In this document: piece after piece, positions 1 to 64,000 of the stretch
Layout of the letters: each line of letters begins with the position of its first letter
Position numbering within the stretch: the stretch's first letter is position 1
Virus record (IMG/VR): IMGVR_UViG_3300047160_014550
Location: 2,765-66,764 of that record
Direction: 5' to 3' (one strand)
Origin: a virus
Taxonomy: Duplodnaviria; Caudoviricetes
Length of the DNA: 64,000 nucleotides
Made by a program: the position numbers and the translations under genes
The notes under the pieces: model-generated
Database searches by the model: none
What the model was told of the DNA's origin: nothing
What the model saw: the letters and a program-made list of their open reading frames with translations, nothing else

Positions 1-1
1 G

Positions 2-415
2 AATCCATTTCCGGGCAGCAACGCTTCGTCGGGCGTTTATGACGGGTCAATCGTTTCGGAGATTTTCTGGGAATTTACGTCGTCCAATACTGTCGACATG
101 GGACTTAACATTCTCGGGACGGTTCTTGCGTCAACGACGAATGTCCAGGCTGTGTGGACCGTTTCGCGAAGCGGCACGACGACGACGGTGATGAAAAACG
201 GGACGTCGTTGAATACCGGCACCAGCACGGCCACCCAGGTTCCGACCAAGAGCTTTTACCTGGGGGCTCGCAACGGCAACGGAACGGCTCAGTTCTTCGA
301 CGGCGGCAATCAAGTGGCGGCTTTCATCGGAGGGGCTTTGACGACGACCGACAACGGCAACATCCACACCCGGCTCAATACGTACACGACCGCGTTGGGG
401 ACCGCGCAATGCTGA
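2..415 (+). CDS. Partial (5'-truncated) fibre/adhesin-like protein, lectin/LamG-like C-terminus
   Basis: Frame open from base 2 to TGA 413-415; Thr/Gly/Ser-rich beta-type sequence ending FYLGARNGNG...AAFIGGALT; stop overlaps next ATG. Confidence 0.65.
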   Translation, partial: NPFPGSNASSGVYDGSIVSEIFWEFTSSNTVDMGLNILGTVLASTTNVQAVWTVSRSGTTTTVMKNGTSLNTGTSTATQVPTKSFYLGARNGNGTAQFFDGGNQVAAFIGGALTTTDNGNIHTRLNTYTTALGTAQC

Positions 416-1722
416 GACTGGTTTCGCTTGCCCTTATGATCTTTCTGGCTGGCGCGCTTTACGTGCGGGCGCAGACCTACGGGTTTCTCGGAGCCAACAT
501 CGCAGGCGTTGGCAGCTACCAGGGCATCGGTGACGTCAAGGCAGGAGCTGTGCTCTATGTGTCATCGGGATCGTGTTATACGGCGGCGTATCCTGGGAAC
601 ATAGCTATCATCAAAGACACTGTGACTAATGTTACATCGACGACGCTGGGCTGTACGACCGGCGTCGTGGCAAAAACGGCCGGCAGCACTCTGACGACGA
701 CCTGTACCAGTTTTTGTTATACGAATACCGCATACGATCAGACTCTCAGCACATCCTGCACGGGGGGTTCCGGTGCGGCGAATTGCATTTTTACCAATTA
801 TCCGGCGTCGGGATCGCAGTGGAACCAGTACCAAAATCCGACCTACAACGTACCGGCTCCCAATGGAACGACGCGGTGCGATCATTATGCCGGGTATGGA
901 GATGGAAATTACAATATCACCAGCATGACCAGCTACAATTCTACGACCGGGGTTGTGACGGTCGTGGTGTCGCCGGTTGCCGGGGGGAGCGTCTGGGTCT
1001 TAGCGAATGGCTATAACTTTCTCAAGGTAGGAACCATCACCGGCACCGGCACCGATATTGCGACGATCTCCGGCGGAATATATCCTCTTGTGGCGCCGAC
1101 CACGACGGGGGCTCCCAGCGGTCCTTTGCAGATTTCGTTCAAGGTGGCGCCATCGCTGAACCTTCTCACCATGACGGCCGGAACCATTTATCAGGTTCCG
1201 CAAACGCTCAACAACACGACGAATGGGTACAGCACCACGAGTGGGTTCGGGCCATATTCCACTCCTTATACCGTGTTGTGGATGGGAGCGCCGGACGGCT
1301 ATCAGGACGCCGGGTCTTCAGGCGGTCCCAACGCCAACAACCTCCAGTCTGACACGTTTCCCAGCATGCCGGGAAGTACGACATGGGGCAGTCCCACGAG
1401 CACACCCTCAAGGGCCGACCTCGGGATGGTCAGCAATGCCAGCGACGCACCGAATTTCGGCAGCATCTATCGCACTGTCACGGCCGGTTCCTGGCATTCG
1501 GTGTTGGCCATGTTCAACGGGGGAAGCTCGAAATTGTGCCTCGAAGGAATCTGCAACCCGGTCAGTCTCAACGTGGCTGCGGCCTGGGGCGGCATGTCGT
1601 ACGGGAACGGCACGGGTGGCTTTGGCTTCGCGCAGTGCGAGATGGCGTTCTATGCAAGCGACGTGACGGCCTTTGCGAACGCGTTCTACGCAAATCAGAA
1701 GATCAGGCTCGGGAATTTCTGA
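409..1722 (+). CDS. Secreted-type Thr/Gly/Ser-rich beta protein (fibre/adhesin-like) with Sec signal peptide
   Basis: ATG 409 overlaps upstream stop; N-terminus MLRLVSLALMIFLAGALYVRA-Q; the listed ORF extension 154-408 is out-of-frame overlap with the upstream gene. Confidence 0.7.
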   Translation: MLRLVSLALMIFLAGALYVRAQTYGFLGANIAGVGSYQGIGDVKAGAVLYVSSGSCYTAAYPGNIAIIKDTVTNVTSTTLGCTTGVVAKTAGSTLTTTCTSFCYTNTAYDQTLSTSCTGGSGAANCIFTNYPASGSQWNQYQNPTYNVPAPNGTTRCDHYAGYGDGNYNITSMTSYNSTTGVVTVVVSPVAGGSVWVLANGYNFLKVGTITGTGTDIATISGGIYPLVAPTTTGAPSGPLQISFKVAPSLNLLTMTAGTIYQVPQTLNNTTNGYSTTSGFGPYSTPYTVLWMGAPDGYQDAGSSGGPNANNLQSDTFPSMPGSTTWGSPTSTPSRADLGMVSNASDAPNFGSIYRTVTAGSWHSVLAMFNGGSSKLCLEGICNPVSLNVAAAWGGMSYGNGTGGFGFAQCEMAFYASDVTAFANAFYANQKIRLGNF

Positions 1723-1723
1723 C

Positions 1724-4654
1724 ATGAGCAAGCTCATCGATCGCATTCGGGCGCGTATCCGGGGCGAGGACAAGTACGTTTACACCTACGAGAATGCTCC
1801 AAAGGACGATTACGTCGATCGCTGGAACCATCTTCGCATAGCTCGACGTAATTTTCTGATTCCGACTGCGGTTGGTGTAGTCGGTATCGGAATGTACGAT
1901 GCGGAGCGTCAGGCGGCATTGGCTCAGACAACGACGCCGTTCTCGTCGTGGCCGCTGCGGTCCTCGATTGGCGGCGTCTCTCCCGCCGCCCCCGGAACGA
2001 CGCCTACGGCAGGCACATCACAGCGGACCTTTGCCGATCGGGTTTGGGACAGCGGCGTCAACGTTCTTGAGTTCTATCCTGCTCTGCTTTTGGCCGGATC
2101 GCCGTTCACACCAACGCCCGGCGTTGGTAAGACGGTGATGAAGAATGCAAATAACCCTCTGAGTAACTTTTATGCCACTCTTGCTGCTGCTCAGATTGAT
2201 TATCCGTTTGCTACCAGTCTGGCTGACGAGATCGACTGGCATGCGTGGCAAGCAGCATTTCTCTACATATACAACCGCGATAACGGCAATGGCGTGGGAA
2301 CCGTGCGGATTCCGACTGGCATCTCGCTCATCAACAGGACCATCCAGTGCGCTTGCAGCGGTATAAATATCATTGGTTCAGGCAATGTGGATTACCCGTC
2401 TCAGATCAGGTGGAATGGGCCTGATGGAACGAAGGATGCTCCTAATTACCAGATGCTGTTTCAATGCACTACCGAGCTTGGAGTTGCAGTCAAGCAGCTT
2501 GGTTCTTCCGTGGGCCAGCAGCAGCTAAATGGCGGAGCACAGAACATCGAGCGCATCCTGTTTCAGGGCAAGTCCGGGTCCATGACGGGCACGGTTGGCA
2601 ATGAGTCGCACTTCATCAGCGGCCTGCGGGTCAGTCAGGGTGGCGGCTTCATGATCAGGCTTTGCGGGTTCGGTGGGACGCTGTGGGACGGACTGGTGTT
2701 CACCGGAGCCCTGACTTGGACCTACGTGGAAAGGAATCTCTTCACGGCCTGCTACCGGGATGCTGTGGCGTTCTGGCCGGTACTTGGCAATTTCTCCACG
2801 ACGATGCACGTCAACGGCAATAATTTCAGCCAATATGGCAGATATGCCATTCTGCTCAACGTGTCGGCCACGGCCGCAACTCCAGTCGTCTACGATAACC
2901 TTTTCGAGCCTCAGACAAATCCCTCGTATTTTACTCTCAATCCGCAATGGTTCCTGCACGGGGTTCCGGCCTCGTGTGCAATAGCAGGGTGTTCGCAAAT
3001 TCACTGGTCCGTGTCATACCTTGAGCTATCCATAGGGAACCTTAGCTTTTTGCACATACTGGATTCCGGGAATGGCGAGTTTTCGGAGCAGTGGGGAACC
3101 GGCGACAGTCCGTCGGTTGTATTTTCAAACAGCGTAAACGTAATTTCCAACACCATCGCTACATGGACGGGCACAAATCTGACACTGTCCGGCACTCAGG
3201 TCGGGACTTGGCAGATCGGCATGACGGTGCAGACGCCGGGTTCGGCGACGGCGCCGTATATTGCGCAGATCACCGGTACGACGACGGCAGGGTCTGCCAT
3301 TGTTACGGGACTGTCTTCCACGTCGGCGCTGTGTCCCGGCCTTGAGGCAACGACGGGCAGTCCTCCCAGCCCAGGGACCAACATTATTCAGGGAACGCTC
3401 ATTCAAAGCGTTGACAGTTCGTCGCAGATTACCCTGAATACGCCGGCTCGTCTTACTGCAACTCAGAACATCATCTTCAGACTGCCGCCCGGCGCTCGCA
3501 TTACCGGGGGGACATTCCCGAATTTTACGGTCAGTCCTTCGTTGACTGTTCCCGGCACGATCGGGGTCAATTCATCGATATTTACGCCGGACGCGCTCGC
3601 CTATCTTGCGGCCAACGGCTACACCGACACGACCGATACCCGCAATTTCTGGTGCGGGGGAAGCACATCAAATTATCCAACTTCCTCCTATCAGCAGACG
3701 CAAGGCAATTATAAGTTTTCCGGTTGGGGAAATATGCATAGCGTAGGCAATATTTCGCTGGCTGCCGCCAACATTAATCAGTTGGACCGTGCCAGTGCGT
3801 CGGTCATGAGCGACTACGCCTTGGACCCGGTCCATGGGCGGGCCGCACTGGCTGTGTGCAGTGCCGGCGTGTTTGATGCAACCAATGGGTTGTTGACGGT
3901 CGATGCAAGCGGGAACTCTTCGCCGTTCCCGTTCGGGACAGGGCAGACGATCTATGGCCCTGGACTTGGTAATATAGCTGGACCTGATCGGGCCTTTGGC
4001 AAGGCCATTGCGCAGATTTCTACAGGCGGTACGGGATCGGGAGGAGCCGGCACCTACAACATGGCTGCGTCAAGTCCCCTCGGAGCTTCATCGGCTCGGG
4101 CCATCTGGGCCATTACCATGACGTCGAAGGATATCGACTCTTTCGGTATCTTTTCCGGTGTCTCCAACAATATTTGGGAAAACACGTATAACGCAAGTGG
4201 TGTTCTTGGGCCAAATCTCACTACCAGTTACGGGAGGTTCTATAATAAGTTGGAAGCACGTTTTGCTCCGCAGGATAATCAGCCGGAATTATGGGTTTTT
4301 GGCCAGTTTACTGTTCGTCAGACAAATAATATTGCTCCGTCGAGTGGGACATTTCTTCAAGGTTCTCGATGGCTTAACTATGGAGCAAAACCTGGAAACT
4401 TTGAAGGATGGATATGCACGACGACTGGAACCATCGGGGCTGGCGGGGTGATCAGTGCCATGGGGCATAATATCGGGCCGACCACAATTGCTAATCTGCC
4501 GACGCCGGTAACGGCTTTGCAGGGAGCCATGGCCTGCGTTACCGATGCCAGCTCGGCAGCCCTCACGTTCGGCAGTGCCATCGGCTCGGGTGGCGGCTCG
4601 AACGTGTATTATGTCTGGTGCAATGGCACGGCCTGGACGGTGATAGGGAAATGA
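1724..4654 (+). CDS. Tailspike/adhesin-like protein with probable pectate-lyase-like beta-helix and short C-terminal module
   Basis: ATG 2 nt after upstream stop; DDxxAxQAA-like entry (DWHAWQAAF...GTVRIPTG) typical of spike beta-helices; RRNFL motif near the N-terminus; ends TVIGK. Confidence 0.7.
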   Translation: MSKLIDRIRARIRGEDKYVYTYENAPKDDYVDRWNHLRIARRNFLIPTAVGVVGIGMYDAERQAALAQTTTPFSSWPLRSSIGGVSPAAPGTTPTAGTSQRTFADRVWDSGVNVLEFYPALLLAGSPFTPTPGVGKTVMKNANNPLSNFYATLAAAQIDYPFATSLADEIDWHAWQAAFLYIYNRDNGNGVGTVRIPTGISLINRTIQCACSGINIIGSGNVDYPSQIRWNGPDGTKDAPNYQMLFQCTTELGVAVKQLGSSVGQQQLNGGAQNIERILFQGKSGSMTGTVGNESHFISGLRVSQGGGFMIRLCGFGGTLWDGLVFTGALTWTYVERNLFTACYRDAVAFWPVLGNFSTTMHVNGNNFSQYGRYAILLNVSATAATPVVYDNLFEPQTNPSYFTLNPQWFLHGVPASCAIAGCSQIHWSVSYLELSIGNLSFLHILDSGNGEFSEQWGTGDSPSVVFSNSVNVISNTIATWTGTNLTLSGTQVGTWQIGMTVQTPGSATAPYIAQITGTTTAGSAIVTGLSSTSALCPGLEATTGSPPSPGTNIIQGTLIQSVDSSSQITLNTPARLTATQNIIFRLPPGARITGGTFPNFTVSPSLTVPGTIGVNSSIFTPDALAYLAANGYTDTTDTRNFWCGGSTSNYPTSSYQQTQGNYKFSGWGNMHSVGNISLAAANINQLDRASASVMSDYALDPVHGRAALAVCSAGVFDATNGLLTVDASGNSSPFPFGTGQTIYGPGLGNIAGPDRAFGKAIAQISTGGTGSGGAGTYNMAASSPLGASSARAIWAITMTSKDIDSFGIFSGVSNNIWENTYNASGVLGPNLTTSYGRFYNKLEARFAPQDNQPELWVFGQFTVRQTNNIAPSSGTFLQGSRWLNYGAKPGNFEGWICTTTGTIGAGGVISAMGHNIGPTTIANLPTPVTALQGAMACVTDASSAALTFGSAIGSGGGSNVYYVWCNGTAWTVIGK

Positions 4655-4842
4655 TCACTCCGCTGGTTCTCGTATGGCTCCTGACAGCGGCCCCGTTCGA
4701 TCCGCCGATCGAGGTCGCGCTTGGTTCGCTTGCTATCTACGGCAGCGCAACGGGAGGCGGCGGCGGGGGAACCGCTTTTCTGGTAGATCAGAGCGGTCAC
4801 CAGCTCGTGACCGACACCGGCAACTCATTGACAGCGAACTAG
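4651..4842 (+). CDS. Small hypothetical protein with hydrophobic N-terminus
   Basis: ATGA overlap with upstream stop; MITPLVLVWLLTAAP...GGGGGG. Confidence 0.55.
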   Translation: MITPLVLVWLLTAAPFDPPIEVALGSLAIYGSATGGGGGGTAFLVDQSGHQLVTDTGNSLTAN

Positions 4843-4846
4843 GGTC

Positions 4847-5632
4847 ATGCTTGCGCAGTACCTCGCCATCACCCACAACCTGCTGCAGAACCCGGCTTCT
4901 GCGGGCAGCGCGCTCTATAACGACACCGACCTGACGAACTACATCAACATTGGCCGGGGCCAGCTCGCGGGCGAGGCCGAGTGCATCCGCGCCGAGCTTT
5001 TCACCAACACGGTCGCCAATCAGCCAACCTACTCGTTCGTGAGCATCATCCAGTCGACGCCGCTTCCGCCCGGCGTTGCGGGCATCTTCAACATCCGGCG
5101 CATCCAGCTCCAGTCTTTTACGACGACGGGGCGGCAGTGGGTCTACAACCGGTCCTGGGAGTGGTTCGATTTCTACCACAACGCCCAGAGCCCGGCCGTG
5201 TTCGGGCCGCCCCGGCGTTGGGCGCAGTTCGGGCAGGGGTCGTCCGGCACACTCGTTCTTGGCGAGACGGCTCCCAACCTGATGAACTCGGGGTCGTTCT
5301 TTCTCGACCCGATCCCCGACGGCGCCTACCTCATCTACCTCGACTGCAACTGCTACCCGCTCGTGCTCACAGCCGACACCCAGTACGAGGCCATTCCCTA
5401 CCCCTGGACCGACGCCATCCCGTTCTGGGCCGCGTGGTACGCGTTGATGTCCTCGCAGACTGCCGCGCGCATGGCGGATGCGGAAAAGTTCAAGTCGATC
5501 TACGATGATTTTGTCCGCCGTGCCCGGCAGGCGTCGAATCCCGTGCCGGGACGCTGGAAATACGAGCAGGCCGTCGATCCGGTGCAGATGGCGAAGATCC
5601 TGCAGGTGCATCAGCAGCGGGGTGCCGCATGA
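4847..5632 (+). CDS. Head-tail adaptor / tail tubular protein A-like, paralog 1
   Basis: Position before the nozzle gene; motifs YINIGRGQLAGEAECIR, WAQFGQG, YPW.DAIPFWAA shared with the next two genes. Confidence 0.65.
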   Translation: MLAQYLAITHNLLQNPASAGSALYNDTDLTNYINIGRGQLAGEAECIRAELFTNTVANQPTYSFVSIIQSTPLPPGVAGIFNIRRIQLQSFTTTGRQWVYNRSWEWFDFYHNAQSPAVFGPPRRWAQFGQGSSGTLVLGETAPNLMNSGSFFLDPIPDGAYLIYLDCNCYPLVLTADTQYEAIPYPWTDAIPFWAAWYALMSSQTAARMADAEKFKSIYDDFVRRARQASNPVPGRWKYEQAVDPVQMAKILQVHQQRGAA

Positions 5633-6396
5633 GCTTCAACACCTATCACCAGCAGACGACCCGTCTTTTAAGGGAAGAAAGACAGGATCTGCTCGATCCG
5701 GCCGACATCGCCGAATACATCAACATGGCTCGCGGGCAGGTGGCCGGCGAGGGCGAGTGCATCCGTGTCGACGGCACGATCTCGACCGTCGTGGGCCAGC
5801 GGGCCTACCAGTACAGCGCCATCAACGTCGGCACTCAGGCTACTTCGGGCGTGGCTGGCGTGATCCACGTCCGGCGCATCTCCTGGCAGGTCGCGCAGGG
5901 ACGAAAGTTCGTCCGGCCCAAGCCCTGGCCCTGGTTCGACCTCTACTACCTCAACCAGCCGGTCACGGCGAACGGCCCGCCCATGTACTGGTCGCAGTTC
6001 GGCCAGGGCGCGACGCCGACGGGCTCCTCGGGCGGGGGCGGAACAACCTTCGGCGGCTCGTTCTACCTCGAACCGCCGCCAGACCAAGCCTACGGTCTTT
6101 TTTGCGATTGCGTGTGCTACCCGCAGCCGCTCCAGTACAACACCGACGTCGATGCCCTGCCCTACCTGTGGTCGGACGCGGTGCCGTTCCTCGCTGCGTG
6201 GTATGCCCTCGTGGCGCTTCAGAGCCAAGCCAAGGGCGATCCGCAGGCGATGATGGCGAACTACAACCTTTTCGTGCAAAAGGCCCGCCAATACGCCAAT
6301 CCGTCGCCCAACCGGGTCATCTACGAGCAGGCGAACGACCCGGTGCAGATGGCCAAGGTCATGGTCGGAGGCGGCAAAGCCTCGCCGCATGGGTAA
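5629..6396 (+). CDS. Head-tail adaptor-like, paralog 2
   Basis: YINMARGQVAGEGECIR, WSQFGQG, YLWSDAVPFLAA, EQANDPVQMAK align with paralog 1. Confidence 0.65.
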   Translation: MSFNTYHQQTTRLLREERQDLLDPADIAEYINMARGQVAGEGECIRVDGTISTVVGQRAYQYSAINVGTQATSGVAGVIHVRRISWQVAQGRKFVRPKPWPWFDLYYLNQPVTANGPPMYWSQFGQGATPTGSSGGGGTTFGGSFYLEPPPDQAYGLFCDCVCYPQPLQYNTDVDALPYLWSDAVPFLAAWYALVALQSQAKGDPQAMMANYNLFVQKARQYANPSPNRVIYEQANDPVQMAKVMVGGGKASPHG

Positions 6397-7325
6397 TGGG
6401 CACGCTTAACGGCTACATGCAGGCGACCCAGCGGTTTCTGCGCGAGCAGAAGCAGGATTTTATCGATCCCGACGACCTGATCGGCTTTGTGAACCGTTCG
6501 CGACGCGAAACCGCGATGCGGACCAAGTGCTTGCGGGGCTTGACGCCCATCAGTGGGCAGATCGTGAGCTGGACGATCGAGAATCCCGGCTCCGGGTACT
6601 CGACAACCCCGACTTTGACGATCACGCCGCCGGATTTTCCTTCCGGCGTGCTCCCCAAGCCCAACGGCGATCAGGCGACCGCCACCGCGATCGTCACAGG
6701 GGGCAAAATCGCCTCGATTCAGAGCCAATACGGCGGCCAGGGCTATTGGCAGCCTCAGATGACCATCACCGACCCGACCGGGCACGGGGCGACGGCGGTG
6801 CCGGTCATGGCCTACATCAACCAGCTCCAGCAAGGGCAGGAGGTTTATCCGTTTTCCTCGGTCGATCTTCGTCTTTTTCCGGGTGCGGCCTCGATCTTCA
6901 CCATTCGCAGCGTATCCATTCTCTTCAGCGGCTTTCGCTACTCGTTGGCCTGCTACGATTTTTCGACCTATCAGTCATTGGTAAGACAGTGGGCACTCCA
7001 GTGGCAGTACGTGCCAGTTATATGTGCCCAATATGGACAAGGTACAGGTGGTTCTTTCTATATGTACCCTATTCCATCTCAACCATTCCAAATGGAGTGG
7101 GACTGTTTCTTTCTGCCGTCAGACCTCGTGGATGATCAGAGCTACGATCCAATTCCCGATCCCTGGTGTGACTCAATCCCTTATTTTGCGGCTCACCTCG
7201 GTTACTTATCGTTGCAGAATCTCAACGCTGCCAAATTTTACCTTGATCTCTACGACACCATGGTGGGACGGCATTCGTCCTATGCCCGACCCGGACGAGC
7301 CGTGAACCCATATGGTCGCATCTAG
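6396..7325 (+). CDS. Head-tail adaptor-like, paralog 3, with GSGY-type insertion
   Basis: ATG 6396 overlaps TAA; FVNRSRRETAMRTKCLR, CAQYGQG, PDPWCDSIPYFAA; inserted NPGSGYSTTPTLTI...GATA module. Confidence 0.65.
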   Translation: MGTLNGYMQATQRFLREQKQDFIDPDDLIGFVNRSRRETAMRTKCLRGLTPISGQIVSWTIENPGSGYSTTPTLTITPPDFPSGVLPKPNGDQATATAIVTGGKIASIQSQYGGQGYWQPQMTITDPTGHGATAVPVMAYINQLQQGQEVYPFSSVDLRLFPGAASIFTIRSVSILFSGFRYSLACYDFSTYQSLVRQWALQWQYVPVICAQYGQGTGGSFYMYPIPSQPFQMEWDCFFLPSDLVDDQSYDPIPDPWCDSIPYFAAHLGYLSLQNLNAAKFYLDLYDTMVGRHSSYARPGRAVNPYGRI

Positions 7326-7849
7326 TGGTTGTATTTAGACCATTCTGCGCCGTGAAGCTGCTGAGCAGCTTTGCAAGCAGCTGCATAGGCTTCTTCGGCC
7401 GTTTTAAAGACGCCAAGGTTATGCCGCTTGCCGTGAACTTTGACGCCGGCAATGTAGAATTGACAGGTCTTTCGGGTTACAAGCGTGACTCCTTTGTATC
7501 CTGTGGTGTTGTTTTTCTGCTTGCCTCTATTTCGATGGTTTTCGGAAGACGTGGCAGCTCGCAAATTGCACCAACGATTGTCCGTACCGTCTTCGTTGAT
7601 GTGGTCGATTTCGTATCGTGGCCACTCGCCCGTCATCAACAACCAAATGATGCGGTGGGCCATGTATTTACGACCGTTTATTCCTATTTTCATGCGATTT
7701 CCATTACGATAGCACGCAATTTGTCCGGGCTTTGTCTTTCTGCCAAATGGATTTTTCCACCGCAGAACGCCGGTTTCTGGATCGTAATTAAGAGCGTGCT
7801 TTACGCAGAGCTGCGTAAGGTCTTGTTGAGCGTTTTTGTGTCCTCGCAT
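7322..7849 (-). CDS. HNH homing endonuclease with C-terminal AP2 domain
   Basis: L.YDPETG.L.W, YMAHRIIW, IDHINEDGTDNRWCNLR, NNTTGYKGV, LGVFKTAEEA; GGAGG RBS before ATG 7849; lower GC than neighbours. Confidence 0.9.
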   Translation of the reverse strand: MRGHKNAQQDLTQLCVKHALNYDPETGVLRWKNPFGRKTKPGQIACYRNGNRMKIGINGRKYMAHRIIWLLMTGEWPRYEIDHINEDGTDNRWCNLRAATSSENHRNRGKQKNNTTGYKGVTLVTRKTCQFYIAGVKVHGKRHNLGVFKTAEEAYAAACKAAQQLHGAEWSKYNH

Positions 7850-7879
7850 GCTCGATTCCTCCCGGTAGGAGGATAGCAC

Positions 7880-9997
7880 ATGCCGGAAGCCGACGGCACT
7901 CAGGGCATCCTGCCGCCAGGGCCGAAGCCGCTCATCAGCGAGGAGTGGCAGGGCATCAACACGGCGACGACCCGGACGGGTGTCGACGAGAAGATGCTGG
8001 CGTGGTGCGAGGGCTTCTTTCCCCTCGAACCGGGAAATCTCCGCTGCCTGCCGGACCGCACGCCGACGCCGATCTTCACGACGTCGAGCGCCGCGATCGT
8101 CTTCATGGCGACCGGCAACATCAAGGCGACGCCCTACATCTTCGTCTTTTTAGCCGACGGGTCCATTCAGGTCGTCAACATCAACACACCCGGCCCCGCG
8201 CCCGCGCTCGCCGGCCCCGGCACCATCCAGAACCCCTCTCCGCAGACCGTGGGGCTCTCCCAGTGGGGCTCCCAGTACATCTTGATCGTCTCCAAGCAGA
8301 CCAACGGCTACTGGATCTGGGACGGCACGACGCTCTACAGCGCCGGCACGCTCGCGCCCGGCACGGTGCTGACCAACCAGGGCGCCGGCTACACCAGCGC
8401 GCCGACCGTGACGGCCTCGGGCGGCACCGGCTCGGGGGCGACCTTCACGGCGCAGACGACGCCGACCGGCGCCATCTCGGCCGTTTCGGTCAACAACCCC
8501 AACAATCTCTACAACGCCACCGGGCCGACACTCCAGCTCACGGGCGGGTCGGGCAGCGGTGCGCAGCTCCAGGCCAATTCGTCCTGGGTGTGGGGGCCGG
8601 GCGGCGCGCAGTTCACGACCATCCACAGCGTGACCGTGCTCAACGGCGGCACCGGGTATAGTTCCGCAAGCCCGCCCGTGGTCTCGGTCTCGAACCTCAC
8701 ACCCGTCTCGCTGGGGCAGGCCACGACCTTCACGGTGACCATCTCGGCGACCGGCACGATCTCCGGGGTGACTATGACCAACCCCGGCAGCGGCTACTCG
8801 GCGGGCGACGTCGTCACCCTGAACTTCAGCGGCGGGGGCGGGACCGGCGCGGCGGCGACCGTGTCGATCATGCCGTTCGGCGAGTCAGGGACCAGCGTCG
8901 AGACCTACTCGGGCCGGGTGTGGATCACCAACGGTCCCAACGTGAGCTTCACGGCGCCTAACTCGGTGACGGACTTTGCCCAGACCGACGGCGGCGGGAG
9001 CTTCCAGTCGTCCGACTCGTTCCTGCGCGTGGGCTACACGCGTCCCATCCAGGCCAACGGCTTCCTCTATCTCGTCGGCGACAGCTCCATCAATTACATC
9101 TCCAACGTGACGGCGTCGGTGACGCCGCCGTCGGTCAGCGTCAACACGACGTTCACCAACCAGAACGCCGATCCCGAGACGGGCTCGCCGTGGGCGCCGA
9201 CCATCGGCACCTGGGGGCAGAACATCATCTTCGCCAACATCTGGGGCGTCCACATCATCTATGGCTCGCGGGCGCAGAAGGTCTCGGAGGCGCTCGATGG
9301 CGTTTACAACACCGTCGGGTCCAACCCCGTCTTGGGGTTTCCAGGGAACTTCATTCCCTCGTCCGGGAAGCTCAACGTCTTCGGCAAGAAGGTCTGGTGT
9401 CTTTTATTGCCGGTCGTTGATCCCATTTCCAAGGGCACCGTCAACAAGCTTTTCCTCTGGAACGGCAAGATCTGGTTCACCGCGCAGCAGGGGCTGAACC
9501 TCATCTACATCGCATCCTCGGAGATTAACTCGACCTTCCTGCTGTGGGGCACCGACGGGATCAACATCTATCAGCTCTTCACCACGCCCTCGAATTTTGT
9601 TGGCAAGGTTTTGCGGACCAAGTTCTGGTCGGCCTCGGCCGCCTACATGTTGCTCAAGTCCGCCGTGCGGTTCTGGATGCTGATGGTGCCCAATACGTCG
9701 GAGGCGCCGTCTTTCACGCTCACGATCGACAACGAGACGAACTCCGCGAGCTACGTGCTGGGCACGACGGCGCCGCAGGTCATTGTCATCAACGCGGGCG
9801 GGACGACCGTGCAGGTCATCAACACGTTCGGTCAGGGCGTTATCGTGACGGCGGCGCTCGGGCAGACGGCCGTGTCGCAGCCGCTCGCGGTCGCGCAGAC
9901 AGGCACCCTACTCGGGTATACGATCAGCACGACGGCGGCGGACGTGTCCATCATCTCGACGGCCTTGCAGCCGGAAATCGTCGGATACAGGGGATAA
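7880..9997 (+). CDS. Tail nozzle / tubular protein B-like stabilisation protein with GSGY repeats
   Basis: 705 aa beta-rich protein after the adaptors; GGAGG RBS; GAGY/GTGY/GSGY repeats in the middle. Confidence 0.65.
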   Translation: MPEADGTQGILPPGPKPLISEEWQGINTATTRTGVDEKMLAWCEGFFPLEPGNLRCLPDRTPTPIFTTSSAAIVFMATGNIKATPYIFVFLADGSIQVVNINTPGPAPALAGPGTIQNPSPQTVGLSQWGSQYILIVSKQTNGYWIWDGTTLYSAGTLAPGTVLTNQGAGYTSAPTVTASGGTGSGATFTAQTTPTGAISAVSVNNPNNLYNATGPTLQLTGGSGSGAQLQANSSWVWGPGGAQFTTIHSVTVLNGGTGYSSASPPVVSVSNLTPVSLGQATTFTVTISATGTISGVTMTNPGSGYSAGDVVTLNFSGGGGTGAAATVSIMPFGESGTSVETYSGRVWITNGPNVSFTAPNSVTDFAQTDGGGSFQSSDSFLRVGYTRPIQANGFLYLVGDSSINYISNVTASVTPPSVSVNTTFTNQNADPETGSPWAPTIGTWGQNIIFANIWGVHIIYGSRAQKVSEALDGVYNTVGSNPVLGFPGNFIPSSGKLNVFGKKVWCLLLPVVDPISKGTVNKLFLWNGKIWFTAQQGLNLIYIASSEINSTFLLWGTDGINIYQLFTTPSNFVGKVLRTKFWSASAAYMLLKSAVRFWMLMVPNTSEAPSFTLTIDNETNSASYVLGTTAPQVIVINAGGTTVQVINTFGQGVIVTAALGQTAVSQPLAVAQTGTLLGYTISTTAADVSIISTALQPEIVGYRG

Positions 9998-9999
9998 TC

Positions 10000-10737
10000 A
10001 TGCCGCTTCCCTATGTCTTCGCCAGTGCGACGGTCCTCGTTCTCAACCAGCTTGATTCCAACTTCAATGCCTTGGGCATCCTGGCGCCGACACCGTGCCA
10101 GATCGTCGGCTCGAACATCCTGGCGCTCAATCCGCTCGCAAACGCGGCGGCTGTCACGGCCTACTCGACCGGGATGCAGTTCTCAGGGGTGGCGTCGGCC
10201 TCGAACTCGGGCGCGACCACGGCCGGCGTGCCGGGCTTGGCAACGCTTCCCGTCTACCGGGACACGCCCTCGGGGCCGGCGGCCTGCATCGGCGGGGAGA
10301 TCATCAACGGTTGCGCCGTCACGTTCATGTACGACGCCGCGCTCGGCGGCGGGGCCGGCGGCTTCCATCTTTATACCTCGACGACGGCGGTCGCCGGGTC
10401 CGGGTTGTTCTCGTCGGTGTCGGCGACGCTTTCCCAGCTCGGCACGGTGCGGGTGGGCAGCGGCGCCCCGGTTACACGCATTAACAGCGCCTCGGTTTCG
10501 CTCGGCACCATCGTGATCGGCCCCAACAGCTCGACCGACAATGTGATTGCCGTCTCCGGCGTTAACCCGAATGACACTGTGATGGTCGGCGGTCCGGCCT
10601 CGCTTAACACCGGGGTCGGATTGTATGGTTTCGTGTCGGCCTCGGGCTCGATCACCATGCGGGCATTCAACACGACCGGCTCGTCGGTGACGCTTGCGGG
10701 TGCGGTCTACCGGGTCACGGGAGTGGGCAACACGTGA
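10000..10737 (+). CDS. Putative short tail fibre / virion protein
   Basis: MPLPYVFASAT...QLDSNFNAL resembles fibre-anchoring N-termini; true start 10000, not 9544. Confidence 0.55.
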   Translation: MPLPYVFASATVLVLNQLDSNFNALGILAPTPCQIVGSNILALNPLANAAAVTAYSTGMQFSGVASASNSGATTAGVPGLATLPVYRDTPSGPAACIGGEIINGCAVTFMYDAALGGGAGGFHLYTSTTAVAGSGLFSSVSATLSQLGTVRVGSGAPVTRINSASVSLGTIVIGPNSSTDNVIAVSGVNPNDTVMVGGPASLNTGVGLYGFVSASGSITMRAFNTTGSSVTLAGAVYRVTGVGNT

Positions 10738-11072
10738 GCGGCATCGCCGGTCTTTTCAACGTGCCGGAGACCCAGGCAGACTGGTCGACGTGGACTTTTA
10801 TCCATTCGGCGCATCACCGCGACATCGCGGCGGCGATCTTCCAGCAGCTCAGCCTCACCGTGCCCGACGCCATCCTCGATCCGGTCGACATTTCGGACGA
10901 GGGGTGGCTCGAACGGCATCAGGCTATCCATTTTGCCATGGATGTCATCCTGGGGATTGCGAGCTATAATCTCGACGAGGTCGATCTGACCAATAAAGAC
11001 GAGCGTGAGGCGTGGGTATTTTTGAATGCCGTGGAACACCGTCAAGCAGCGGGCATCCTGGGGATTGATTGA
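10734..11072 (+). CDS. Hypothetical virion-module protein
   Basis: GTGA overlap with upstream stop; genome-typical codon usage. Confidence 0.6.
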   Translation: MSGIAGLFNVPETQADWSTWTFIHSAHHRDIAAAIFQQLSLTVPDAILDPVDISDEGWLERHQAIHFAMDVILGIASYNLDEVDLTNKDEREAWVFLNAVEHRQAAGILGID

Positions 11073-11524
11073 TGACAAAACCTCTTCCGCGACCTCCTTT
11101 GCTCGAATCCCACGCCCGCCGATTCGAGATGGCCGACATGACGAGCCACCGCTGGCTCATTCCCCGGCTGATGAAGGTCAATCCGCACCTTACCATGCGC
11201 AACGCCCAGGGCTGGCTCTCCTCGATCATCAATTCGAACGAGTTCCTGTTCCTGCGGCAGGATCATTCGGCGGCCTTGGCGCAGTGTATCCGGTCTTTTA
11301 TCCTCGACCCGATCCCGGTCGTGCAGGAACGCTTCGTCTTCGCCGAAGAGGAGAAATACATCGACGAGGCGTCGGCCTTCTACGACGACTTTGGGCGCTG
11401 GGCGAAGGGCATGGGTTGCAAGAACATCCTCGTCAACGAGAACAGCGATGTTCCCATGATCCTGATACGGGACCGGCTGGGGCTCGTCATCGACGTCACC
11501 CGCTATCTGGCACGGCTGCCGTGA
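11069..11524 (+). CDS. GNAT-fold-like protein preceding the ejection genes
   Basis: Size, position before ejection proteins and V.ERFVFA...F..WAK..GC..I pattern. Confidence 0.5.
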   Translation: MMTKPLPRPPLLESHARRFEMADMTSHRWLIPRLMKVNPHLTMRNAQGWLSSIINSNEFLFLRQDHSAALAQCIRSFILDPIPVVQERFVFAEEEKYIDEASAFYDDFGRWAKGMGCKNILVNENSDVPMILIRDRLGLVIDVTRYLARLP

Positions 11525-12051
11525 AGCCGTTCTGCATCATTGGCACGCCGAGAAGCCGCACCACGTGGCTGTCGAAGTTCCTGACCTACGAAGATGTCGT
11601 CTGCGAGCATGATCCATCGATGCAGTTCAAGGAACTGCGCGACATTCCGGCTTATTTCAAGGCAAACAGGGGCGCGGTGGACTCGGGGCTGACATTTCTC
11701 TGGCGTAACGTCGTCGCTGTGCCTCAGATAAAAGTCCTGGCCATAAAAAGACCCTACGACGAGGTGCGCGCAAGCTTCAAGCGAATCAAGATCGAGGACA
11801 TTCCCGACATGGTATTCACCCGCTACGAGGCGGCGTTCGACGCCATGAAATACGAGGTGCCGATCTTCTCCTACTCGTCTTTATTCGACCCTGTCGTGGT
11901 CAAGAAGGTGTTTAAATGGGCGATTGGGGAGGATTGTCCCGACGCGTGGTACGAACGCTGGACCTCGACCTACGTCCAGCCTGATATTTCGATGCTCGTT
12001 GCAGCCGCGAAGAAGAACCTCGACGGCATACGGCAACTTTACGGAGAGTAG
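11521..12051 (+). CDS. Sulfotransferase-family / P-loop-like protein
   Basis: GTG 11521 overlaps stop; FCIIGTPRSRTTWLS resembles the GxPRSGTT 5'-phosphosulfate-binding loop. Confidence 0.6.
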   Translation: MKPFCIIGTPRSRTTWLSKFLTYEDVVCEHDPSMQFKELRDIPAYFKANRGAVDSGLTFLWRNVVAVPQIKVLAIKRPYDEVRASFKRIKIEDIPDMVFTRYEAAFDAMKYEVPIFSYSSLFDPVVVKKVFKWAIGEDCPDAWYERWTSTYVQPDISMLVAAAKKNLDGIRQLYGE

Positions 12052-12053
12052 TC

Positions 12054-13469
12054 ATGCCCGGTATTTTTGCCGGTCTTTTGGCAGGCGGCGCTGACATTCT
12101 GGGGGCCCTGTTCGGCGGTGCGGAAGCGGCGGGCGCCGCCGCAATCCCGGCCATGGCCGGCGGCGCAGCCCTTGATACCGGTGCGGCCGCGGGCGCGCTC
12201 GATCTTGGCTCGCTCCTGGCGGGCGGCGCGGCGCCGACCGTGGCTGGCGCGGATCTCACCGGCATGACCCTCTCGCCCTTCGCGACCGGCGCACTGACGA
12301 CCGGTGGCGAAGTGCTGCCCACGATCGAGGTGGCGAGCGCGGCGCCGGCATTCGCCGCAGCCGACGCCATCGCTCCCTCGGCGGTCGTGGGCGGCGACTT
12401 CGCGGCGCTCGGGCTACCGGCTGCGGCCGACGTGGCAAGCCCGCTGCCGACGCTCGGAGCCAGCATGGGCGGCGGTGCGGCGCCCGGCGTGACCTCGGCA
12501 CTGGCGTCGCCGACTGCGACAGGAGTCACGGGCGGGTTGTCGGTAGCAGCGCCCGGCGTGGGAGCTGGAGCAATGACCCCGGCGGGCGTTGCCTCGACCG
12601 GTATCGGGGCGCCGTTTGGGGGCGTGCTGGGGGAGAATGCCGCAAACGTGGGTGCGGCGGCGGCCGATCCGTGGCTGACCAACGTGTCCAATCCTGCCTT
12701 GAGCCTTGCCTCGACGACCAGCCCGGTAGCGGCTTCGCCTGGTCAAACCGCGATCAGCGGCGCCCTGGCCGGTGCTCCTCCATCCAACCTGGGCAACGTC
12801 GGCACGGGCATTCTGGCAACGGGAGGCGGAACGGGAGGAGGTATCACGGCTGGCACGGGCCTGGGAGGTGCTACCGACGCGATGGGCGGTGCAGGCGGCA
12901 CCAATCTCCTCGACACCCTCATGGGGGCCGGCAAGAGTCTCATCGGCGGCGCCAACCCGCTCATGCTCGGGCTCGGCGCCGCCGGGCTCGGCTACAACAT
13001 CTACACGGGCCAGAAGGCGCTTCAGTCGCAGCAATCCATGATGGATCTAGCCAACCAGCAGCGTGCTCTGGGAAATCAGATGCAGGGCTATCTTAGTTCC
13101 GGCACGCTGCCGCCCGGCCTGCAGGCGGGCCTCGACAAGGCGTCGGCATCCGCCAAAGCGCAGATCATCCAGGGCTACGCCAACCGGGGCCAGTCGACCG
13201 ACCCGTCGCTGAACAGCGCGCTCGCGGCCGACCTGCAGGGGGTCGACATTCAGAAGAATTACGACATGGTTAACCTCGAAACGCAGCTTTTCAACCTGGG
13301 CCAGCAGGGCATCTCGCTGTCCAACACCGATTTCAACAACCTAATGAATCTGGAGCAGAAACAGTCGGAGAACGTCGGCGCCGCGCTCTCCAACTTCGCC
13401 AGGGCGGCCGGCGGTGGCACGGTTGTACCCAAAACGGCCGGTGGCATGACGGTCTCCTTCACCGGATAA
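12054..13469 (+). CDS. Gly/Ala-rich DNA ejection (pilot) protein
   Basis: Hydrophobic Gly/Ala-rich N-terminal half and Gln-rich helical C-terminus; first of three large internal-protein genes. Confidence 0.6.
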   Translation: MPGIFAGLLAGGADILGALFGGAEAAGAAAIPAMAGGAALDTGAAAGALDLGSLLAGGAAPTVAGADLTGMTLSPFATGALTTGGEVLPTIEVASAAPAFAAADAIAPSAVVGGDFAALGLPAAADVASPLPTLGASMGGGAAPGVTSALASPTATGVTGGLSVAAPGVGAGAMTPAGVASTGIGAPFGGVLGENAANVGAAAADPWLTNVSNPALSLASTTSPVAASPGQTAISGALAGAPPSNLGNVGTGILATGGGTGGGITAGTGLGGATDAMGGAGGTNLLDTLMGAGKSLIGGANPLMLGLGAAGLGYNIYTGQKALQSQQSMMDLANQQRALGNQMQGYLSSGTLPPGLQAGLDKASASAKAQIIQGYANRGQSTDPSLNSALAADLQGVDIQKNYDMVNLETQLFNLGQQGISLSNTDFNNLMNLEQKQSENVGAALSNFARAAGGGTVVPKTAGGMTVSFTG

Positions 13470-13475
13470 AAGACC

Positions 13476-15503
13476 ATGGCCGAAGTCGAGCAGGTCGCCC
13501 CAGAAGAGCAACCGGACTTTTCGTACCTGGGCAATCCTCCGTGGGCCGCCCGGCGGGACGTGCCGCCGCAGCAACGGCAAGAGCCGGCATCGGTCCGCTA
13601 CCGGAGCGATGCCCCCGTCCCGGACCAGCCAAGTGAAAGCTTGTCGCAGACCCAGCCGCCGCCCTATCCGCCCTATCCGACGGTGCAATCGGGACGCCTT
13701 GTGCAGCCGCAGGGAGTGCAGCAACCGGGAGCGCCGATTGCGTGGCCCGTCGTTTCAAATCAGCCTCGACCTGCAGGGCAGGTGCCACCGGGAACGGCCG
13801 GACAGGTGCTGCCAGCCACGACGGCTTACGGCGTGCCGCCGCAGGGCGGTGCGACAGGCGTGCCGTCACCTACCGGGCCACTTGCAAGGTCAGGCTTTGA
13901 TCTTGCCAGGGAAGTCACTCCCAAGGGCGTGCTGGCCTCGCTGCCGCCACCTCCTCCGCTGCCCAATCCGCGCGCCTTGATGATGTCCAACATGACCCTG
14001 GAGGAGTTCGAGGCGGCCCAGAAAGACCTCGCCGGCATGGAGCGTGCCGAATCTGCCCGGCGGCAGCGCGAAGAGCAGAACATGTTTGGCCGCATGGAGG
14101 CCGATCAGGCGCGCATGCGCAAAGAGCTGGAGCAAAGCGGCAGCGACTACAAAAAGATGAAGCCGTGGAACGAAGAGGAGATGTCCAACAAGTACAAATA
14201 CGAGCCGGAAAAAGCCTTCGCGTCACCGATCTCGATGTTTGCCCTGCTCGCGTCCGCCTTCACCCGCGCGCCGGCCGTCAACTCGCTCAATGCGCTTGCG
14301 GCCGGCATGGAAGCCGTCAAGGCCGGCGATCAGGCCGCCTACGATCGCGCGCACGAGGCGTGGAAGCAGAACAACGACCTGATGAAGCAGCGTTTCGAGA
14401 TGGAACGCGAGCATTTTCAGGACGGCATGAGCCTGATGAAGACCGACTTCGAGCTGGGACAAGCCAAGTTGCTGGCGTCGGCACACCGGTTCGAGGATCA
14501 GAAGTCGATATTCCTGCTTGAGCACGGCATGGTGCCCGAGCTGCAGAAAATGTGGGACGATAAAATAACAGCGCAGCAGAAAACGGATGAAGCCGCAATA
14601 AAACTGGATAACATGAAGGCGGAAAACGACGCCTATATTGCTGCTCAGAAAGCCCGCGATACGCTTACAAAAGCCCAGGCATCCGGCAAGCCCGACGAAA
14701 TCGCCAAGGCGCAGCAGGATTACGATAATAAGAGACGGGCTTATTCCGACGCGCACGCGTTGGTTCATGGCGGCATGCCAAGCGAGGAGCAGGAACGACT
14801 TTATGGCATCAAGCATGCCGGAACGGGGCAGCTTCTTACGACCAGCCGCGCTATAGCGAAAGACGTTCAGGATCAAATAGATGCCGAAGATAAAGACCGT
14901 GTTGCGCACGGCAAGCCGGCAATGACTCCGCAGGAACGTTTCGACATGCGGACGAGGCTGACTTCCATTGGGATGACCAAGGCAGGCGCCATGTCTGCGG
15001 CAAGACAGGATGATATTCAAGGCAAGGTCGATCAGATCGATTTGGCCAACAAGGGGCTGGACAGGCTCGACGTATTGCTGGCCAAGCATAATTTCATCAC
15101 GGGTGCTGGCGGCGTGGTTACGCGACCGGGTGAAATTCTGCTGAACGTCATCGGTGCTTCCAGCGAGACGGATCGTAAGGAGTTCGAGCGCGAGGTCGAG
15201 GAAGTTCGTGTTATGATGACGCGGGTCATGACGGGTTCTGCGGCAAGGCCCGTTGCGGGCCTCATGGCGGAAGTGAACAAGATCGTGGCTGGCTTGCAGA
15301 CCGGGGACACGAAATACGGCACGATGGCTCAGTATGCCCACCTGCACGAGCTGCTCGACGACATGCGAGGTCAGTTGGAGGACAGGCTGGGCAAGTATGG
15401 GGTCGAGGCGCCTAATGCTGTTGAAAAAGGCGAGGGCAAAGCCGAATCGCCTTCCCCCGATACGAAGCCGGCGTGGGATTATTCGGGGCCTAAGAGGGAT
15501 TAA
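13476..15503 (+). CDS. Putative internal virion / ejection protein
   Basis: Pro/Gln-rich N-terminus then long helical coiled regions; position. Confidence 0.55.
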   Translation: MAEVEQVAPEEQPDFSYLGNPPWAARRDVPPQQRQEPASVRYRSDAPVPDQPSESLSQTQPPPYPPYPTVQSGRLVQPQGVQQPGAPIAWPVVSNQPRPAGQVPPGTAGQVLPATTAYGVPPQGGATGVPSPTGPLARSGFDLAREVTPKGVLASLPPPPPLPNPRALMMSNMTLEEFEAAQKDLAGMERAESARRQREEQNMFGRMEADQARMRKELEQSGSDYKKMKPWNEEEMSNKYKYEPEKAFASPISMFALLASAFTRAPAVNSLNALAAGMEAVKAGDQAAYDRAHEAWKQNNDLMKQRFEMEREHFQDGMSLMKTDFELGQAKLLASAHRFEDQKSIFLLEHGMVPELQKMWDDKITAQQKTDEAAIKLDNMKAENDAYIAAQKARDTLTKAQASGKPDEIAKAQQDYDNKRRAYSDAHALVHGGMPSEEQERLYGIKHAGTGQLLTTSRAIAKDVQDQIDAEDKDRVAHGKPAMTPQERFDMRTRLTSIGMTKAGAMSAARQDDIQGKVDQIDLANKGLDRLDVLLAKHNFITGAGGVVTRPGEILLNVIGASSETDRKEFEREVEEVRVMMTRVMTGSAARPVAGLMAEVNKIVAGLQTGDTKYGTMAQYAHLHELLDDMRGQLEDRLGKYGVEAPNAVEKGEGKAESPSPDTKPAWDYSGPKRD

Positions 15504-15548
15504 GCTTCCCGCCGAAAGAATCTTGCTGGACATAAAGAGAACACAACA

Positions 15549-18500
15549 ATGGCTGAGCCCGAGCAGCTTCCCTTGACCGGCGACGAGTTCGGCCGGACGC
15601 CGGAGCAGTTGCCGCAGCCTGACCCCATCCTCGATCTGCGCGCCAGTAAGACGCCGGAGGAGGACTTCGCCAAGCTTGCGCCCGGCGGGTCTTTTATCAA
15701 TCCCAAGGGCGAGAAACGCAGCAAGGCTTATCGGCTGCAAAAAGACGAGGATATCTACGACGTTCCTGACGGCGCCTATTTCACGCCGCCCGGAAGCCAG
15801 GAGGTGCGCCAGAAGCCGGTTGCCGAGGGCATTGGGGCCGAGGCGCAGACGATCTACAGCATGGCGGCAACCGAGGACGCCCAGAAACAGGTTCTCAAGA
15901 AGTACTATCCCAACGCCGAGATTCGCACGACACCCAAGGGTCATGAGCTGCTCATCGGCGATAACAAAGTACTGCGGCCCGGTGTAGGCTGGGGCGGGGC
16001 GGTCGGCGAAGGCATCGCCGAATTGGCGCCTGTCACCGGCATGGTCCTGGGTGCCCTGTTAGGTGGCGGCGCCGGGACGCTGGCCGAGCCGGGTGGCGGC
16101 TCGCTCGCGGGCGGCGTCATGGGTGCCATGGGCGGTGCTGCGCTGGGCCGGCAGGTCAACAACCAAATGCTGGCGCTCGCCGGCATCCACCAGTCGATCC
16201 CCGAGCAGCTCACGGCCGACGTGAAGGAAGCTGCCTGGGCGGGTGTAGGCGAGATCGGCGGCCGGGCGGTCGGCGGGGTCTATCAGGCCGGCAAGACGGC
16301 GTTCCGGGCCGGCACGGGGCTCAAGGGCTTTGGCGGCAACGTCGGTCAGAATCTCGCCGCCGGCCTCGAATCGATCGGCATCAACCCGGAGCGCGCCCGC
16401 TATCTGACCGGCGCAACGCCGGAAAGCGCCACCATGGCCAGGGACATCACGCAGAAATCCGGCAAGCCGTCGGGCCTCGTGCCGCCCAGCGTGTCCATGC
16501 CGGAAACGCCCATGTTGGCCAAGATGGAGGCTTTTCACAGCACCTTCATGGGCCGCAATACGTTCGCCGAGGCCGCAGAGGAGTATGCCAATCAGGAAGG
16601 CAGGAAGCTCGCCGAGGACAAGGCCATCGGCATCGAATTAAAGCCGGCCTCGGAAACTAAATACCCGCTGACGCGCGCGACCGAGAAGGTATCGACAGAA
16701 AAAGTCGGCAAGCTGGCTCTCGAAAGAGCCCAGCAGCAAATGAGAGCTGCGGATCACGTTGAAGAAGAGTTGCATCGTCAAAATATCGAAGAGTATCTTG
16801 AAGCCAAGGTGATGCCTCACGGCGGACGAGAGGTGATCAAGGCAAATTATGAAAGGGCGGTGAACATATTAAAGACCGCGCACCAAGCGGTCAAAGATGC
16901 CGCTACCAATTTCGTGCAGGAAGCCATGAAGGACGTCAAACGCGACGTCGATCTGGCATTGAAAGCTCTCAAGCTCGATGAAAACCCAGGCGCGGCGTGG
17001 CGCATGGCGGCCGAAAAGATGAAAGGCTACACGGCTGCCACCAAGCAGCGCGCTCGAAGAATGTACAACGCGTCTCGCAAGGCCGGCGGCAACAGGGCGA
17101 TCGATTCCAGCTCGCTCTACGCTTATGCCGAGGATTTTCTGCGCAAATTGCCACAGGTCGTCAGGGACAAGTATCCCACCGAGCTTGAGGATGTCGCTGC
17201 GTTGGCTACTGCCGGCGCCAAAGGCAAGCCGGTGCATCTGAATTTTGCCCAGCTTCACCTGCTACGTTCGTGGCTCCGGCACGGCATCGACTGGTCCGAC
17301 CTGACGCCTGACATGCGCGAGGGCGCGCTGCGCAATCTGGAAAGCAAGGTCAACGAGCTTCTGCATTCCAACAAGGCGCCGGCACTGGCCAAGGAGCTGC
17401 TGGATTCGGCCGACGCTTGGTACAAGGAGAACATCCCGTTCCTGAACCATTCCATGGTCAAGACCGTCATTCACGGTCTGGAAGAGAATGCACCACCCAA
17501 TATCAACGCCCTGGCCAAGCTGTTCTTCGATCCCGAGCGCACCGAGGCCGTGCGCCGCGTGCGCGAGATCGTCGGCGAACGGACGTGGAAACTCGTGCAG
17601 GATGCCCACGTGCAGGATTTGATGAATCAGAGTAAGGCGCTCCAAGAAGGCATGATCGACGCCAACAAGTTCGCCTCGCACGTGCTGGAACTGGAGCGAA
17701 ACGGTCTGCTGGAATCGGCTTACGATGCCAAGACTGCCAAGCGGTTGCTGGAATCGGCCCGTAATGTCGGCCGGCTGAAAGGCGAGATTCCCCTCAAGGC
17801 AGAAACGGGCGATACGTTGACGTCGTTGATGCGCCGTGCCGAGGCTCTTGCTGCCGAGGTCGAAAAACTGGAAGGTGCCAATCCGCTGGATATTATTGAC
17901 AAAGAATTAAAACAATTTGACATTAATTTTGAAAAAGCCATGTCGGCGCTTAGACAAAAACGCAAAGCTGATCCGTTGGGTTTTCTCTTCAACGATACCA
18001 TGTCGGCCAAGGCCGTTGACGCGGCCAATAAAATTCTCAGATCGCAAGATTTGATCATGGCTGCAAAACGCCGATTTGGGCCTACCTCCAGTGTATTTAA
18101 CGCTCTGCGGGTCGGCTTCGTGCATCGCTGGCTACAACGTCCGTGGGCAAAACTGGGACAGATGCGTGCCGAGCTGGGCGGTGAAAAGGGCATGACCGAG
18201 GAGGTGCAGGCCCTGATGTTTCCGGGCACGACGCTCAAGCAGATGCACACGCTCGTCAACGAGCTTGACTATCTTTTTTCCAGGGGCACGACCGGGGACG
18301 TCGCCGCTTCGCTGGCGGCCGGCAGCCGCGTCATGAATGCGGCCGGACACATCCCTCTGCCACCGCTGGGGACAGTCGGAAAATTCATTATGGCCACACC
18401 GGTCGCCAACACCGTCTCGCGCTTTGTCCTGGGCAAAGCTTATTCGTTGGTCATGGAAGCCGTCAGCCACGGTGATTTCCTTGCGTGGCTTGCGAGCGAG

Positions 18501-18773
18501 GTCGAAGCCGGCGGCGCCCGCAAGGAAGCCGCACGTGCCGTCCTGCGAAAGCGCATGGGCATGGGTCTCGGCATGGCCGGCGCCGCCTATGAGCAGATCG
18601 AGAATGCCAACAAACCCGATCCCGACTACACGCCGCCCCCCAGGCCGCGCCGGCAGAGACATACAGAGAACACGCCACCGCTCTCCAACGCCCGGCAGGC
18701 TCGTAACGGCCGTTGGTATGCTCCTGATCCTTCGCGGCCGGGCAAGTACAACGAGGTCACCGAGGTCGGCTGA
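15549..18773 (+). CDS. Large internal virion / ejection protein
   Basis: 1074 aa, helical, Gly-rich hydrophobic segment GMVLGALLGGGAG...; position. Confidence 0.6.
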   Translation: MAEPEQLPLTGDEFGRTPEQLPQPDPILDLRASKTPEEDFAKLAPGGSFINPKGEKRSKAYRLQKDEDIYDVPDGAYFTPPGSQEVRQKPVAEGIGAEAQTIYSMAATEDAQKQVLKKYYPNAEIRTTPKGHELLIGDNKVLRPGVGWGGAVGEGIAELAPVTGMVLGALLGGGAGTLAEPGGGSLAGGVMGAMGGAALGRQVNNQMLALAGIHQSIPEQLTADVKEAAWAGVGEIGGRAVGGVYQAGKTAFRAGTGLKGFGGNVGQNLAAGLESIGINPERARYLTGATPESATMARDITQKSGKPSGLVPPSVSMPETPMLAKMEAFHSTFMGRNTFAEAAEEYANQEGRKLAEDKAIGIELKPASETKYPLTRATEKVSTEKVGKLALERAQQQMRAADHVEEELHRQNIEEYLEAKVMPHGGREVIKANYERAVNILKTAHQAVKDAATNFVQEAMKDVKRDVDLALKALKLDENPGAAWRMAAEKMKGYTAATKQRARRMYNASRKAGGNRAIDSSSLYAYAEDFLRKLPQVVRDKYPTELEDVAALATAGAKGKPVHLNFAQLHLLRSWLRHGIDWSDLTPDMREGALRNLESKVNELLHSNKAPALAKELLDSADAWYKENIPFLNHSMVKTVIHGLEENAPPNINALAKLFFDPERTEAVRRVREIVGERTWKLVQDAHVQDLMNQSKALQEGMIDANKFASHVLELERNGLLESAYDAKTAKRLLESARNVGRLKGEIPLKAETGDTLTSLMRRAEALAAEVEKLEGANPLDIIDKELKQFDINFEKAMSALRQKRKADPLGFLFNDTMSAKAVDAANKILRSQDLIMAAKRRFGPTSSVFNALRVGFVHRWLQRPWAKLGQMRAELGGEKGMTEEVQALMFPGTTLKQMHTLVNELDYLFSRGTTGDVAASLAAGSRVMNAAGHIPLPPLGTVGKFIMATPVANTVSRFVLGKAYSLVMEAVSHGDFLAWLASEVEAGGARKEAARAVLRKRMGMGLGMAGAAYEQIENANKPDPDYTPPPRPRRQRHTENTPPLSNARQARNGRWYAPDPSRPGKYNEVTEVG

Positions 18774-18774
18774 C

Positions 18775-20250
18775 ATGGTCGTCCGGCTCACGCCCGTCGA
18801 TTTCGATCCCTTCACCGAGGGGGACGCGCAGGCGCTCGACCTTGCCGGGGCCGTCACCGGCAAGCCGACGGTGCTGGGCGCGATCGGGCAGGCCGTGGGC
18901 ACGGTTGCGGGCGAGAAGCTGCAGTCGCTCTACGACATGGCGACCTACCCGTTTCACCATCCCTACCCGCCGAGCTTCGCGGATCAGGACGACCCGCGCA
19001 CGCAGGCTGCCATCGGCAACGCGGCAAATATCGGATTGGGCTTGGAGCTGGGCGGCGCGATGCGGGCGCCGGCACCGGGGGCGGGCGTCGAGTTGGGCAC
19101 CGTCATGCCGGGGCCGTTCTTTCACGGCTCGCCGGAACGAGGTCTCAACATCCTCAAGGAATCGACGCGCGGCCCGCTGGGAGAGGGTGTCTATTCGACC
19201 CCGGCCGAGCAGATCGCCGGTCATTATGCCGGCCCCGAGGGGAAGATCTACGAGATCGACACCAAAGGCCAGGGTCGCGACATCTACCAGGGCATGGGCC
19301 ATCGCACGGATGCCGAGTATCACGCCTGGAAAGACGATAAACGCCGTCTTTTGGAAGCTGCCGAGCCGGACAAGAAGGAAGCCGTCGGCGCGCTGCTGGA
19401 TAAGATGTGGGCCAGCGACGGCTACCCGTTGTTTCACGAGCTGTCGCGGCTCTACGGCAGTCAGGACAGGGCACAGGCGCTGTTCCAGAAGGCGGGGTTC
19501 GAGGGAATTTCCGGGCAGGTCGATGGGCCGGAGGTGCTCATGTTTGGCGAGCAGCGTGTCAAACCTTCCGATGAACTCAATCCATTAAAAAGGGACAAAC
19601 ATAGTTCGCTTGCCGAGTTGCCCCATATGGCGGGCGACGTGGTTCCCATGTCGATGAGGGTCAAGGGATTCAACGACTACATGGAAGGAAAGATGGACCC
19701 TCCCGGGGATGCCGTTTCAAACGATCTTTATAAACAGGGACGTATCGACGCAGGACGCAAGAAACTTCAGGATCTCAGGATCAAACGCATCGGACCGGAT
19801 GAATCGAGTCTCGATAAAAGACAGAAATTTGCCATGCGGACCGACGTTGCTTCCGACGTCGACTGGCTCCGCAATACCGAGACGCCGGCCACGACCGATT
19901 TCAGGACCGGTCAAACAGCCTGGGACACGCGCTTCGAGGCCCGCAATCCCGCCGCAGCCGGCATGATCGACAGGGCACAGCGTCTGGAATCCCGGCAGAA
20001 GGCCGAGCAGCAACCGCCCAAGCCGGGGACAGCTCTGGAAGAAAGGATGTCGCTGGAGCAGAAGCGAGCCCTGCAGGCTGTGCTCAATGCCTGGGGCCTT
20101 GTTGCCTCGCAACGTGACCTGGGCATCGAGAAACTTCTCGGCGCCAGCGAGGCCCAGGAGATCGAGGACACGTTCTTCGCCAACGGCAAAAAGTATAAGC
20201 TCACGCCGATCGACTATGATCCCTTCGCCTACGGGAACATCAGCCCATGA
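18775..20250 (+). CDS. Putative injected protein with ADP-ribosyltransferase-like (ART-PolyVal-type) domain
   Basis: ATG 18775 after upstream stop; FFHGS...GEGVYSTP...AGHYAG..G.IYE...E.LMF pattern; LTP(V/I)D(F/Y)DPF at both termini. Confidence 0.6.
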   Translation: MVVRLTPVDFDPFTEGDAQALDLAGAVTGKPTVLGAIGQAVGTVAGEKLQSLYDMATYPFHHPYPPSFADQDDPRTQAAIGNAANIGLGLELGGAMRAPAPGAGVELGTVMPGPFFHGSPERGLNILKESTRGPLGEGVYSTPAEQIAGHYAGPEGKIYEIDTKGQGRDIYQGMGHRTDAEYHAWKDDKRRLLEAAEPDKKEAVGALLDKMWASDGYPLFHELSRLYGSQDRAQALFQKAGFEGISGQVDGPEVLMFGEQRVKPSDELNPLKRDKHSSLAELPHMAGDVVPMSMRVKGFNDYMEGKMDPPGDAVSNDLYKQGRIDAGRKKLQDLRIKRIGPDESSLDKRQKFAMRTDVASDVDWLRNTETPATTDFRTGQTAWDTRFEARNPAAAGMIDRAQRLESRQKAEQQPPKPGTALEERMSLEQKRALQAVLNAWGLVASQRDLGIEKLLGASEAQEIEDTFFANGKKYKLTPIDYDPFAYGNISP

Positions 20251-20534
20251 AAGACCAATTCATCGCCGTGCTTGACGAGCTGGCGCTCAAAGTCGCCAAC
20301 GAGGGCGCAAAAGAGACCCAGGATACCCACGAGCGCATCGACGCGCTCAAGGCGCTCACGGCCTATTATGTAGCCCGAACAAAGGCTTCCAAGGGAGTTG
20401 ACGAGTCAATTCCCGATCGCGTGTCGGCCAATTTCCTGGCCTCGCTCGGAGTGACCGATGGCCCAACCGTTCCAGCTCCTGCAGACCGAAGACGACGCCG
20501 CTCCAACGCCCCCAACGGCGACGAAGCAGCCTGA
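20247..20534 (+). CDS. Hypothetical protein
   Basis: ATGA overlap; helical N-terminal part. Confidence 0.55.
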   Translation: MKDQFIAVLDELALKVANEGAKETQDTHERIDALKALTAYYVARTKASKGVDESIPDRVSANFLASLGVTDGPTVPAPADRRRRRSNAPNGDEAA

Positions 20535-20745
20535 TCCGGCCCTGTCGCTGCTTGCGCTTTCCTTGCGGGCATTGTCCCAACGTGCGCTTGCGGCGCTCAG
20601 CAGTCTTTTCACGCTCGTGACCGTTGCGAGTGCGTGGTGGCTGTGGAAGTCCATGCCGGAGCCGACCGTCCTGCAGGTCGTCTCGCTGTCGATCTACGCC
20701 GTCTTCATCCTGGCCATCAACTGGATCGCGCGCCGTGCCCGCTGA
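20458..20745 (+). CDS. Two-TM membrane protein, holin candidate
   Basis: Two hydrophobic segments and basic C-terminus WIARRAR. Confidence 0.5.
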   Translation: MAQPFQLLQTEDDAAPTPPTATKQPDPALSLLALSLRALSQRALAALSSLFTLVTVASAWWLWKSMPEPTVLQVVSLSIYAVFILAINWIARRAR

Positions 20746-20908
20746 ACGCTTCACCCGCAGGGCCAACACGCCCAAGAAACGCAGACAATGGGATCACGTG
20801 TACCAGTCTGCGCTTGACCGGGGCGCGTCGAAGGGCTCGGCCATCGCGCAAGCGTCAGGCGTGATCCGAAAGTCTTCCCGGTCGAAACGGAGATCCCGAC
20901 GGTCATGA
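20735..20908 (+). CDS. Small basic protein, ChaB-like core with Arg/Ser-rich tail
   Basis: GTG 20735; KRRQWDHVYQSALDRG..KGSAIAQASGVI then RKSSRSKRRSRRS; stop overlaps next ATG. Confidence 0.45.
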   Translation: MPAERFTRRANTPKKRRQWDHVYQSALDRGASKGSAIAQASGVIRKSSRSKRRSRRS

Positions 20909-23394
20909 TCGCTCGGTTCCTCGTCTTCATCCTGTCTTTTTTCCTGTTCGCCCAGGAGACCTACGCCCAGGCGCCGGTCATCCAGTCTGGCTCGGTCACG
21001 CAGGGCCACCTGCCCTGGTGGGTCACCGACGGGGTCATCGGCGACGCCGGGACCGCGAACAACAACACGGTGACGAGCCTGGGGGCGACCGGGCAGGGAC
21101 CGATCATCTGCGCCAACTCGGCGGCGATCAGCGTACCCCGGAATCAGGTTTGCATCGGCTCGGACTCGAACAGCGGCTACATCTACTTCAACACGCCCAA
21201 CAACCCGCCTTCGCTTCTTGTGAGCATCAACGGCTCGCCGACGCCGTTCCTCGTGCAGCAGGGGTCGATCACGCCCGGCGACGCGACCTGCTGGGTCTCG
21301 ACCGGCATCATCAAGGACTGCGGCCCCTCGACGGGCGTCATCCAGCAGGGCGTGGTGACGGCCAACGACTTCACCTGCTGGGCCGGCAACGGCATCATCA
21401 AGGATTGCGGCACGCAGTCATTCGTGACGCAGACGGGCGCCGTAACAGCGACGCATGCCGCGTGCTGGTCGAGCAACGGCATCATCGACGACTGTGGGGC
21501 GCCTCCGGCTTTTGTGAGCGGCACGCCAGGAACAGGCGATCCAGCTTGCTGGGCCAACGCGACGACCTTGCAGGACTGCGGTGTCACCGCTTTCGTCTCC
21601 ATGTCGCCGCAGACGTTCACAGCCGGTCATCCGGCCTGCTGGGTCAGCGTCAATGTCATTCAGGATTGTGGCAGTATATTTCTTACCGCGAATGGAACGC
21701 AGACGGCAGGTCGTCCTACTTGCTGGATTGGAAGTTTAGTTTTTCAACTTCAAACGTGCAGCTCGATCTTTCTCGTTTCGTCGGGATCGTTCACGGCCGG
21801 CGACGTCGCCTGCTGGACGTCGACGGCCGGCACGACGCTGCGTGATTGCGGCCTGACGATTATCGCGGGAAGCGGGACGATCACCAGCGGAAATATGGCC
21901 TGCTGGAACGGCGGCGGCACCATTCCCAATACCGGAGTTTTCTTTATTCAGGATTGTGGCTCTGCTCCTGGCCGGACCAATGCGACGATAGGCAACATCA
22001 ACGGCACCTACACGATAGCGACAACCGATTGCGGCAAGAGCTTTCAGGCGTTCAACGGGTATTATAATATTTTATTCAATCCCGGCTCCACTTACCCACC
22101 GGGTTGCATCATAACCATCACCAACGTGGAACCTCTCGGCGGCAGCGGCAAAAGAATAATTGTCTCTACCGATATGACCAATGCCGGTTTTGGGTTCAAC
22201 GGCTGCGGTACAGGCGGGCTGTGCCCAGGGCAGACGGTTCAATACCAGAATCTCGGCCCCTGGCGATTGACGCAAAATCCTGGCCCATGGCGCCCGCAGC
22301 AAGCAGTAAGTTGGCACGCCAGTCCGGGTGCCAGCAACTTTAATGACTGCCTGTCAGCTTCGACGCCCTGCGATCTGGCTTTTCTGTGCAGCGAACGGAT
22401 GGCGCTCGATACCGGTGCCATGCCCACGCCTGCGCTTTTCATCTATATGGCTAGCGGCCTTTATTCAAGCGTGGCTGGCGGTTATGCCTGTTTCATCAGT
22501 GGCAATCAGGGCAGCTCTGCCCCGTTGCTGACGCAGCTTTTTCCTGAACCCGGTGCTAATGTTACAATACAAGCTGCCGGTAGCGGCATTGGTATTTACG
22601 CCAAAGATGGTGGCGAAGTCGATGTTAATGGCACTAACAGCGGAGGTTCCGTTAGTTTTTATGGCGATAACAGTTCTATCGGCATAGCGGCTGCACAGTT
22701 CGCCATCGTGGATATTTTTGCAGGACTCATTTTTGGAAACCAGAGCAATACGGGCACGACGACGGGAATCAGCATACAAGCCACGCAGATGGCATCCATC
22801 AATCTAGGAGTGGAACAGACTGCCGGGCAGTCTATGACAATAAACACCACGGGAAATTGCCCCAATCAAGGTTCATTCATTGCTACGGACAGTGGAGCCT
22901 GGGTGACGGAGTCATCGGCTACCGCCGGGCACTTGATTATACTCGTGCAATGCGCTGCAAACTATAATACAGGATTTTATAACGTCCAAGGCGGTAATTT
23001 GAATAACCTCAATGGCATTCAATACGGCGGCACTTCGCTTGGTTCGGTAACATCTCCCCGAATAGCCTATTACGGCGGAACTACTGGAACATCGGGCACT
23101 GGCCATGGAGGCTGCGTCTATATATCTCCCCCGACAGGTGGCATAACTCTGGACACCTTGGGCACTCCCGGCATTGCGGTTGCCCTGCCGGTCGGCGCCT
23201 GCGTGGACTTCAGCGTGCAGACATCGGTTGCGCTCCTGCCGGGCTGCAGTGCCGACAGTGCTGGGCGACAGTTTTTCGTAACTAACAACAATTCCAACGT
23301 GTGGGGAACCAACGTAGCCATCGGTCCTCCCAATAATCTCGTGCTTGTCGGATGCGATGGCGCTAATGGTGCTTTCACGGTCATTGGTAAATAA
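20905..23394 (+). CDS. Secreted-type fibre/adhesin-like protein with Cys-pair tandem repeats
   Basis: MIARFLVFILSFFLFAQETYA-Q; about 8 repeats G.xxCW...(K/Q/D)DCG; ends TVIGK. Confidence 0.7.
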   Translation: MIARFLVFILSFFLFAQETYAQAPVIQSGSVTQGHLPWWVTDGVIGDAGTANNNTVTSLGATGQGPIICANSAAISVPRNQVCIGSDSNSGYIYFNTPNNPPSLLVSINGSPTPFLVQQGSITPGDATCWVSTGIIKDCGPSTGVIQQGVVTANDFTCWAGNGIIKDCGTQSFVTQTGAVTATHAACWSSNGIIDDCGAPPAFVSGTPGTGDPACWANATTLQDCGVTAFVSMSPQTFTAGHPACWVSVNVIQDCGSIFLTANGTQTAGRPTCWIGSLVFQLQTCSSIFLVSSGSFTAGDVACWTSTAGTTLRDCGLTIIAGSGTITSGNMACWNGGGTIPNTGVFFIQDCGSAPGRTNATIGNINGTYTIATTDCGKSFQAFNGYYNILFNPGSTYPPGCIITITNVEPLGGSGKRIIVSTDMTNAGFGFNGCGTGGLCPGQTVQYQNLGPWRLTQNPGPWRPQQAVSWHASPGASNFNDCLSASTPCDLAFLCSERMALDTGAMPTPALFIYMASGLYSSVAGGYACFISGNQGSSAPLLTQLFPEPGANVTIQAAGSGIGIYAKDGGEVDVNGTNSGGSVSFYGDNSSIGIAAAQFAIVDIFAGLIFGNQSNTGTTTGISIQATQMASINLGVEQTAGQSMTINTTGNCPNQGSFIATDSGAWVTESSATAGHLIILVQCAANYNTGFYNVQGGNLNNLNGIQYGGTSLGSVTSPRIAYYGGTTGTSGTGHGGCVYISPPTGGITLDTLGTPGIAVALPVGACVDFSVQTSVALLPGCSADSAGRQFFVTNNNSNVWGTNVAIGPPNNLVLVGCDGANGAFTVIGK

Positions 23395-23395
23395 C

Positions 23396-23719
23396 ATGGA
23401 CACCTTCACGATCGTCATTCTCGTTTGCGACATGTTGAATTATGGCACCTGCGATTATCACACTGCCGATCGCGTCTACCGACTGCCGGGTTCAACCCCT
23501 ATCGTACACATGCAGCACATGTCGGGAGCCGACAAGGACGGCAATCACTACGAAAAAGACGTCGGCATTTCCAACGCCCTGGAATGCCACAATGCGGCAT
23601 CCGCCGCAGCCAGACACTACGCCTCGAAAGTTGACAAGCTTTCCCAGATGATCAAGTGGCAATGCCTGCCTACCCAGGAGCTGGATGATGCAGGCATCAA
23701 GGAAGTAGAGGAAAAATGA
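23396..23719 (+). CDS. Hypothetical Cys-containing protein
   Basis: ATG 2 nt after upstream stop; MDTFTIVILVC. Confidence 0.55.
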   Translation: MDTFTIVILVCDMLNYGTCDYHTADRVYRLPGSTPIVHMQHMSGADKDGNHYEKDVGISNALECHNAASAAARHYASKVDKLSQMIKWQCLPTQELDDAGIKEVEEK

Positions 23720-23973
23720 CCCGTCTTCTATTCACCGTCAGCCTTCTTAGCCTTCTCCCGACGCTCGCCTACGGCGACCCAGGAGCGCCCACCCCGGCCC
23801 AGGCCCAGCCGACCCTTCAGTCCAAGCTGGAGCAGATCATCGGTTCGCTCATCGTCAACATGAACTCCATGTCTCTCAACCTCGACCAGTGCAAGGCCGA
23901 AGCCGAGGCGCTGCGTACGAAGTACGAGCCACCCAAGCACGAGCCGCCTAAGCTGCCGGAACCGCCAAAATGA
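23716..23973 (+). CDS. Small secreted coiled-coil protein (possible spanin-like)
   Basis: Signal-like N-terminus, short coiled coil, EPPK repeats. Confidence 0.5.
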   Translation: MTRLLFTVSLLSLLPTLAYGDPGAPTPAQAQPTLQSKLEQIIGSLIVNMNSMSLNLDQCKAEAEALRTKYEPPKHEPPKLPEPPK

Positions 23974-24191
23974 AGCTCCTGACGTCGGTGCTGATCATCA
24001 CCCTGACCGGCCCCGACAGCCAGCCGATCACGCTTAACGTCGACCAGATCGTCAGCGTCCGGCCGCCGCGAAGCAAGGATCACTTCGCGCCCGGCACCCA
24101 GTGCCTCGTCAGCACGGCCGACGGCAAGATGTCGACCGTGACCGAGACCTGCGCCGAGGTGGAGCGCAGGATGGAGGAAGGTGACGAATGA
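23970..24191 (+). CDS. Small protein resembling the FlbD/SwrD-like family
   Basis: ITLT...ITLNVDQIVSV...LVSTADGK...V.ET.AEV pattern. Confidence 0.45.
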   Translation: MKLLTSVLIITLTGPDSQPITLNVDQIVSVRPPRSKDHFAPGTQCLVSTADGKMSTVTETCAEVERRMEEGDE

Positions 24192-24964
24192 CCGACGTCA
24201 AGCCGATGGTGGTTGACCTCTCCCACTGGGACCCGGCCTACGACTACGACGCTGTCCTCGAAGCCGGCATCGTCGCCTGCATCTACAAGGCGACCGAGGG
24301 CGACGGTTACACCGACCCGACCTACGTCGAGCAGCAGGCCCAGGCCAAAGAGGCCGGTCTTTTATGGGGGGCCTACCACTTCGCCAACGCCGAGCCGGTC
24401 ATGGCCCAGGTGGATAATTTTCTCCGCTACGCGGCGCCCGACCCCGACGAGCTGATCTGCCTCGACTGGGAGGACTACGGGTCGAACACCATGTCGCTCG
24501 ACGACGTGCAGGCGTGGATTCTGGCAGTCGAGGACGCCCTGCGCCGGCCCGGCGACGTCGTGCTCTATTCCGGCAACACGGCCAAGGAGGCGCTGGGGGA
24601 CGAGGTCAACGAGTTCCTGGGCAAGCGTCGGCTGTGGCTGTGCCAGTACGGGTCGAGCCCGGTCGTCCAGAAGAGCTGGGACAGCTACTGGTTGTGGCAA
24701 TACACCGACGGCAACTATGGCCCAGAGCCGCACGAGATCCCCGGCGTCGGCCCCTGCGACATCAACAGTTTTCCCGGCACAGTCGAAGAGCTGACTTCAA
24801 CCTGGGCGTCGGGCACGCCGATTCCTGCTCCGCGACCGCCGCTGCAACCATCGGTGAGCATCATTGTCGCCGCCTCGCCGGGTGTACTGGTCAAGGTCCG
24901 GCAGACGGCTCTGATCCAGCGGCTGGACAGGAGGGTCCGCCGAGACACTAAGGAGGCCCGCTGA
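24188..24964 (+). CDS. Endolysin, glycoside hydrolase family 25 muramidase
   Basis: VDLSHW, IYKATEG, GAYHF, LDWE, LWLCQY, WQYTD motifs. Confidence 0.9.
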   Translation: MTDVKPMVVDLSHWDPAYDYDAVLEAGIVACIYKATEGDGYTDPTYVEQQAQAKEAGLLWGAYHFANAEPVMAQVDNFLRYAAPDPDELICLDWEDYGSNTMSLDDVQAWILAVEDALRRPGDVVLYSGNTAKEALGDEVNEFLGKRRLWLCQYGSSPVVQKSWDSYWLWQYTDGNYGPEPHEIPGVGPCDINSFPGTVEELTSTWASGTPIPAPRPPLQPSVSIIVAASPGVLVKVRQTALIQRLDRRVRRDTKEAR

Positions 24965-24968
24965 CGGG

Positions 24969-25625
24969 TCAAGGCATCAAGCTGAGCTGAAGCCTGCGCC
25001 GCCAGTAGAGAAGGCCGAGTCCAATTGCCATGGCAATCCCTGGCAGTCCCGAGGCGACCGTTGGTCCCGGCGCACCCACGGTCGGGAGGGCAGCGACGTC
25101 GATCCTGTAATGTTCATAATCACTTATCACGCCCCCGGCGTCGACCAGCACCATCGTGGCCATGACCTCGCCGTTGATCGTCTTGAACGTGAACCCTGAC
25201 TGGGCGTTCGGGCTGATCGGACCCAGGTCGAAGCTCTGGTCGGCCTCGACGGTGCCATTTGCCGCGATGGCGAACATGTGTGCCGTCACGTCCCCGGTGC
25301 CCTTCAGGCTGAACACCTGATCGGTCGTCCCGGTGGCGGTGCCGTCGGCATTGAATACCTGCACCGACATATTGCTAGTGTCGGTGATCTTTATGTCATT
25401 CCCATTCGCGGCTCCGGTGAAGCCCGGATTGCCGCTGAGATCGGTGAAGTCGACGAAGCCGGTGTGCTGCCCGTTGAAGGTGCCCTTCACGAGGCTACCG
25501 GTCACCGAGTCAAAAACGACGTTGTCGCCCGTACCCGACAGCGAGTCGGTTAGAATGACGTCGGCTCGCGCAAGCCCCGGCAGAAGCAATGTAAATCCCG
25601 CCGCCGCCCATAAAAAACGCTTCAT
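24969..25625 (-). CDS. Signal-peptide protein with PEP-CTERM-like (PGP) C-terminal sorting signal
   Basis: MKRFLWAAAGFTLLLPGLARA-D; C-terminus GAPGPTVASGLPGIAMAIGLGLLYWRRR; GAGGGAG RBS. Confidence 0.75.
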   Translation of the reverse strand: MKRFLWAAAGFTLLLPGLARADVILTDSLSGTGDNVVFDSVTGSLVKGTFNGQHTGFVDFTDLSGNPGFTGAANGNDIKITDTSNMSVQVFNADGTATGTTDQVFSLKGTGDVTAHMFAIAANGTVEADQSFDLGPISPNAQSGFTFKTINGEVMATMVLVDAGGVISDYEHYRIDVAALPTVGAPGPTVASGLPGIAMAIGLGLLYWRRRLQLSLMP

Positions 25626-25673
25626 CGCCTTGGTCTCCCTCTTTGTGGATCTCGTACTCTAACAGCGAATCAA

Positions 25674-25700
25674 AACGGCGGCAGAACTTCTGCCGCCGTT
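25674..25700 (-). terminator. Rho-independent terminator of the leftward replication operon
   Basis: 11-bp stem aacggcggcag-aactt-ctgccgccgtt; on the minus strand the 3' arm runs into TTTTG. Confidence 0.7.
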
Positions 25701-25717
25701 CGTTAATTTGTTAATCA

Positions 25718-26659
25718 TCACTTCGGCGGAAACACGCTGTCCAGCGCCGACTGCAGCTCCTCGTTGGGCGGCACCGCACTCGTCACCCCGGAAAACGGCG
25801 ACGGCTTCGCGGCTGCCTGCGCGGCATTGTCCCGGTCGATCTCTTCCCTGGTTCGACGTCGTCGCCGGGGCTGGTCGCCGTTTGATCCCGTTGGGCCGTT
25901 CTGGGGAGCGGCCTGGGCCGGAGCGGCCTGGGCCGGGGGCGCAATAAAAGACGGAGCCTGGGCAGGAAGCGCCGGGCGCGACTCGCCCACCGGGCGATCC
26001 AGCCGCCCGCAGACATCGTCGGTCGCGTTGCCTGCCAGGGCCTTGCGCGTCGCATCGTAGATTTCCTGCGGGATAAAAGCTGCCGCGTCGAACTGCAGCA
26101 CGCCGCTCTTGCCCGGCTCGAACGATACCTTGGTGACCACCACGTCGAACGAGTACGGGTGACCGACAAACCTTTGCCGAAACTTATCCCAATTCTTGAA
26201 CGAGCCCGGCGTCAAGACCAGCCGAAAGAACATGTCCGGCTTGTCCACTGGCATGACGCAGAGATATTTTTCATCACGGCAGGCTTTGATCGGCGTTCCG
26301 GTAAGTGCCGACTCGGCGGACCCTCTGACGTTGAACTGGCAGGCGTCACAGGTATCAGCCTGCGGCTCCATGGCGTCCATCGACGGGCCAACACCGTTCG
26401 AGGACCAGCACAGCGGCGGGTCGGCAGACCCTTGAGTCCACCCCTTGGGGTAGTACCGCTTGCACGTGACCGGGCTCACGTCGAAAATGCAGCATTGAAG
26501 TTCTCCCGGCAGCATCTGCTTAGCGCCCGCCGAGTCGACGAGGGTGAAACGCCCGCCCAGGATGCTCACGTGAGGCGGCTGGATCGAGGTTCCGGCCTTG
26601 GCCTGATCCGTCAGGCCACGGTCTTTGTAGTCTTTCAAGTAGTCGGGGATTTGAGCCAT
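25718..26659 (-). CDS. Putative ssDNA-binding / recombination protein
   Basis: AAGGAG RBS before ATG 26659; Cys motifs PLCWS, CDACQFN, KACR; Pro/Ala-rich linker and acidic C-terminal tail; location in replication operon. Confidence 0.6.
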   Translation of the reverse strand: MAQIPDYLKDYKDRGLTDQAKAGTSIQPPHVSILGGRFTLVDSAGAKQMLPGELQCCIFDVSPVTCKRYYPKGWTQGSADPPLCWSSNGVGPSMDAMEPQADTCDACQFNVRGSAESALTGTPIKACRDEKYLCVMPVDKPDMFFRLVLTPGSFKNWDKFRQRFVGHPYSFDVVVTKVSFEPGKSGVLQFDAAAFIPQEIYDATRKALAGNATDDVCGRLDRPVGESRPALPAQAPSFIAPPAQAAPAQAAPQNGPTGSNGDQPRRRRRTREEIDRDNAAQAAAKPSPFSGVTSAVPPNEELQSALDSVFPPK

Positions 26660-26670
26660 CAAATTCTCCT

Positions 26671-27183
26671 TTAGGAAGCCCGCACGTTGATGCGGGTGAA
26701 GGTCGAGGTCTCGACGCCGTCGGGCAGATCGCCGCCGTTCTCCTGAAGATAACGGCGCACCGCCTCGACTTTCGGCGCTCCGATCTGCATCATCTCCCCG
26801 CCGATGCCTTCCCAACGGTCGAGGCACCAGTCGAGAAACTTTTCGCGATCCATCACTTTGGGCTGCAGGAGATTCGACTTGTAGGCCGTGCCGGCATCGC
26901 ACGAGACCGAGTCGGCTCCGGCTTTGGTGAGCAACACCAGAAGACGGTCTTGAATGGCTTCAAGGCACGACTTGTCCGAAACCAAGACGCCGTTCATGAT
27001 CTTGTTGATCGCCTCGAAATGCAGCTTGAGCTGCAGGTAGCGGGCGATGTACTGCTCGACGGTCGTCTCGTCGGTCCATTCTGCCGTGAGCTGCGTCGTC
27101 AATGCCTGACGGTAAGGGCCAAGAAGCTGCACGAACCCGGTGCAGGCCGTCTCCATGGTCTTTAACAGCTCCTCGATGGTCAT
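26671..27183 (-). CDS. Hypothetical replication-module protein
   Basis: Helical N-terminus, C-terminal LPDGV...INVR; ATG 27183 overlaps upstream stop. Confidence 0.6.
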   Translation of the reverse strand: MTIEELLKTMETACTGFVQLLGPYRQALTTQLTAEWTDETTVEQYIARYLQLKLHFEAINKIMNGVLVSDKSCLEAIQDRLLVLLTKAGADSVSCDAGTAYKSNLLQPKVMDREKFLDWCLDRWEGIGGEMMQIGAPKVEAVRRYLQENGGDLPDGVETSTFTRINVRAS

Positions 27184-27419
27184 TTTAGTTCCTTGGCGTC
27201 GGGTGTCACTTTGCACTCGACGCAAATGAGGTCACTCACGATTGGGTTGTTGGGCTTGGTAATCCCAAAGCCCTCTGACACACGAACCCAGCGATAGTTA
27301 TTGCCACTGCGTATTGCGTTCATATACGGCCAGCCATCTAATTCACTCTCTTCGGCCGTGCCGGTCTTGCCGCACTTGGGACATGTGAGCATGTAACTCC
27401 AATGCTCGTTCGCAGTCAT
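27180..27419 (-). CDS. Small zinc-finger protein
   Basis: CPKCG...CVEC; stop/start overlaps on both sides. Confidence 0.55.
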   Translation of the reverse strand: MTANEHWSYMLTCPKCGKTGTAEESELDGWPYMNAIRSGNNYRWVRVSEGFGITKPNNPIVSDLICVECKVTPDAKELK

Positions 27420-27625
27420 TTGAGTTTTCCCTTTTCTCCCAAATGCTCATGTTGCATCTCCAGACACAGATCGAATTGCCGAACGATCTCGGCAAACAAA
27501 GCTTCATGTCGCTCGAAGGCTGTCTGCCTGAGTGTTTTGTTGCTAGAAAGCACATTGGCAAGCGCCAGTGCCTCGTATCTATCCAAGTGCAGCATGACAG
27601 TGCCGGAAATGCCCAGTATCTTCAT
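27416..27625 (-). CDS. Hypothetical protein
   Basis: Overlapping start/stop coupling on both sides. Confidence 0.5.
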   Translation of the reverse strand: MKILGISGTVMLHLDRYEALALANVLSSNKTLRQTAFERHEALFAEIVRQFDLCLEMQHEHLGEKGKLK

Positions 27626-30057
27626 AGGTCTCCCCTTTCGACAGCCTCAAGAAGCGCCCCCTGCATCGTCTGATGATGCTCCAGGCGGCGAAAAATCTCC
27701 TTCTCCAGCGGGTTCGACGTCAACTGGATGATCGTCACCGGGTAGTTCTGTCCCGGCCGATGCACCCGGCCGTTTCCCTGCTCGTACAACTCGGCCTTGT
27801 CGGTGGCGCCGAACCAGACGACAGTATCGGCAGCCACAAACTCGTTGATTCCATGCGCGGTCGCGGCGGGGTCGCATAGGATCACCCGCAGCGCCGGATC
27901 GGCAGCGAACCGGGCGATCCGCGCCGAACGTTCCTTGAGCGGCACGGACCCATTGATGACCGATACCCCAACCGTTCCCAAGAGTTTGTCATACAATCTT
28001 TGTATTACAGATGTCAACGGGCAAAACACGACCACCTTGCGAGAGGTTTCATCGAGGATCGCCTCCAGTTCGGAAAAGCGCGCGTCGGCGTCGACCGGAT
28101 GCCATGCATGGTCCGAATCGTAGACCGCTCCCATCGAAATCTGCAGGAACTTGGTCCGGTACGACGCCTCGTTCACGGCCGTGATCGTCTTTCCGTCTTT
28201 CATCAGGATCTGGAGATCCTGCTTGAGGCGGTGCATGAGCCTGTCCTGCTCGGCCGAGAGCGGCACCTCGCGCTGCTGAGTGGTGCAGGATGGGCCGTCC
28301 CAGACCTCCTCGATGGGGATGCGCACGGCCGGCGAGAGGTGCTGCCGGGCAAAGTCGTAGCCGCCGGGTTGCGGCACCCACCGGTACTGCGAGACCTTGA
28401 GCATGGTCTTGTCGCGGAAGGACGTAAAAGACAGCCCGTAGGCCCCGTTCACGAGCTTGGCGAGCCCATACGCATCCGTGGGCGCGTTCGGAGTGGGGGT
28501 GGCCGTCATCAGCCACAGGTAGGGCTTAGCCCCATAGACGAGGCGCGCGATGCGATGACGCTTGGTCTGGGCGTCCCGGTAGCCCGACGCCTCGTCCACG
28601 ATGGCAATCTGGATGTCCTCGCGTTCGGCGAGCGCCTTGGAGAAGCCGTCGAGGGCGAATCGGTTGCGCACGTGCGCCCCCACCCCGACGCCGTCGTGGT
28701 TGATGATGTAGAAGTCGACGTCTCGGGCAAGCTGCTCCAGACGCTTTTCCTGCGTGCCGTGCAGGATGGCGAAGGTTCGCTTGGAGAGGAAGTTCCCGAA
28801 AATGGCGTTCGCCCAGACCCGGTCGAGGATCGAGAGCGGAGCGACGATGAGGGCACGGCACGTTCCGCGCGGGTGCTGCCGCATGATGTAGTCGGCCGCC
28901 CACAGCGCCGAGAGCGTCTTGCCGGTGTTGTGGTGGCACAACCCGTGAGCGATGTAGTTCTCTTCGCCCGGCACGTGCATGTCGTAGTAGACGTCGAACC
29001 GGTCATATGTGATATGGACAATAGTGTCCATGGGAGCATCGCATGCCACGAACGGGACGTCCGCGAAAGCATCCCATGGCCGATCTTCGGCAGTTGGTCG
29101 AGCAGGGCTGGAAGACAGGAGATATAGCCTGCAAGTACGGAATAGATTACCGCCTTGTGCATCATCGCATTCAGCAGGAAGGTATTCCATACGTTCCGAG
29201 TCGGAGCGGACGATATAACGGCGGCTGGAAAGGCGGTCGGCAGCATTCAGGAAACTACGTGTATGTCTATTGCCCGGATCATCCGTTCGCGAAAAAGAAC
29301 GGTTGCGTTCTAGAAAGTCGTTTGATGATGGAATTAAAGCTTGGTCGCTACCTTCGTCCAGAGGAGGTCGTGCATCATAAGCAGGGATTCGATAATCATC
29401 CCGACAATCTCGAAGTATTTGAGACGAACGGTGCGCATCTTGCGGCCACGCTGAAAGGCAAGATTCCGAGATGGACCCCGGAAGGGCGCCGTCGAATACT
29501 GGAAGCCGTTCGCCTACCGCGAGGTCCGCGCAGGAAACCCAGCCCCGGCAAGTCAGAAAGTAGTGCTTCCGAGTGACGCTGATGCTGCGGCCGGAAGCGA
29601 ACGTCACCCGATAGAGTTGATCAGTTCCCTTTCGGAAGGGGGCCGGCGCTCGCGTGTAGCCGGTCCTTGTGCGTACCCAGAACGGCTGTCCTGCCGCCGC
29701 CAATGTCGCAATAGGCGTCGGCCCCTGGCCGGTCTCGATCAGCGTCTCGCCTGCTATGCAGCCCATGTCGGAGAAATTAAAGCCCCGGCGGTGCAGGACC
29801 ATGTGATTTGCCTGCATGATCTGCGTCGCGTAGGGCACAATTCCCGGTCGTGCCGGCCAGTCGTAGGTCGACGCGTCCATGACGGGCACAACCGGCAGGT
29901 CGAGGTAGCAGGCGATCTGCATGTTCACTAGCGAGCGCGGCAAGGCCGTGTACGAGCCGTTGATAGCCTTGGCGTTATCGGCCCGCTCCAGCAATTCCTC
30001 GTGGATGCCGCTGTAAACGACGATGTCGCGCTCGCGGTCGTGCCAGATGTCGGTCAT
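27622..30057 (-). CDS. SNF2-family (SF2) helicase precursor with intein in motif I
   Basis: DMG-[intein]-TGKT, VDEAS, MTATP, QGNGRVHRPGQ motifs; about 533 aa after splicing. Confidence 0.9.
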   Translation of the reverse strand: MTDIWHDRERDIVVYSGIHEELLERADNAKAINGSYTALPRSLVNMQIACYLDLPVVPVMDASTYDWPARPGIVPYATQIMQANHMVLHRRGFNFSDMGCIAGETLIETGQGPTPIATLAAAGQPFWVRTRTGYTRAPAPFRKGTDQLYRVTFASGRSISVTRKHYFLTCRGWVSCADLAVGERLPVFDGALPGSISESCLSAWPQDAHRSSQILRDCRDDYRIPAYDARPPLDEGSDQALIPSSNDFLERNRSFSRTDDPGNRHTRSFLNAADRLSSRRYIVRSDSERMEYLPAECDDAQGGNLFRTCRLYLLSSSPARPTAEDRPWDAFADVPFVACDAPMDTIVHITYDRFDVYYDMHVPGEENYIAHGLCHHNTGKTLSALWAADYIMRQHPRGTCRALIVAPLSILDRVWANAIFGNFLSKRTFAILHGTQEKRLEQLARDVDFYIINHDGVGVGAHVRNRFALDGFSKALAEREDIQIAIVDEASGYRDAQTKRHRIARLVYGAKPYLWLMTATPTPNAPTDAYGLAKLVNGAYGLSFTSFRDKTMLKVSQYRWVPQPGGYDFARQHLSPAVRIPIEEVWDGPSCTTQQREVPLSAEQDRLMHRLKQDLQILMKDGKTITAVNEASYRTKFLQISMGAVYDSDHAWHPVDADARFSELEAILDETSRKVVVFCPLTSVIQRLYDKLLGTVGVSVINGSVPLKERSARIARFAADPALRVILCDPAATAHGINEFVAADTVVWFGATDKAELYEQGNGRVHRPGQNYPVTIIQLTSNPLEKEIFRRLEHHQTMQGALLEAVERGDL
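28927..29760 (-). mobile_element. Intein, 278 aa, with no in-frame endonuclease domain
   Basis: N-terminus CIAGETLI, block B VTRKHYFLT, block F YYDMHVPGEENYIAHG, C-terminus HHN, +1 Thr of TGKT. Confidence 0.92.
29043..29576 (+). CDS. HNH endonuclease encoded antisense inside the intein
   Basis: GGGAG RBS 6 nt upstream; N-terminal HTH-like part, WKGGR, YVYCPDHP, VLESRLMME..LGRYL..EEVVHHK...DNL. Confidence 0.85.
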   Translation: MPRTGRPRKHPMADLRQLVEQGWKTGDIACKYGIDYRLVHHRIQQEGIPYVPSRSGRYNGGWKGGRQHSGNYVYVYCPDHPFAKKNGCVLESRLMMELKLGRYLRPEEVVHHKQGFDNHPDNLEVFETNGAHLAATLKGKIPRWTPEGRRRILEAVRLPRGPRRKPSPGKSESSASE

Positions 30058-30144
30058 TTTTAATAGTGTGTTGTGCTGCTTGGATGCCCCAAGCGCATTT
30101 CCGTAGCTTTCATAAAGCTTTCGGCCATGATGTTTACTCCTTCC

Positions 30145-30420
30145 TCAGAAGGGGCAACCATCGCGATGACATCGGTGCCGATATCGCGGTTGTGGAACAG
30201 CGCATTGAATAATCCATACTCCCGCGACGTTCTCAATTCGTGTTGCCACAGTTAACTGCGTTCCATCGCGTGCTTTCCGCAACCGCCTTTGCAGGATAGG
30301 GAGCGTTTCGTTCACCCACTTGATCACATCCGGCTTCAAGATCGGAATCAACCGTTTTTCATCGCCTCCGAGCCCTGCTGCAAATGCCCAATCGAGATTG
30401 AGCTTCATGTATATTTTCAT
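30145..30420 (-). CDS. Hypothetical protein
   Basis: ATGA overlap with VRR-NUC stop. Confidence 0.45.
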   Translation of the reverse strand: MKIYMKLNLDWAFAAGLGGDEKRLIPILKPDVIKWVNETLPILQRRLRKARDGTQLTVATRIENVAGVWIIQCAVPQPRYRHRCHRDGCPF

Positions 30421-30731
30421 GACGTGCTCCGCTGTCCCGTTGGAATAAAGACGCCTCGCCATGCCTCGATGCGCGCGATGATGACCTCGGCCGTGCCCCA
30501 CACCGTCATGCCGCCGGCTTTCTCGATCGCCTTGAGATAAAAGTCCTGCCGTACTGTCGGCTTCTTGCCCGGTCTTTTAACCTCGATGCCCCAGAAAATC
30601 CCGTTGATGCAAGCCAGCATGTCGACGGATTGCACGCCCCAGCCACCCTGAACCGGCGAGAAGACGTAGGCATTGATAGAGGCGAGATACTTGCGGACCT
30701 CGTCCTTCTGGCGACCTTCGGGAGTTTTCAT
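30417..30731 (-). CDS. VRR-NUC domain nuclease
   Basis: PEG..K..V..YL, DMLAC..G.FWGIEVKRPGKKPT.RQ. Confidence 0.85.
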   Translation of the reverse strand: MKTPEGRQKDEVRKYLASINAYVFSPVQGGWGVQSVDMLACINGIFWGIEVKRPGKKPTVRQDFYLKAIEKAGGMTVWGTAEVIIARIEAWRGVFIPTGQRSTS

Positions 30732-30822
30732 GCGGTGTGCCACCCTGGTATGCTTCGTAGCCGGCTTGTAAAATATTCCAGAAACCGTTCCCGGTCCTTC
30801 GGGTGCATGCGGCGCATGCAGG

Positions 30823-31506
30823 TCAGGGCCAGTGATATCTCGGCGTCAGCCCATTGTGCTCGCATTTCTTAACCGGGCAGTATCCACAGAGCGGTCCCGG
30901 TCTTTTTTCGAAGTGCCCGGCCGCCGTGTCGGCCGCGATCTGCATCGACGCGGTCACGATCTTGTCCCACGTTTTGTCCGTGTCGGTCAGGTTGTGGATT
31001 TTGCCCATCTTTCCTTCCCGGAGCCACGCAAACTGCCCGTAGATCGACTTGAGATTGACGTGCGCCGCTTCGAGCAGGACCGCGCCGGTTTGCAATTCGA
31101 GCGGCGCTTCCCAGGGTCGGCCGGTCTTCCAGTCGAGGATGTAGGCGTGCTCGTAATCCGGGCTCACGAGGCTCAGATCCAGCTTGCCGCGAAAGAACGC
31201 CTTGGGAGAGAAGAAGTCGACAAGGTCGCCCTCGCGGTCGACGGCAAGCTGCTGCTCGACTCGCAGCGTGTAGGCCGATTCCTCGTACTTGTCGAAGGTC
31301 ACGGCAAACGTCTCGTAGTGCGCGTGCTCCTTGGGCAGCTTGGTCCCTCGGCCGATGCGGTGCTCCATGGCCTCGTGAACGGCGGTGCCGCGCCGCGTCG
31401 CCTCGTTGCCCTCGAACGGCATCTTGAGCACGTAGCGGTGCTGATACTGATGTGGGCAGACGTTGAGATAAGTGTTCAAGCTGCTGAACGAATGTGGAGA
31501 GGTCAT
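30823..31506 (-). CDS. PD-(D/E)XK exonuclease (RecB/Cas4-like)
   Basis: HSFSSL..Y..CP, RGT.VH, RGKLDL, LDWKTG, C-terminal CGYCPV..C. Confidence 0.85.
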   Translation of the reverse strand: MTSPHSFSSLNTYLNVCPHQYQHRYVLKMPFEGNEATRRGTAVHEAMEHRIGRGTKLPKEHAHYETFAVTFDKYEESAYTLRVEQQLAVDREGDLVDFFSPKAFFRGKLDLSLVSPDYEHAYILDWKTGRPWEAPLELQTGAVLLEAAHVNLKSIYGQFAWLREGKMGKIHNLTDTDKTWDKIVTASMQIAADTAAGHFEKRPGPLCGYCPVKKCEHNGLTPRYHWP

Positions 31507-31512
31507 TTTTGG

Positions 31513-31689
31513 CTACCAGTCATGCTCGTCGCGAAGTTGTCGTTCAGTCTCCCAACGAATTTTTCGAGCAAGCGTCACCGAACGAACGATATCGTCGTAA
31601 TCCCACGTATCCAAAGATGCAAACAACACGGCAGCAAGCTGCGCTATGAACGCAACACGTTCCTCTCGACCCGTTAAACTAGTTTTCAT
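31513..31689 (-). CDS. Hypothetical protein (58 aa)
   Basis: Read by hand: MKTSLTGREERVAFIAQLAAVLF...; fills the gap between polymerase and exonuclease. Confidence 0.45.
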   Translation of the reverse strand: MKTSLTGREERVAFIAQLAAVLFASLDTWDYDDIVRSVTLARKIRWETERQLRDEHDW

Positions 31690-33556
31690 AACGTTCTCCC
31701 AGATGTCCCTCGCACGCCAGCGGAATGCCGGGCAGCCACTCCGGCTCGCGGCGCATTTCCTCCAGGCATATCTCCAAGTTCTTTTCCTCGTGGCCGTCTT
31801 TTGGCAGGAGCAGCAGCAGTTCGTCGTGGGGAATGTTCAGCGTCCTGAAGCCCCGTCTTTTGAGCCGGATCATCGCCTGGGTCACGATCACCCTTGAGAC
31901 CGCCTCGCAGATGTTCTGCGTGAGGACTCCCTGATGAATGACTTTGCGCGCCTCGCGCCGCTTGATCTCCCACCAGCCGCCCCAGCGGGTTTCCGGCAGG
32001 CTCTCGCACTCCTCGGGCGTCGGCACGTACCAGTTCAGGCTGTCGTAGATCAGGCAGGTGCCGTTGGGCAGCCACAGCCGTCTTTTATCGAGGAAGAGCG
32101 GCCCCCACTGCTCGCTCTTGCCGTCGGCGAGCTTCTGCAAGGCCCTTCCGGCGGCGCGCCAGTATTGGACGATGTTCGGCGAGGCGTCGCGATAGATTCG
32201 CTTCCACCGCTCCGCAGTCTCCAAATCAATGGTGACAGGCGGCCCGTAAACACCTAGTCTGGCGGTTCGCTGAATGGTTGCAGCGCCAGCCATATACCCG
32301 CAGCTAAGTTTTAACTGTTTTCCGGTCCCACGTTCACGTTTCATTCCTTTGTCGACCGGGTAGCCGTAGGCTTGCGAGGCGAGCGCGATGTAGGGGTCGA
32401 CGCCGTTTTTGAACTCCGCGAGCGCGTCCAGCTCCCCGGCGAGGTACGAGAGCACCCGGCACTCAATCTGCGAGAGATCGACCGGCGCAAGCAGGAACCC
32501 CTCGGGCGCCAGGATGGCGCGCCTCAAAGGCGACGGCTCCTTGGGGCTGTCCGGGTCGGATCGCTTGAGATTCTGAAAATTCGTGCGGTCGCCCCCCGAG
32601 AACCGCAGGGTCGAGGCCCCACAGTAATTCAGGTAGACCGGCATCGGCCCGCGCGAGTTCATCCACGCGAACGTTTCGGCGCGGGTCTGGATGATGGAGG
32701 ACTTCGCGTCGAGCCGCGCCTCGGCGAGCGCCACGACGATGGGATCGTCGTGCTCCAGCAAGCTGAGCATGTACGGGTCGGTCTTGGCAAAGCAGTATTT
32801 CACGTTGCCTTTGGCGGTGATCTTGGTCTCGGGCTCTTCGGCCTGCGCGCGAAGCAAGTCCGCAAAGCCCTGGTCCGAGCGCAAGTCGTGCCCGTTCACC
32901 TTGAGCTTCGCCTGGGCGTCGGTCCGTCTTTTTTCCTCCCGCTCCCACGCCTCGCGCAGGACCGCGACGTCGGCCCGGAGCACCGGCTCCGTAAACATTC
33001 TTATGGTCTGGTCGATCACCTCGAACTCTTCGCGGGGAAATTCGGGAATTTCCCGGCCATTTCCCCGCGTGAGCAATTCGAAAAGTTTCCACGTCAGCTC
33101 GCAGTCGACGAGGCAGCCGTTGCCGAGCATCGACAAGGTCAGCGGATCGAGGTCTTCGATGCCGTCGAACGACGTGTAGTTTATGGTCTTTCCATGGAGG
33201 TTAAAGTGTTGAGCCAGACTATCCAGCGAGTTGGAAAAGTTGGCTCCCAGCGAATGACGAGCCATCGACAACGTGTCGAACCAGAATCGGGGACGAACCC
33301 CGTAATGATGATTGAGGATGAGTCCGTCGAAATGGGCGTGGTGGGCCAGTACACCCAGCTCGTCCCATCGTTGAGATTGGAAGAAGGCAGCAAGCTGGTC
33401 CCGTGGTATCCAAAACTGTTTTCCATCGTGCCACCGAAACCCGCAAAGATGGGCTTTGAAACGCTTGTCGCGCACGTAGGCTTCCGTCGACATCTTCGAC
33501 AGCGTGTAGTCTTTTGAGCTGTACCTCGTTTCAAAATCAAGGGTGACGATTTTCAT
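31679..33556 (-). CDS. DNA polymerase, family A, with 3'-5' exonuclease
   Basis: LDFET, AHHAHFD, DTLSMA, DLSQIECR, GK..KLSCGY, HDEL motifs. Confidence 0.92.
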   Translation of the reverse strand: MKIVTLDFETRYSSKDYTLSKMSTEAYVRDKRFKAHLCGFRWHDGKQFWIPRDQLAAFFQSQRWDELGVLAHHAHFDGLILNHHYGVRPRFWFDTLSMARHSLGANFSNSLDSLAQHFNLHGKTINYTSFDGIEDLDPLTLSMLGNGCLVDCELTWKLFELLTRGNGREIPEFPREEFEVIDQTIRMFTEPVLRADVAVLREAWEREEKRRTDAQAKLKVNGHDLRSDQGFADLLRAQAEEPETKITAKGNVKYCFAKTDPYMLSLLEHDDPIVVALAEARLDAKSSIIQTRAETFAWMNSRGPMPVYLNYCGASTLRFSGGDRTNFQNLKRSDPDSPKEPSPLRRAILAPEGFLLAPVDLSQIECRVLSYLAGELDALAEFKNGVDPYIALASQAYGYPVDKGMKRERGTGKQLKLSCGYMAGAATIQRTARLGVYGPPVTIDLETAERWKRIYRDASPNIVQYWRAAGRALQKLADGKSEQWGPLFLDKRRLWLPNGTCLIYDSLNWYVPTPEECESLPETRWGGWWEIKRREARKVIHQGVLTQNICEAVSRVIVTQAMIRLKRRGFRTLNIPHDELLLLLPKDGHEEKNLEICLEEMRREPEWLPGIPLACEGHLGERYEN

Positions 33557-33819
33557 CAGTCGTCGTCTCTCGTGCGTCTCAACTCGAAAAAATTCTCTAG
33601 CTCAACCGGATGCCGCCGCATGCACAGCCTCGCCATGCGCGGCGTCCAGTTATTGTTGCATTTGAAATCCTTCATGTTACGCTCGACGTGATAGTGCCAT
33701 CTGATCCGGTGCAGGATGGCCCTTGCCGAATACCGGACAAAACCCTGTCTTCTAAGCTGCAACGCCAGCGTCTCGAACAGGGCATAGACCTCGACCGGGG
33801 GTCTTGAGAACAGGTTTAC
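33556..33819 (-). CDS. Hypothetical phage protein, start uncertain
   Basis: VY.LFE..AL...RYSARAILHRIRW...FKCNNNW.P.MARL pattern recalled from other phages; no clear ATG. Confidence 0.55.
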   Translation of the reverse strand, partial: VNLFSRPPVEVYALFETLALQLRRQGFVRYSARAILHRIRWHYHVERNMKDFKCNNNWTPRMARLCMRRHPVELENFFELRRTRDDD

Positions 33820-34124
33820 GTGGGCACTAGACGGTAGGTGCCGCCCACGCCCCGGTTCTTCGGCCCGCCCCAGTTGTCGCATTTGATCCGCCATCCGACG
33901 AGCTTTCGGTTGAGGTTGGAGATGTGCGTCTGATAACTCCGCGACAGCGGTCCGCCGTCCGCGCCATAAAGACGGGACAGCAGACGTTCGAGCACGATGC
34001 CATGCTCGCCGGCCGCAGCGACGATGTCGAGAATGCGCTTCTCCGACCACGTCATGCGGGCGTAGCCTTCGTAGACTGCCGCCGCCGCCGGGATGGCCTG
34101 ACCGCACTGGGCGCAGATGTTCAT
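33816..34124 (-). CDS. Zn-finger plus winged-helix DNA-binding protein
   Basis: CAQCG; MTWSEKRILD...LLSRLYG...THISNLNRKL (OmpR-like wHTH). Confidence 0.65.
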   Translation of the reverse strand: MNICAQCGQAIPAAAAVYEGYARMTWSEKRILDIVAAAGEHGIVLERLLSRLYGADGGPLSRSYQTHISNLNRKLVGWRIKCDNWGGPKNRGVGGTYRLVPT

Positions 34125-34369
34125 GCCGCGTTCCAATCAAAGACGCCGCCGTCCATCAGTTCTTGGTGAAGCCCCGCGCAGGCGAGCTTGTAGCGCCGCC
34201 ACGTACGCGGATCGACGGGCTTGGCCGGAAATTGCGAGCCTGCCCTGGGCCGGATACCCTTCTCCATCCAGTAGACGGTGATGGCGGCGAGTCCTAGTCT
34301 TTCCGCCAGCTCGCGCCTCGAAAGGTGCAACGATTCGCGCCATGCCCTGGCTTTGTCATACTCTGTCAT
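34121..34369 (-). CDS. XRE-family HTH regulator
   Basis: ARAWRESLHLSRRELAERLGL..ITVYWMEKG. Confidence 0.8.
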   Translation of the reverse strand: MTEYDKARAWRESLHLSRRELAERLGLAAITVYWMEKGIRPRAGSQFPAKPVDPRTWRRYKLACAGLHQELMDGGVFDWNAA

Positions 34370-34372
34370 GCC

Positions 34373-34405
34373 TTGCACAATAATAAAGTTTAGTCTACTT
34401 TGCAA
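34373..34405. promoter_or_regulatory. Overlapping divergent sigma70-type promoters
   Basis: Plus: TTGCAC-17-TACTTT (34373-34401); minus: TTGCAA-17-TATTGT (34405-34377). Confidence 0.65.
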
Positions 34406-34614
34406 GTTCTAAATCGGTTCGCGTGTCGCGTGCAATGCTGGACCGCTGCATAACGAACGGCCTTGACCATGACATATCGAAGGTATCGATTGGGTGACAG
34501 AAAAAGCGCCCCATCAAATGAACGGGGCGCGGGGTCAAGTCTCGGGAGTCATAGGGGCACTGAACGCTTTCCCTTGTAGCTGACAACCATTCATAACGCA
34601 AGGGGTTGTAGGAA

Positions 34615-36951
34615 ATGTTCCCCAATCCACGTTTGACCATGGCCGTGCGCTATGCACGCGCCGGGTACTACGTGTTTCGCCTCAACGGCAAAAGACCATT
34701 CAAGGGTTCCCACGGCTGGAAGGATGGAACCTTAGATACAACCCAGATCGAGGCATGGTGGACGGAGACTCCCCTTGCCAACATTGCCATCGCGTGCGGA
34801 GCCTCGGCCATCGTCGTGATCGACATCGACGGGCCGCAGGCCGAGGAACAGTTCGCCAAGCTCGAAAAGCGATGGGGCAAGCTGCCAGAGACTTATGAGG
34901 TAAGGTCCGGCCGCAAGGACGGCGGCCGGCATCTTTATTTGAAGATTCCTCACGAGATCAGATCGCGCCGCATCGGCAAGGTCGAAGCCAAGTGCCGGGG
35001 CAGCTACGTGGTCGCGCCGCCGAGCGTCCACCCCGACAGCGGCGCCGAATACGCCGTCACCAAGATGGTCCCGATTGCGACCCTGCCCGGCAGGTGGCTC
35101 GAAGAGCTGTCAAGCGGCAAGGACGGACAAGACCGGACACCTCCGGTCAAAGACCCGCCGCCGGCTTTTATCCAGACCAACGGCAATGGCCACACGACGC
35201 CGCCCATCGAGACCCTCCCCTACACCGTGGACGACCGCTCGCGCGTCGAGGGGTGCCTGCGCCTGCTCGATCCCGGCATGCCGCGCGACGAGTGGATCGC
35301 GGTGATGATGGCGCTGCACAGCCTCAACTGGCACGACGGCCCATCGGGCAACGACATCGGCTTTGATCTCGCCGTGCGCTGGTCGGCCGGTGAGCTGAAC
35401 GGCGGGGAAATGCCCAAGAATTACAAGGGGGAGCAGGATTGCCAGAAGCAATGGGCGAGCTTCCACCACGGCGGCGGGATCGGCATCGGGACGCTGTTCT
35501 GGATGGCGGACCTTGCCGCCAAAAGATCAGACGCGGAACGTTCTCCTGATGAAGCTAAGGAGAAAACTAAGCGATCATCGAACGGTCATGCCCAAGAGGG
35601 CGAATCAGGAACGGCACATTCCGACGGGATTTCGACGGAAAGTGCCGCGACAACTCCCGCAAAAGATGCCGTCGACCGGCTCAACGAGCGGCACTTCATG
35701 TTGCGCAACGTCGGCGGGCAGTGCCTGATCGGCGAGATGATCCCGAACCCGCTCAACACGGGCTTGATGCTTTCCCTTCAGGGCATCCAGTCCTTCAAGA
35801 CGTGGTATGCCAATGATTTTATTGGGAAAAAGACCGTCGCGAACGCGTGGTTGTCCTCTCCCCGGCGACGCCAGTACGAGGGCATCGTCATGGCTCCGGG
35901 TCTCGGCGAGGTGCTCGAAACCGGCCACCTCAATCTCTGGAAGGGATTCGGGGTCGAGCCCCGGCCCGGCCATTGGCCGAGAATGCGCGAGCACGTCGAG
36001 CGCATCGTGGCCAACGGCGTCTCGTCGGCGGCCGAGTACGTGCTTCGCTGGGCCGCTTGGGGGCTGCAGAACCCCGGCGAGCGGGCCGAGGTCGCGCTCG
36101 TCCTGCGCGGCGGCAAGGGGTCGGGCAAGGGGATGTTCCTGCGGACGCTCGCCCGTCTTTACGGGTCGCACGGCATCCACATCTTCAACCGGGAGCACCT
36201 CGTCGGGAAATTCAACGAGCACATGCGCACCTGCCTCTATCTCTTTTCGGATGAAGCCTACTGGGCGGGCGACAAGAAAGCCGAATCGGTCATCAAGGGG
36301 CTCATCACCGAGCCGTCGCTGATCCTCGAAAAGAAGTTCCACGACGTCGTGCCGTGGCCCAACCGGATGAAGATCGCCATGGCGGCGAACGCCGACTGGG
36401 CGGTCCCGGTCACGGCGGATGAAAGACGGTATGCGGTGTATCAAGTCAGCGACGGCTACGTGCGGGCCGGCGTGATAAGCAAGGAATACTTCGAGAAGCT
36501 TCAGGACGAGATGGACAACGGCGGGCTCGCGGCCATGCTCTACGATCTTTTATCGCTGCCGGTCTCGGGATTTCACCCCCGGCAGGTCGAGGCCGAGATG
36601 ACGGCGCTGGACGAGCAGAAGCGGGAATCGATGTATGGCCTGGAGGAGTGGTGGACCGAACTCTTGGAGGGAGCGTTCGTGCCGGGCCGCATCAACGAGT
36701 ATAGACCCGAATTTGGCGTATCGGAAAAGTTGATGGATCATGTGCGCGAGACGGTGCCGGTGCTGCGCGATCTTTCCTCGCACAAGCTGGGAAGGTTCCT
36801 CCGCAAGATGGGCTGCATGCCGCACCGCGCGGGGACCGTGCCGACCAACCCGCGCGGGTGGCTCTTTCCAGCTCTCAAGGAGGCCCGCGAGAAGTGGGTC
36901 AGAGACTATGGAAGACGGGAGTGGAGGGAGGAGGGAGACACATGGCAATGA
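34615..36951 (+). CDS. Bifunctional primase-polymerase with PriCT-2 and SF3/D5-like helicase
   Basis: GKRP...HGWKD.T, NIAIACG...VVIDID, GGRHLY, YVVAPPS.H; WIAVMMALH; GGKGSGKG Walker A, FSDE, NRMKI.MA.N. Confidence 0.9.
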   Translation: MFPNPRLTMAVRYARAGYYVFRLNGKRPFKGSHGWKDGTLDTTQIEAWWTETPLANIAIACGASAIVVIDIDGPQAEEQFAKLEKRWGKLPETYEVRSGRKDGGRHLYLKIPHEIRSRRIGKVEAKCRGSYVVAPPSVHPDSGAEYAVTKMVPIATLPGRWLEELSSGKDGQDRTPPVKDPPPAFIQTNGNGHTTPPIETLPYTVDDRSRVEGCLRLLDPGMPRDEWIAVMMALHSLNWHDGPSGNDIGFDLAVRWSAGELNGGEMPKNYKGEQDCQKQWASFHHGGGIGIGTLFWMADLAAKRSDAERSPDEAKEKTKRSSNGHAQEGESGTAHSDGISTESAATTPAKDAVDRLNERHFMLRNVGGQCLIGEMIPNPLNTGLMLSLQGIQSFKTWYANDFIGKKTVANAWLSSPRRRQYEGIVMAPGLGEVLETGHLNLWKGFGVEPRPGHWPRMREHVERIVANGVSSAAEYVLRWAAWGLQNPGERAEVALVLRGGKGSGKGMFLRTLARLYGSHGIHIFNREHLVGKFNEHMRTCLYLFSDEAYWAGDKKAESVIKGLITEPSLILEKKFHDVVPWPNRMKIAMAANADWAVPVTADERRYAVYQVSDGYVRAGVISKEYFEKLQDEMDNGGLAAMLYDLLSLPVSGFHPRQVEAEMTALDEQKRESMYGLEEWWTELLEGAFVPGRINEYRPEFGVSEKLMDHVRETVPVLRDLSSHKLGRFLRKMGCMPHRAGTVPTNPRGWLFPALKEAREKWVRDYGRREWREEGDTWQ

Positions 36952-37283
36952 AGCAGCATTATCTGGTCAGCATTCCCTTGGCGGGAGGCTACATCCACGG
37001 CTACGCCAGGACCAGTAAAAACGAAAGGATGGTGACGGAAAGACTGGCAAGCCGCATGATGGACGAGGTCGAGGCACATAAAATACCCATGCCGATGCCC
37101 TTCGTCATGATGACCCGATTGAGTTACGGCCACGAGATCGTGCTGGACATCCTGCAAAAATCAACGGAAAACTTTAACGAGATGGACTCCGTTAAAAAGA
37201 TGAAAAAAGGCCAGGAATTCTTTGTCATCTGGATGATGGGCAACGACAATCCCGATCAAGAACGCCTGCTGAAGCTTCACTGA
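36942..37283 (+). CDS. Hypothetical protein
   Basis: GGGAG RBS; overlaps primase stop. Confidence 0.6.
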   Translation: MAMKQHYLVSIPLAGGYIHGYARTSKNERMVTERLASRMMDEVEAHKIPMPMPFVMMTRLSYGHEIVLDILQKSTENFNEMDSVKKMKKGQEFFVIWMMGNDNPDQERLLKLH

Positions 37284-37296
37284 AGGGGAGACCAAC

Positions 37297-37764
37297 ATGG
37301 CAGTAGATTATCAATTCATCGCACGGCCAGGGAAGCCGCCGGAATACATCAGCGAGAAAAAGACCGTGCTGCCGCCCATCCGACGGGTGCCATGGACGGC
37401 AATCCTCGTCGGGCTCATGCTCACGACACAGGTCGCGTGCGTGATAACAATCATCAACATTCTGCGCGTCGACAGCAATCTGATCGAAGACAATAAAGAC
37501 AACGTCAAAAGCATTCTCTTTCTGAAGAGACAACTGCTTGACATGTCAACTAGATTGGAAAAAATAGAGACTGCCCCGCGCGTGGTGCCGATGGCAACCA
37601 TCACGCGGGGCGATCCCCCGGTTAACATGAATCCAAACACGCCCAAGTTCGACCCCGCCGTGCTGCAAGGGTCCATGACCGACCTCAAGGCGGCGGTCGA
37701 GCTTCAGCAACAGAAGCTCGACGCCGTCCTCGACGGGCTCAGTCACGTCCGTCGTCGACGTTGA
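37297..37764 (+). CDS. Membrane-anchored coiled-coil protein
   Basis: GGGGAG RBS; one TM segment then heptad-like region. Confidence 0.6.
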   Translation: MAVDYQFIARPGKPPEYISEKKTVLPPIRRVPWTAILVGLMLTTQVACVITIINILRVDSNLIEDNKDNVKSILFLKRQLLDMSTRLEKIETAPRVVPMATITRGDPPVNMNPNTPKFDPAVLQGSMTDLKAAVELQQQKLDAVLDGLSHVRRRR

Positions 37765-37878
37765 TGACCAGCCATCCCTTCTCGCCAATGGCGATCCATT
37801 CAAGATAACCATTGCGCAATCGAAGGTAGAGATCCGTCAACCGGCCTGCGGGCAGGCTCAGGACAACAGCCGGGTAGC

Positions 37879-38094
37879 TCATGATTGGTATTTCTCCCGT
37901 CTTTTACGGTTGATTTCGTCTTTGTTCCTCGCCCAGTACGCGGCCTGGGCCTCGGGCGACTTCGTCACGCGGGCGCAGACCGCGCATCGTCGTGATGCCG
38001 AGTAGTGGATACCGAGCCCGTGCTTCGGGCAGGTCGCCATAAAATGCGTAAGGCCCGCAGCGCGGGCCTTCTTCGCCATTCGCAGCTTGTTCAT
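37879..38094 (-). CDS. Small Cys/His basic protein resembling an HNH N-terminal region
   Basis: GGAGG RBS; CPKHG...RRCAVC...YW.RNKD.IN.KRR. Confidence 0.55.
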   Translation of the reverse strand: MNKLRMAKKARAAGLTHFMATCPKHGLGIHYSASRRCAVCARVTKSPEAQAAYWARNKDEINRKRREKYQS

Positions 38095-38169
38095 GCACGT
38101 TCGAACCTCCGTTTTGTAGAAAGTTGCAGAAAGTTTCAGTGGTGGCTTGCGAGGCTTGGGCAGTCTTAT

Positions 38170-38372
38170 GAACCCCACGCCATGGGGCCGGGAGGGCCAC
38201 CCACGCAGCCTCGCCTTGTCCGGGCCATTGAACCCTCAACGCGCTGCCACCTCGCCTGTTGGGAGTAATTCCCTCCCGATACGGATTGCGGGGCCGTGCC
38301 GTCTTCATCCCCTTTGCGGGTCCAACCGGCACGGCCCCTACCCTGGTTCGCCCTGCGCAAGACGCCAGGGGT
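38170..38372. ncRNA. Structured intergenic element (series of hairpins), function unknown
   Basis: Stems gggccgtgccg/cggcacggccc, gggag/ctccc, ccctgg/ccaggg, cccca/tgggg. Confidence 0.35.
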
Positions 38373-38374
38373 TC

Positions 38375-39466
38375 CTAGGCCGCGAGGCGCATCACCTCGC
38401 CAGCCTTCCTTTCCATGTCCACCCGCTCATCCTGCCACCTGATCGACCGCGCGTAGGCGGTCGCGGCCACGGTCACGTCCCACAACGTCTCGATGGGACG
38501 GCCTTCTTCGGCCTCGTGGATGAGCTTCAGGGGCTGGATCAGCCGCTTGCCGAACCGGACGCTAAGGAACTCGTCGAGCTTGTCGTCCAGTCTTTTACTG
38601 CGTGCCTGCTCGATGGCCTCGACCACGTTCGAGGCCCGTCCGGCCGCGTAGGCGTCGAGCGCCGGGAGCATCTCCTCGATGTACTTGTCCGGCGCGGATG
38701 CGGTGTGGCGGATGCGGATCTCGCGATACTCATCCGCGCCCCACACGATGCGGTTCTGGCACACGTAATCAAAGAGGAACGTGGCCAAGCCGAACGTACT
38801 TGATCCGACCTCGGAGTTCCACATGAAGAAGCCCCGCGCGAACGATCCCGGCTGTCCGTTGCGCCGTCGCGGCAGCTCGATGCGGTTCCGCTCGTTCGCC
38901 AAAAAGACGAACATGTCGCGGTCGCCCGCGTAGAGTGTCGTGTTCTCGACCGTGACGGGAACGTCCCGGCCGAACTCGCCCGGCACCTTCCAGGGGCCGG
39001 TGACGCCGTCGCCGAACTTGCGGATCAGCGCCCCGACGACATCGTCGTTCCAGATCCGGCCGTACCTCGGGCCGGTCGCGGCTCGCAGCGTCGAGTCGGC
39101 GGTCTTCTGGAGTAAAAGACCAACGTCCTCGATGTTGCGCTTGAACTGGAATCCGTAATTAAGACAGTCCGCGACGATGGGAGACGGCATGGTCCGCAGA
39201 TAGCCTGCGGGGGCCTCACCCAAGGCCGCGAGCTGGCCGAACGCCCAGTGCGTGGGCACGAAGCCGTGCTCGCCGGAGTCTCCGTTCACGATGGTCAATC
39301 CGCGATTGTCGAGTGCTGGCTTGACGTGAAGCCGCCGCGAGGGAAGGACCAGCTCGCGCGAATGCTCGCGCAAGTACTCGAAGTGCTCGCTCATGTCGTT
39401 GAGCGAAGTGAAACGCTCGTCGTCGGGCCGCGTGGCCCACTGACGGGAAGCTTGCATCAATTCCAT
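38375..39466 (-). CDS. DUF932-like phage/plasmid early protein
   Basis: GGAG RBS before MELMQ; W..RP.DER, T.WAFGQL, YGRIWN, YAGDRDMFVFL, RGFF.WNSEVG, VCQN. Confidence 0.75.
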   Translation of the reverse strand: MELMQASRQWATRPDDERFTSLNDMSEHFEYLREHSRELVLPSRRLHVKPALDNRGLTIVNGDSGEHGFVPTHWAFGQLAALGEAPAGYLRTMPSPIVADCLNYGFQFKRNIEDVGLLLQKTADSTLRAATGPRYGRIWNDDVVGALIRKFGDGVTGPWKVPGEFGRDVPVTVENTTLYAGDRDMFVFLANERNRIELPRRRNGQPGSFARGFFMWNSEVGSSTFGLATFLFDYVCQNRIVWGADEYREIRIRHTASAPDKYIEEMLPALDAYAAGRASNVVEAIEQARSKRLDDKLDEFLSVRFGKRLIQPLKLIHEAEEGRPIETLWDVTVAATAYARSIRWQDERVDMERKAGEVMRLAA

Positions 39467-39572
39467 CTTCAATCTCCATAAAAGACCCGCTTTCCAGGCG
39501 GGTTGTGAAGACGCCACCATTGGCGCTTCGGGAGACGGCCGGTCTCTTTTGACCGGCCGTCCGGCCGAAACG

Positions 39573-39803
39573 TCAGAGCAACGCGATGCGACGGAAGTGA
39601 TCGACCTCCTCGGCCGGCATGTCGGCATAGGGCGAGCGGCCCTTGCTGACGTTATAGAACCGCGCCGCCAGCACGATGCGAGAATTACAGACGCCGCAAC
39701 ACCGCTCGTCTTCCGAGCGGTCAAGCGGCTGCGGGTTGTGCGATCCATGGACGTCATGGATGAGATCGTCGCACAACGCGCACTTGATCGGGTAGTCAGT
39801 CAT
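39573..39803 (-). CDS. Small Cys-containing protein
   Basis: GGGGAG RBS; CALC...HNPQP...CC..CN. Confidence 0.6.
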   Translation of the reverse strand: MTDYPIKCALCDDLIHDVHGSHNPQPLDRSEDERCCGVCNSRIVLAARFYNVSKGRSPYADMPAEEVDHFRRIALL

Positions 39804-39838
39804 TTCAAAGTCTCCCCTTGTTTGCCTCGACGGATCAG

Positions 39839-39894
39839 ATGATAGAGCAAGCTTGCACTCGGGTCAAGGCATATCCGATATGCAAGCTTGCATA
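39839..39894 (-). promoter_or_regulatory. Sigma70-type promoter with palindromic operator candidates
   Basis: TTGACC-17-TATCAT on minus strand; GCAAGCTTGC in the spacer and TATGCAAGCTTGCATA at 39879-39894. Confidence 0.7.
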
Positions 39895-39898
39895 ACAA

Positions 39899-41053
39899 TC
39901 ACGCGGGCGAAGCCGCCAGCGTCACGGTGTCGTCGTCGTCGTCATTCGACGTCATTTCTTCCGCCTCGGTATCAAAGACCACCAGCGACTCGCTGCGAGG
40001 CCGGAGCTTTTTGGTCCTCTTGCCGGAATTGATATGGTCTCTGAGCAAGAGATAAAGATGCTCCCGCGACTTGCCGCTGGCACTGCACATGTGGCGGATT
40101 TCCGGGTCATGCAGCGGAAACGAGGCGATTTTCCTCACGAGTGGCGCGTGGACGAACAGCTTGCGCTCCTCGTCGTCGAGCCAGAAATCGTGATGGTCCG
40201 ACAAGAGCTTGGACAACACGAGCAGGAACGCGAGCTTCATGTAGCTTGCGCCCTCCTTGATCGCCACGCTGCGAATGCCCCAGCAGGTATCGACCATGTT
40301 GAAGAACGTCCGCAGGTTCTCCCGCATGTTGGAGATGCCCACGTTGGTTCCGGTCTTTAAAGCCGCCGTGACCATCTCGTCGAGCGAGCCGCCGCCGCAC
40401 GGTCCCTTGTGGGCATGAAGGCGTCCGGCCACCCGCATCAAGGTCATAGCCGAGATGATGTCGGACTTCATGGCGCGGTGCTGCCATGTCGTCCGGCCGC
40501 AGAGCACGAAGCCCTTCTCGTTGTGAGTCAGGGCATGCAGCATGATCAGCACGGGATGGCCGTGCGGACCATAGGCCGTGTCCTCGCGGAGGTTCCGCAG
40601 GAGCACGTTGGGACCGAGACGGTTACGCCAATTGTTGAGCTTGTGAAAGCGCGTGCGCTCCCACTCGCGCGTCGTATTGAAGTGGACGGTCGCACCGATA
40701 CGCAGGTTCTCGACCGCCTCGACGTGGGTTTGCAGCCAATAAATGATGGTGCTTTGACGCTGCAAACCGTCAATGATGTACACCGGGTCTTTGAGGACGA
40801 ACTCGTTGGTCTTTGACGAAAAGTTCGATCCTCGCATACCCAAGTCCAGATCGGGAAGCCGAGCCCCGGACTCCAAAGCGGACATGATCCGCTTTTGCGA
40901 AGACAAGGGCAGCGCCTCGCGCTGGTAAGTGTCGGTCTTCAAAAGATGCAACGTTCGAAGATCGATCGCCCCGCGAAGGACAATCCCGGCGGGACTGTCC
41001 GTCGCGTCGTCCAGCGCCGCATTGAACATGCGGACGTGTATCAGGTTACTCAT
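39899..41053 (-). CDS. DGQHR/ParB-like domain protein
   Basis: AAGGAG RBS before MSNL; YQR..L...I, YIIDGLQR motif. Confidence 0.6.
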   Translation of the reverse strand: MSNLIHVRMFNAALDDATDSPAGIVLRGAIDLRTLHLLKTDTYQREALPLSSQKRIMSALESGARLPDLDLGMRGSNFSSKTNEFVLKDPVYIIDGLQRQSTIIYWLQTHVEAVENLRIGATVHFNTTREWERTRFHKLNNWRNRLGPNVLLRNLREDTAYGPHGHPVLIMLHALTHNEKGFVLCGRTTWQHRAMKSDIISAMTLMRVAGRLHAHKGPCGGGSLDEMVTAALKTGTNVGISNMRENLRTFFNMVDTCWGIRSVAIKEGASYMKLAFLLVLSKLLSDHHDFWLDDEERKLFVHAPLVRKIASFPLHDPEIRHMCSASGKSREHLYLLLRDHINSGKRTKKLRPRSESLVVFDTEAEEMTSNDDDDDTVTLAASPA

Positions 41054-41100
41054 TTTCGCTTCTCCTTTGGCCGCCTGGGCCATCGTTCAAGTTTCACGCT

Positions 41101-41165
41101 GTCTTTTTTGGACAAAAAGACAAACGCCACGGATATTTTGTAAGACAAATATCCGTGGCTGTCAA
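41101..41165 (-). promoter_or_regulatory. Inverted repeats containing a promoter-like sequence
   Basis: 13-bp stem gccacggatattt/aaatatccgtggc; minus strand TTGACA-17-TACAAA; adjacent gtcttttt/aaaaagac repeat. Confidence 0.45.
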
Positions 41166-41172
41166 ATAAGTA

Positions 41173-41382
41173 TCAGTGTATGGTTGGCGACTCGTCGCAG
41201 TAGACCGACGCGTGCCAGCCGTCCTCGCCGTCTTCCACCGCGTTGAGGCGGTCGGCGGCGAGAACCGCGTCGGCCCAGTTCTTGAACATCGGCACGGTGC
41301 GCGTGCCGTCTTTTTCGGCGAGCGTGAAGGGCTCGCCGTCCTTGTTGGCCACGAAGGGCACGCCGGGCGGGATGCGGGTCAT
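41173..41382 (-). CDS. Small early protein
   Basis: GGGGAG RBS within the hairpin cassette. Confidence 0.55.
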   Translation of the reverse strand: MTRIPPGVPFVANKDGEPFTLAEKDGTRTVPMFKNWADAVLAADRLNAVEDGEDGWHASVYCDESPTIH

Positions 41383-41465
41383 TTCATGTCTCCCCTGATA
41401 ACGCGCGACCTGTTCGCGCGACCTTGTCCCGTTGTCTCACGACGGGACAAGTGCTCGCGGACCTG

Positions 41466-41696
41466 TCAGGAATCCTTGACCGTCCAGCCAAAGGAACGCC
41501 AGCGGTCGACCGTCGGCTCGCGGCAGGAATAAAGACGGATCGTCCGCCAGCTTCGAGAAGTGTCAGGAACTGTCGGACCGAGCATGCCCGCGTCCAGACT
41601 GGTCGCAGGCCATGCGCAATCATATCTGAGCATGTCGAACGGGAAAGCTCCCCGTCCGACAACGTTGTAGGCAAAACGATGGCTGTGTACTTTCAT
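41466..41696 (-). CDS. Small early protein
   Basis: GGGGAG RBS; V.G.G.FP.DMLRYD.AWP pattern. Confidence 0.6.
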   Translation of the reverse strand: MKVHSHRFAYNVVGRGAFPFDMLRYDCAWPATSLDAGMLGPTVPDTSRSWRTIRLYSCREPTVDRWRSFGWTVKDS

Positions 41697-41774
41697 TGGT
41701 CTCCCCTTCATGCGCGACCTGTTCGCGCGATCCCGCGCCGTTGTCTCACAACGGCGCAGGCGCTCGCGGACCTG

Positions 41775-41951
41775 TCAGTCTTCAACGTCTTCTTCGACTT
41801 TATAGCAAGAGTGTTCCATATTCACTCTCACACATTCCAACTGGGCGACGGGATGCCAGATGCCCTCGATGGGATCGAAGGGCTTGTAATGGTCGCGGAC
41901 CCATTGCTGGAATGCCTTGGCTTCCTGTTCGTTAAGAGCCCGGTAGATCAT
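41775..41951 (-). CDS. Small early protein (58 aa)
   Basis: Read by hand: MIYRALNEQEAKAFQQWVRDHYKPFDPIEGIWHPV...; GGAGG RBS. Confidence 0.55.
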   Translation of the reverse strand: MIYRALNEQEAKAFQQWVRDHYKPFDPIEGIWHPVAQLECVRVNMEHSCYKVEEDVED

Positions 41952-41955
41952 CTTT

Positions 41956-42060
41956 TTAGCCTCCGTATGGGATCGTCGAAACGATCACGGTGAGAACAAA
42001 CAGCATGATCACCATGGCGGCAAGAGCCGCCACGGTGCCGTTGAGGATATTCACGGTCAT
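41956..42060 (-). CDS. 34-aa single-TM peptide
   Basis: GGGGAG RBS; MTVNILNGTVAALAAMVIMLFVLTVIVSTIPYGG. Confidence 0.55.
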   Translation of the reverse strand: MTVNILNGTVAALAAMVIMLFVLTVIVSTIPYGG

Positions 42061-42147
42061 TTCCAGTGTCTCCCCTTGATGAGCGACCATTCGCTCGAAC
42101 ATGTCCGCCCAAATAAAAGACGGACATGGGCTTGCGAATGTCTTTTT

Positions 42148-42366
42148 TCAAAGTTCGTTCATGGCACGCATCAAATACTGATCGCCGAATGCCGCAATGG
42201 ATACTGCGGCACATTCCCATTGCCGGGCGAGCCGGTAATCCTGCCATGCCGACTTGATATGCTCGGCCTTATCGGCACATATTTCCGACAGCATTTCCAG
42301 CATTGCTGGAAGGCCATCGGCATCGATGATTGCTTCCAGTATTTCCAGTTTTTTCTCGCGTGTCAT
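42148..42366 (-). CDS. Small early protein
   Basis: GGGGAG RBS; helical. Confidence 0.6.
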   Translation of the reverse strand: MTREKKLEILEAIIDADGLPAMLEMLSEICADKAEHIKSAWQDYRLARQWECAAVSIAAFGDQYLMRAMNEL

Positions 42367-42501
42367 TTTCAGTTTCTCCCCTTCATGAGCGACCATTCGC
42401 TCGAACATGCGCCGTCTTTTATTTGACGGCGCATGGGCTTGCGAGACGCGGGATTGCGCTCGACCCTGTCCCGATCTTTTATCGGGACAGGAGCTTGCGC
42501 A

Positions 42502-42774
42502 TCAGTAGTCGGACGGCAGCAGGAACGTCGTTTTTGAACGGTCCGCCTCGGTGATGATCCAGAAAACGTCGGGATCGTCCGGCAGCGGGAATACGCTCAT
42601 GAGCGATCCGCCGTCGCGAAGGTTACGGCCGTTGAGGGCCGAGTCCTCGGCGTCGCAGAGGCCCCAATCGCCCGCGACGTGGCGATTGAGGGCGGCGGAC
42701 GCGTAGTCCGCCGACACCTTGGCCATGACGGCCGGTGTCGCATAAACGGCAGACGGCGTGAACTTGACGGTCAT
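42502..42774 (-). CDS. Conserved plasmid/phage hypothetical protein
   Basis: ATPA...RH..GDWG...ED..LN...WIITEADRS.TT.LLPSDY. Confidence 0.7.
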   Translation of the reverse strand: MTVKFTPSAVYATPAVMAKVSADYASAALNRHVAGDWGLCDAEDSALNGRNLRDGGSLMSVFPLPDDPDVFWIITEADRSKTTFLLPSDY

Positions 42775-42868
42775 TTTCAGTCTCCCCTTCGAGTCGCACG
42801 ATTGCGCTCGACCATGCCGCCGCCTCGCGAGGCGGCGGCATGCGCTTGCGCACACCGTCTTTTAAAGT

Positions 42869-43771
42869 TTAAACGGCCGGACAACCCTGCTCGCGCAGGG
42901 AAGCCATGAGGTAGGGCAGCCCCTTGTCGAGGGCGCGCTTTTCGGTCTGGAAGTGCTCATCATCGGGTGCGAGCAAGAGATAGCACCCGTCGAACGCGTC
43001 GGGCTTCGACGGATAGGCGTGGCCTAGACCGTGGCCAAGCTCCGACAGGCAATGCTCGTGGCCCCACTGGGCGAAGGCGAGCCGCCGGTACATCGACGGA
43101 TGGCCCACGCCATAGGCGAGGCGCGGCAGATCAAGCGGCTGCCCGGCGTCCTTCAAGCGGACGCCGACTTGCACGCTTGGCTGGCCGCTGTAGTTGCTGG
43201 TCTGGGCGAGCGCGAGGACTTCGACCGAGAAGCCCGCGTTCTCGATGCGGTCGATGATCGCGGCCACGACGGCCGCTCTATTGACCAGCGACGAAGCTTC
43301 GATCATGGCCGCCACGCTCATGTCGCTGACCAGGGTCAGGACAGGACGCTTGCGGGACCGCACGGTGTCGAGGCGCCGCATATGCATGGGATCGCCCGCG
43401 ACGGCTCGCGGGACGCACGGGAAAGCGCCCGCGACGTCATAGCGGACGGCGCGACGCTGCATCGGATGCGCGACGTTGATCCGGTCCACGAGGGACTGGA
43501 CCTTGGTTGCGCCTTCCTGCCAGCCCTCGCGCGCGAGCATGAGGGCTTGGGTCATGGTCTTGGTCCCGCGAAACGCTTCGTCTCCGGAACCGCGACCCCA
43601 ACCGGCGTCACACCAAGCGTCGCTTGCGTGAAGCGACTTGATGTAGGACGCGAACGTCTCCGGGTTGGACCAGAGGCTTCGCACCATCCACTCGCCGGTC
43701 GCCTTGTCGCGCACATTGCGCGGCAAGAATGCGGCCAAATCGGGCGCATTGCCGATTTCTTTGGTTTTCAT
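42869..43771 (-). CDS. vWA-like partner of the AAA ATPase
   Basis: Follows AAA gene; YDVAGAFP.V.R..AGDP..M, beta-strand LTLVSD.S pattern. Confidence 0.55.
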   Translation of the reverse strand: MKTKEIGNAPDLAAFLPRNVRDKATGEWMVRSLWSNPETFASYIKSLHASDAWCDAGWGRGSGDEAFRGTKTMTQALMLAREGWQEGATKVQSLVDRINVAHPMQRRAVRYDVAGAFPCVPRAVAGDPMHMRRLDTVRSRKRPVLTLVSDMSVAAMIEASSLVNRAAVVAAIIDRIENAGFSVEVLALAQTSNYSGQPSVQVGVRLKDAGQPLDLPRLAYGVGHPSMYRRLAFAQWGHEHCLSELGHGLGHAYPSKPDAFDGCYLLLAPDDEHFQTEKRALDKGLPYLMASLREQGCPAV

Positions 43772-43853
43772 TTTTCAAGTCTCCCCTTTGTGTGCGAACC
43801 GATCGCACGATCATGTCCCGTGTCTCATGACGGGACATGCGCTTGCGTACGGT

Positions 43854-45077
43854 TTAGATCCGCGCCTCGATCCGGCGGCGCAAGTCGGCATCGATTCCGC
43901 GCCAGATAAACGCGGACTCGCATTGCTCAAAAGACCAGCCCGCACTGATCATTTTCGCCCCATTGATGCTCGCGCGAGGCGAAACGACAACGCGGGCCTT
44001 TTCGGCGAACACCGCCGCGCGGATTTTCTGGACCCGGTGGACCCATTGATCATTCCCCGCACAACGGAACTCAAGGGTTTCGTCATACGGGAACTCAATC
44101 TGGGCGAAACGGTCGATGGTCGACGCGTCCAACTGGGTCGCGCCGCAAAACATGCGATCCGTTCCCGTTCCCCACGTATTCGCGCAAGCAACGAGGCGGA
44201 AATTGACGTGCCGGCACACTGGCTCGACCCGGTCAGGGTAGGCCATGTGGCCGTTCGCGATGGCAGTATTGAGTCCCTGCTTGATCGCGGCGGCGTCCGA
44301 CGTATCCAATTCGTCCGCGCATAAGAACTTGCCGTGCTCATACGCGTCGCGGGCCGGTGTCGACTTGTAGTCGCCGTGACCGTCGAGGAATCCGACAACG
44401 TCATGCAAGCCGTTCATCGCGGCCTGGAAGCGATATTCAAGGTCCAATGCGCGAGCAATCTGCTCGCACACGGTCGATTTTCCCGATCCCGGCGGACCAA
44501 CGAGGAACACCGGGATATTGTTGGCAACCAGCGCCAGTATCTGCGGAAACAGATAGTGGCGCGGCTCATCACCCAAGTCGCGGGAAACGTCCGCGATCTT
44601 GACAACGAGATGCGACGATGGCCGCTTATCCAATTCCTCGACAACGATGGCGCGAACTTGGTCCGCATTAACGGTCCGACTTGCGACCGTTTCGACAATC
44701 GACGTCACGAGAGTCGTGAACGTCGCGTCTGCGCCGGTCGCGACGGGTTTCGGCGGCGGCGGAGCCGACTCTTGCGAGTCGCCGTCTGATCCGTCCAGTT
44801 CGTCGGATTCGAGCTTGGCAAGCTCATATTCTTGCCTGAGCTTGTCCAACGCCCTGTCGGACGTATCGTTATAAATATCGTCCAACTGACGGATCGTAAC
44901 CTTATTGGTGAATATCGCGGGGAAACCCCGCGCATTCAACCAACGCCGCACGACGGCGCGGACCGCGTTGCGCTCATCAACTGTCGCGCGCGACATGGTA
45001 TTAAGATTGCCGCGCGGACCGATCTTTTCGAGCGCGAAAGCGTCCGCCGCCTCGATTGTCATCGATGTACGTGCCAT
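43854..45077 (-). CDS. MoxR/CobS-like AAA+ ATPase
   Basis: GGGGAG RBS; VFLVGPPGSGKST, ADELD, VACANTWG, LD.STIDRF. Confidence 0.85.
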   Translation of the reverse strand: MARTSMTIEAADAFALEKIGPRGNLNTMSRATVDERNAVRAVVRRWLNARGFPAIFTNKVTIRQLDDIYNDTSDRALDKLRQEYELAKLESDELDGSDGDSQESAPPPPKPVATGADATFTTLVTSIVETVASRTVNADQVRAIVVEELDKRPSSHLVVKIADVSRDLGDEPRHYLFPQILALVANNIPVFLVGPPGSGKSTVCEQIARALDLEYRFQAAMNGLHDVVGFLDGHGDYKSTPARDAYEHGKFLCADELDTSDAAAIKQGLNTAIANGHMAYPDRVEPVCRHVNFRLVACANTWGTGTDRMFCGATQLDASTIDRFAQIEFPYDETLEFRCAGNDQWVHRVQKIRAAVFAEKARVVVSPRASINGAKMISAGWSFEQCESAFIWRGIDADLRRRIEARI

Positions 45078-45794
45078 TTTCGAGTCTCCCCTTGAAGCGA
45101 GATTGCTTCGCGATGCCGCTGATCGAACGCGGCATCGCGAAGCAAACAAGCAACGCCGCGCGATCATGCGACCGCGCGGCGTTGCCGTTTATTCGGGGAG
45201 GGGATTCGAAAATGAAAAACCTTTTCAGCTAACGGCGGGGGCGTTCCGAAAGTATAGTGGCTGCCATTCGCGGCAGGTTACCCTTTCGGCTCGTGAAATC
45301 CCTGGTTTCACCGTCGCGATTGATCATACCTGGACCTACCCTCGCGTTCGCCTCGCGTCTGATGCCTATTGCAACCGGCCACGTTTACCGGAGGCGCGAC
45401 GTACGGTGGTTGCGGGATAAATCCCGGTTCTTAGGACCGACGCGCGTCAGCTTGCCTAGTGCCGCGCGAGAGACAAGCGGCATAAAACGGCCACCCGCTA
45501 CTCTCGGAAGTGCTCTAGATCACTTGCGCACATGTTTCCTGGCGGGTGCCATAGCTGCCCCTATGCGGATGATTTGCGGCATCCTTTCGGATTTGGAACG
45601 GCGCACCCCCATGCTTGGGGCTCCGGCGCGATATTCGGCCTCGCGCGAGGCGGGCGAGCGAATTGCGGCTCGCGGGCGAAAAGGGGCGAGTTCGCCCCCT
45701 CATGAATTCCCAACTCCGTCGTTTCAGTAGCCTCAGAATACAGGAGTCGGGACATATCGCAAGTGTTCATTCGACTGATCAAATGACATTCGTT

Positions 45795-45894
45795 AAAGTT
45801 TAAGCATTTACAAGGGGTTGTGAGAGGGGTCGATCAGCTAAAATTTAGCATTTTCGAAGGGTTGAGCGGATAAAGTTTAGCATTTTCGGGGTTT
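45795..45894. repeat. Three imperfect direct repeats (about 24 bp), iteron-like
   Basis: aaagtttaagcatttacaaggggtt (45795), aaaatttagcattttcgaagggtt (45840), aaagtttagcattttcggggtt (45872). Confidence 0.65.
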
Positions 45895-46005
45895 CTAGCC
45901 AACTAGAAGCGGTTTTCATGTTTTGTTCTTATTTGATAATTTCGCCTGTGTTTTCTAAAGGCTGTAACCGTTGTCGGCGGCTTCCGCCAGTTCAGGGCGC
46001 CTGTA

Positions 46006-46105
46006 CCCCTATAGGGGGAGTAGGGGTGCGCTGGGGGTGCGAGGGGGGCGGCTAGGGTGCTACTGCTACTATATATTTACTATTAAAAATATTTAAAAAT
46101 AATGG
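46006..46105 (+). other. G-run cluster followed by an AT-rich tract (origin candidate)
   Basis: Palindrome cccctatagggg; five G runs 46014-46057; then ctactatatatttactattaaaaatatttaaaaataa. Confidence 0.45.
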
Positions 46106-46217
46106 TTGTATAGGCTAGAGCGGCTTAACCCCGTCGAATCAATGCCTTGCGTTAGCCGGATTCCGCGACCATATTTGCTCGTCGAAATCAATGTGGTTTA
46201 GGTATAAGGATACCGTC

Positions 46218-46517
46218 ATGCTCTATCGGATTCGCCCCACGACTCGCCAACGTCAAGACGCTCGTAAGGCGGCGGCCATTGCGCTCAAAAAGCGCCGCCG
46301 GGATTTTCGCGGACAGGCATTGCATCTCGGATGCAAGCTCTATGGCGAATTGACCAAGCATGAACGCGCCTTCGTTCGCGCAAGGTTCGAGCCGCCCTGG
46401 ACCGGGCGAGTGTGGCTCAATCATCGCGGCGTCGTGATTCGGCTCGATATCGATACAGGGCAATGGGATCGCGGTCACGAGCCGAGAACGCGGGGGCGAT
46501 ACCTTGCGCGGCCCTAG
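46218..46517 (+). CDS. Possible basic hypothetical protein
   Basis: AGGA before ATG; Arg-rich; no recognised motif. Confidence 0.3.
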   Translation: MLYRIRPTTRQRQDARKAAAIALKKRRRDFRGQALHLGCKLYGELTKHERAFVRARFEPPWTGRVWLNHRGVVIRLDIDTGQWDRGHEPRTRGRYLARP

Positions 46518-47467
46518 TGCGGCGTTCTCCGGTACGAGCCGCGAAGCTTTTTTGCCTTGGGTTTTGCGGGGATAGGCTCGAGTCCCTCCCCGGACTCGCT
46601 CAGGACGGCGGCCAGACGTGCGTCAGAGCCTTGCCCATGCGTTTTGCGGCGCGCCCGCGCCTCGCGCCCGGTATGACTCGAAAAACGCGTGGAAACGCCT
46701 TTGTGTGCGATTGGCAGGGAGTCCAGCGCCGCGAGGGTTTCGTCGATTCGGCGGCGTTGCTCGGTCAGGACGGCTCGCAATGCCTCGCGAGCCCACAACG
46801 GCATGAGTCGCGTGCCGCGAGCCCAGTGTGAGCGAAGCATCTTGCCTACCGGGAGCACGGCGGCGGCTCGCGGCGGCGGCTCAAGGCACGGCCGAAAGGG
46901 TACGGGAGGGTAAACCGCCTCAGTGCGGCGCGGCACGCGATAGCGGCCCGGTAACCGTACCGCAGGACGCTTTTGACCGAGATCGGACAGAGAACGGCCA
47001 GAATGTTCCATAATACTGGCGAAACCCGACACTGAGTGTGACCACGTCACACAATACAATCAAAACCGACTCGGCCGCTACGGTACCTCAGAGCGTCGCT
47101 GGTCGCGAGTCGGTCTTTACCCTCCCCGCGATACCCAAAAAAGACCGCGCGTCGACCAGCGACGTTCCTACGCGTTTTTGGGACTGAAACGTGAACGCGA
47201 ATTTGCTAGATAGGCTCACGCTGTGTTCACGGCGATATTCACGCTACGTTCGCGAAAACGAAACGGACGCGTTCAGTTACTACCCGCATTTGTATTTGTG
47301 TAAGACCAAGTCATACAGGTTGCATGAGCGCGATCCCCTGACTTGCTATCAGCGGCTCTAGCACGCTAAACCATTGATTTATAACGCTTTCTCGCCTCGC
47401 CGCGAGGCGCGCGGCTAACACTGGGCTAACGGCAGCGACATTTGTTGGTTATCTAATAAACGCAGCA

Positions 47468-47620
47468 TCTTATAAGAGACTGGTCTTTTATTTATTGTTG
47501 ATCTTCTTATAAGACAATATTTATTGTTGATCATCAACAAATATCTGATCAACAAATATTTGATCTTGTTTGATGAGCAAATATTTGTTGGTCATCAACA
47601 AATATTTGATGAGCAAATAA
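47468..47620. repeat. AT-rich array of palindromes
   Basis: TCTTATAAGA x2 (47468, 47505); CAAATATTTG x3 (47553, 47578, 47599) plus a variant at 47538; TTGTTGA-tca-TCAACAA. Confidence 0.8.
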
Positions 47621-47782
47621 AGACCAAAAAAGACCGCGCGGTCGCCTCGACGCGGGCGCGCCTGCGTCGGCCCGGCCTGGGTGGGAGTCGTGGGCACCCC
47701 AACTCGTGGCCCCCCAGGGGTTTCCCTCACGCTGCAAGCTTGCTTGCTTGCGCCCCATGCCACGCGGCAGTAGAAGCTGCCC

Positions 47783-47989
47783 ATGGCCATGCTCGAACTC
47801 GGCACCCATGTACGCATCCAGGGCCGCCGCATCTCCGCCGACATCGGCGGCGGGATCGAGCCCCCGTGGGCCGGCACGATCACGCACGCCTGGGCCGACC
47901 GCGACGGCGTCGCCTACATGGTCCTGCCGGACAAGGGGGAACTCTCGATCACGGTGCGCGCCGAGCACGTCCGGGTTGACACAAGGTAG
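47783..47989 (+). CDS. Small SH3/KOW-like beta protein
   Basis: LGTHVRI...W.GTI...Y.V.PD...V..EHV pattern. Confidence 0.5.
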   Translation: MAMLELGTHVRIQGRRISADIGGGIEPPWAGTITHAWADRDGVAYMVLPDKGELSITVRAEHVRVDTR

Positions 47990-48012
47990 CGGTAGGTGCT
48001 ACGCAGCAAGAC

Positions 48013-48210
48013 GTGGCACACCGTCGTCCTTCAACCGCGACAGTCCCGATTTCCATCCGCCTGCCGGCCGACCTCCGGGCGGACCTCGAACGTGTCTCCC
48101 GCGAGCGCGACGTGACCGTGTCGTGGATCATCGTCGAGACTCTGCGCCGTTGGCAGTCCCATCAGGGCAGGCGCGTGCGCAAGCCGGTCGTGATCGACGA
48201 GGACGCCTGA
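48013..48210 (+). CDS. Ribbon-helix-helix DNA-binding protein
   Basis: ISIRLPADLRADLERVSRERDVTVSWIIVETL. Confidence 0.8.
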   Translation: MAHRRPSTATVPISIRLPADLRADLERVSRERDVTVSWIIVETLRRWQSHQGRRVRKPVVIDEDA

Positions 48211-49265
48211 TGAAGATCGTCCTGATCACCACGACCGTTCGCGTGCCCAACGTGCTGCGGCTCTACCGCAAGCTGGGACCGGACGTCGATTTTATCGTCG
48301 CGGGCGATCACAAGTCCCCTCACGCGGAGATCGAGGCGCTCGCGGAGGAATTGGGGAAAACCCGCTACCTGCATCCCAGCGCGCAGGCTCCCTGGTACGT
48401 CTCGTCCGCACTGGGCTGGAACACCATCGCGCGGCGCAACATCGCGCTCCTCGAAGCCATGGCCTGGAGCGACACCGACGTCATCGTCACGGTTGACGAC
48501 GACAACATCCCGATGGGGGATTTCTTCGGCGACATCCGCAGGGCGTTCGAGACGCCCCACACCGGCCTGAAGGCTTTTCTCGACCCGAGAGCGCAAGCCT
48601 ATTTCCAGTATGGCGTCTTTGATCCCGGCAGTCTTTTATTGCCGCCGGTCCGTCAGCGGGGCGTGCCTGAAACCGACGTGCACACGGCCTCCTCGCACCA
48701 GTTCACCTATACGGTCGATCAGCCGGTCGGGGTCGTGCAGGGCATGTGCCTGGGCGATCCCGACATTCCCGCCTACCTGCGCTTTGCCTCCCGTCCCGTC
48801 GTACCTGCGGTCGCCGAACCGTTGCAGAACGGCGTCGTCTTCGTGCCTCGGCAAAGCGCCTTCACGATCTTCAATACCCAATCGACGGCGTTCCTGCGCC
48901 GGCTTGCTCCCGCCATGTTCTGCCCGCCCCGCATCGGCCGCTACGACGACATCATCGCCTCGATCGTGACCCAGAAGCTCATGCAGGAGCACGATCTGGC
49001 GGTTCGTTTTGGCAAGCCATTCGTGTGGCAGTATCGCAACACCCAGTCGATTCCCCGCAACATTCAGGACGAATTGTGGGGCTACAAGAATTTCACGGCG
49101 GTCGTGGCCCGCATCAATGAATTCAACCTGCACGGCCTCGACAAGCCCCTGCGCGCCCTGTGGGATTTCATCCACGGCATCAAGGAATTTCCGGGCGACG
49201 CAGCAGCGGCCGCCAAGGCATTTCTCGACGACGTCGATCACATCAGGACGCAGGTTGCCGTATGA
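48210..49265 (+). CDS. GT-A fold protein of STELLO (DUF288) / RGP-like type
   Basis: NTIARRNIA, VTVDDDN, QG.C.GDPD, FNTQST, GRYDDI motifs. Confidence 0.7.
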   Translation: MKIVLITTTVRVPNVLRLYRKLGPDVDFIVAGDHKSPHAEIEALAEELGKTRYLHPSAQAPWYVSSALGWNTIARRNIALLEAMAWSDTDVIVTVDDDNIPMGDFFGDIRRAFETPHTGLKAFLDPRAQAYFQYGVFDPGSLLLPPVRQRGVPETDVHTASSHQFTYTVDQPVGVVQGMCLGDPDIPAYLRFASRPVVPAVAEPLQNGVVFVPRQSAFTIFNTQSTAFLRRLAPAMFCPPRIGRYDDIIASIVTQKLMQEHDLAVRFGKPFVWQYRNTQSIPRNIQDELWGYKNFTAVVARINEFNLHGLDKPLRALWDFIHGIKEFPGDAAAAAKAFLDDVDHIRTQVAV

Positions 49266-50458
49266 CCTCCTCCTCGGTCGCCATCGCCCTGCTGACCAAG
49301 GACCATCCCGAGCTGACGGAGCGGTCGCTCCCGCCTCTCCGTAAGGCTGCCGGCGCCGGCCTGATCGATCTCTTCTGGGTCGACGGCACGTCGAGCAATC
49401 CTTATCGCGTCGAGCCGTCTCCCTGGCATATTTACAACGGGATCACGGGCGGTCCCGACTCGGCGATCGTCTTCGCCCTGTCGGCCATGCTCGCCAACGG
49501 TTCCTACGAGCACGTCGGCATCGTCGAGCAGGACGTCGAACTCCTCGACGGCTGGGAGGAATGCCTCAACCTCTTCTCCCAAGGCGAACGCGACGGCCTC
49601 TCTGCCGGCGCCGTCTCGGCCCGCGCCTACGCCGACCGCGTCCTCACCTGCCGCGACCACTATGCCGTCATGCACAACCTCGGCTCGGGGATGATCGTCC
49701 TCACGCGGGAAGCCGCCGAACTCCTGCTCGCGAATTACCGCACGTCGTTCACCAGCGAGAACCGCCGCGTCTTCGCGGCGCTGACCAACATCGACATCGG
49801 AACCTATTGGGCGTTCGGGGCGAACGACCATCCGATCACGACCGACTGGGGCTTCGACCGCATCCTGGCCGAGAACGGCCTCGCCTCGCTCGCCCTCGTC
49901 CCCAACCGCGTCCGCATGCTCGATCAGGACATCGCCTCGCAGGGGCTGGCCTACGCTCAAGGCTCGACGCCAGTGGCCCTCGTCTTCGAGACCTACGCGG
50001 AACGCCTGCTGGCGATCCGATCCGCCGGCCTCGCCTTCCCGTCCTCGACGGTCTATCACACCCAGACCGGCTCCCATCTCTACTTTCCCCACCAGCTCGC
50101 CCGTCTTCGCGCGGTCTTTAATGGCGACTGGAAATTCAGGTGGACCCAGGGCTTCGGGCCGTTTTCCTACGTCGCCCAGGCCGGCGCGGAGCTGCGGCTG
50201 ACCCTCCAAGGCCCGGCCGGCATCCACACGCACGACAGCCAGTTTGCGATCACCGATTCCCTGTCGGGCTTCACCACTGCCCCCGCAATCGGCCCGGAGC
50301 CGGTGTGCATCACCGTGCCCGGCTCGCTGCCCATGCACGACGTCACCCTTCGCGCTCTCAAGGACAACTCGGTCCTGCTGGCGGTCGAGACCACGCTTCC
50401 CCAATGCGAGACCATCCCGAAGCAGTTCACATGGAACGATCTCCCAAAACCCGTTTAA
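49262..50458 (+). CDS. Glycosyltransferase family 2-like protein
   Basis: VAIALLTKD, FWVDG.S, IVEQDV (DxD-like), DW.FD. Confidence 0.6.
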   Translation: MTSSSVAIALLTKDHPELTERSLPPLRKAAGAGLIDLFWVDGTSSNPYRVEPSPWHIYNGITGGPDSAIVFALSAMLANGSYEHVGIVEQDVELLDGWEECLNLFSQGERDGLSAGAVSARAYADRVLTCRDHYAVMHNLGSGMIVLTREAAELLLANYRTSFTSENRRVFAALTNIDIGTYWAFGANDHPITTDWGFDRILAENGLASLALVPNRVRMLDQDIASQGLAYAQGSTPVALVFETYAERLLAIRSAGLAFPSSTVYHTQTGSHLYFPHQLARLRAVFNGDWKFRWTQGFGPFSYVAQAGAELRLTLQGPAGIHTHDSQFAITDSLSGFTTAPAIGPEPVCITVPGSLPMHDVTLRALKDNSVLLAVETTLPQCETIPKQFTWNDLPKPV

Positions 50459-50631
50459 ACGTCCCGTCGTGGCTGCGCTGGCCGCCCAACTGCTGCGAGA
50501 CCTGCACCGGTCCGTGGTTCCGGCACAGCGAGTGGACGGGGACATGCAACAAGGCGTCGTCGCTCAACTACGGCGACACGACCGACGCCCGGTTCCGCTG
50601 TCAGGATTTCCAGCGGCGGGAGGGCGCATGA
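50431..50631 (+). CDS. Small Cys-rich protein
   Basis: CCETC...GTC...RC..F; stop overlaps next ATG. Confidence 0.45.
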   Translation: MERSPKTRLNVPSWLRWPPNCCETCTGPWFRHSEWTGTCNKASSLNYGDTTDARFRCQDFQRREGA

Positions 50632-51110
50632 ACAACGCTCTGATCCTCGGCGTCTCCTCGTCGCTGGGCCGCGCCCTCGTCCGCCGTCTCCATCAGGACG
50701 GCGTGTGGGTTCGCGGCGCCGACATCCGCTATTCCGGCGAGGGGCCGTTCGAGTGCGACGACTTCTACCGCACCGATCTCCGTAACCCCGAGTCGGCCGG
50801 GCTCGTACTCATGCCGCACCCGATGCACGAGCATTTCGATGCGGTCTTCAACGTGGCGACACCTCCCTTCCTGGGTGACTTGCTGCGAATTGCCTTGAAC
50901 GTCTTCGATGCCGTCGTTCGCCACAAGGAACGTGTGGGCAAGCTTATTCACGCATGCGATCTGCGGGCTTCGACTCTCGTCGAGGCTTTGCGGCTTTCCT
51001 ATTCGGCGGAACACGGCATCGATGCCGACGTCTATCATTGGCCTGTCGGCATCGCTGTCTCCACTACCGACTTCGCTCATGCGCTTATAAAGGCCGCCGT
51101 CGATGGGTGA
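50628..51110 (+). CDS. Short NAD-dependent epimerase-like Rossmann protein
   Basis: ALILGVSSSLGRALVRRL...VRGADI...F...DLR...FDAVFN.A; only about 160 aa. Confidence 0.65.
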   Translation: MNNALILGVSSSLGRALVRRLHQDGVWVRGADIRYSGEGPFECDDFYRTDLRNPESAGLVLMPHPMHEHFDAVFNVATPPFLGDLLRIALNVFDAVVRHKERVGKLIHACDLRASTLVEALRLSYSAEHGIDADVYHWPVGIAVSTTDFAHALIKAAVDG

Positions 51111-52503
51111 CCGCGCTGCCGCCGACAGCCTGATGGACAAGGCCGAGACGGTCATGAAGACCGATCTCTCGCAGGCGACCCACGCCTACCACATGTTCGA
51201 CAACGCCTGCCTGACCGACCCGACCTACTGGCGGTCGTACTACCGGCAGGCCAACAACAACTCCGACCTCAAGAAGGCCCACGCCGCCATCGCCGGTTAC
51301 CGCGTCGCCCTGTCGAACGGCCCGCCCGGCATCGAGCGCGCCAACGTCCTCTCCAACCTGTCCTGGCAGCTCATGCAGGTCGGCCACATTCAAGAGGCGG
51401 TCGACTGCGCCCAGCTCGCGGTCGAAATCAACCCGGAACTCGTTCACGCCTGGATCAACCTTTCCTGCGCCTATGGTATCCTGCGCAAGACCCGCTCGTC
51501 GGTCGCGGCTGCCGAACGCGCCAAGGCCCTCAAGGGCGACGACCCGATCGTGCAGATGGCGGCGACGTTCGCCTATTTCTTCGACCGCCAGTGGAGCAAA
51601 GCCTATGCCGAGTTCGAGTGCCGCTATGCTTATAAGCTGCATCACTTCCTTCACTACCCTTATCCCGCTTGGCGGGGCGAGCCCGACAAATGCCTGCTTC
51701 TCGCGTTCGATCAAGGTCTGGGCGATACAATCAGCTACGCGCGATTTCTGCCCATGGCAGCGGCACGATGCCGTCACGTGTACGTCTGCATACAACCTGA
51801 ACTACAACGATGGTTCACCACGGCTTTTCTACACATACCCAACATCACCATCGTGCCCGGCCCCATTAATTTCCCAGGCGACGCCGAGTACTGGTCGACC
51901 TACATGAGCCTGCCCTACGCCCTGGGGCTCGACAACGACACCATCGAGACGACGCCGCATGTCAAACCTCCGGCTTCGACTGTTCTCTTGGCGGGGGTTC
52001 CCTGGACCAGCGTTGCGTGGAAGGTTCCCGACCGCAAGCTTCATGTGGGCGTGAGCTGGGCCGGCTCGACCGCGAACGAGATCAACCATCATCGTTCGTT
52101 TCCGGTTCAGCATCTGCTCGAACTCTACCGGGTCGAGGGCATCCAGCTTTATTCCTTCCAGGTGGACGAGCGGAAGAACGACCTCTATGAGATCGGCGCC
52201 GCCGCCCTCATAAAAGACATGTCTCCCTACATAAGAGACGTGTCGGACACCCTGGGCCTGCTCAGACATTTCGACCTCGTCATCACCTGCGAGTCTGCGC
52301 TCGGTCACATCGCGGCCTGCGCCGGCATTAAAACTTGGGTTCCCTATTCGTTCTTAGGTCGCGACCATCGGTTGGGCACCGACGGCTCGAACCCGCTCTG
52401 GTACAAGGACACGCATAGAACGTTCAACCAAGGCTCGGATCGCAACTGGGAGCCGGTGTTTGCCGAGATCGCCAAGGCTCTTCGCAAGCGGGTACCAAAA
52501 TAA
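51103..52503 (+). CDS. TPR-repeat plus GT-B (family 9-like) glycosyltransferase
   Basis: TPR-like N-terminus; W.GE...LL...DQGLGDTI.YARF, VGVSWAGS, DLVITCESA.GH.A. Confidence 0.85.
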   Translation: MGDRAAADSLMDKAETVMKTDLSQATHAYHMFDNACLTDPTYWRSYYRQANNNSDLKKAHAAIAGYRVALSNGPPGIERANVLSNLSWQLMQVGHIQEAVDCAQLAVEINPELVHAWINLSCAYGILRKTRSSVAAAERAKALKGDDPIVQMAATFAYFFDRQWSKAYAEFECRYAYKLHHFLHYPYPAWRGEPDKCLLLAFDQGLGDTISYARFLPMAAARCRHVYVCIQPELQRWFTTAFLHIPNITIVPGPINFPGDAEYWSTYMSLPYALGLDNDTIETTPHVKPPASTVLLAGVPWTSVAWKVPDRKLHVGVSWAGSTANEINHHRSFPVQHLLELYRVEGIQLYSFQVDERKNDLYEIGAAALIKDMSPYIRDVSDTLGLLRHFDLVITCESALGHIAACAGIKTWVPYSFLGRDHRLGTDGSNPLWYKDTHRTFNQGSDRNWEPVFAEIAKALRKRVPK

Positions 52504-52754
52504 TGCTGAAGATGTATGCCAGCGGCGTGAAGGACGGCAAGCCGGTAAAGCTTGTCATACTTGGCCTGTCTTTTAAGAACTTGGAAAAACTCAAGGAAGG
52601 ACGTCCCATAAAAATCATGGGCGATACTATAGGTCTCACCAGCGATGTGGAGTTTCTTATTTTCTCTGGCGAGACCGAGCAATCGATGCACAAGGAAATG
52701 CAACAGTTCGTCGGACCGGATACAGAAGTCTATATTGATCCGAGGCTGAAATGA
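52503..52754 (+). CDS. Hypothetical protein
   Basis: LVILGLS..NL.KL..GRPI pattern; coupled start/stop. Confidence 0.6.
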   Translation: MLKMYASGVKDGKPVKLVILGLSFKNLEKLKEGRPIKIMGDTIGLTSDVEFLIFSGETEQSMHKEMQQFVGPDTEVYIDPRLK

Positions 52755-53515
52755 CCATCCACCAGATTGCCGTAGGCGACCTCCCCGGCTTCAAGATGGA
52801 CCTCGACCCGTCGTTCGCCCAGGACCGCACGCTCATCCACATGTTCAAGATGGGCATCCTCCCCGAGCCGGAAGTCATCGGCGCCATGATGCGGATCGTC
52901 CGCGAGAAAGACGTCGTGATCGACGGCGGCGCCTCGAACGGCTTCTTCACTTGTCTCCTGGCGAGTCTCGTCGGCGACGGCGGCAAGGTCATGTCCTACG
53001 AGCCGTCGCGGCAGGCGTTTAAACGTTTAAAAGACAACGTGGAAATAAATAATTTTGAACAGGTATTGCTGTCTCCGCAGATACTGTGGTCGGACGAGAC
53101 AACGGTCGATTTCACGGAGACGCTTGATACGGGACTCAGTCACGTTGCAAACACAGCCGCTGCTCCTTCGACGTATACGGCGAGTGCAACCAAGCTCAAC
53201 CGCCCTGCCCGGCTGATCAAGCTCGACATCGAGGGTTCCGAGTACGAGGCGCTCACCTCGCGCAATTACGACGGCACGCCCTACATCGTCTGCGAATTGA
53301 ACGAGATGGCCCTGCATCGTGCCGGCCGGTCGCAGGACGCGTTGCGGCAGCTCATGCGCGATCGTGGTTACCAGATGTGGCAGCTCTTCCCGGACGGAAC
53401 CCTGCCGCGCCTCGTCCCTTATCCGATCGCGCTGCATCCCAAGGCCATGAACGTCAATGTGCTGTTCGCGGCGATCAACGACATGGCCATGGTCTGGAAG
53501 GACGTCGATGGCTAG
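52751..53515 (+). CDS. FkbM-family methyltransferase
   Basis: VIDGGASNG.FT, V.SYEPS, LIKLDIEGSE. Confidence 0.85.
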   Translation: MTIHQIAVGDLPGFKMDLDPSFAQDRTLIHMFKMGILPEPEVIGAMMRIVREKDVVIDGGASNGFFTCLLASLVGDGGKVMSYEPSRQAFKRLKDNVEINNFEQVLLSPQILWSDETTVDFTETLDTGLSHVANTAAAPSTYTASATKLNRPARLIKLDIEGSEYEALTSRNYDGTPYIVCELNEMALHRAGRSQDALRQLMRDRGYQMWQLFPDGTLPRLVPYPIALHPKAMNVNVLFAAINDMAMVWKDVDG

Positions 53516-53822
53516 AGAGACCGACGAGCACTTCTTCACGTTCCATCCCGACCGGCAGATCCGCATCCGCCTGCCGGAGGGCAACGAATGCCAGAACGAG
53601 TTCCGCTCGCTCGGCGACCACAACGCCGCGCGCCGCCGGATTCTCGTCTACCGGGTGCCCAAGGACAACCCGTACTACGACCCGAATAAAAGACCGTTGT
53701 TGAAAATTCCCTTCTTGCTTTTCTCGGAGGAAAGTGTAGAGGATACTGATGAGATTCTTCTTCCCATCCTCCATGAGATCATGATGGACGCTGCCAAAAA
53801 TGCCCGCAAAACTCGACCTTAG
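53508..53822 (+). CDS. Hypothetical protein
   Basis: Coupled to upstream stop; typical codon usage. Confidence 0.55.
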   Translation: MARETDEHFFTFHPDRQIRIRLPEGNECQNEFRSLGDHNAARRRILVYRVPKDNPYYDPNKRPLLKIPFLLFSEESVEDTDEILLPILHEIMMDAAKNARKTRP

Positions 53823-54399
53823 TAATCGGCAATTCGGCAGATTGTGGGTTACCGCTAAAGTAGAAAGTCGTTGGCGCGGTGATAGAAAGCGGCGTTTTTG
53901 GCTGTGCCAGTGTACTTGCGGGCGTGAGATATGGGTTGATTGTTCTAATTTGGTGATAGGCAATTCTACAAGTTGTAATATCTGCTGCAAAGGCACACAT
54001 AGATTAAGCTCGACGCTGACGTATAGAGTATGGGCTAACATGCTGAGCCGCTGCCGCGATTCCAATAACGACGGTTATTACTTGTACGGAGGTCGAGGCA
54101 TCAAGGTGTGCGATCGATGGATCAACTTTGAAAATTTTCACGCTGATATGGGCAATAAGCCCATAGGGCGTTCCATAGATCGTATTGATAGTGACGGTGA
54201 CTATGAACCGGCTAATTGTCGTTGGGCTACTCCGAAAGAGCAGGCAGCTACTCGGCGGTCGACAAGGCTGTCCTTTGAAAAAGCCAAGCAGATCAGGCAG
54301 TTATATAAGGACGGCATGATAAAAGCGAACATTGCGAGGCAGTTTGGTGTTTCGTTCGCTGCCATCTGCCGCGTGCTGGATGGCAGTAGATGGGTATGA
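53800..54399 (+). CDS. HNH homing-endonuclease-like protein with C-terminal HTH
   Basis: FGRL.V, WLCQC.CG, Y..W..M..RC, YGGRGI.VC.RW..F..F..DMG, SIDRID.DGDYEP.NCRWAT; low GC. Confidence 0.85.
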   Translation: MPAKLDLSNRQFGRLWVTAKVESRWRGDRKRRFWLCQCTCGREIWVDCSNLVIGNSTSCNICCKGTHRLSSTLTYRVWANMLSRCRDSNNDGYYLYGGRGIKVCDRWINFENFHADMGNKPIGRSIDRIDSDGDYEPANCRWATPKEQAATRRSTRLSFEKAKQIRQLYKDGMIKANIARQFGVSFAAICRVLDGSRWV

Positions 54400-54401
54400 G
54401 T

Positions 54402-54553
54402 TCCGGTGTCGCCATGGAGTCCCAAGCCTGCACGTTTCCCGTGTGACACCGGGAAGTCCCGTCCATCGCGTGCGGTTGGCGGGAGGGCTGTACGCGCAGC
54501 CTGAAGGGAGGTGCCGGAGCGCGGTAGGCTCTTGAGATCCGGCATCTCCCACG
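54402..54553 (+). ncRNA. Structured RNA candidate, copy 1
   Basis: Successive stems; core GGCTGTACGCGCAGCC (54486-54501) then GGGA-stem-TCCCACG. Confidence 0.5.
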
Positions 54554-54606
54554 TGTTAATGCCAAAATTCCACACGGCTGCGGAATTTAAAAGGGGAGAC
54601 AGATCA

Positions 54607-54822
54607 ATGGCATGGACGAAATCGGTGTATTCCTCGATGATCGATGAAATCTCTTACGACGAGGACCGCAAGGTCATGGCCGTGAAATTCTCCAAGGGCG
54701 GCCTCTACGAGTACGAGGGCGTCTCGGAGGACGTCGCGAGCGCCCTTGCCAGCGCCCCGTCGGTCGGGCAGATGTTCCTCTCCGACATCCGCAACAGCTA
54801 CACGGCGAAGCGCATCCGATGA
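54607..54822 (+). CDS. KTSC-domain protein
   Basis: SS.I..I.YD......V.F..G..YEY.GV...V...L..APS.G.....IRN.Y; GGGGAG RBS. Confidence 0.85.
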   Translation: MAWTKSVYSSMIDEISYDEDRKVMAVKFSKGGLYEYEGVSEDVASALASAPSVGQMFLSDIRNSYTAKRIR

Positions 54823-55055
54823 GCGAGGTCGAGCCCTTCTCCAACATGGCGACCCGCATCGCCAACAACGCCGCCGAGCCCTTCGGCGGCGCCTGCGTGA
54901 TCGTGCCGCCCGGCGAGGTCGAGCCGATCGAGCTGCTCATCCTCGACGTGACGGCCGACCCCGACCCGGCGCAGTTTCTCGCCCTGGTCAAGTCGCGGAT
55001 CGACTTTGCGATCATTGCGATGGAGCGTAATCTCGCTACCGCAGGCCGTCGCTAA
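54819..55055 (+). CDS. Hypothetical protein
   Basis: ATGA overlap with KTSC gene. Confidence 0.6.
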   Translation: MSEVEPFSNMATRIANNAAEPFGGACVIVPPGEVEPIELLILDVTADPDPAQFLALVKSRIDFAIIAMERNLATAGRR

Positions 55056-55186
55056 AAATTCCGGCTGGCGTCCCCGTCTCCCCGACGCCGTTCGTCTGCC
55101 GGATGGCTGTACGCGCAGCCATGGAGGGACGTCGCGCCTTTATCCCATTCGGGCGCGGCGTCCCACGCGGCCCCGTCCCGGAATTT
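55056..55186 (+). ncRNA. Structured RNA candidate, copy 2
   Basis: Closing stem aaattccg/cggaattt; identical GGCTGTACGCGCAGCC (55105-55120) then GGGA-different stem-TCCCACG. Confidence 0.5.
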
Positions 55187-55230
55187 CCCCAATTATGGAA
55201 ATAAGGGGCATCTCTGTACTTTAAGGAATT

Positions 55231-55259
55231 TTGACAACTCCTTGTTCCCGCAATAGTTT
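55231..55259 (+). promoter_or_regulatory. Sigma70-type promoter for terL, probably leaderless
   Basis: TTGACA-17-TAGTTT; ATG 8 nt downstream; no SD. Confidence 0.65.
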
Positions 55260-55267
55260 CTCGCCTT

Positions 55268-57184
55268 ATGGCGGGCTGGTCCAAATCCAAGCGCACCCAG
55301 TACGAGAACGCCTTCCGCGTCTTCCTCTCGCACTGCTTCATCAACTCCAAGGAAAAGGGGTTCATGTGCCTGGGCAAGGACATGTACACCTCCCAGGAAC
55401 GTTTCATCACCTTCGTCTTCGACTGCCTCGAACGCGACATCCACAACATCTTCGTCCTGAAATCCCGTCAGCTCGGCATCACCACGATCGCCCGCGCGCT
55501 CACCACGTTCTTCCTCGGAATGTTTCGCGGCCTGCCGGGCTGCCTCGTCTTCGACTCGGCCGAGAACAAGAACACGGCCCGCGACGAACTCCTGACGATG
55601 CTCGCCGACCTCCCGGTCCAGCTTCGCTTCCCCCCGGTGAAAAAAGACAACCGCGAGGGCCTCACCCTCGCCAACGACGCCCGCATCCTGTTTAAGCACG
55701 CAGGCGTTAAAAGATCGAAAAGCACGGGGACGCTGGGGCGCTCGGTGGGTCTTGCCTTCGCCCACGTCTCGGAGATCTGCTCGTTCGACTCATCGTCCGC
55801 CGAGTCCTTGATCTCGTTCAGGAAATCTCTGGCGCAGACCAACCCTGACCGGCTTTACATCTGGGAGTCGACCGCGCGCGGCTACGTCGGGCTCTGGCAC
55901 GGCATGTGGCGCGAGGCGCTCGACGACCCCGAGCATTGCGGCTCCCTCTTCGTCGGCTGGTGGTCGCGGAACGACCAGCGCATCTCCCGCACCTCACCCG
56001 ATTGGCGGCTCTATGGCGAGATGGAGCCGACGCTCCAAGAGGCTGAACAGATCCGCCTCGTCAAGGAACAGTACGACTTCGAGGTCACCCGCGAGCAGCT
56101 CGCGTGGTATCGGCGGCAGATCGACCCCTCGGCCCGGTCGCAGGGCGACACTGACGCCGGGTTCGAGGCCGACCCGCTCAAGATGCAGGAAGACCCCTGG
56201 ACTGCCGACGAAGCGTTCCAGCAGACCGGTTCCGTCTTTTTTCTCAACCAGAAGCTCAACGAGCAGACCCAGCAGAACGTCAGCAAGGATTTCGAGGGTT
56301 ATACCTACATTTGCGGCGTCGATTTCCTCCATACGCAGGTGTTCAAATCCCCCAACACCCGCATGCTGGAGCTGAAGGTCTGGGAGCCCCCCAGGCAGAA
56401 CGCCACCTACGTGATCGGCGTCGACCCGGCTTACGGGTCGAACGAAAAGAACGATCACTCGTGCATTCAGGTGCTTCGCTGCTGGGCCGATGGGGTGGAT
56501 CAGGTGGCGGAATATGATTCGCCCCTCATCGCCACCCACCAGCTCGCCTGGGTCATCGCCAGCCTGCTCGGCTGGTACGGTGGTCCGCCCCAGGCCGACG
56601 TACGATATATCCTCGAACTCAACGGGCCGGGCACGGCCGTCTTTAATGAATTGAACTCGCTGCGCCGCCAAGTAGAGAATGTCCACCGTGCGCCGCAGGT
56701 AGACGAGAAGGCGCTGGGCAACATCTTTCGGAACGTCAAGACGTACATTTATTCGCGGGCTGACAGCCTCGGTCCCGGTCATAACTTTCACTTTAAGACT
56801 CAGTTGCAGACCAAGATCACCTTGATGGAACGCCTGCGGGACTTCGTCCACACGGGCATCCTGCACGTGCGCTCGATCGACGCCATCGAGGACATGAAGG
56901 GTATCCGCCGCGACGGCGATTCGATAGGGGCGCCGGACGGCGTCCACGACGACCGCGTGGTCGCGCTGGGGCTGGGCTGCGAGTACTGGGATACCCGGAT
57001 ACGCCCCGGCCTGCTCAACATGAACCGGACCCGCGCGGCCGACGCCGCACGCGAGACGTCGAACCTCGCCGACCGTTACCGCCTGCTTAACAATGACATG
57101 ATGACCCAGTTCTTCAAGTCGAAGACCCACGAGCGCGTCATGCTCAAGCGGGCCGAGCTGCGCCGGCAATGGAGAGGTCGATGA
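55268..57184 (+). CDS. terL: Terminase large subunit
   Basis: LKSRQLGITT Walker A, HVSE Walker B, YIWESTA, VIGVDPAYG, HDDRV nuclease motifs. Confidence 0.92.
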   Translation: MAGWSKSKRTQYENAFRVFLSHCFINSKEKGFMCLGKDMYTSQERFITFVFDCLERDIHNIFVLKSRQLGITTIARALTTFFLGMFRGLPGCLVFDSAENKNTARDELLTMLADLPVQLRFPPVKKDNREGLTLANDARILFKHAGVKRSKSTGTLGRSVGLAFAHVSEICSFDSSSAESLISFRKSLAQTNPDRLYIWESTARGYVGLWHGMWREALDDPEHCGSLFVGWWSRNDQRISRTSPDWRLYGEMEPTLQEAEQIRLVKEQYDFEVTREQLAWYRRQIDPSARSQGDTDAGFEADPLKMQEDPWTADEAFQQTGSVFFLNQKLNEQTQQNVSKDFEGYTYICGVDFLHTQVFKSPNTRMLELKVWEPPRQNATYVIGVDPAYGSNEKNDHSCIQVLRCWADGVDQVAEYDSPLIATHQLAWVIASLLGWYGGPPQADVRYILELNGPGTAVFNELNSLRRQVENVHRAPQVDEKALGNIFRNVKTYIYSRADSLGPGHNFHFKTQLQTKITLMERLRDFVHTGILHVRSIDAIEDMKGIRRDGDSIGAPDGVHDDRVVALGLGCEYWDTRIRPGLLNMNRTRAADAARETSNLADRYRLLNNDMMTQFFKSKTHERVMLKRAELRRQWRGR

Positions 57185-57450
57185 ACCTTCTGCATACGAC
57201 GCTCGTTGAAAACGATTTTCATTCGGCGGTCAGCATCAGCCCGACGCATATTACCAACTTTTATCCGCATCATTTGTACCCGGACAAGACTGTTATCTGG
57301 ATAGCAGGACAAGGTCATCCTCTTCTCATCGAGAAGCTTTATGAAGAATTGAAAACGTGGATGGATGCTCTCGAAGTCAACGTTGCCAGCGACAAGCCCG
57401 GTAAAAGCAATTCCATTGTTCAGCCTGCCAAATTGGATTGGGGAAAGTGA
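57181..57450 (+). CDS. Hypothetical protein
   Basis: ATGA overlap with terL stop. Confidence 0.5.
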   Translation: MNLLHTTLVENDFHSAVSISPTHITNFYPHHLYPDKTVIWIAGQGHPLLIEKLYEELKTWMDALEVNVASDKPGKSNSIVQPAKLDWGK

Positions 57451-57944
57451 TGCGCTTCAAGGTGCGCTGCTCGGCCTGTCAGGAAAAGTTCTCGTCCACC
57501 ATTTGGCCGCCCAAGGCATGCCCCAACTGCGGCGTGACCAACGACGATCTTGACGATAACGACGAGATCTGCATGCCGTCGATTCGCTCGATGCGGATGG
57601 CCACGACCGACAAGGTCTACCGGGACATGGAGCGCGCCTCGGAAGAGCGCGTGCATAAGGCGGCCGAGATGGCCGGCGTGCCGGCCTCGGAGATGGCGGA
57701 CCTGAAGATCACCAACCTCAACGACCGGCGCGATGCGGAGATTGCCGCCATGCCGGTCAAGAACGAGGTGTCGCAGGCGCTCGAACAGAAAGGTCCATGG
57801 GGCTTTCAGGCGAACGCCTCGGCGTTCACCGGCTCGGTGGCCTCGGGCGCGGTCGTCGTCGGCGGCAAGCCGACCGGGCAGTTCGTCGAGCCGCGTAAGG
57901 GCATGCGGACGCTAAACCTCATTAAAGACGGGCACCAGTCATGA
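57450..57944 (+). CDS. Zn-ribbon protein
   Basis: RCSACQ...CPNCG; coupled start/stop. Confidence 0.65.
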   Translation: MRFKVRCSACQEKFSSTIWPPKACPNCGVTNDDLDDNDEICMPSIRSMRMATTDKVYRDMERASEERVHKAAEMAGVPASEMADLKITNLNDRRDAEIAAMPVKNEVSQALEQKGPWGFQANASAFTGSVASGAVVVGGKPTGQFVEPRKGMRTLNLIKDGHQS

Positions 57945-59680
57945 TCCCTGACATCCCGACCGACAAGATCAAGCTGACCAAGTTCATCCTCGACCTCGTC
58001 GAGACCTGCCGCGCCTCGATCGGTTTGCGGTCGGCCTACTACCGCATGCTGCACGGTATCGCCGAGACCGGGCGCTACGACGGCACGAAGTCTCTCGTCA
58101 ACATGATGTATGCGCACCTGACGCGCACGGCTGCTATGCTGTTCTCGCCCGTCGAGCTGGAGTTCAAGTGCGCGTTCGCGCGCCCTGTCCCGCCCGACGT
58201 GCAGAAGAAGGGCCATGCCTTTGCGCATCAGGTGACGGAACTCTGGGACAATAACAACATCGACATGGAGTTCGGCCGGGGCGTATTTGAGGCGCTCAAA
58301 TACGGCGCTTGTTTCCTCAAGCAATGGCCGCAGATGGAAGGCGAGATTGGCAAGGAGTACCCGACCTATCATTCGAAACTGGTGATGCCCTGGCAGTTCG
58401 GCGTCTACCGCGAGGACGAGAACAAGCTGGAAAATCAGGAGGTCTTGTGCGAGACGTCGACCTTGTCCATGCCGGAGGTCTGGTATCGCATTCACAAGTT
58501 CTCCGATGCCGAGACCCTCTTCAAGCGGATCAAGACCCACGCCCGCAAGGGAAACTCCGACTACGAGCCGTCGTCTTTTTTCCATCAGGTGCTCAGCACC
58601 AACCAGCTCAACACGACCGGGCAGGCGGGCCTCGTGCGTCCCGGCGGCATCGTCAACCTTCAGAACGATCCCGTCACGGCCATCATGGGACCGGTGCTCA
58701 ATGTCGACGTCGTGCAGATGCACGAGATATGGGTGAAAGCGGACGAGAACCGCTACGTCACGCTTCAGTTGATCGAGCCGGACATCCTCATCAGCAAGTT
58801 CAAGCACGACAACCTGCTGATCAGTAGCGAGACCGGCAATGGCAACATCCACCCCTATACCCTCATTCAGCCCAATGAGGTGTCGAGCTGGATCTGGGGC
58901 CGCTCCGAACTCGTGGACATCGTCGAGCCGCAGCAGCTCCTCTCGACGTGGATGGACGACGCCAAGCGTCTCCTGGGGCTGCAGATCGATCGCTTCCTGG
59001 CGATCATCGGTGAGGCGGGATTATCGGATGAGGTCTACGGGCAAGCGCGGCTCGCCGGCTACATGAACATCTCCTCGCCGACGACCAAGATCGAAGACTT
59101 GACCCCGGACATGCCGGAGCAGCTTCTGCCCATGATCAAGTTCATCATCGAGACCATCAACACCTTGGGCGGCTTCCCGCCCATCCTGCAGGGCCAGGGC
59201 GAGGCCGGCGTGCGCGCGGGCGTGCATGCCGAGACCCTGGTGAAGACCGGGTCGCCGACCCTGCGCGACCGCGCGCTCTTGGTCGAGCGCCAGTGCGCGT
59301 CGGCGGCCGACAAGACCGGCACGATCATGGAGGCGAAGGAGGAGCAGTTCTACTGGTCCGACGGCGACACCGTCGACCAGATCAACAAGACGCTGTTTCT
59401 GATCTCGCAGCTTCCGCCCTGGTGGAAGATACAGGTCGACAGCCACAAGTCGTCGCCGATCTTCGCCAACGAGTCAGGGCAGCTCATCTTCGCGGGCGCG
59501 AAACTCGGCTGGGTCGATGGCGAGTACGGGCTCGACAACATGCCCTTCCCGAACAAGGAAATGGCTCAGCAGCGGCTGCGCGCGAAGGAGAAGCAGCAGG
59601 CGGCCCTGATGCAGGAACTCTTGAAGCGTGACCCGGAGGCGCTCGAAAAGATCATGGCCAAGAAGGGCGGGCACCACTAG
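57941..59680 (+). CDS. Portal protein
   Basis: 579 aa between terL and scaffold/capsid; GRSEL..I...Q..L, helical, GRGVFEAL.YG. Confidence 0.8.
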   Translation: MIPDIPTDKIKLTKFILDLVETCRASIGLRSAYYRMLHGIAETGRYDGTKSLVNMMYAHLTRTAAMLFSPVELEFKCAFARPVPPDVQKKGHAFAHQVTELWDNNNIDMEFGRGVFEALKYGACFLKQWPQMEGEIGKEYPTYHSKLVMPWQFGVYREDENKLENQEVLCETSTLSMPEVWYRIHKFSDAETLFKRIKTHARKGNSDYEPSSFFHQVLSTNQLNTTGQAGLVRPGGIVNLQNDPVTAIMGPVLNVDVVQMHEIWVKADENRYVTLQLIEPDILISKFKHDNLLISSETGNGNIHPYTLIQPNEVSSWIWGRSELVDIVEPQQLLSTWMDDAKRLLGLQIDRFLAIIGEAGLSDEVYGQARLAGYMNISSPTTKIEDLTPDMPEQLLPMIKFIIETINTLGGFPPILQGQGEAGVRAGVHAETLVKTGSPTLRDRALLVERQCASAADKTGTIMEAKEEQFYWSDGDTVDQINKTLFLISQLPPWWKIQVDSHKSSPIFANESGQLIFAGAKLGWVDGEYGLDNMPFPNKEMAQQRLRAKEKQQAALMQELLKRDPEALEKIMAKKGGHH

Positions 59681-60027
59681 CCGATGCGCGGCCCGACGAT
59701 TGGCATCCGGCCGCCCATGATGGCCTGCTGCTTGGCGCGCTGCGCAGCCTGCTGCAGCTCGGGGTCGCTGCCCATTTCCTTCTGGGTGATGGCGGTGATT
59801 CGCAACTGGCGAAGCCCGTTCTCGACGTGGACGCGCTGCGAGCGTTCGAGGTCTTCGACCATGACGGCGTGAATGTCGCCGTAGATTGTGACGCGTTGAC
59901 CGTAGTCGTCTTCGGTCATGCCTCCTTCACGGAGATGCCCTCGGGCTTGCTCGGCGCTTTCTTCGCTGTTGAACAGCAGTGTCCACATGGACGCCGCCGG
60001 CCCAAACATGACAGTCAAGCCGTACAT
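59677..60027 (-). CDS. Hypothetical protein
   Basis: Coherent ORF converging on the portal stop. Confidence 0.55.
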   Translation of the reverse strand: MYGLTVMFGPAASMWTLLFNSEESAEQARGHLREGGMTEDDYGQRVTIYGDIHAVMVEDLERSQRVHVENGLRQLRITAITQKEMGSDPELQQAAQRAKQQAIMGGRMPIVGPRIG

Positions 60028-60293
60028 CGTTCGCGCCTCGCCATCATCTGCAGCCGCTCCTTGGTGAGATCGAGGTAGTCGAACGGCCCGCGCGAATCGA
60101 GCCAGATCTTCAGCTCGCCGCGATGGATGCGCATCACGCGGCGGTCGCCGCTGACGTTATATCGAAAAAGATGGACGCGCGGTCCCAGACCCTCGTGGAT
60201 CAGGTTGTAGAGGGTCTTGTAGTCGATCCCGAGCAGGCGTGACACCTGCTTGATGGTCAGGAACTCGGCGGCCGAGTCTGCTGAGTCTGCCAT
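60015..60293 (-). CDS. Excisionase/AlpA-like HTH protein
   Basis: FLTIKQVSRLLGIDYKTLYNLIHEG.GP...RI...L..WL. Confidence 0.75.
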   Translation of the reverse strand: MADSADSAAEFLTIKQVSRLLGIDYKTLYNLIHEGLGPRVHLFRYNVSGDRRVMRIHRGELKIWLDSRGPFDYLDLTKERLQMMARRERCTA

Positions 60294-60422
60294 GCCTTTC
60301 GTCTTTAATTCGAAACGAGATGCCAAGTCAATACCGAATCGCCCTCGATATACAACAGCTTAGTCTTTAACGCCCACACTATGATGACGTCCGCAAGTGC
60401 AACGCTGTGATAGGAGGTTCTC

Positions 60423-60467
60423 ATGGTGACGCGTTACAGGCGTGGCCGTCGGCGCGGCCGACGGTAA
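60423..60467 (+). CDS. 14-aa Arg-rich peptide MVTRYRRGRRRGRR
   Basis: AGGAGG RBS 5 nt before ATG; first ORF of the head operon. Confidence 0.6.
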   Translation: MVTRYRRGRRRGRR

Positions 60468-60497
60468 GCAAAGACGGCCGGTTATCCGGCGGCCAAG

Positions 60498-60896
60498 ATG
60501 CCAGCCCCAGCACAGCCCGGAGCACCTCCCGCCCAAACGCCCATGGGCCAGTCATCCGCTGTCCAGGCGACTCCTAATCGCGGGATGGAGGCGGCTGCAG
60601 GGCAAAAGCTGGGGCTCGTCTTGAATTTATTGGTAATGATGGTGCCGCAAGTCGGCGTGAACTCGCCGCTTGGCAAGGATCTTATCGACACCATCCAGAA
60701 GCTGGGCAAGCACGTGCCCCCCGGATCGGTGTCGCCGGCTTCCCAGCAGAACGACATCCAGAACCTGCAGATGCGCAATGCGCAGCAGAACCAGCAGATG
60801 CAGGCGATGCGTCAGCGGCAGATGCAGGGCGCCATGGGTGGAGGTGGCGGGCCGCCCGGTGGGGGTGGCGAGGCGCCTCCGGGGGTGGCCGCATGA
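60498..60896 (+). CDS. Pro/Gln/Gly-rich head-module protein
   Basis: Low-complexity ends with a helical core. Confidence 0.6.
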   Translation: MPAPAQPGAPPAQTPMGQSSAVQATPNRGMEAAAGQKLGLVLNLLVMMVPQVGVNSPLGKDLIDTIQKLGKHVPPGSVSPASQQNDIQNLQMRNAQQNQQMQAMRQRQMQGAMGGGGGPPGGGGEAPPGVAA

Positions 60897-61087
60897 GCAA
60901 GAAGCTCTTCGAAGACATGACGACGTCGGAGGCCGTGCATCCGTCCGCATCGTCGGCTGAGCCGTACATGCGCTCGAAGCAGGACCTCAAGGATCTGTTC
61001 GAGAACGAGGCGTCGCTGCCCGGACTGCGCAAGTACCCGAACGGCGTGGTGAGCGTCGAGCGCCCGCGCCGGGGTCACGATTACTGA
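60893..61087 (+). CDS. Small hypothetical protein
   Basis: ATGA overlap. Confidence 0.55.
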   Translation: MSKKLFEDMTTSEAVHPSASSAEPYMRSKQDLKDLFENEASLPGLRKYPNGVVSVERPRRGHDY

Positions 61088-61097
61088 GGAGACTGAC

Positions 61098-61292
61098 ATG
61101 GCCAATTTCGACATCTTTCGCAACAACGCCAAGTCCATTCCGACCAGCGACGGGCAGATCGTGCGCGTCGACATGGAGGAGCTGGAGATCGGCGGGCGCA
61201 AGTCGCATCTGCCGTCGTCCTCAAAATCCGAATCGATGGCGCTCTCGCACGTGCCGAATGCTGGCACGAATGTCGGGACCGGAGTGAAGTAA
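61098..61292 (+). CDS. Small hypothetical protein
   Basis: GAGGAG RBS. Confidence 0.6.
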   Translation: MANFDIFRNNAKSIPTSDGQIVRVDMEELEIGGRKSHLPSSSKSESMALSHVPNAGTNVGTGVK

Positions 61293-61886
61293 ATGGCGGG
61301 CAAGATCCTCGAAGTCACCGAGGAAGCCTGGAACCGCGCGGTGCAGATCGAGGGCGCGCTCGCCAAGATCGTCAACAACTCGCAGGCCAAGCTGCTGCTT
61401 CAAAAGGCCCACAAGCTCGCCGATCCGACCGCGATTACCCCCGAACTCGACCGCGAGAATGCCGAGAACGATCGCGTCGCGGGCATCAAGAAGGAGTTCG
61501 ACGAGTACAAGGCCGAGCAGGCGAAGCTTGCCGCCGAAGCCGAGCAGCAGCGCAAGATCGCCGAGCTGAGCCAGAAGATCGAGACCGGTCTCGCCGGCCT
61601 GAAAAGCCGGCATCATCTCACCGACGAGGGCGTCGCCGCCGTCCGCAAGATCATGGACGAAGAAGGCATCCTCAATCCCGAGACTGCTTACGCGGCCCTC
61701 GAAAAGCGGCATCCGCCGCAGGATCTGCTCACGCCCCGTGGCAACACGTCGTGGAATTTCATGGCCATCGACGACAAGGACGCGGGCGCGGACTACGCCA
61801 AGAAGCTCATCGACACCAAGGGTAAGAACGATCTCGTGCTTGATCGCGAGGTTTTCGCTGCGCTCAACGACGTGCGGGCGCGCTGA
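61293..61886 (+). CDS. Capsid scaffolding protein
   Basis: Charged coiled coil immediately before the major capsid gene. Confidence 0.65.
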   Translation: MAGKILEVTEEAWNRAVQIEGALAKIVNNSQAKLLLQKAHKLADPTAITPELDRENAENDRVAGIKKEFDEYKAEQAKLAAEAEQQRKIAELSQKIETGLAGLKSRHHLTDEGVAAVRKIMDEEGILNPETAYAALEKRHPPQDLLTPRGNTSWNFMAIDDKDAGADYAKKLIDTKGKNDLVLDREVFAALNDVRAR

Positions 61887-61902
61887 CTGAGGAGATGCTC
61901 AC

Positions 61903-62943
61903 GTGCCGCTTCCCGGTATAGGCGTCGCGCCGCCTGCAGGCGCATTGTATTCAGAGCTGACGGCAGTTACCCGTCGAGCATTTGTCCCCCGTCTTTTTGT
62001 GCAGATTTATTTCGCCTCGCCTAGCCTGTTCTACATGACCGGCAACGCGCAGCGCGCGGCCGGCGGGCTCAACCAAGTCACCATCCCGGCCCAGGGCCAG
62101 TCGATGGTGCAAGGACAGTTCACCAACTATGGGGGCGGGTTCAACTCGCCGGTCATCACGCCCGGCATTCAGAACCTGCAGTTCAATCTAGCCTACTGGG
62201 TCGTGCCTGTACCCCTACCGTTTGGAGAGTCAGTCCTCCAGGCGACCGACCGTGAGATTTCCGTTCTTAAGGCGCGGATGAACGACGTTTACGCGGTCAC
62301 GCGACAGAACATGGCCCGTCTTTTATATACCAACAATGCCGCCAATCCGACCTATCCAGACTCCTTCCAGAACGCCTTCGACGCCGGCACCAACTTCCCG
62401 ACCTACGGGGGTGTTAACCGCAACGTCGCCGGCAACTCGGCGTTCCAGGGGCAGTACATCAACCTCAACTCAGGGACGTTCTCGCAGGGCACCGCCGGCT
62501 TCACGCGGGCCGGCATGTCGAACCTGCTCTCCTACGTGACCGACAACGCGGGCGGCGAGGCGCCGACCTTCGTTGTGATGTCGCCCGGTGACTACGCCAC
62601 CTTGAACAACACCTTCCAGGCTATTGAAACGCAGTTCGTCAATCCGGGCGGCTCGTATTCGATGGATACCGAGGTCCGATCGTCCTTCCCGAATCTTGTC
62701 ATTGCGGGAATCCCGATCTTCGCCGACCACTTCTGTCCGAAGGGGAACGTATTCGGCGTCAACATAAAATACACCAGCTTCTACATGAGCGAGGACGCCG
62801 CCTTCGACTTCAGCGGGTTCTATTCTCTTGTTCCGTTGGGACAGATCGGCCAGCAGGGCGTCGTCGTGTGCGGTTACGACGTGCTCACCGCCAAGCCGTC
62901 CAGCGGATTCTGGGGCTACAACCTGCAGGGCGCGGCCTTCTGA
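61903..62943 (+). CDS. Major capsid protein
   Basis: 346 aa; AGGAG RBS; L...TRR..VP.L..Q.....P, YGG..R, GIPI..D..CP pattern of HK97-fold capsids. Confidence 0.85.
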   Translation: MPLPGIGVAPPAGALYSELTAVTRRAFVPRLFVQIYFASPSLFYMTGNAQRAAGGLNQVTIPAQGQSMVQGQFTNYGGGFNSPVITPGIQNLQFNLAYWVVPVPLPFGESVLQATDREISVLKARMNDVYAVTRQNMARLLYTNNAANPTYPDSFQNAFDAGTNFPTYGGVNRNVAGNSAFQGQYINLNSGTFSQGTAGFTRAGMSNLLSYVTDNAGGEAPTFVVMSPGDYATLNNTFQAIETQFVNPGGSYSMDTEVRSSFPNLVIAGIPIFADHFCPKGNVFGVNIKYTSFYMSEDAAFDFSGFYSLVPLGQIGQQGVVVCGYDVLTAKPSSGFWGYNLQGAAF

Positions 62944-62957
62944 TAGGAGTTTGTTAG

Positions 62958-64000
62958 ATGCCTGCCTTCATTTCCGGTCCCGGCGTCGGCCTTCCGATCC
63001 CGCAGAACCTTTATCCGACGTCCTTGTTCAACGCGCCGCAGGATTCGGCGAGCAACAAGCTCGCTCTGGCGCCGGGCGATGCCATCGTCATTCCGGCCGG
63101 CGACTGGTATCTTACAGGCGGCCAGTACTGCATTCTGCAGTATCTCGACCCCATCACCAACGTGTGGCAGATTCTTTCGACTTGCGCCTGGGAAGGCGGC
63201 CTCAAGCACATCTCGTCGGACGGGTTCAACTTCCGCATCGCCAACATGACCGGCTGTCCGGTGACGGCCTCGATTACGGCCTACGGGTCCAACTATGTGC
63301 AGGCAACGACGCAGATCACGCCGAACATCGGCACCTCGACGTGGCTGCCGATTATCGGCGGGCAGGTTACGGCTTCTGTTACGTCGGCTGGTGCCGGTTA
63401 TGCCCTGCCACCGTTGCTGATTCTTCCGCCGCCGCCGTCGGCGGCAGGAAATCCCAATGGAGTGGGTGGCATTCAGGCATCGGCGTCGGCTTGGCTGGCT
63501 GGCGGCACGATCTCGACGGTGTCGATCACCAATCCGGGCGCCGGCTATCCGTCGACATTCACGGTGACGGCTGTTGCGTCGCCGTTCGATCCTAACCTGA
63601 ACGCTGGAATTACGCTGGGCACGGTGGTGTTCTCGCCAACTGGAGCCGGCTCACTGACAGGCGTACTTTGCACCAATCCAGGCTCGGCTTTGGCAGCAGC
63701 TCAGATTGGCTCGCTGACTTTGACGGTATCAGGAGCTGGGACAGGCGCATCGGTCGTGCCCAACGTCATGCAGTCTATCGTGTCCTCCAGCGTGTCGGGT
63801 ACGGGAGCCGGCGGCGGTACGCAATCGGGCTCAACGAGTGGCGGCGTTCCGGCGCAGGGAACGATCACGAACAGTCCTGAATTTCTCTTTCTCGCGTTCC
63901 GACCGCGCCCAGCTATGATCACCTATCCGTCGCTGACAACCGGCGCGGTAGGATTTGTTATTGATGGCGGTTTGTTTATGTCAGCTCCTACTGTCGTGCA
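62958..64000 (+). CDS. Structural (decoration-like) protein with GxGY repeats, 3'-truncated
   Basis: AGGAG RBS; read by hand MPAFISGPGVGLP...SAGAGY...TNPGAGY...; absent from the ORF track, consistent with no stop before the window edge. Confidence 0.7.
   Translation, partial: MPAFISGPGVGLPIPQNLYPTSLFNAPQDSASNKLALAPGDAIVIPAGDWYLTGGQYCILQYLDPITNVWQILSTCAWEGGLKHISSDGFNFRIANMTGCPVTASITAYGSNYVQATTQITPNIGTSTWLPIIGGQVTASVTSAGAGYALPPLLILPPPPSAAGNPNGVGGIQASASAWLAGGTISTVSITNPGAGYPSTFTVTAVASPFDPNLNAGITLGTVVFSPTGAGSLTGVLCTNPGSALAAAQIGSLTLTVSGAGTGASVVPNVMQSIVSSSVSGTGAGGGTQSGSTSGGVPAQGTITNSPEFLFLAFRPRPAMITYPSLTTGAVGFVIDGGLFMSAPTVV

Follow-up and report, generated by a model that had tools for sequence, protein, structure and literature searches.

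Two questions are raised by the genome of this phage: whether the AT-rich octamer GTCTTTTA/TAAAAGAC, dispersed along a GC-rich DNA, is truly over-represented, and what reads it. The phage is an uncultured 67-kb soil phage, a member of a large family of soil phages of about 65 kb. The window, that is, the whole 64,000-nucleotide stretch of DNA that was analysed, comprises bases 2765-66764 of the complete 66,764-bp virus record. The genome G+C content is 60.3%, which replaces the roughly 62% estimated by eye in the initial annotation.

The window holds 26 exact GTCTTTTA/TAAAAGAC sites, 16 on the + strand and 10 on the - strand. Each of the 24 coordinates listed in the initial annotation corresponds to an exact site; the two additional copies lie at 5113..5120 (+, in a gene, on its sense strand) and 19815..19822 (-). 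The other + strand copies are located at 5663..5670, 9399..9406, 11293..11300, 15689..15696, 24357..24364, 30572..30579, 32080..32087, 37899..37906, 38590..38597, 42414..42421, 42857..42864, 47483..47490, 48631..48638, 52568..52575 and 62318..62325, the last of which is kept in the close relative L001. The other - strand copies occupy 13467..13474, where the word overlaps a stop codon and the next start follows 1 nt further on, 25945..25952, 28425..28432, 39113..39120, 39479..39486 (intergenic by the gene calls used here), 42114..42121, 52211..52218, 53028..53035 and 53687..53694. Several copies are associated with local structure. The copy at 42114 extends over loop and stem sequence of a hairpin in the early region, and the copy at 42414 belongs to an 11-bp stem closed by GTC, with TTTTATTT as the loop. 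An inverted GTCTTTTT pair forms a small intergenic palindrome at 41101..41121. The intergenic copy at 42857 adjoins GTTTAAAC, of which only 3 sites are present; a SprT gene is absent from the genome.

Dinucleotide shuffles of the window yield 0.52 exact sites (sd 0.73, maximum 3), in line with the earlier expectation of under one copy, whereas a third-order Markov model raises the figure to 1.5. The complete genome carries 27 exact sites, the 27th falling outside the window, against about 0.5-1.5 expected, and the exact-word enrichment is 20-50-fold. As a GC-rich genome would hold this AT-rich word fewer than two times by chance, the copies had to be written in. The GTCTTTT and GTCTTTA variants, described initially as numerous, are indeed so, with 59 copies observed versus 11-15 expected and 21 versus 5-9, respectively; likewise, GTCTTTTT occurs 23 times (3-7 expected) and the GTCTTT core 107 times (36-43 expected), roughly once per kb. 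The enrichment is thus confirmed, and it is stronger than first noted. The initial annotation had set a codon- and amino-acid-preserving null as its refuting test. Gene-by-gene synonymous-codon shuffling, which preserves both protein and codon usage, gave 5.9 ± 0.9 exact sites (maximum 10), with 5 intergenic sites staying untouched in every shuffle. Only about 1 of the 22 genic exact sites is left by this null, and hence the attempt at refutation fails.

The full motif is broader than the octamer and reads Y-S-GTCTTT-W-W-T. Single-base changes are never tolerated at positions 1-6, while positions 7-8 take T or A. In the 5' flank, a pyrimidine is preferred at -2 (86 of the 107 core sites; 80-86%), and C or G is found at -1 in 75% of sites. 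The 69 GTCTTTWW sites are divided between the strands 38 (+) to 31 (-). Relative to genes, 31 are sense, 25 antisense and 13 intergenic, so that 81% are genic, consistent with the earlier description of sites on both strands and mostly inside genes. All three reading frames and both strands are used regardless of the direction of transcription, and this random orientation with respect to genes rules out an RNA-level or promoter/terminator signal. Rfam and tRNA searches returned no matches. Every genome module carries the word at about 1 per kb; the density is greatest, at 2.3 per kb, in the early block private to the lineage, where intergenic hairpin loops contain the word. The spacing and strand statistics suggested initially show mean GTCTTTWW gaps of 1.8 kb (+) and 2.2 kb (-) and a Poisson-like spacing overall and per strand (gap coefficient of variation 0.87-0.99, the random level). 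Lagging-strand (replichore) polarity of the sites is absent for every origin position tried.

Comparison with L001, over a shared 11.4 kb at about 86% nucleotide identity, makes the turnover of the word visible. Sites private to the phage or to L001 arise by clustered, mostly synonymous changes into rare codons, and word sites show about twice the conservation of other words of the same length. Within genes the word costs rare codons and some amino-acid changes. These observations, together with the survival of the enrichment under the codon null and its independence of frame and strand, support the proposal of selection at the level of the DNA instead of the protein. An explanation that dispenses with any reader would treat the enrichment as a by-product, whether of codon usage, of amino-acid content, of mutational bias or of a repeated element. 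Lys-Asp (AAA GAC) codon pairs do lift some T-rich words slightly, as in the unrelated locus L116, where GTCTTTG reflects a weak codon-pair effect. However, the synonymous-codon shuffle rules out a codon or protein artefact. The flanks of the sites are unrelated to one another, and therefore the word is not a mobile element; a repeat is equally ruled out by these flanks and by the lack of indels at gained or lost sites. The changes at such sites span more than one mutation type, and relatives of similar composition lack the word. The by-product explanation is essentially refuted.

The word is restricted to one phage lineage. L001 (86-90% nucleotide identity) also carries it, but the enrichment is absent in five complete relatives, in which the best k-mer score is 10-17 compared with 46-52 here, and in about 60 further family loci; a family-wide trait is thereby ruled out. 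Nothing about the word can be learned from a 3-kb contig at 63% TerL identity. Since the relatives lack the word, some protein presumably reads the DNA of this particular lineage by it. The best explanation is that the word is a recognition signal for a protein of the lineage, maintained genome-wide by selection at the DNA level. In proposing dispersed protein-binding sites, the initial annotation thus identified the right general class, but no reader is tied to the word. Homologues of lineage-private genes, including the HNH-HTH gene treated below, show no association with the word: around those of the DUF932 protein the top "words" are tandem coding repeats, and around those of a 394-aa orphan none was found. 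No published description of the phage's word was found.

Could the reader be a host protein? The initial annotation had raised a Chi-like signal or a site for some other protein of the host. A Chi-like word would make a host nuclease of the RecBCD/AddAB type turn from degrading DNA to repairing it, which would shield linear phage DNA whichever end the enzyme entered. Chi sites, asymmetric 5-8-mers, are enriched in some phages without nuclease inhibitors, and Chi is likewise an over-represented asymmetric octamer working at the DNA level (PMC3784561). Permuted genome ends would demand both orientations, and a host switch would explain the restriction to one lineage. In contrast, what counts as Chi depends on the host nuclease, and the host chromosome shows both enrichment and skew of the site. 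No such host was found among the sampled genomes: none of the 607, comprising 401 Acidobacteriota, 201 Alphaproteobacteria and 5 MAGs holding family contigs, shows enrichment of the word. Acidobacteriota and Alphaproteobacteria are the two most likely host groups. The screen took in the unpublished genomes G034, G059, G162 and G450, which account for 4 of the 607 negative rows and on which no claim rests. In all sampled Acidobacteriota the word counts are at or below those of a reversed-word control, and only in a few small alphaproteobacterial genomes does the word reach about twice the control (at most about 2.3-fold). In addition, known Chi words are G-rich whereas the phage's word is AT-rich, and its enrichment far exceeds the Chi enrichment reported in phages. 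A host-directed signal is therefore unlikely. The distribution also recalls the DNA uptake sequences (DUS/USS) of Neisseriaceae and Pasteurellaceae, which occur at about 1 per kb on both strands and in all frames, within genes and with Poisson-like spacing, turn over between close relatives and are sparser in DNA gained recently, which in the present genome means the tail-fibre block. Those words, however, arise through biased uptake in competent bacteria, while the present case is a complete virus genome whose sampled candidate host groups lack the word.

Among phage-encoded proteins, a site-specific nicking endonuclease might cut at the words and leave localized single-strand interruptions, as in T5, phiKMV and tf. 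The candidate enzyme, an HNH endonuclease with a C-terminal HTH (53800-54399; phrog_374, E 1e-52), adjoins the packaging genes and is patchy in the relatives, with a weak match in G003 only. In other phages, nicks fall at short asymmetric motifs. Against this, none of 79 phage loci with homologues of the HNH protein (34-56% identity) is enriched in GTCTTT, and the protein looks like a common homing endonuclease of the mobile kind. Phages known to carry nicks, moreover, have a handful of sites rather than a selected grid of one per kb, and more nicks would bring no obvious benefit. Nicking is accordingly improbable, even more so than a host-directed signal.

The leading, though tentative, candidate reader is the only primase of the phage, encoded at 34615..36951 (+), which combines a Prim-Pol domain, a PriCT_2 helix bundle and a DUF5906/VapE helicase (Pfam matches at 7e-39, 1e-13 and 4e-17, respectively). 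Neither a Toprim nor a DnaG zinc-ribbon primase was found in the genome. Studied Prim-Pols of the same architecture depend on a cryptic word in the template and begin synthesis directly 5' of it (PMC2034472, PMC8718748). For pRN1 ORF904 the template word is GTG (PMC2034472). For the NrS-1 polymerase it is either TTTGGTTA, 8 nt long, or GTG(A/G), and synthesis begins at the first base upstream or passes over one base (PMC8718748). The phage's protein shares with these enzymes the Prim-Pol, the PriCT helix bundle and the SF3/D5-type helicase. By analogy, we infer both the primase as the reader and the position at which priming would start: GTCTTT(T/A)(A/T) may be the template word that the sole primase, an NrS-1/pRN1-type Prim-Pol, requires to begin a primer. 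The PriCT_2 helix bundle would bind the word on the single-stranded template, the word itself would stay uncopied, and the primer would begin a base or two beyond its 5' edge, facing the preferred -2 pyrimidine. With a copy roughly every 2 kb on each strand, the written-in words would match the scale of Okazaki fragments.

The shape of the motif, a short asymmetric word of the kind that is up to 8 nt long in the studied enzymes, is consistent with the primase, as is the extra information at -1/-2, just 5' of the word, where those enzymes start. An asymmetric word present on nearly equal strands and in all modules, independently of transcription, points to a need of the whole genome. The creation of sites by synonymous rare-codon changes and their elevated conservation agree with this, and so does the occurrence on both strands of sites at Okazaki-fragment spacing. 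Inverted word copies also bracket an AT-rich iteron cluster at 47.44-47.64 kb, which looks like an origin: the copy at 47483 forms the left flank, and two variant words, GTCTTTAT and GTCTTTTT, at 47617..47634 (-), inverted with respect to it, form the right flank. The relatives argue in the opposite direction. Orthologous primases (32-45% identity) are encoded by the five complete relatives (G001-G004 among them), which have no enriched word, and the phage's primase is no more diverged than theirs; in the alignment its helix bundle shows nothing striking. The literature searched contained no genome-wide enrichment of a pRN1- or NrS-1-type word. A TGTGGTTA grid was looked for in three cultured phages encoding related primases and was not seen; Xanthomonas phage Mallos has only a modest GC-rich enrichment, which could not be told apart from codon effects. 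The gaps are Poisson-like and not evened, polarity is lacking, and the T/A interchange at positions 7-8 resembles minor-groove reading of a duplex more than base reading of a single strand.

That interchange would suit a small phage protein binding the words as double-stranded sites, and this alternative is likewise tentative. Among the DNA-binding proteins considered in the initial annotation, the DGQHR protein can be discarded, as its motif is absent from every real frame; an XRE-type HTH gene (34121-34405) and an HTH_17 gene (60015-60293, -) are both present. The HTH_17 product, a 92-aa excisionase-type winged helix, is the leading candidate, another orphan early protein being possible. Bound to about 70-100 sites, such a protein would serve to organise the phage chromosome, to mark it or to regulate it. 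The site, which is asymmetric and spans about 11 bp, has a base-specific Y-S-GTC half and a T/A tract, as would suit a winged helix that binds as a monomer and places its wing in the minor groove. At 60301..60370 (+), two GTCTTTAA copies spaced 62 bp apart precede the HTH_17 start by 7 and 69 nt, and both are identical in L001. The gene occurs family-wide in antisense orientation, and the protein is a strongly diverged form of its product: the wing is longer, the C-terminus is extended, and the only orthologue found among 5.8 billion proteins is that of L001. The peak of word density in the early block, with its copies in hairpin loops, also favours such a reader. On the other hand, the gene is present at 53 family loci, yet the relatives lack the genome-wide word. 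A family-wide AAAGAC operator upstream of the gene is unsupported (3 of 48 relatives, about 2 expected), and the repeat geometry there is near chance. The predominance of genic sites and their indifference to transcription also count against a small dsDNA-binding protein, and a virulent phage has no known need of about 100 such sites.

A precedent for this type of reader is a monomeric repressor that reads an asymmetric site dispersed over a phage genome (PMC9283540). The stoperators of Cluster A mycobacteriophages (L5 gp71, Bxb1 gp69) are dispersed asymmetric words of about 13 bp in tens of copies, with a monomeric HTH reader whose specificity evolves from lineage to lineage (PMC9283540, PMC6550527). 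Stoperators, however, are mostly intergenic, are oriented with transcription and belong to temperate phages, in contrast to the largely genic, randomly oriented sites of the present phage, in which no lysogeny genes were found. Phage_integrase, Resolvase and ParB_N gave no match at E<=1, and without integrase, resolvase or ParB a role in lysogenic immunity is unlikely.

Our best guess places the primase nearly level with a dsDNA-binding protein of the phage, and the Chi-like and nicking alternatives are weaker. Both the primase and the HTH_17 candidate are testable with synthesised genes and oligonucleotides, and no phage culture is needed. Irrespective of the reader, the enriched word implies strong selection on a protein-DNA interaction across the whole viral chromosome, and a word that is private to one lineage and turned over relative to L001 offers a clean system for studying the co-evolution of a signal and its reader. 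If the small HTH protein is the reader, a virulent phage would be seen to mark its whole chromosome in a new way. If the primase is the reader, primase specificity would prove able to shape the spelling of a genome, and a sequence-specific priming enzyme would be gained. Possibly, the Prim-Pol initiates DNA synthesis at no other place than an 8-11-nt word, of which the phage has placed about 100 copies in its own genes. Such a private priming grid would address replication priming to phage DNA and not to host DNA, would constitute an undescribed viral way to organise replication, and would provide a direct case of enzyme specificity and genome spelling co-evolving.

Recounting found every one of the 24 octamer sites in the initial annotation to be exact and added two, at 5113 and 19815, bringing the total to 26 for the window and 27 for the genome. 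Dinucleotide shuffles predict 0.5 copies and a third-order Markov model 1.5. The enrichment also survives a null model that preserves codons and amino acids, under which the initial annotation had considered that it might disappear. Shuffling of synonymous codons within each gene left 5.9 +/- 0.9 octamers, five of which are the untouched intergenic copies, and thus 22 genic sites are observed against ~1 expected. The octamer is only part of a broader motif: 107 copies of the GTCTTT core are present (36-43 expected) and 59 of GTCTTTT (11-15 expected), with 23 copies of GTCTTTTT and 10 of GTCTTTAA. No substitution is tolerated at motif positions 1-6, positions 7 and 8 are T or A, and T is preferred at position 9; on the other side, position -2 is a pyrimidine in 86/107 sites and position -1 is C or G in 80/107. 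Beyond these positions the flanks are unrelated, so the sites are not a repeat family. The enrichment is real, strongly non-random and selected at the DNA level, and its origin as a by-product of base composition is scarcely credible.

The virus record is a single contig of 66,764 bp with 60.3% G+C (the window being its bases 2765-66764), classed by IMG/VR as complete with terminal repeats. The L001 contig, from a close relative, aligns over both record ends, which indicates that the genome map is circular or permuted. Rough gene calls give ~75 genes and 87.5% coding sequence. Family scans identified a GH25 lysin (24188-24964), a PD-(D/E)XK nuclease (30823-31506), a family A DNA polymerase (31679-33556), an XRE-type HTH protein (34121-34405), a Prim-Pol/PriCT_2/DUF5906 primase (34615-36951), DUF932, DUF7192 and AAA_5 proteins (38.4-45.2 kb), the large terminase (55268-57184), a small HTH_17 protein (60015-60293, minus strand) and the major capsid protein (61999-62943); the likely portal (57941-59680), without a family match, was assigned by position and size. 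An intein (Intein_splicing match, about residues 144-377) splits the SNF2-type helicase (27622-30057, minus strand). Four relatives encode orthologues of this helicase that are ~250 aa shorter, and inteins also occur in some terminase homologues of the family (P0078, P0087). An HNH-HTH endonuclease (53800-54399, plus strand; phrog_374, E 1e-52), free-standing with a C-terminal HTH, lies ~0.9 kb upstream of the terminase, immediately ahead of two small genes. It has a patchy distribution among relatives and probably represents a homing endonuclease. Directly upstream of the head genes, an arginine-rich 14-codon ORF (60424-60468, plus strand) with a strong TAGGAGG ribosome site may encode a leader peptide. 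Neither tRNA nor Rfam matches were found in the genome; nor were an integrase, resolvase or ParB, so that the phage is probably virulent. Terminase homologues define the family to which it belongs, a very large one made up of uncultured phages 60-66 kb in size. The MAGs binned with family contigs (Acidobacteriota, Verrucomicrobia, Acetobacteraceae, Hyphomicrobium) point only weakly to a host.

The 69 GTCTTTWW sites are divided between the plus (38) and minus (31) strands and occur in all three reading frames; relative to genes, 31 are on the sense strand, 25 on the antisense strand and 13 are intergenic. Their spacing is indistinguishable from random, overall and per strand (coefficient of variation of gaps 0.87-0.99), and two-replichore strand polarity was absent for every origin choice tried. 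Density is ~1 per kb across modules, with a peak of 2.3 per kb in the early block (36.9-43.8 kb) and a minimum of 0.6 per kb in a tail-fibre-like block (1-4842, extending upstream of the window start). Neither block has homologues in five complete relatives. The tail-fibre-like block consists of large structural genes, and its low density is consistent with a recent acquisition not yet "spelt" with the word.

Most intergenic hairpins that precede small leftward genes in the early block carry the word, or a GTCT/T-rich fragment, in the loop. About six copies of an ~85-bp unit (41380-42870 and 43780-43850) lie upstream of such genes, each comprising CGCAAGCNCATG, a variable-loop hairpin, TTCGAGCGAATGGTCGCTCAT (a small palindrome) and an extended Shine-Dalgarno sequence, AAGGGGAGAC. 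These units look like repeated promoter/stem-loop cassettes, comparable to those of T4-type early regions. At 47.44-47.64 kb, inverted copies of the word are placed on either side of an AT-rich palindrome/iteron cluster. This control region (47440-47640) contains two copies of CTTATAAG, three of CAAATATTTG and several iterons of the TGATCAACAA type, marks the switch from leftward to rightward genes and ends a 2.4-kb stretch (45.1-47.5 kb) of little coding signal; it may serve as an origin or a master operator. Another palindrome, GTTTAAAC, is present at 42867, 50453 and 53017 (about 0.3 copies expected), and two of the three copies directly adjoin a GTCTTTTA word.

Apart from this genome, the word was found only in L001 (17 copies of GTCTTT, 4.5 expected). 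The two share 86-90% identity over 11.4 kb, with the terminases 95% identical. Eleven core sites are common to both; this genome has four of its own and L001 six. At these private sites the two genomes are separated by clustered substitutions and no indels, and the changes are in many cases fully synonymous and lead to rare codons, as in AAG AAG to AAA AAA (Lys-Lys), TCC CTC to TCT TTA (Ser-Leu) and AAG CGG to AAA AGA (Lys-Arg); at other private sites amino acids are altered. The conserved fraction is 62-77% for word sites versus 35-45% for every other word of the same length (P 0.005-0.09). Together, these changes and the higher conservation indicate that the word is being actively created as well as maintained.

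The word is restricted to this lineage. In the five complete relatives, whose terminases are 52-55% identical, the octamer occurs 0-2 times per genome and no other word is comparably enriched, the best log-likelihood scores being 10-17 versus 46-52 here; ~60 more family loci of at least 9 kb each likewise lack an enriched word. Counts of the octamer against a reversed-word control in 5 MAGs holding family contigs, 401 Acidobacteriota and 201 Alphaproteobacteria showed clear enrichment in none. The octamer was at or below the control in all sampled Acidobacteriota, and its maximum, about 2.3-fold, was reached in a few small alphaproteobacterial genomes. The lack of enrichment in these candidate hosts, among which the phage's own host is perhaps not included, weakens the reading of the word as a host nuclease signal or the site of another host factor. 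Such a role is improbable, and the likeness to Chi is in form only (PMC3784561).

The initial annotation took the sites to be dispersed protein-binding sites, an interpretation that holds in its general form, while the specific candidates it put forward do not. Among companion genes considered, with lineage-private genes defined by tblastn against the five relatives, no link to the word was found for the DUF932 protein, a 394-aa orphan or the HNH-HTH endonuclease: phages with homologues show no word enrichment, and strong "words" in some of these loci are tandem coding repeats. In unrelated DUF932-bearing phages the gene adjoining DUF932 carries long 9- or 18-bp tandem coding repeats of the TGCTCGGAC type; the tandem-repeat loci are L114 (11860-12340), L120 (5710-6030), L149 (11290-11660) and L143 (3815-3950), the last with an 8-bp array of GCTTAGCG. 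The genome has no SprT-like gene. Two candidates are left, the primase and the HTH_17 protein, both family-wide and both fast-evolving.

Our tentative preference is for the primase, the only one in the genome, for which the word would be a template word for starting primers. Its architecture is that of pRN1 ORF904 and NrS-1 polymerase, whose helix-bundle domains depend on a cryptic word in the template (GTG or the 8-nt TTTGGTTA), with the primer beginning one or two bases 5' of it (PMC2034472, PMC8718748). A primer start site next to the word would agree with the pyrimidine at -2 and C/G at -1, and priming would create exactly such a genome-wide need on both strands, at ~2 kb per strand. However, relatives with orthologous primases lack the word, the primase is not unusually diverged here, its helix bundle shows nothing striking, and the word has neither evened-out spacing nor lagging-strand polarity. 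No genome-wide primase words in phages were found in the literature searched. Nick sites would be a distinctly improbable account of the word.

A duplex-binding phage protein, HTH_17 or an orphan, is nearly as likely a reader as the primase, and both readings are doubtful. The small HTH_17 gene runs antisense within the head module and occurs in 53 family loci. It belongs to a conserved two-gene antisense cassette (59677-60293, minus strand), encoding a ~115-aa protein and the excisionase-type HTH_17 protein, found at syntenic places in these loci throughout the family; the 116-aa gene (59677-60027) is missing in L001. The HTH_17 protein is strongly diverged here, with a longer wing and a C-terminal extension, and a search of 5.8 billion proteins detected only the L001 orthologue. 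The word occurs twice upstream of the HTH_17 start, at 7 and 69 nt, with both copies identical in L001, and a base-specific half followed by a T/A-interchangeable tract would be characteristic of a winged helix that reads the minor groove. Yet AAAGAC precedes the gene in 3/48 relatives (~2 expected), showing no general link, and this reading does not explain why a virulent phage would need ~100 in-gene sites. The remaining probability belongs to an explanation not yet thought of.

No discussion of the octamer as a motif was found in the literature searched. Like stoperators, it is an asymmetric, dispersed word presumably read by a phage protein, but it lacks their transcription-tied orientation, intergenic location and temperate lifestyle (PMC9283540, PMC6550527). 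The closest genomic signature is that of bacterial DNA uptake sequences, in density, strand symmetry, use of all frames, Poisson spacing and turnover, as well as in scarcity in newly acquired DNA, although here the word is in a virus. Dispersed asymmetric octamers of their own are also carried by L110, a 64-kb phage contig from a Ramlibacter MAG (TGTCCCGA, 11 versus 1.2 expected), and by the phage contig L186 (CGGTAAGG, 13 versus 0.8 expected), which indicates that private words recur sporadically in unrelated phages.

Follow-up and report, generated by a model that had tools for sequence, protein, structure and literature searches.

The Helicase Gene and Its Intein

The window, that is, the whole 64,000-nucleotide stretch of DNA analysed here, carries on its minus strand an SNF2-family helicase gene of 811 codons plus a stop codon (positions 27622–30057), which matches the Pfam families SNF2-rel_dom, Helicase_C, and Intein_splicing as well as a PHROG DNA helicase family (E = 7.4e-78). 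The gene belongs to a minus-strand replication module in which its neighbors encode a DNA polymerase, an exonuclease, and an endonuclease. Its reading frame is interrupted inside the Walker A motif, at DMG/C...HN/TGKT: the N-extein (residues 1–99; 29761–30057, minus strand) ends with ...FNFSDMG, the first half of Walker A, and the C-extein (27622–28926, minus strand, stop codon included) begins with TGKT, the second half. Between the two lies a class-1 intein of 278 residues, corresponding to helicase residues 100–377 (28927–29760, minus strand).

All of the splicing motifs are present, namely the nucleophile C1, block B (T63-R-K-H66, of the form T63-x-x-H66), block F (Y258-Y259-D260..V263-P264), and block G (H277-N278), which is followed by the Thr of TGKT at position +1. 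Furthermore, C1, H66, H277, and N278 are invariant across 23 aligned inteins. The intein scores 34.9 bits against Pfam PF14890 (Intein_splicing), just below the curated cut-off of 35.8, and 24.4 bits against TIGR01445, just below the curated cut-off of 24.5; several of its relatives score above the PF14890 cut-off. In the AlphaFold model both lobes of the intein are well predicted, with the N-terminal Hint lobe (residues 1–91; 29488–29760, minus strand) consisting of beta strands at pLDDT 85–96 and the C-terminal Hint lobe (residues 241–278; 28927–29040, minus strand) reaching pLDDT 88–95. The intervening loop of about 149 residues (residues 92–240; 29041–29487, minus strand) has no predicted fold (pLDDT 30–41), and no HNH or other endonuclease domain was detected by Pfam in the helicase-frame translation. 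Thus, the preliminary description of a Walker A intein with a complete set of splicing motifs, its borders placed exactly, and with a central stretch that reads as non-domain sequence in the intein frame, was borne out, and the element is confirmed as a class-1 intein, predicted to be self-splicing, in the replication helicase of a soil phage.

The Antisense HNH Gene and Its Product

The loop is the antisense of an HNH homing-endonuclease gene of 177 codons plus TGA (29043–29576, plus strand), identified by PHROG profiles, tblastn, and AlphaFold modeling. The open reading frame matches six PHROG HNH families (best E = 8.6e-21), is 43–51% identical to phage HNH genes in tblastn, and has 18,971 database relatives at E ≤ 0.001, and the model of its product has a mean pLDDT of 89.6. 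A Shine-Dalgarno-like GGGAG (29032–29036, plus strand), itself within codons of the C-terminal intein lobe, stands 6 nt before the ATG. The existence of a coherent HNH gene with its own ribosome-binding site on the strand opposite to the intein, as had been proposed, is therefore upheld.

Two modules were recognized in the predicted protein. The first, a predicted three-helix HTH DNA-binding domain (residues 15–46; 29085–29180, plus strand), resembles the HTH domains of GcrA and resolvase (Z = 6.3, rmsd of about 2 Å, 43–45 residues aligned) and gives a profile match to HTH repeats. The second is a beta-beta-alpha catalytic core (residues 88–137; 29304–29453, plus strand) with the motif VVHH(112)K...DN(118)HPDN(122)L...TN(129)GAH(132), in which H112, N118, N122, N129, and H132 are invariant in 50 HNH sequences. 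This core yields a profile match at E = 0.038, and model residues 56–140 superpose modestly on I-HmuI (1u3e; Z = 5.7, rmsd of 4.1 Å, 77 residues aligned). The ORF itself gave no Pfam match at E ≤ 1 and no NCBIfam match, and a Foldseek comparison of the model with the PDB returned nothing at E ≤ 0.001; PF13392 was matched by the antisense ORFs of the related loci L015 and L012 and by a free-standing relative of the window HNH from Pseudoalteromonas phage PHS3 (APC46236.1; 47% identity over about 90 residues). It had been cautioned that the usual E-H-R motif reads ESR in the window. The serine (S92) is indeed there, and it gives no cause for concern, since 14 relatives divide into 8 with Ser and 6 with His; the replacement is accordingly predicted to be harmless.

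With respect to expression signals, GGAG/AGGAG-like motifs occur 6–10 nt before the HNH start in most relatives. A consensus scan of the plus-strand region preceding the HNH start found no sigma-70-type promoter; the consensus may not be that of the host. TAGACA-like and GATATG hexamers 17 nt apart, noticed by eye upstream of the gene in relatives, are not put forward as a promoter: they fall on the codons for the conserved intein residues YYD and HI and so are indistinguishable from coding constraint.

Open Frames on Both Strands

Both frames are open in 38 of 38 related loci with an HNH match (about 25 of them distinct), down to 37% HNH identity; breakage of the HNH frame in close relatives, named beforehand as an outcome that would count against dual coding, was thus not encountered. 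The register of the two frames is identical in all 14 close relatives, none of which has a single stop in the intein frame, and the other two antisense phases in the window contain 5 and 9 stops. As a null expectation, synonymous HNH codons were shuffled and stops counted in the intein frame, a conservative procedure. For the window sequence 1.9 stops were expected and 0 seen (P(0) = 0.066), so that the preliminary figure of about 8 stops expected by chance is too high. For the 14 close relatives P(0) ranged from <0.0005 to 0.066 each, and across sequences 1.9–9.1 stops were expected and 0 seen. The window sequence alone makes only a weak case against chance as the cause of the open frames; the comparison with relatives settles the matter.

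The avoidance of stops can also be read in the HNH protein. The dipeptide F[IMTNK] cannot be encoded without creating a stop in the intein frame, and it was seen 0 times against 8.6 expected; in the 150 closest HNH clusters of a library of 1.8 billion proteins it was seen 13 times against 97 expected. In the core, sequence pairs differ by 0.26/0.22/0.60 at the first/second/third positions of HNH codons, and in the middle part the same bases give a protein identity of 66.6% in the HNH frame vs 30.1% in the intein frame. A different pattern holds at the 3′ end of the gene (29488–29576, plus strand), where HNH residues 149–177 lie over intein residues 62–91, including block B: conservation differs little among the three codon positions (0.21/0.30/0.29), and the HNH and intein frames show 60% and 64% identity, respectively. 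At the level of aligned sequences, these comparisons show amino-acid-level purifying selection on the HNH frame, selection on the loop portion of the intein frame only for the absence of stops, and a coincidence of the two constraints over the last 30 codons of the HNH gene. The proposal of selection on dual coding is thereby substantiated by the open frames of all 38 loci, by the stops expected but not seen, and by the concentration of changes at third positions, whereas the placement of the HNH gene inside the middle of the intein needs qualification, in that the gene lies mostly within the loop and its last 30 codons extend into the block B region, with both frames constrained.

Relatives, Mobility, and Origin

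The intein is distributed patchily. It is absent from 116 of the 120 best extein relatives, and in the extein tree the sister of the window (support 99) is intein-free, as are 11 of the 12 rows of the window's clade. The tree requires at least 8–10 state changes, a patchiness that is inflated because the intein-bearing rows were chosen by intein similarity. Both relatives and intein-free alleles, for which a search had been recommended, were found, an example being the empty allele L052, in which the site reads SDPG/TMKT unbroken. A search of viral contigs with the intein as a single protein gave no relative; alignment-based searches did detect relatives. In pairwise comparisons, identity averages 44% among exteins, 57% among splicing lobes, and 67% among HNH sequences, and the higher conservation of the element could in part reflect constraint rather than transfer. 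The same pair of intein and nuclease is also found in the P-loops of terminase large subunits (TerL) and of an SF1 helicase, and the family therefore targets P-loop sites. Its hosts are uncultured phages and cultured Pectobacterium phages, among them Ymer with a terminase intein; even in the cultured phages, the nuclease is unannotated.

Other forms occur at this site: L049 and L043 carry mini-inteins of the same family, and an in-frame HNH intein occupies the same P-loop site of the SNF2 helicase in L041 and L042. The L041 in-frame HNH was considered as close kin of the window HNH and rejected, the BLASTP comparison not being significant (E = 0.49) and only family-level PHROG matches being common to the two. 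In L052, the intein-free helicase has a free-standing HNH_3 gene immediately upstream; this gene was likewise considered as a donor and rejected, as it shows no relationship to the antisense HNH (E = 2.1). The preliminary suggestion that an HNH gene entered a mini-intein backwards fits three observations, namely the mini-inteins L049 and L043, the free-standing PHS3 relative, and the in-frame form in L041, all of which agree with such an origin.

Proposed Explanation and Alternatives

The locus is most probably a composite selfish element in the Walker A motif of an SNF2 replication helicase, consisting of a class-1 intein with a reversed HTH-HNH homing-endonuclease gene in its loop. The precursor helicase would be made as one piece, from which the intein would excise itself, restoring DMG-TGKT in a helicase of 533 residues, and the HNH protein would be translated from a plus-strand transcript by way of its own GGGAG site. 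During co-infection the nuclease would nick or cut intein-free helicase alleles near the P-loop codons, and repair off the intein-bearing genome would copy the intein and the nuclease gene jointly.

A wider claim falls somewhat short of an even chance and is put forward tentatively: antisense-HNH P-loop inteins may form a superfamily that is large, old, and still mobile and in which the HTH-HNH clade may chiefly reside, with the reverse orientation being adaptive. Such an orientation would uncouple expression of the nuclease from that of the essential host gene, or would oppose it via convergent transcription. The near-absence of F[IMTNK] from the 150 closest HNH clusters (13 vs 97) hints at this reading.

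It is unlikely, but the best surviving alternative, that the element is a fixed relic, in which the intein still splices because helicase function needs it and the HNH no longer drives homing, being kept either as young or as co-opted for excluding competing phages or for general nicking. No joint skipping the intein, and no intein-free variant of the phage, was seen in four soil runs, whose contigs are short and low-depth and so uninformative on intein-free variants, and the window HNH has Ser where about half of its relatives have His in E-H-R. A relic would sit poorly, however, with purifying selection on the HNH frame among relatives down to 37% identity and with the invariance of all candidate catalytic residues; the patchy occurrence on the extein tree with intein-free sisters, the greater conservation of the element than of the host genes, and its presence in unrelated host genes likewise speak for continued mobility.

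Far less probable is a fractured gene, in which a split intein would ligate two separately made helicase polypeptides in trans, the HNH gene would sit between the two halves, and the open loop frame would be irrelevant. Loci of this kind are known with other nucleases (Dassa 2009, PMC2677866), and in the relative P0147 two helicase pieces flank an opposite-strand HNH gene, according to gene-caller output only. Two polypeptides would need no openness of the intein frame, yet no stop occurs in it at any of the 38 loci, against 2–9 expected without selection. The host gene of the window is one uninterrupted ORF of 811 codons, and its intein frame, like that of all relatives, contains 0 stops.

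That the HNH frame is no true second gene, but an antisense ORF open by chance in G+C-rich DNA or a product of faulty assembly, might be entertained from the G+C content of the window (60%) and the conservative sequence-alone null (P(0 stops) = 0.066), but is already refuted by the HNH homology (E = 8.6e-21), the thousands of relatives, the confident HNH fold, and the third-position substitution pattern in the HNH frame; independent contigs from other soil runs, which span both intein junctions and the HNH start with no differences, also speak against it.

For the preferred explanation of a composite, mobile element, several consequences may be noted. An HNH-type, helicase-hosted case joins the short list of inteins with a separate antisense nuclease gene, a layout called rare by published surveys. 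The comparative evidence for two-strand coding is unusually clean, with a stretch of 30 codons constrained in both frames, and mini, in-frame, and antisense forms are all natural at one insertion site. Gene callers overlook the HNH gene where it is nested or break its host gene into pieces. The element also offers a testable system for the expression of a homing nuclease against the direction of an essential operon, for the length of junk loop that an intein tolerates, and for the movement of P-loop-targeting inteins between terminases and helicases.

Comparison With Known Systems

The preliminary description knew of no antisense-in-intein case; precedents do exist. Antisense LAGLIDADG endonucleases occur in the inteins of Synechocystis DnaX and a Chloroflexus SpoVR-like protein (Gorbalenya 1998; Gogarten 2002; as cited in bioRxiv 10.1101/2025.01.02.630785), and antisense LAGLIDADG and VSR-like endonucleases in actinophage inteins (bioRxiv 10.1101/2025.01.02.630785); in that 2025 intein survey, HNH endonucleases are reported in frame only. 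As in these antisense-endonuclease inteins, the intein in the window is contiguous, a separate endonuclease ORF occupies the reverse complement of its loop, the loop lacks a recognizable fold in the intein frame while the endonuclease folds in its own, and the distribution is patchy in a way that suggests joint mobility. Unlike them, the nuclease here is of the HTH-HNH type (I-HmuI/HNH_3-like), the host site is the Walker A motif of an SNF2 helicase, and the family extends to terminases and an SF1 helicase of phages.

A cyanobacterial dnaX intein with an out-of-frame LAGLIDADG endonuclease provides a further parallel (bioRxiv 10.64898/2026.09.14.751524), with overlapping frames, of which that of the nuclease is under purifying selection while selection on that of the intein is relaxed. 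Mini, full, and empty alleles coexist there as well, and secondary invasion of a mini-intein has been proposed; the nuclease family and the frame relation differ, and the host gene is cellular. With the canonical in-frame HNH intein, as outlined in 1997, the window shares an HNH nuclease in the loop between the Hint lobes, but here the HNH is a separate opposite-strand gene with its own start and ribosome-binding site, outside the precursor protein.

Fractured genes, found mostly in phage replication genes, likewise carry, where an intein has its endonuclease, a free-standing nuclease gene that brings its own control elements (Dassa et al., 2009, PMC2677866), but they comprise two ORFs and GIY-YIG or VSR-like nucleases, whereas the host frame here is continuous. 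Similarly, I-HmuI-type intron HNH endonucleases and free-standing phage HNH_3 proteins such as that of PHS3 (APC46236.1) combine a beta-beta-alpha core with an added DNA-binding module, but their genes lie in introns or between genes, none overlapping an opposite-strand coding frame. A literature search found no paper on the antisense HNH type or on a helicase host for such inteins. Overall, the arrangement itself is already known, and the combination of an HNH nuclease with a helicase host is what the window adds.

Helicase intein and antisense HNH gene

The 66.8-kb virus record of which the window is part bears direct terminal repeats, and soil metagenomes contain fragments of the same virus. 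On the minus strand, a replication module encoding a DNA polymerase (31679–33556), a PD-(D/E)XK exonuclease (30823–31506), and a small endonuclease (30417–30743) precedes the 811-codon gene of an SNF2 helicase (27622–30057). The Walker A motif of the helicase is broken after DMG by 278 residues, with Cys first, His-Asn last, and TGKT next. This insert (28927–29760, minus strand) is an intein, placed exactly where a preliminary description had called it. The splicing motifs, which had been described as complete, comprise the class-1 set (C1, T63-x-x-H66, Y258-Y259-D260..V263-P264, H277-N278, and Thr at +1) and show little or no variation across 23 aligned relatives of the intein; matches to the intein models of Pfam and TIGRFAM score slightly under the curated cut-offs. 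In the AlphaFold model of the intein frame, the Hint lobes (residues 1–91 and 241–278) have pLDDT values of 85–96, and residues 92–240 have values of 30–41 with nothing predicted, in keeping with the earlier reading of this middle part as devoid of a domain.

The opposite strand of the intein contains a 177-codon HNH ORF (29043–29576, plus strand), with GGGAG (29032–29036, plus strand) six bases ahead of its ATG; most relatives carry GGAG-like motifs 6–10 nt ahead of the HNH start. A scan with a sigma-70-type consensus, which may not be that of the host, found no promoter for the gene. Six HNH-endonuclease families in PHROG match the ORF (best E 8.6e-21), and none in Pfam or NCBIfam does; HNH genes of cultured phages are 43–51% identical to it, and 18,971 relatives were found at E ≤ 0.001 in a library of 1.8 billion proteins. 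The AlphaFold model, built on a 50-sequence alignment, is confident (mean pLDDT 89.6) and consists of an N-terminal three-helix HTH domain (residues 15–46) resembling those of GcrA and resolvases (Z 6.3, rmsd about 2 Å, 43–45 residues aligned), a beta-beta-alpha core with a modest structural match to I-HmuI (Z 5.7, rmsd 4.1 Å, 77 residues aligned), and a C-terminal helix. Homology and predicted fold uphold the proposal of an opposite-strand HNH gene with its own ribosome-binding site. H112, N118, N122, N129, and H132 are invariant among the 50 sequences. The Ser that replaces His in the usual E-H-R, which had raised a concern about activity, is indeed present; the position is naturally polymorphic (8 Ser and 6 His in 14 relatives).

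Some relatives have longer inteins because the HTH module of their HNH is duplicated. In five such loci (L047, L045, L034, L048, and L040), the antisense ORF has a duplicated N-terminal HTH module of about 45–60 residues, and the intein loop reaches about 200 residues with both frames still open.

Overlap and frame-specific selection

The HNH gene starts at the last loop codon of the intein, has its ribosome-binding site within the C-lobe codons, and reaches into the N-lobe with its last 30 codons, covering block B. In the window intein, the two other antisense phases contain 5 and 9 stops, and when HNH codons are shuffled synonymously, the intein frame acquires 1.9 stops on average (P(0) = 0.066); judged from the window sequence alone, the case for a stop-free overlap beyond chance is only moderate. 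An intein-region protein search yielded 22 further helicases with the same intein, as well as a terminase (P0024), and DNA was fetched for these helicases and for more distant inteins. Wherever tblastn matched the HNH (38 loci, about 25 distinct; 37–72% identity), the match lies opposite the host gene strand and both frames are open across it. The register is identical in all 14 closest loci, where the intein frame has 0 stops (1.9–9.1 expected from shuffling) and the four frames without a long ORF (two other sense and two antisense phases) have 5–27 each. Because of this register, Phe-[Ile/Met/Thr/Asn/Lys] cannot be encoded without an intein-frame stop, and the dipeptide was seen 0 times against 8.6 expected. 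This comparison of sequences settles the question in favor of an overlap beyond chance, with selection keeping both strands open, as had been proposed.

Across 96 codons of the HNH core, mean pairwise differences at positions 1/2/3 are 0.26/0.22/0.60; since HNH position 3 falls on position 2 of the intein frame, the latter is without amino-acid-level constraint there. The same bases give 66.6% identity in the HNH frame versus 30.1% in the intein frame. In the tail (HNH residues 149–170, 22 aligned codons), which lies over the N-lobe and block B, conservation differs little among the three positions (0.21/0.30/0.29) and identity is about 60–64% in both frames, so that this stretch is doubly constrained.

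Distribution and related forms

The intein is patchily distributed: 116 of the 120 best C-extein matches (56–67% identity) lack it. In a tree of 131 exteins, the sister of the window helicase is an intein-free protein (support 99), within a clade of 12 rows of which 11 are intein-free, and the tree, whose intein-bearing rows were picked by intein similarity, requires at least 8–10 gains or losses. Pairwise comparison of 12 loci gives mean identities of 44% (exteins), 57% (splicing lobes), and 67% (HNH); between the window and L048, the extein is 29% and the HNH 70% identical. An intein-free allele has the uninterrupted site SDPG|TMKT on a syntenic 60-kb contig (L052). In several helicases (L032, L045, L044, L002, L034, and L052), the insertion site is followed by TMKT (DMG/DPG-TMKT), an uncommon form of Walker A in which Met replaces the usual Gly. 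Free-standing HNH_3 genes lie directly upstream of the intein-free helicase (L052, 1998–2504, plus strand) and two genes upstream of the L045 helicase (254–724, plus strand); the L052 gene has no sequence relationship with the antisense HNH (E 2.1).

Terminase large subunits and an SF1 (AAA_30/UvrD_C) helicase also carry the intein and antisense-HNH pair in their P-loops. One carrier is Ymer, a cultured Pectobacterium phage whose annotation omits the nested gene. In Ymer (L050; OP748252.2), the 754-residue "hypothetical protein" beside the portal gene (987–3251, minus strand) is an intein-bearing terminase large subunit, with the antisense HNH gene at 2501–2827 (plus strand); eight further Pectobacterium and Dickeya phages (H32–H39) show the same tblastn match. 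This cultured system would allow a test of the layout. An intein-bearing frame of 981 residues (L014, 1177–4119, plus strand), to which Pfam assigned no terminase or other host family, has a second Hint-domain match (PT-HINT, Hint_2) at residues 863–953, close to the C-terminus; this may be another intein.

Other lineages have mini-inteins at the same helicase site (156 residues in L049 and 152 in L043) or, in L041/L042, an in-frame HNH intein, a naturally occurring canonical equivalent of the antisense layout. The carrier of this in-frame type is an SNF2 helicase from a brine metagenome (L041, 1010–1804, plus strand; L042), whose 265-residue intein lies at the same P-loop site and has an HNH domain matching PHROG HNH with E 1.8e-11. 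Phage PHS3 has a free-standing HNH relative between its terminase genes. Among 150 database HNH representatives (P0141–P0290), F[IMTNK] occurs 13 times against 97 expected and is absent from 140; from this scarcity, most of the clade may reside antisense inside inteins. Around one of these (P0147), the gene table places a 182-residue HNH on one strand between SNF2 pieces of 436 (C-terminal) and 74 residues on the other; the locus is either a contiguous intein gene divided by the gene caller or a truly fractured form.

Proposed mechanism and comparison with known systems

The most likely scheme combines precursor splicing with homing by the plus-strand HNH. The helicase would be made as a single precursor, through the roughly 149-residue unstructured loop, and the intein would splice out, restoring Walker A. 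A plus-strand message would yield the HNH protein, which may cut or nick empty P-loop sites of co-infecting relatives, and repair would copy the entire intein and HNH element.

The helicase intein with an antisense HNH gene is confirmed by coordinates, motifs, HNH homology, and the open frames of relatives, and its interpretation as a composite element is supported. The layout had been thought to lack a known case, but precedents were published in 1998 and 2002: antisense LAGLIDADG endonucleases have been reported for the Synechocystis DnaX intein and for one of Chloroflexus (Gorbalenya, 1998; Gogarten et al., 2002). Frame-specific selection has been described for the dnaX intein (bioRxiv 10.64898/2026.09.14.751524), and split inteins occur with free-standing nuclease genes (Dassa et al., 2009, PMC2677866). 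A survey of inteins (bioRxiv 10.1101/2025.01.02.630785) describes antisense LAGLIDADG and VSR-like endonucleases in actinophage inteins and has HNH solely in-frame, and our literature search found no paper on an antisense HNH gene within an intein or on such an element in SNF2 helicases. The antisense-nuclease layout is thus known but little documented; whereas the nuclease is of the LAGLIDADG or VSR-like type in the described cases, it is an HNH here, and this type, together with the helicase host, is what is new.

Follow-up and report, generated by a model that had tools for sequence, protein, structure and literature searches.

What are the two structured segments that frame a short gene block just ahead of the large terminase gene (terL) of an uncultured soil phage, and do they form a working unit with the KTSC-domain gene that lies between them? 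The genome of this phage (~66.7 kb) is known from a 66,764-bp IMG/VR virus record that has direct terminal repeats and is rated complete; the window, by which is meant the whole stretch of 64,000 nucleotides that was analysed, is bases 2765-66764 of that record, with a G+C content of 60%. The runs containing the sequence are soil metagenomes (24 soil-metagenome DNA runs with parts of it, and no RNA run among those listed), and short contigs from four such runs are identical to the window over both elements, so that they supply no natural variants. Cultured phages provide no DNA match and a best TerL identity of 36%; metagenomes hold more than 2,300 TerL homologues, most of them on contigs of ~60-66 kb. 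The genes near the elements are all on the same strand and lie in the following order:

52751-53515, + strand: FkbM-type methyltransferase gene
53457-53822, + strand: orf121
53800-54399, + strand: HNH homing-endonuclease gene with a C-terminal HTH (phrog_374, E=1e-52; HTH_7)
54593-54599, + strand: ribosome-binding site of the KTSC gene, GGGGAGA
54607-54822, + strand: KTSC-domain gene, 71 aa (PF13619, E=1.7e-17; PDB 7x8c, E=7e-11)
54819-55055, + strand: orf78
55231-55259, + strand: probable terL promoter, TTGACA (55231-55236), 17 nt, TAGTTT (55254-55259)
55268-57184, + strand: large terminase gene, terL (phrog_2, E=1e-14)

The elements begin at, or 1-4 nt after, the upstream stop codons, and each contains two hairpins, designated P3 and P4, in the same order:

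54397-54592, + strand: copy 1, whole element, from the HNH stop codon to just short of the KTSC ribosome-binding site
54486-54501, + strand: copy 1 P3, 16-nt hairpin GGCUGU-ACGC-GCAGCC with a U-G closing pair, an exact repeat
54506-54550, + strand: copy 1 P4, 13-bp stem (arms 54506-54518/54538-54550) with one G-U pair, a 19-nt loop and GGGA/UCCC closure, then ACG
55055-55188, + strand: copy 2, whole element, beginning directly 3' of the orf78 stop codon
55105-55120, + strand: copy 2 P3, the identical 16-nt hairpin with two extra A-U pairs (55103-55122)
55126-55164, + strand: copy 2 P4, 13-14 bp stem (arms 55126-55138/55152-55164) with an 11-nt loop and GGGA/UCCC closure, then ACG

The repeat is real. 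An earlier note on this DNA had described an identical 16-nt hairpin, a short linker and a GGGA-stem-TCCC-ACG unit in both intergenic regions; the coordinates bear this out, and a covariance model of copy 2 alone recovers copy 1 (37 bits, E ~8e-7 in the 64-kb window). The 16-mer GGCTGTACGCGCAGCC occurs exactly at the two P3 positions; there is no third site in the window when up to two mismatches are allowed (0.12 matches expected by chance) and no further site in the whole 66,764-bp record, in which a covariance model of both copies also finds exactly two sites. P3 and P4 are joined by 4-5 nt, TGAA in copy 1 and ATGGA in copy 2. In a structure-guided alignment 19 of 19 pairs form in both copies: the six pairs of P3 are the same, while the 13 pairs of P4 comprise six that are unchanged, two with single-sided and five with double-sided changes, and none that is broken; controls in which the P4 partners are slid out of register are only 38-53% paired. 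The claim of natural covariation that had been attached to these stems stands insofar as every P4 pair is kept, but with n=2 sequences "covariation" is indistinguishable from two separate hairpins that happen to occupy the same position. What does set P3 apart is that it is identical at 16 of 16 nucleotides although the aligned core around it has diverged (in P4, next to it, 7 of 13 pairs are changed): its retention implies a specific partner and, taken with the compensated changes in P4, indicates ongoing selection. Beyond P3, the linker, P4 and the ACG that trails it, the two copies have no robust part in common.

Pairing is also strand-specific. When the minimum free energy (MFE) is set against that of shuffled sequences, copy 1 (54397-54592) folds at -90.7 kcal/mol (z -3.72) as the + strand and at -76.2 (z -2.19) as the - strand; the corresponding values for copy 2 (55055-55188) are -65.7 kcal/mol (z -3.47) on the + strand and z -2.21 on the - strand. 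The G-U pairs of P3 and P4 in both copies, and of the copy-1 hairpin P2 (below), are all on the + strand, and a hairpin scan finds both P4 stems clean on that strand only. Wobble pairs and better folding of the same strand argue for a sense-strand RNA of the packaging genes rather than a site on double-stranded DNA. The copies are thus supported as paralogous, strand-specific and structure-conserving elements of RNA type.

The structures outside this core are less robust, and the hairpins 5' of P3 are not alike in the two copies:

54436-54455, + strand: further copy 1 hairpin, 5' of P2
54457-54484, + strand: copy 1 P2 hairpin, 28 nt (UCCCGUC...GGCGGGA), found in the MFE and centroid structures and in every suboptimal fold listed
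54565-54588, + strand: copy 1 local hairpin AAAUUCC...GGAAUUU, rival of a closing stem 54397-54405/54581-54589
55056-55064 with 55178-55186, + strand: copy 2 possible P1, AAAUUCCGG pairing with CCGGAAUUU, not robust

Of the stem ending (C/G)GGA that had been placed before P3 in both regions, copy 1 retains a clean version, which is P2; the equivalent bases of copy 2 are engaged in competing pairings. The outer closure, a long-range stem built from (G/A)UUCCGG and CGGAAUUU, is not robust either: in copy 1 it belongs to the MFE structure by a mere 2.5 kcal/mol over the local hairpin, and in copy 2 an alternative is favoured over the P1 fold by 6.4 kcal/mol when downstream sequence is included. 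Competing alternative pairings are found at the 3' ends of both copies. GGAATTT/AAATTCC heptamers are concentrated here as well: 5 of the window's 12 sites lie within 54565-55231 (~670 bp), in alternating orientation.

Do the elements belong to a known family? An Rfam 15 cmscan of positions 53500-56000, with E values up to 10, returned four chance-level matches (13-19 bits, to be set against gathering scores of 40-110), none of them on the P3-P4 cores; that of poplar-1, the weakest at 13 bits, reaches no further than the start of copy 2. Neither ARAGORN nor the Rfam tRNA model finds a tRNA or tmRNA in the window. The earlier note had not recognised a tRNA or a known ribozyme here; these negatives, which include the riboswitches, agree with it, and the Rfam scan that had been suggested as a check matches no family. 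(A hammerhead-like reading of the CUGAAG linker was considered and rejected: it applies to copy 1 only, and its core is mismatched.) The two commonplace alternatives that had been named beside it, a terminator and a REP-like element, do not fit. The sequence just 3' of P4 is ACGUGUUAAUG in copy 1 and ACGCGGCCCC in copy 2, neither of which provides the U-tract of an intrinsic (Rho-independent) terminator; a terminator scan finds none on the + strand in 53400-55700, and canonical U-tract terminators are present elsewhere in the phage (for example, at 41126-41159). A dispersed repeat of the REP/MITE kind is contradicted by the presence of exactly two copies in a complete record and by signature scans that yield chance matches only. 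The exact 16-mer has 25 loci among viral contigs, all of them chance matches in unrelated contexts, and a relaxed P3+P4 signature gives only chance matches in the same contigs. A tighter and strict signature (GGCTGT, four free loop bases, GCAGCC and then the P4 closing motifs) finds only chance matches with P4 stems of at most 7 bp in JGI metagenome contigs and 185,579 species genomes. These scans dispose of a widespread RNA family. Nor are the elements a standard component of the HNH cassette: the covariance model has no match in 80 HNH-homologue loci (HNH identity up to 56% over the best aligned segment). Judged by these sequence collections, the elements are restricted to this phage lineage.

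The relation to the KTSC gene is decided by the relatives. An alignment of 28 TerL sequences led to a set of 80 loci at 48-57% TerL identity (one at 95%). A KTSC gene is found upstream of terL in 56 of the 80, an orf78 homologue, always between KTSC and terL, in 57, and orf121 and the methyltransferase often further upstream; the orf121-KTSC-orf78-terL block is present in 56 and is accompanied by the RNA in none. Many relatives are so compact that their gaps leave no space for such an RNA (in the locus L040 the gaps between matched genes are ~20, 10 and 60 nt): the element is dispensable for the conserved module, and the block needs no intergenic RNA. Blastn of the elements against the 80 loci and their intergenic gaps finds nothing significant save the downstream flank of copy 2 in one sister phage (below), the two-copy covariance model has no match in the 80 loci or in five complete relatives, and no relative has twin repeats flanking KTSC-orf78. 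The search for linkage to KTSC or terL that the earlier note had recommended accordingly produced no homologues, and its proposal of a functional KTSC-RNA module is not supported on these counts, nor by the protein, which is acidic (pI 5.2). KTSC is, to judge by its neighbours, a conserved protein of the packaging module; the RNA is independent of it.

Structures have been solved for relatives of the KTSC protein, namely uncharacterised proteins and the C-terminal part of a HerA-type helicase, and in the literature found its binding to nucleic acid is deduced: one paper calls it RNA-binding and another, by inference, DNA-binding (PMC9503650). The small acidic protein encoded by orf78 is conserved; it contains the motif FGGAxVIVPP, ends in a basic C-terminus (family consensus FGxR, or FG-R-R) and has a confident alpha/beta model from AF2 (pLDDT 89.6); the orf121 model is also confident (pLDDT 83). 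Neither protein belongs to a Pfam or PHROG family or finds a fold match when its AF2 model is compared with the PDB by Foldseek, and for this reason neither is assigned as the small terminase (TerS). No arginine-rich small protein is encoded near the elements.

The gaps of the block vary widely among relatives and hold extra ORFs, HNH genes (six loci) and tRNA genes; the span from orf121 to terL is therefore an insertion hotspot. The HNH gene is accessory: homologues occur in those 6 of the 80 relatives only, mostly between orf78 and terL, whereas here the gene is inserted between orf121 and KTSC, which accounts for the position of copy 1. Read against the gene order of the relatives, the HNH gene together with copy 1 is one insertion, between orf121 and KTSC, and copy 2 another, between orf78 and terL. 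Two observations on individual relatives can be recorded here. The locus L048 has two tRNA genes upstream of terL (1679-1754 and 2158-2235), one with a CUA (amber-suppressor type) anticodon and the other with an enlarged anticodon loop in which ARAGORN reads a 4-base anticodon; no clear long-range stem surrounds them. Two TerL homologues (P0078 and P0087) are 968-969 aa long, an excess of ~330 aa, and contain the homing-endonuclease/intein-type Pfam domains PF14528 and PF05204, which suggests inteins in the terL genes of some relatives.

The sole close relative is the sister phage L029 (IMGVR_UViG_3300010361_000833; 95% TerL identity). Its collinearity with the window begins ~70 nt before terL, and its contig stops 454 nt before that gene, so that the P3 position lies beyond the contig end; an attempt to find its upstream half through the methyltransferase yielded distant matches only. 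The first bases of the contig, GGACGCGCGCG, pair with CGCGCGCGUCC ~340 nt downstream to form a 16-bp stem that is part of the MFE structure of L029:1-362; position and sequence identify this stem as the counterpart of copy 2 P4. Compared with L029, the window has one extra U on the 5' arm and one extra G on the 3' arm, an indel that reads as a compensated change. The stem encloses ~320 nt, including a tRNA-like gene (40 bits with the Rfam tRNA model) that has a 48-nt insert in its anticodon loop; downstream of this gene lies a 30-nt duplicate of the 3' side of its T-arm, which looks like an att-type duplication left by an insertion. A second genome therefore retains P4, and the stem there accommodates a large structured insert. 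This fits an RNA-delimiting or processing stalk; it equally fits the inverted ends of inserted DNA.

How might the elements be placed on transcripts? A promoter scan finds no promoter just upstream of either copy. The putative terL promoter scored below the threshold of a simple promoter scan; it ends 8 nt before the ATG, and terL is without a Shine-Dalgarno sequence. The sister phage retains both hexamers with a different spacer, and many distant relatives (within L029-L108) have TTGAC/TTGAT-type and TAnnnT-type hexamers at the same distances from terL, the σ70-like -10 hexamer ending 6-8 nt before a terL ATG that again lacks a Shine-Dalgarno sequence. From this arrangement terL is probably transcribed from a promoter of its own into an mRNA with little or no leader, and the recurrence of the layout suggests leaderless terminase mRNAs across the phage family. 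A terL promoter downstream of copy 2 would put that copy at the 3' end of the orf78 message and outside any terL leader. The location that the earlier note had given, just upstream of the terminase, needs qualifying: the copies do flank KTSC and orf78 ahead of terL, but copy 2 is upstream of the probable promoter of terL. Hairpins that serve as promoters for a phage RNA polymerase were considered and rejected, no such polymerase being found among the large ORFs tested.

Elsewhere in the genome, the - strand carries at least eight intercistronic cassettes of the form CGCRAGC-variable stem (11-13 bp)-UCGNGCG (window 41415-45680), which stand before leftward genes and are in several cases followed by GGGGAGA and an ATG. 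They resemble T7-style processing sites; this phage thus habitually punctuates its mRNAs with hairpins whose flanks are conserved and whose stems vary. (A different kind of repeat marks the place where the leftward and rightward gene blocks meet: at 47468-47608, inverted repeats of CAAATATTTGTTG overlap in an AT-rich cluster, a candidate origin or regulatory region.)

The reading preferred here, at a probability of roughly 0.45, is that the elements are accessory, lineage-specific, paralogous cis-acting structured segments of a rightward (+ strand) polycistronic mRNA, in which P4 is a processing or stability stalk and P3 a recognition hairpin. We infer that the region is transcribed as one RNA and that this RNA is processed. 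P4 would be a stable stalk in which pairing rather than sequence is maintained, most likely acting in RNA processing or stability, as an endonuclease target or as an exonuclease barrier beside AU-rich single-stranded tracts; P3, under sequence constraint, would be a specific recognition hairpin for a protein or RNA partner. Together they might set the expression of KTSC-orf78 apart from the upstream HNH gene and from a separately promoted, probably leaderless terL. The dimensions of P4 speak against a processing stalk: its stem has 13-14 bp (16 bp in the sister phage), and classical RNase III substrates are longer than that, the stems of the T7 RNase III sites extending over about two helical turns.

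What else could these structures be? They might be largely functionless relics of mobile or recombining DNA: foldback or inverted-repeat scars, left where HNH genes, tRNA genes and morons were inserted in a hotspot, and duplicated by recombination as an HNH cassette moved. The family-wide insertion hotspot between orf121 and terL, with its variable gaps, HNH genes and tRNAs, is congenial to this idea, as are the homologous HNH genes that relatives have in the orf78-terL gap, where copy 2 lies in the window, the 320-nt insert between the P4 arms of the sister phage, with its att-like duplication of 30 nt, and the absence of the elements from all other relatives. It is nonetheless unlikely: a relic does not readily account for a 16-mer perfectly kept amid divergence or for P4 changes that are compensated, there are no copies beside the 80 HNH homologues, the signature is absent from the viral, metagenome and genome collections, and no target-site duplications are seen. 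It is more doubtful still that the elements work as DNA, with the dyad-symmetric 16-mer and the AAATTCC/GGAATTT half-sites bound in double-stranded form by a protein: in pac/cos-type packaging (where KTSC, orf78 or another factor could be the binder), in the regulation of packaging-gene transcription, or by the HTH of the HNH endonuclease. A location immediately upstream of terL, two identical 16-bp sites with 5-bp inverted arms, the local crowding of GGAATTT sites and a KTSC protein that is called DNA-binding by inference (PMC9503650) and is conserved beside terL could all be cited for it. DNA sites leave unexplained why 13-bp stems differ in sequence and yet pair, and why the wobble pairs are confined to one strand; relatives have the same protein module without flanking repeats, orf121 and orf78 have no TerS-like fold or family, and KTSC is acidic.

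Two further readings would keep the RNA and change its task. In one, which is improbable, it is a regulatory RNA that acts on the transcription or translation machinery, either a put/nut-like signal for processive antitermination or a translational operator in which a phage protein, perhaps KTSC itself, binds P3. Two hairpins in ~70 nt, present twice and with an identical small hairpin, recall lambda nutL/nutR boxB or HK022 putL/putR, and the competing 3'-end pairings of both copies can be counted in its favour; against this stand the lack of a promoter just upstream of either copy, of a downstream U-tract terminator, of a boxA and of an arginine-rich small protein nearby, KTSC relatives that have no hairpin, and an Rfam search without a match. 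The other, just as much of a long shot, takes the invariant P3 and variable P4 as a new cis-acting RNA signal recognised by a phage or host factor, which might modify the polymerase in put/nut-like fashion or serve as an operator for the timing of packaging-gene expression, with P4 doubling as a loading stalk that carries or releases inserted stable RNAs; it is the tRNA-like gene inside P4 of the sister phage that suggested the loading stalk.

If the elements are functional, as the preferred reading of intercistronic mRNA segments has it, they offer a compact example of how a phage keeps apart the expression of an invading HNH gene, of two conserved genes associated with packaging and of a terL with a promoter of its own, and a sequence-specific RNA hairpin, P3, for which a partner could be looked for. 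The negative finding is of value in its own right: the apparent pairing of KTSC with an RNA does not hold in this phage family.

It remains to compare the elements with known systems. Phage polycistronic mRNAs contain intercistronic stem-loop processing sites, of which the T7 RNase III sites are an example. Like them, the elements lie between cistrons as hairpins that recur on the transcribed strand, the flanking or closing nucleotides being conserved and the stems free to vary; they differ in being two only, in their 13-14 bp stem, in the invariant small hairpin to which that stem is coupled, and in that cleavage is putative. Twin cis-acting antitermination RNAs are known from lambda, as nutL/nutR (boxB), and from HK022, as putL/putR: there too one finds two copies per genome, a short hairpin RNA signal and a structure conserved between the copies. 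The elements described here, by contrast, are not promoter-proximal, are without a boxA and without downstream terminators, have no known sequence similarity to those signals, and lie in a packaging region, so that the likeness is one of layout only. The REP/BIME-, BOX- and Correia-type families are likewise short modular hairpin-forming repeats that lie just 3' of stop codons and are co-transcribed, but they number tens to hundreds of copies per host genome, as against two copies in one phage and a signature found in 0 of 185,579 species genomes. The nearest in setting are the 14 candidate structured RNAs upstream of phage terminase genes reported by Fremin and Bhatt in 2023 (PMC10690425), which are defined by covariation across many homologues and lie within 25 nt of a start codon. 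They resemble the present elements in being structured and non-coding, in coming from IMG/VR phages and in lying between genes, ahead of a large terminase gene; what is described here is instead a two-copy orphan, situated upstream of the terL promoter. Seen beside these systems, the elements are a variant of phage intercistronic RNA structure: real, strand-specific and lineage-restricted, with a putative function.
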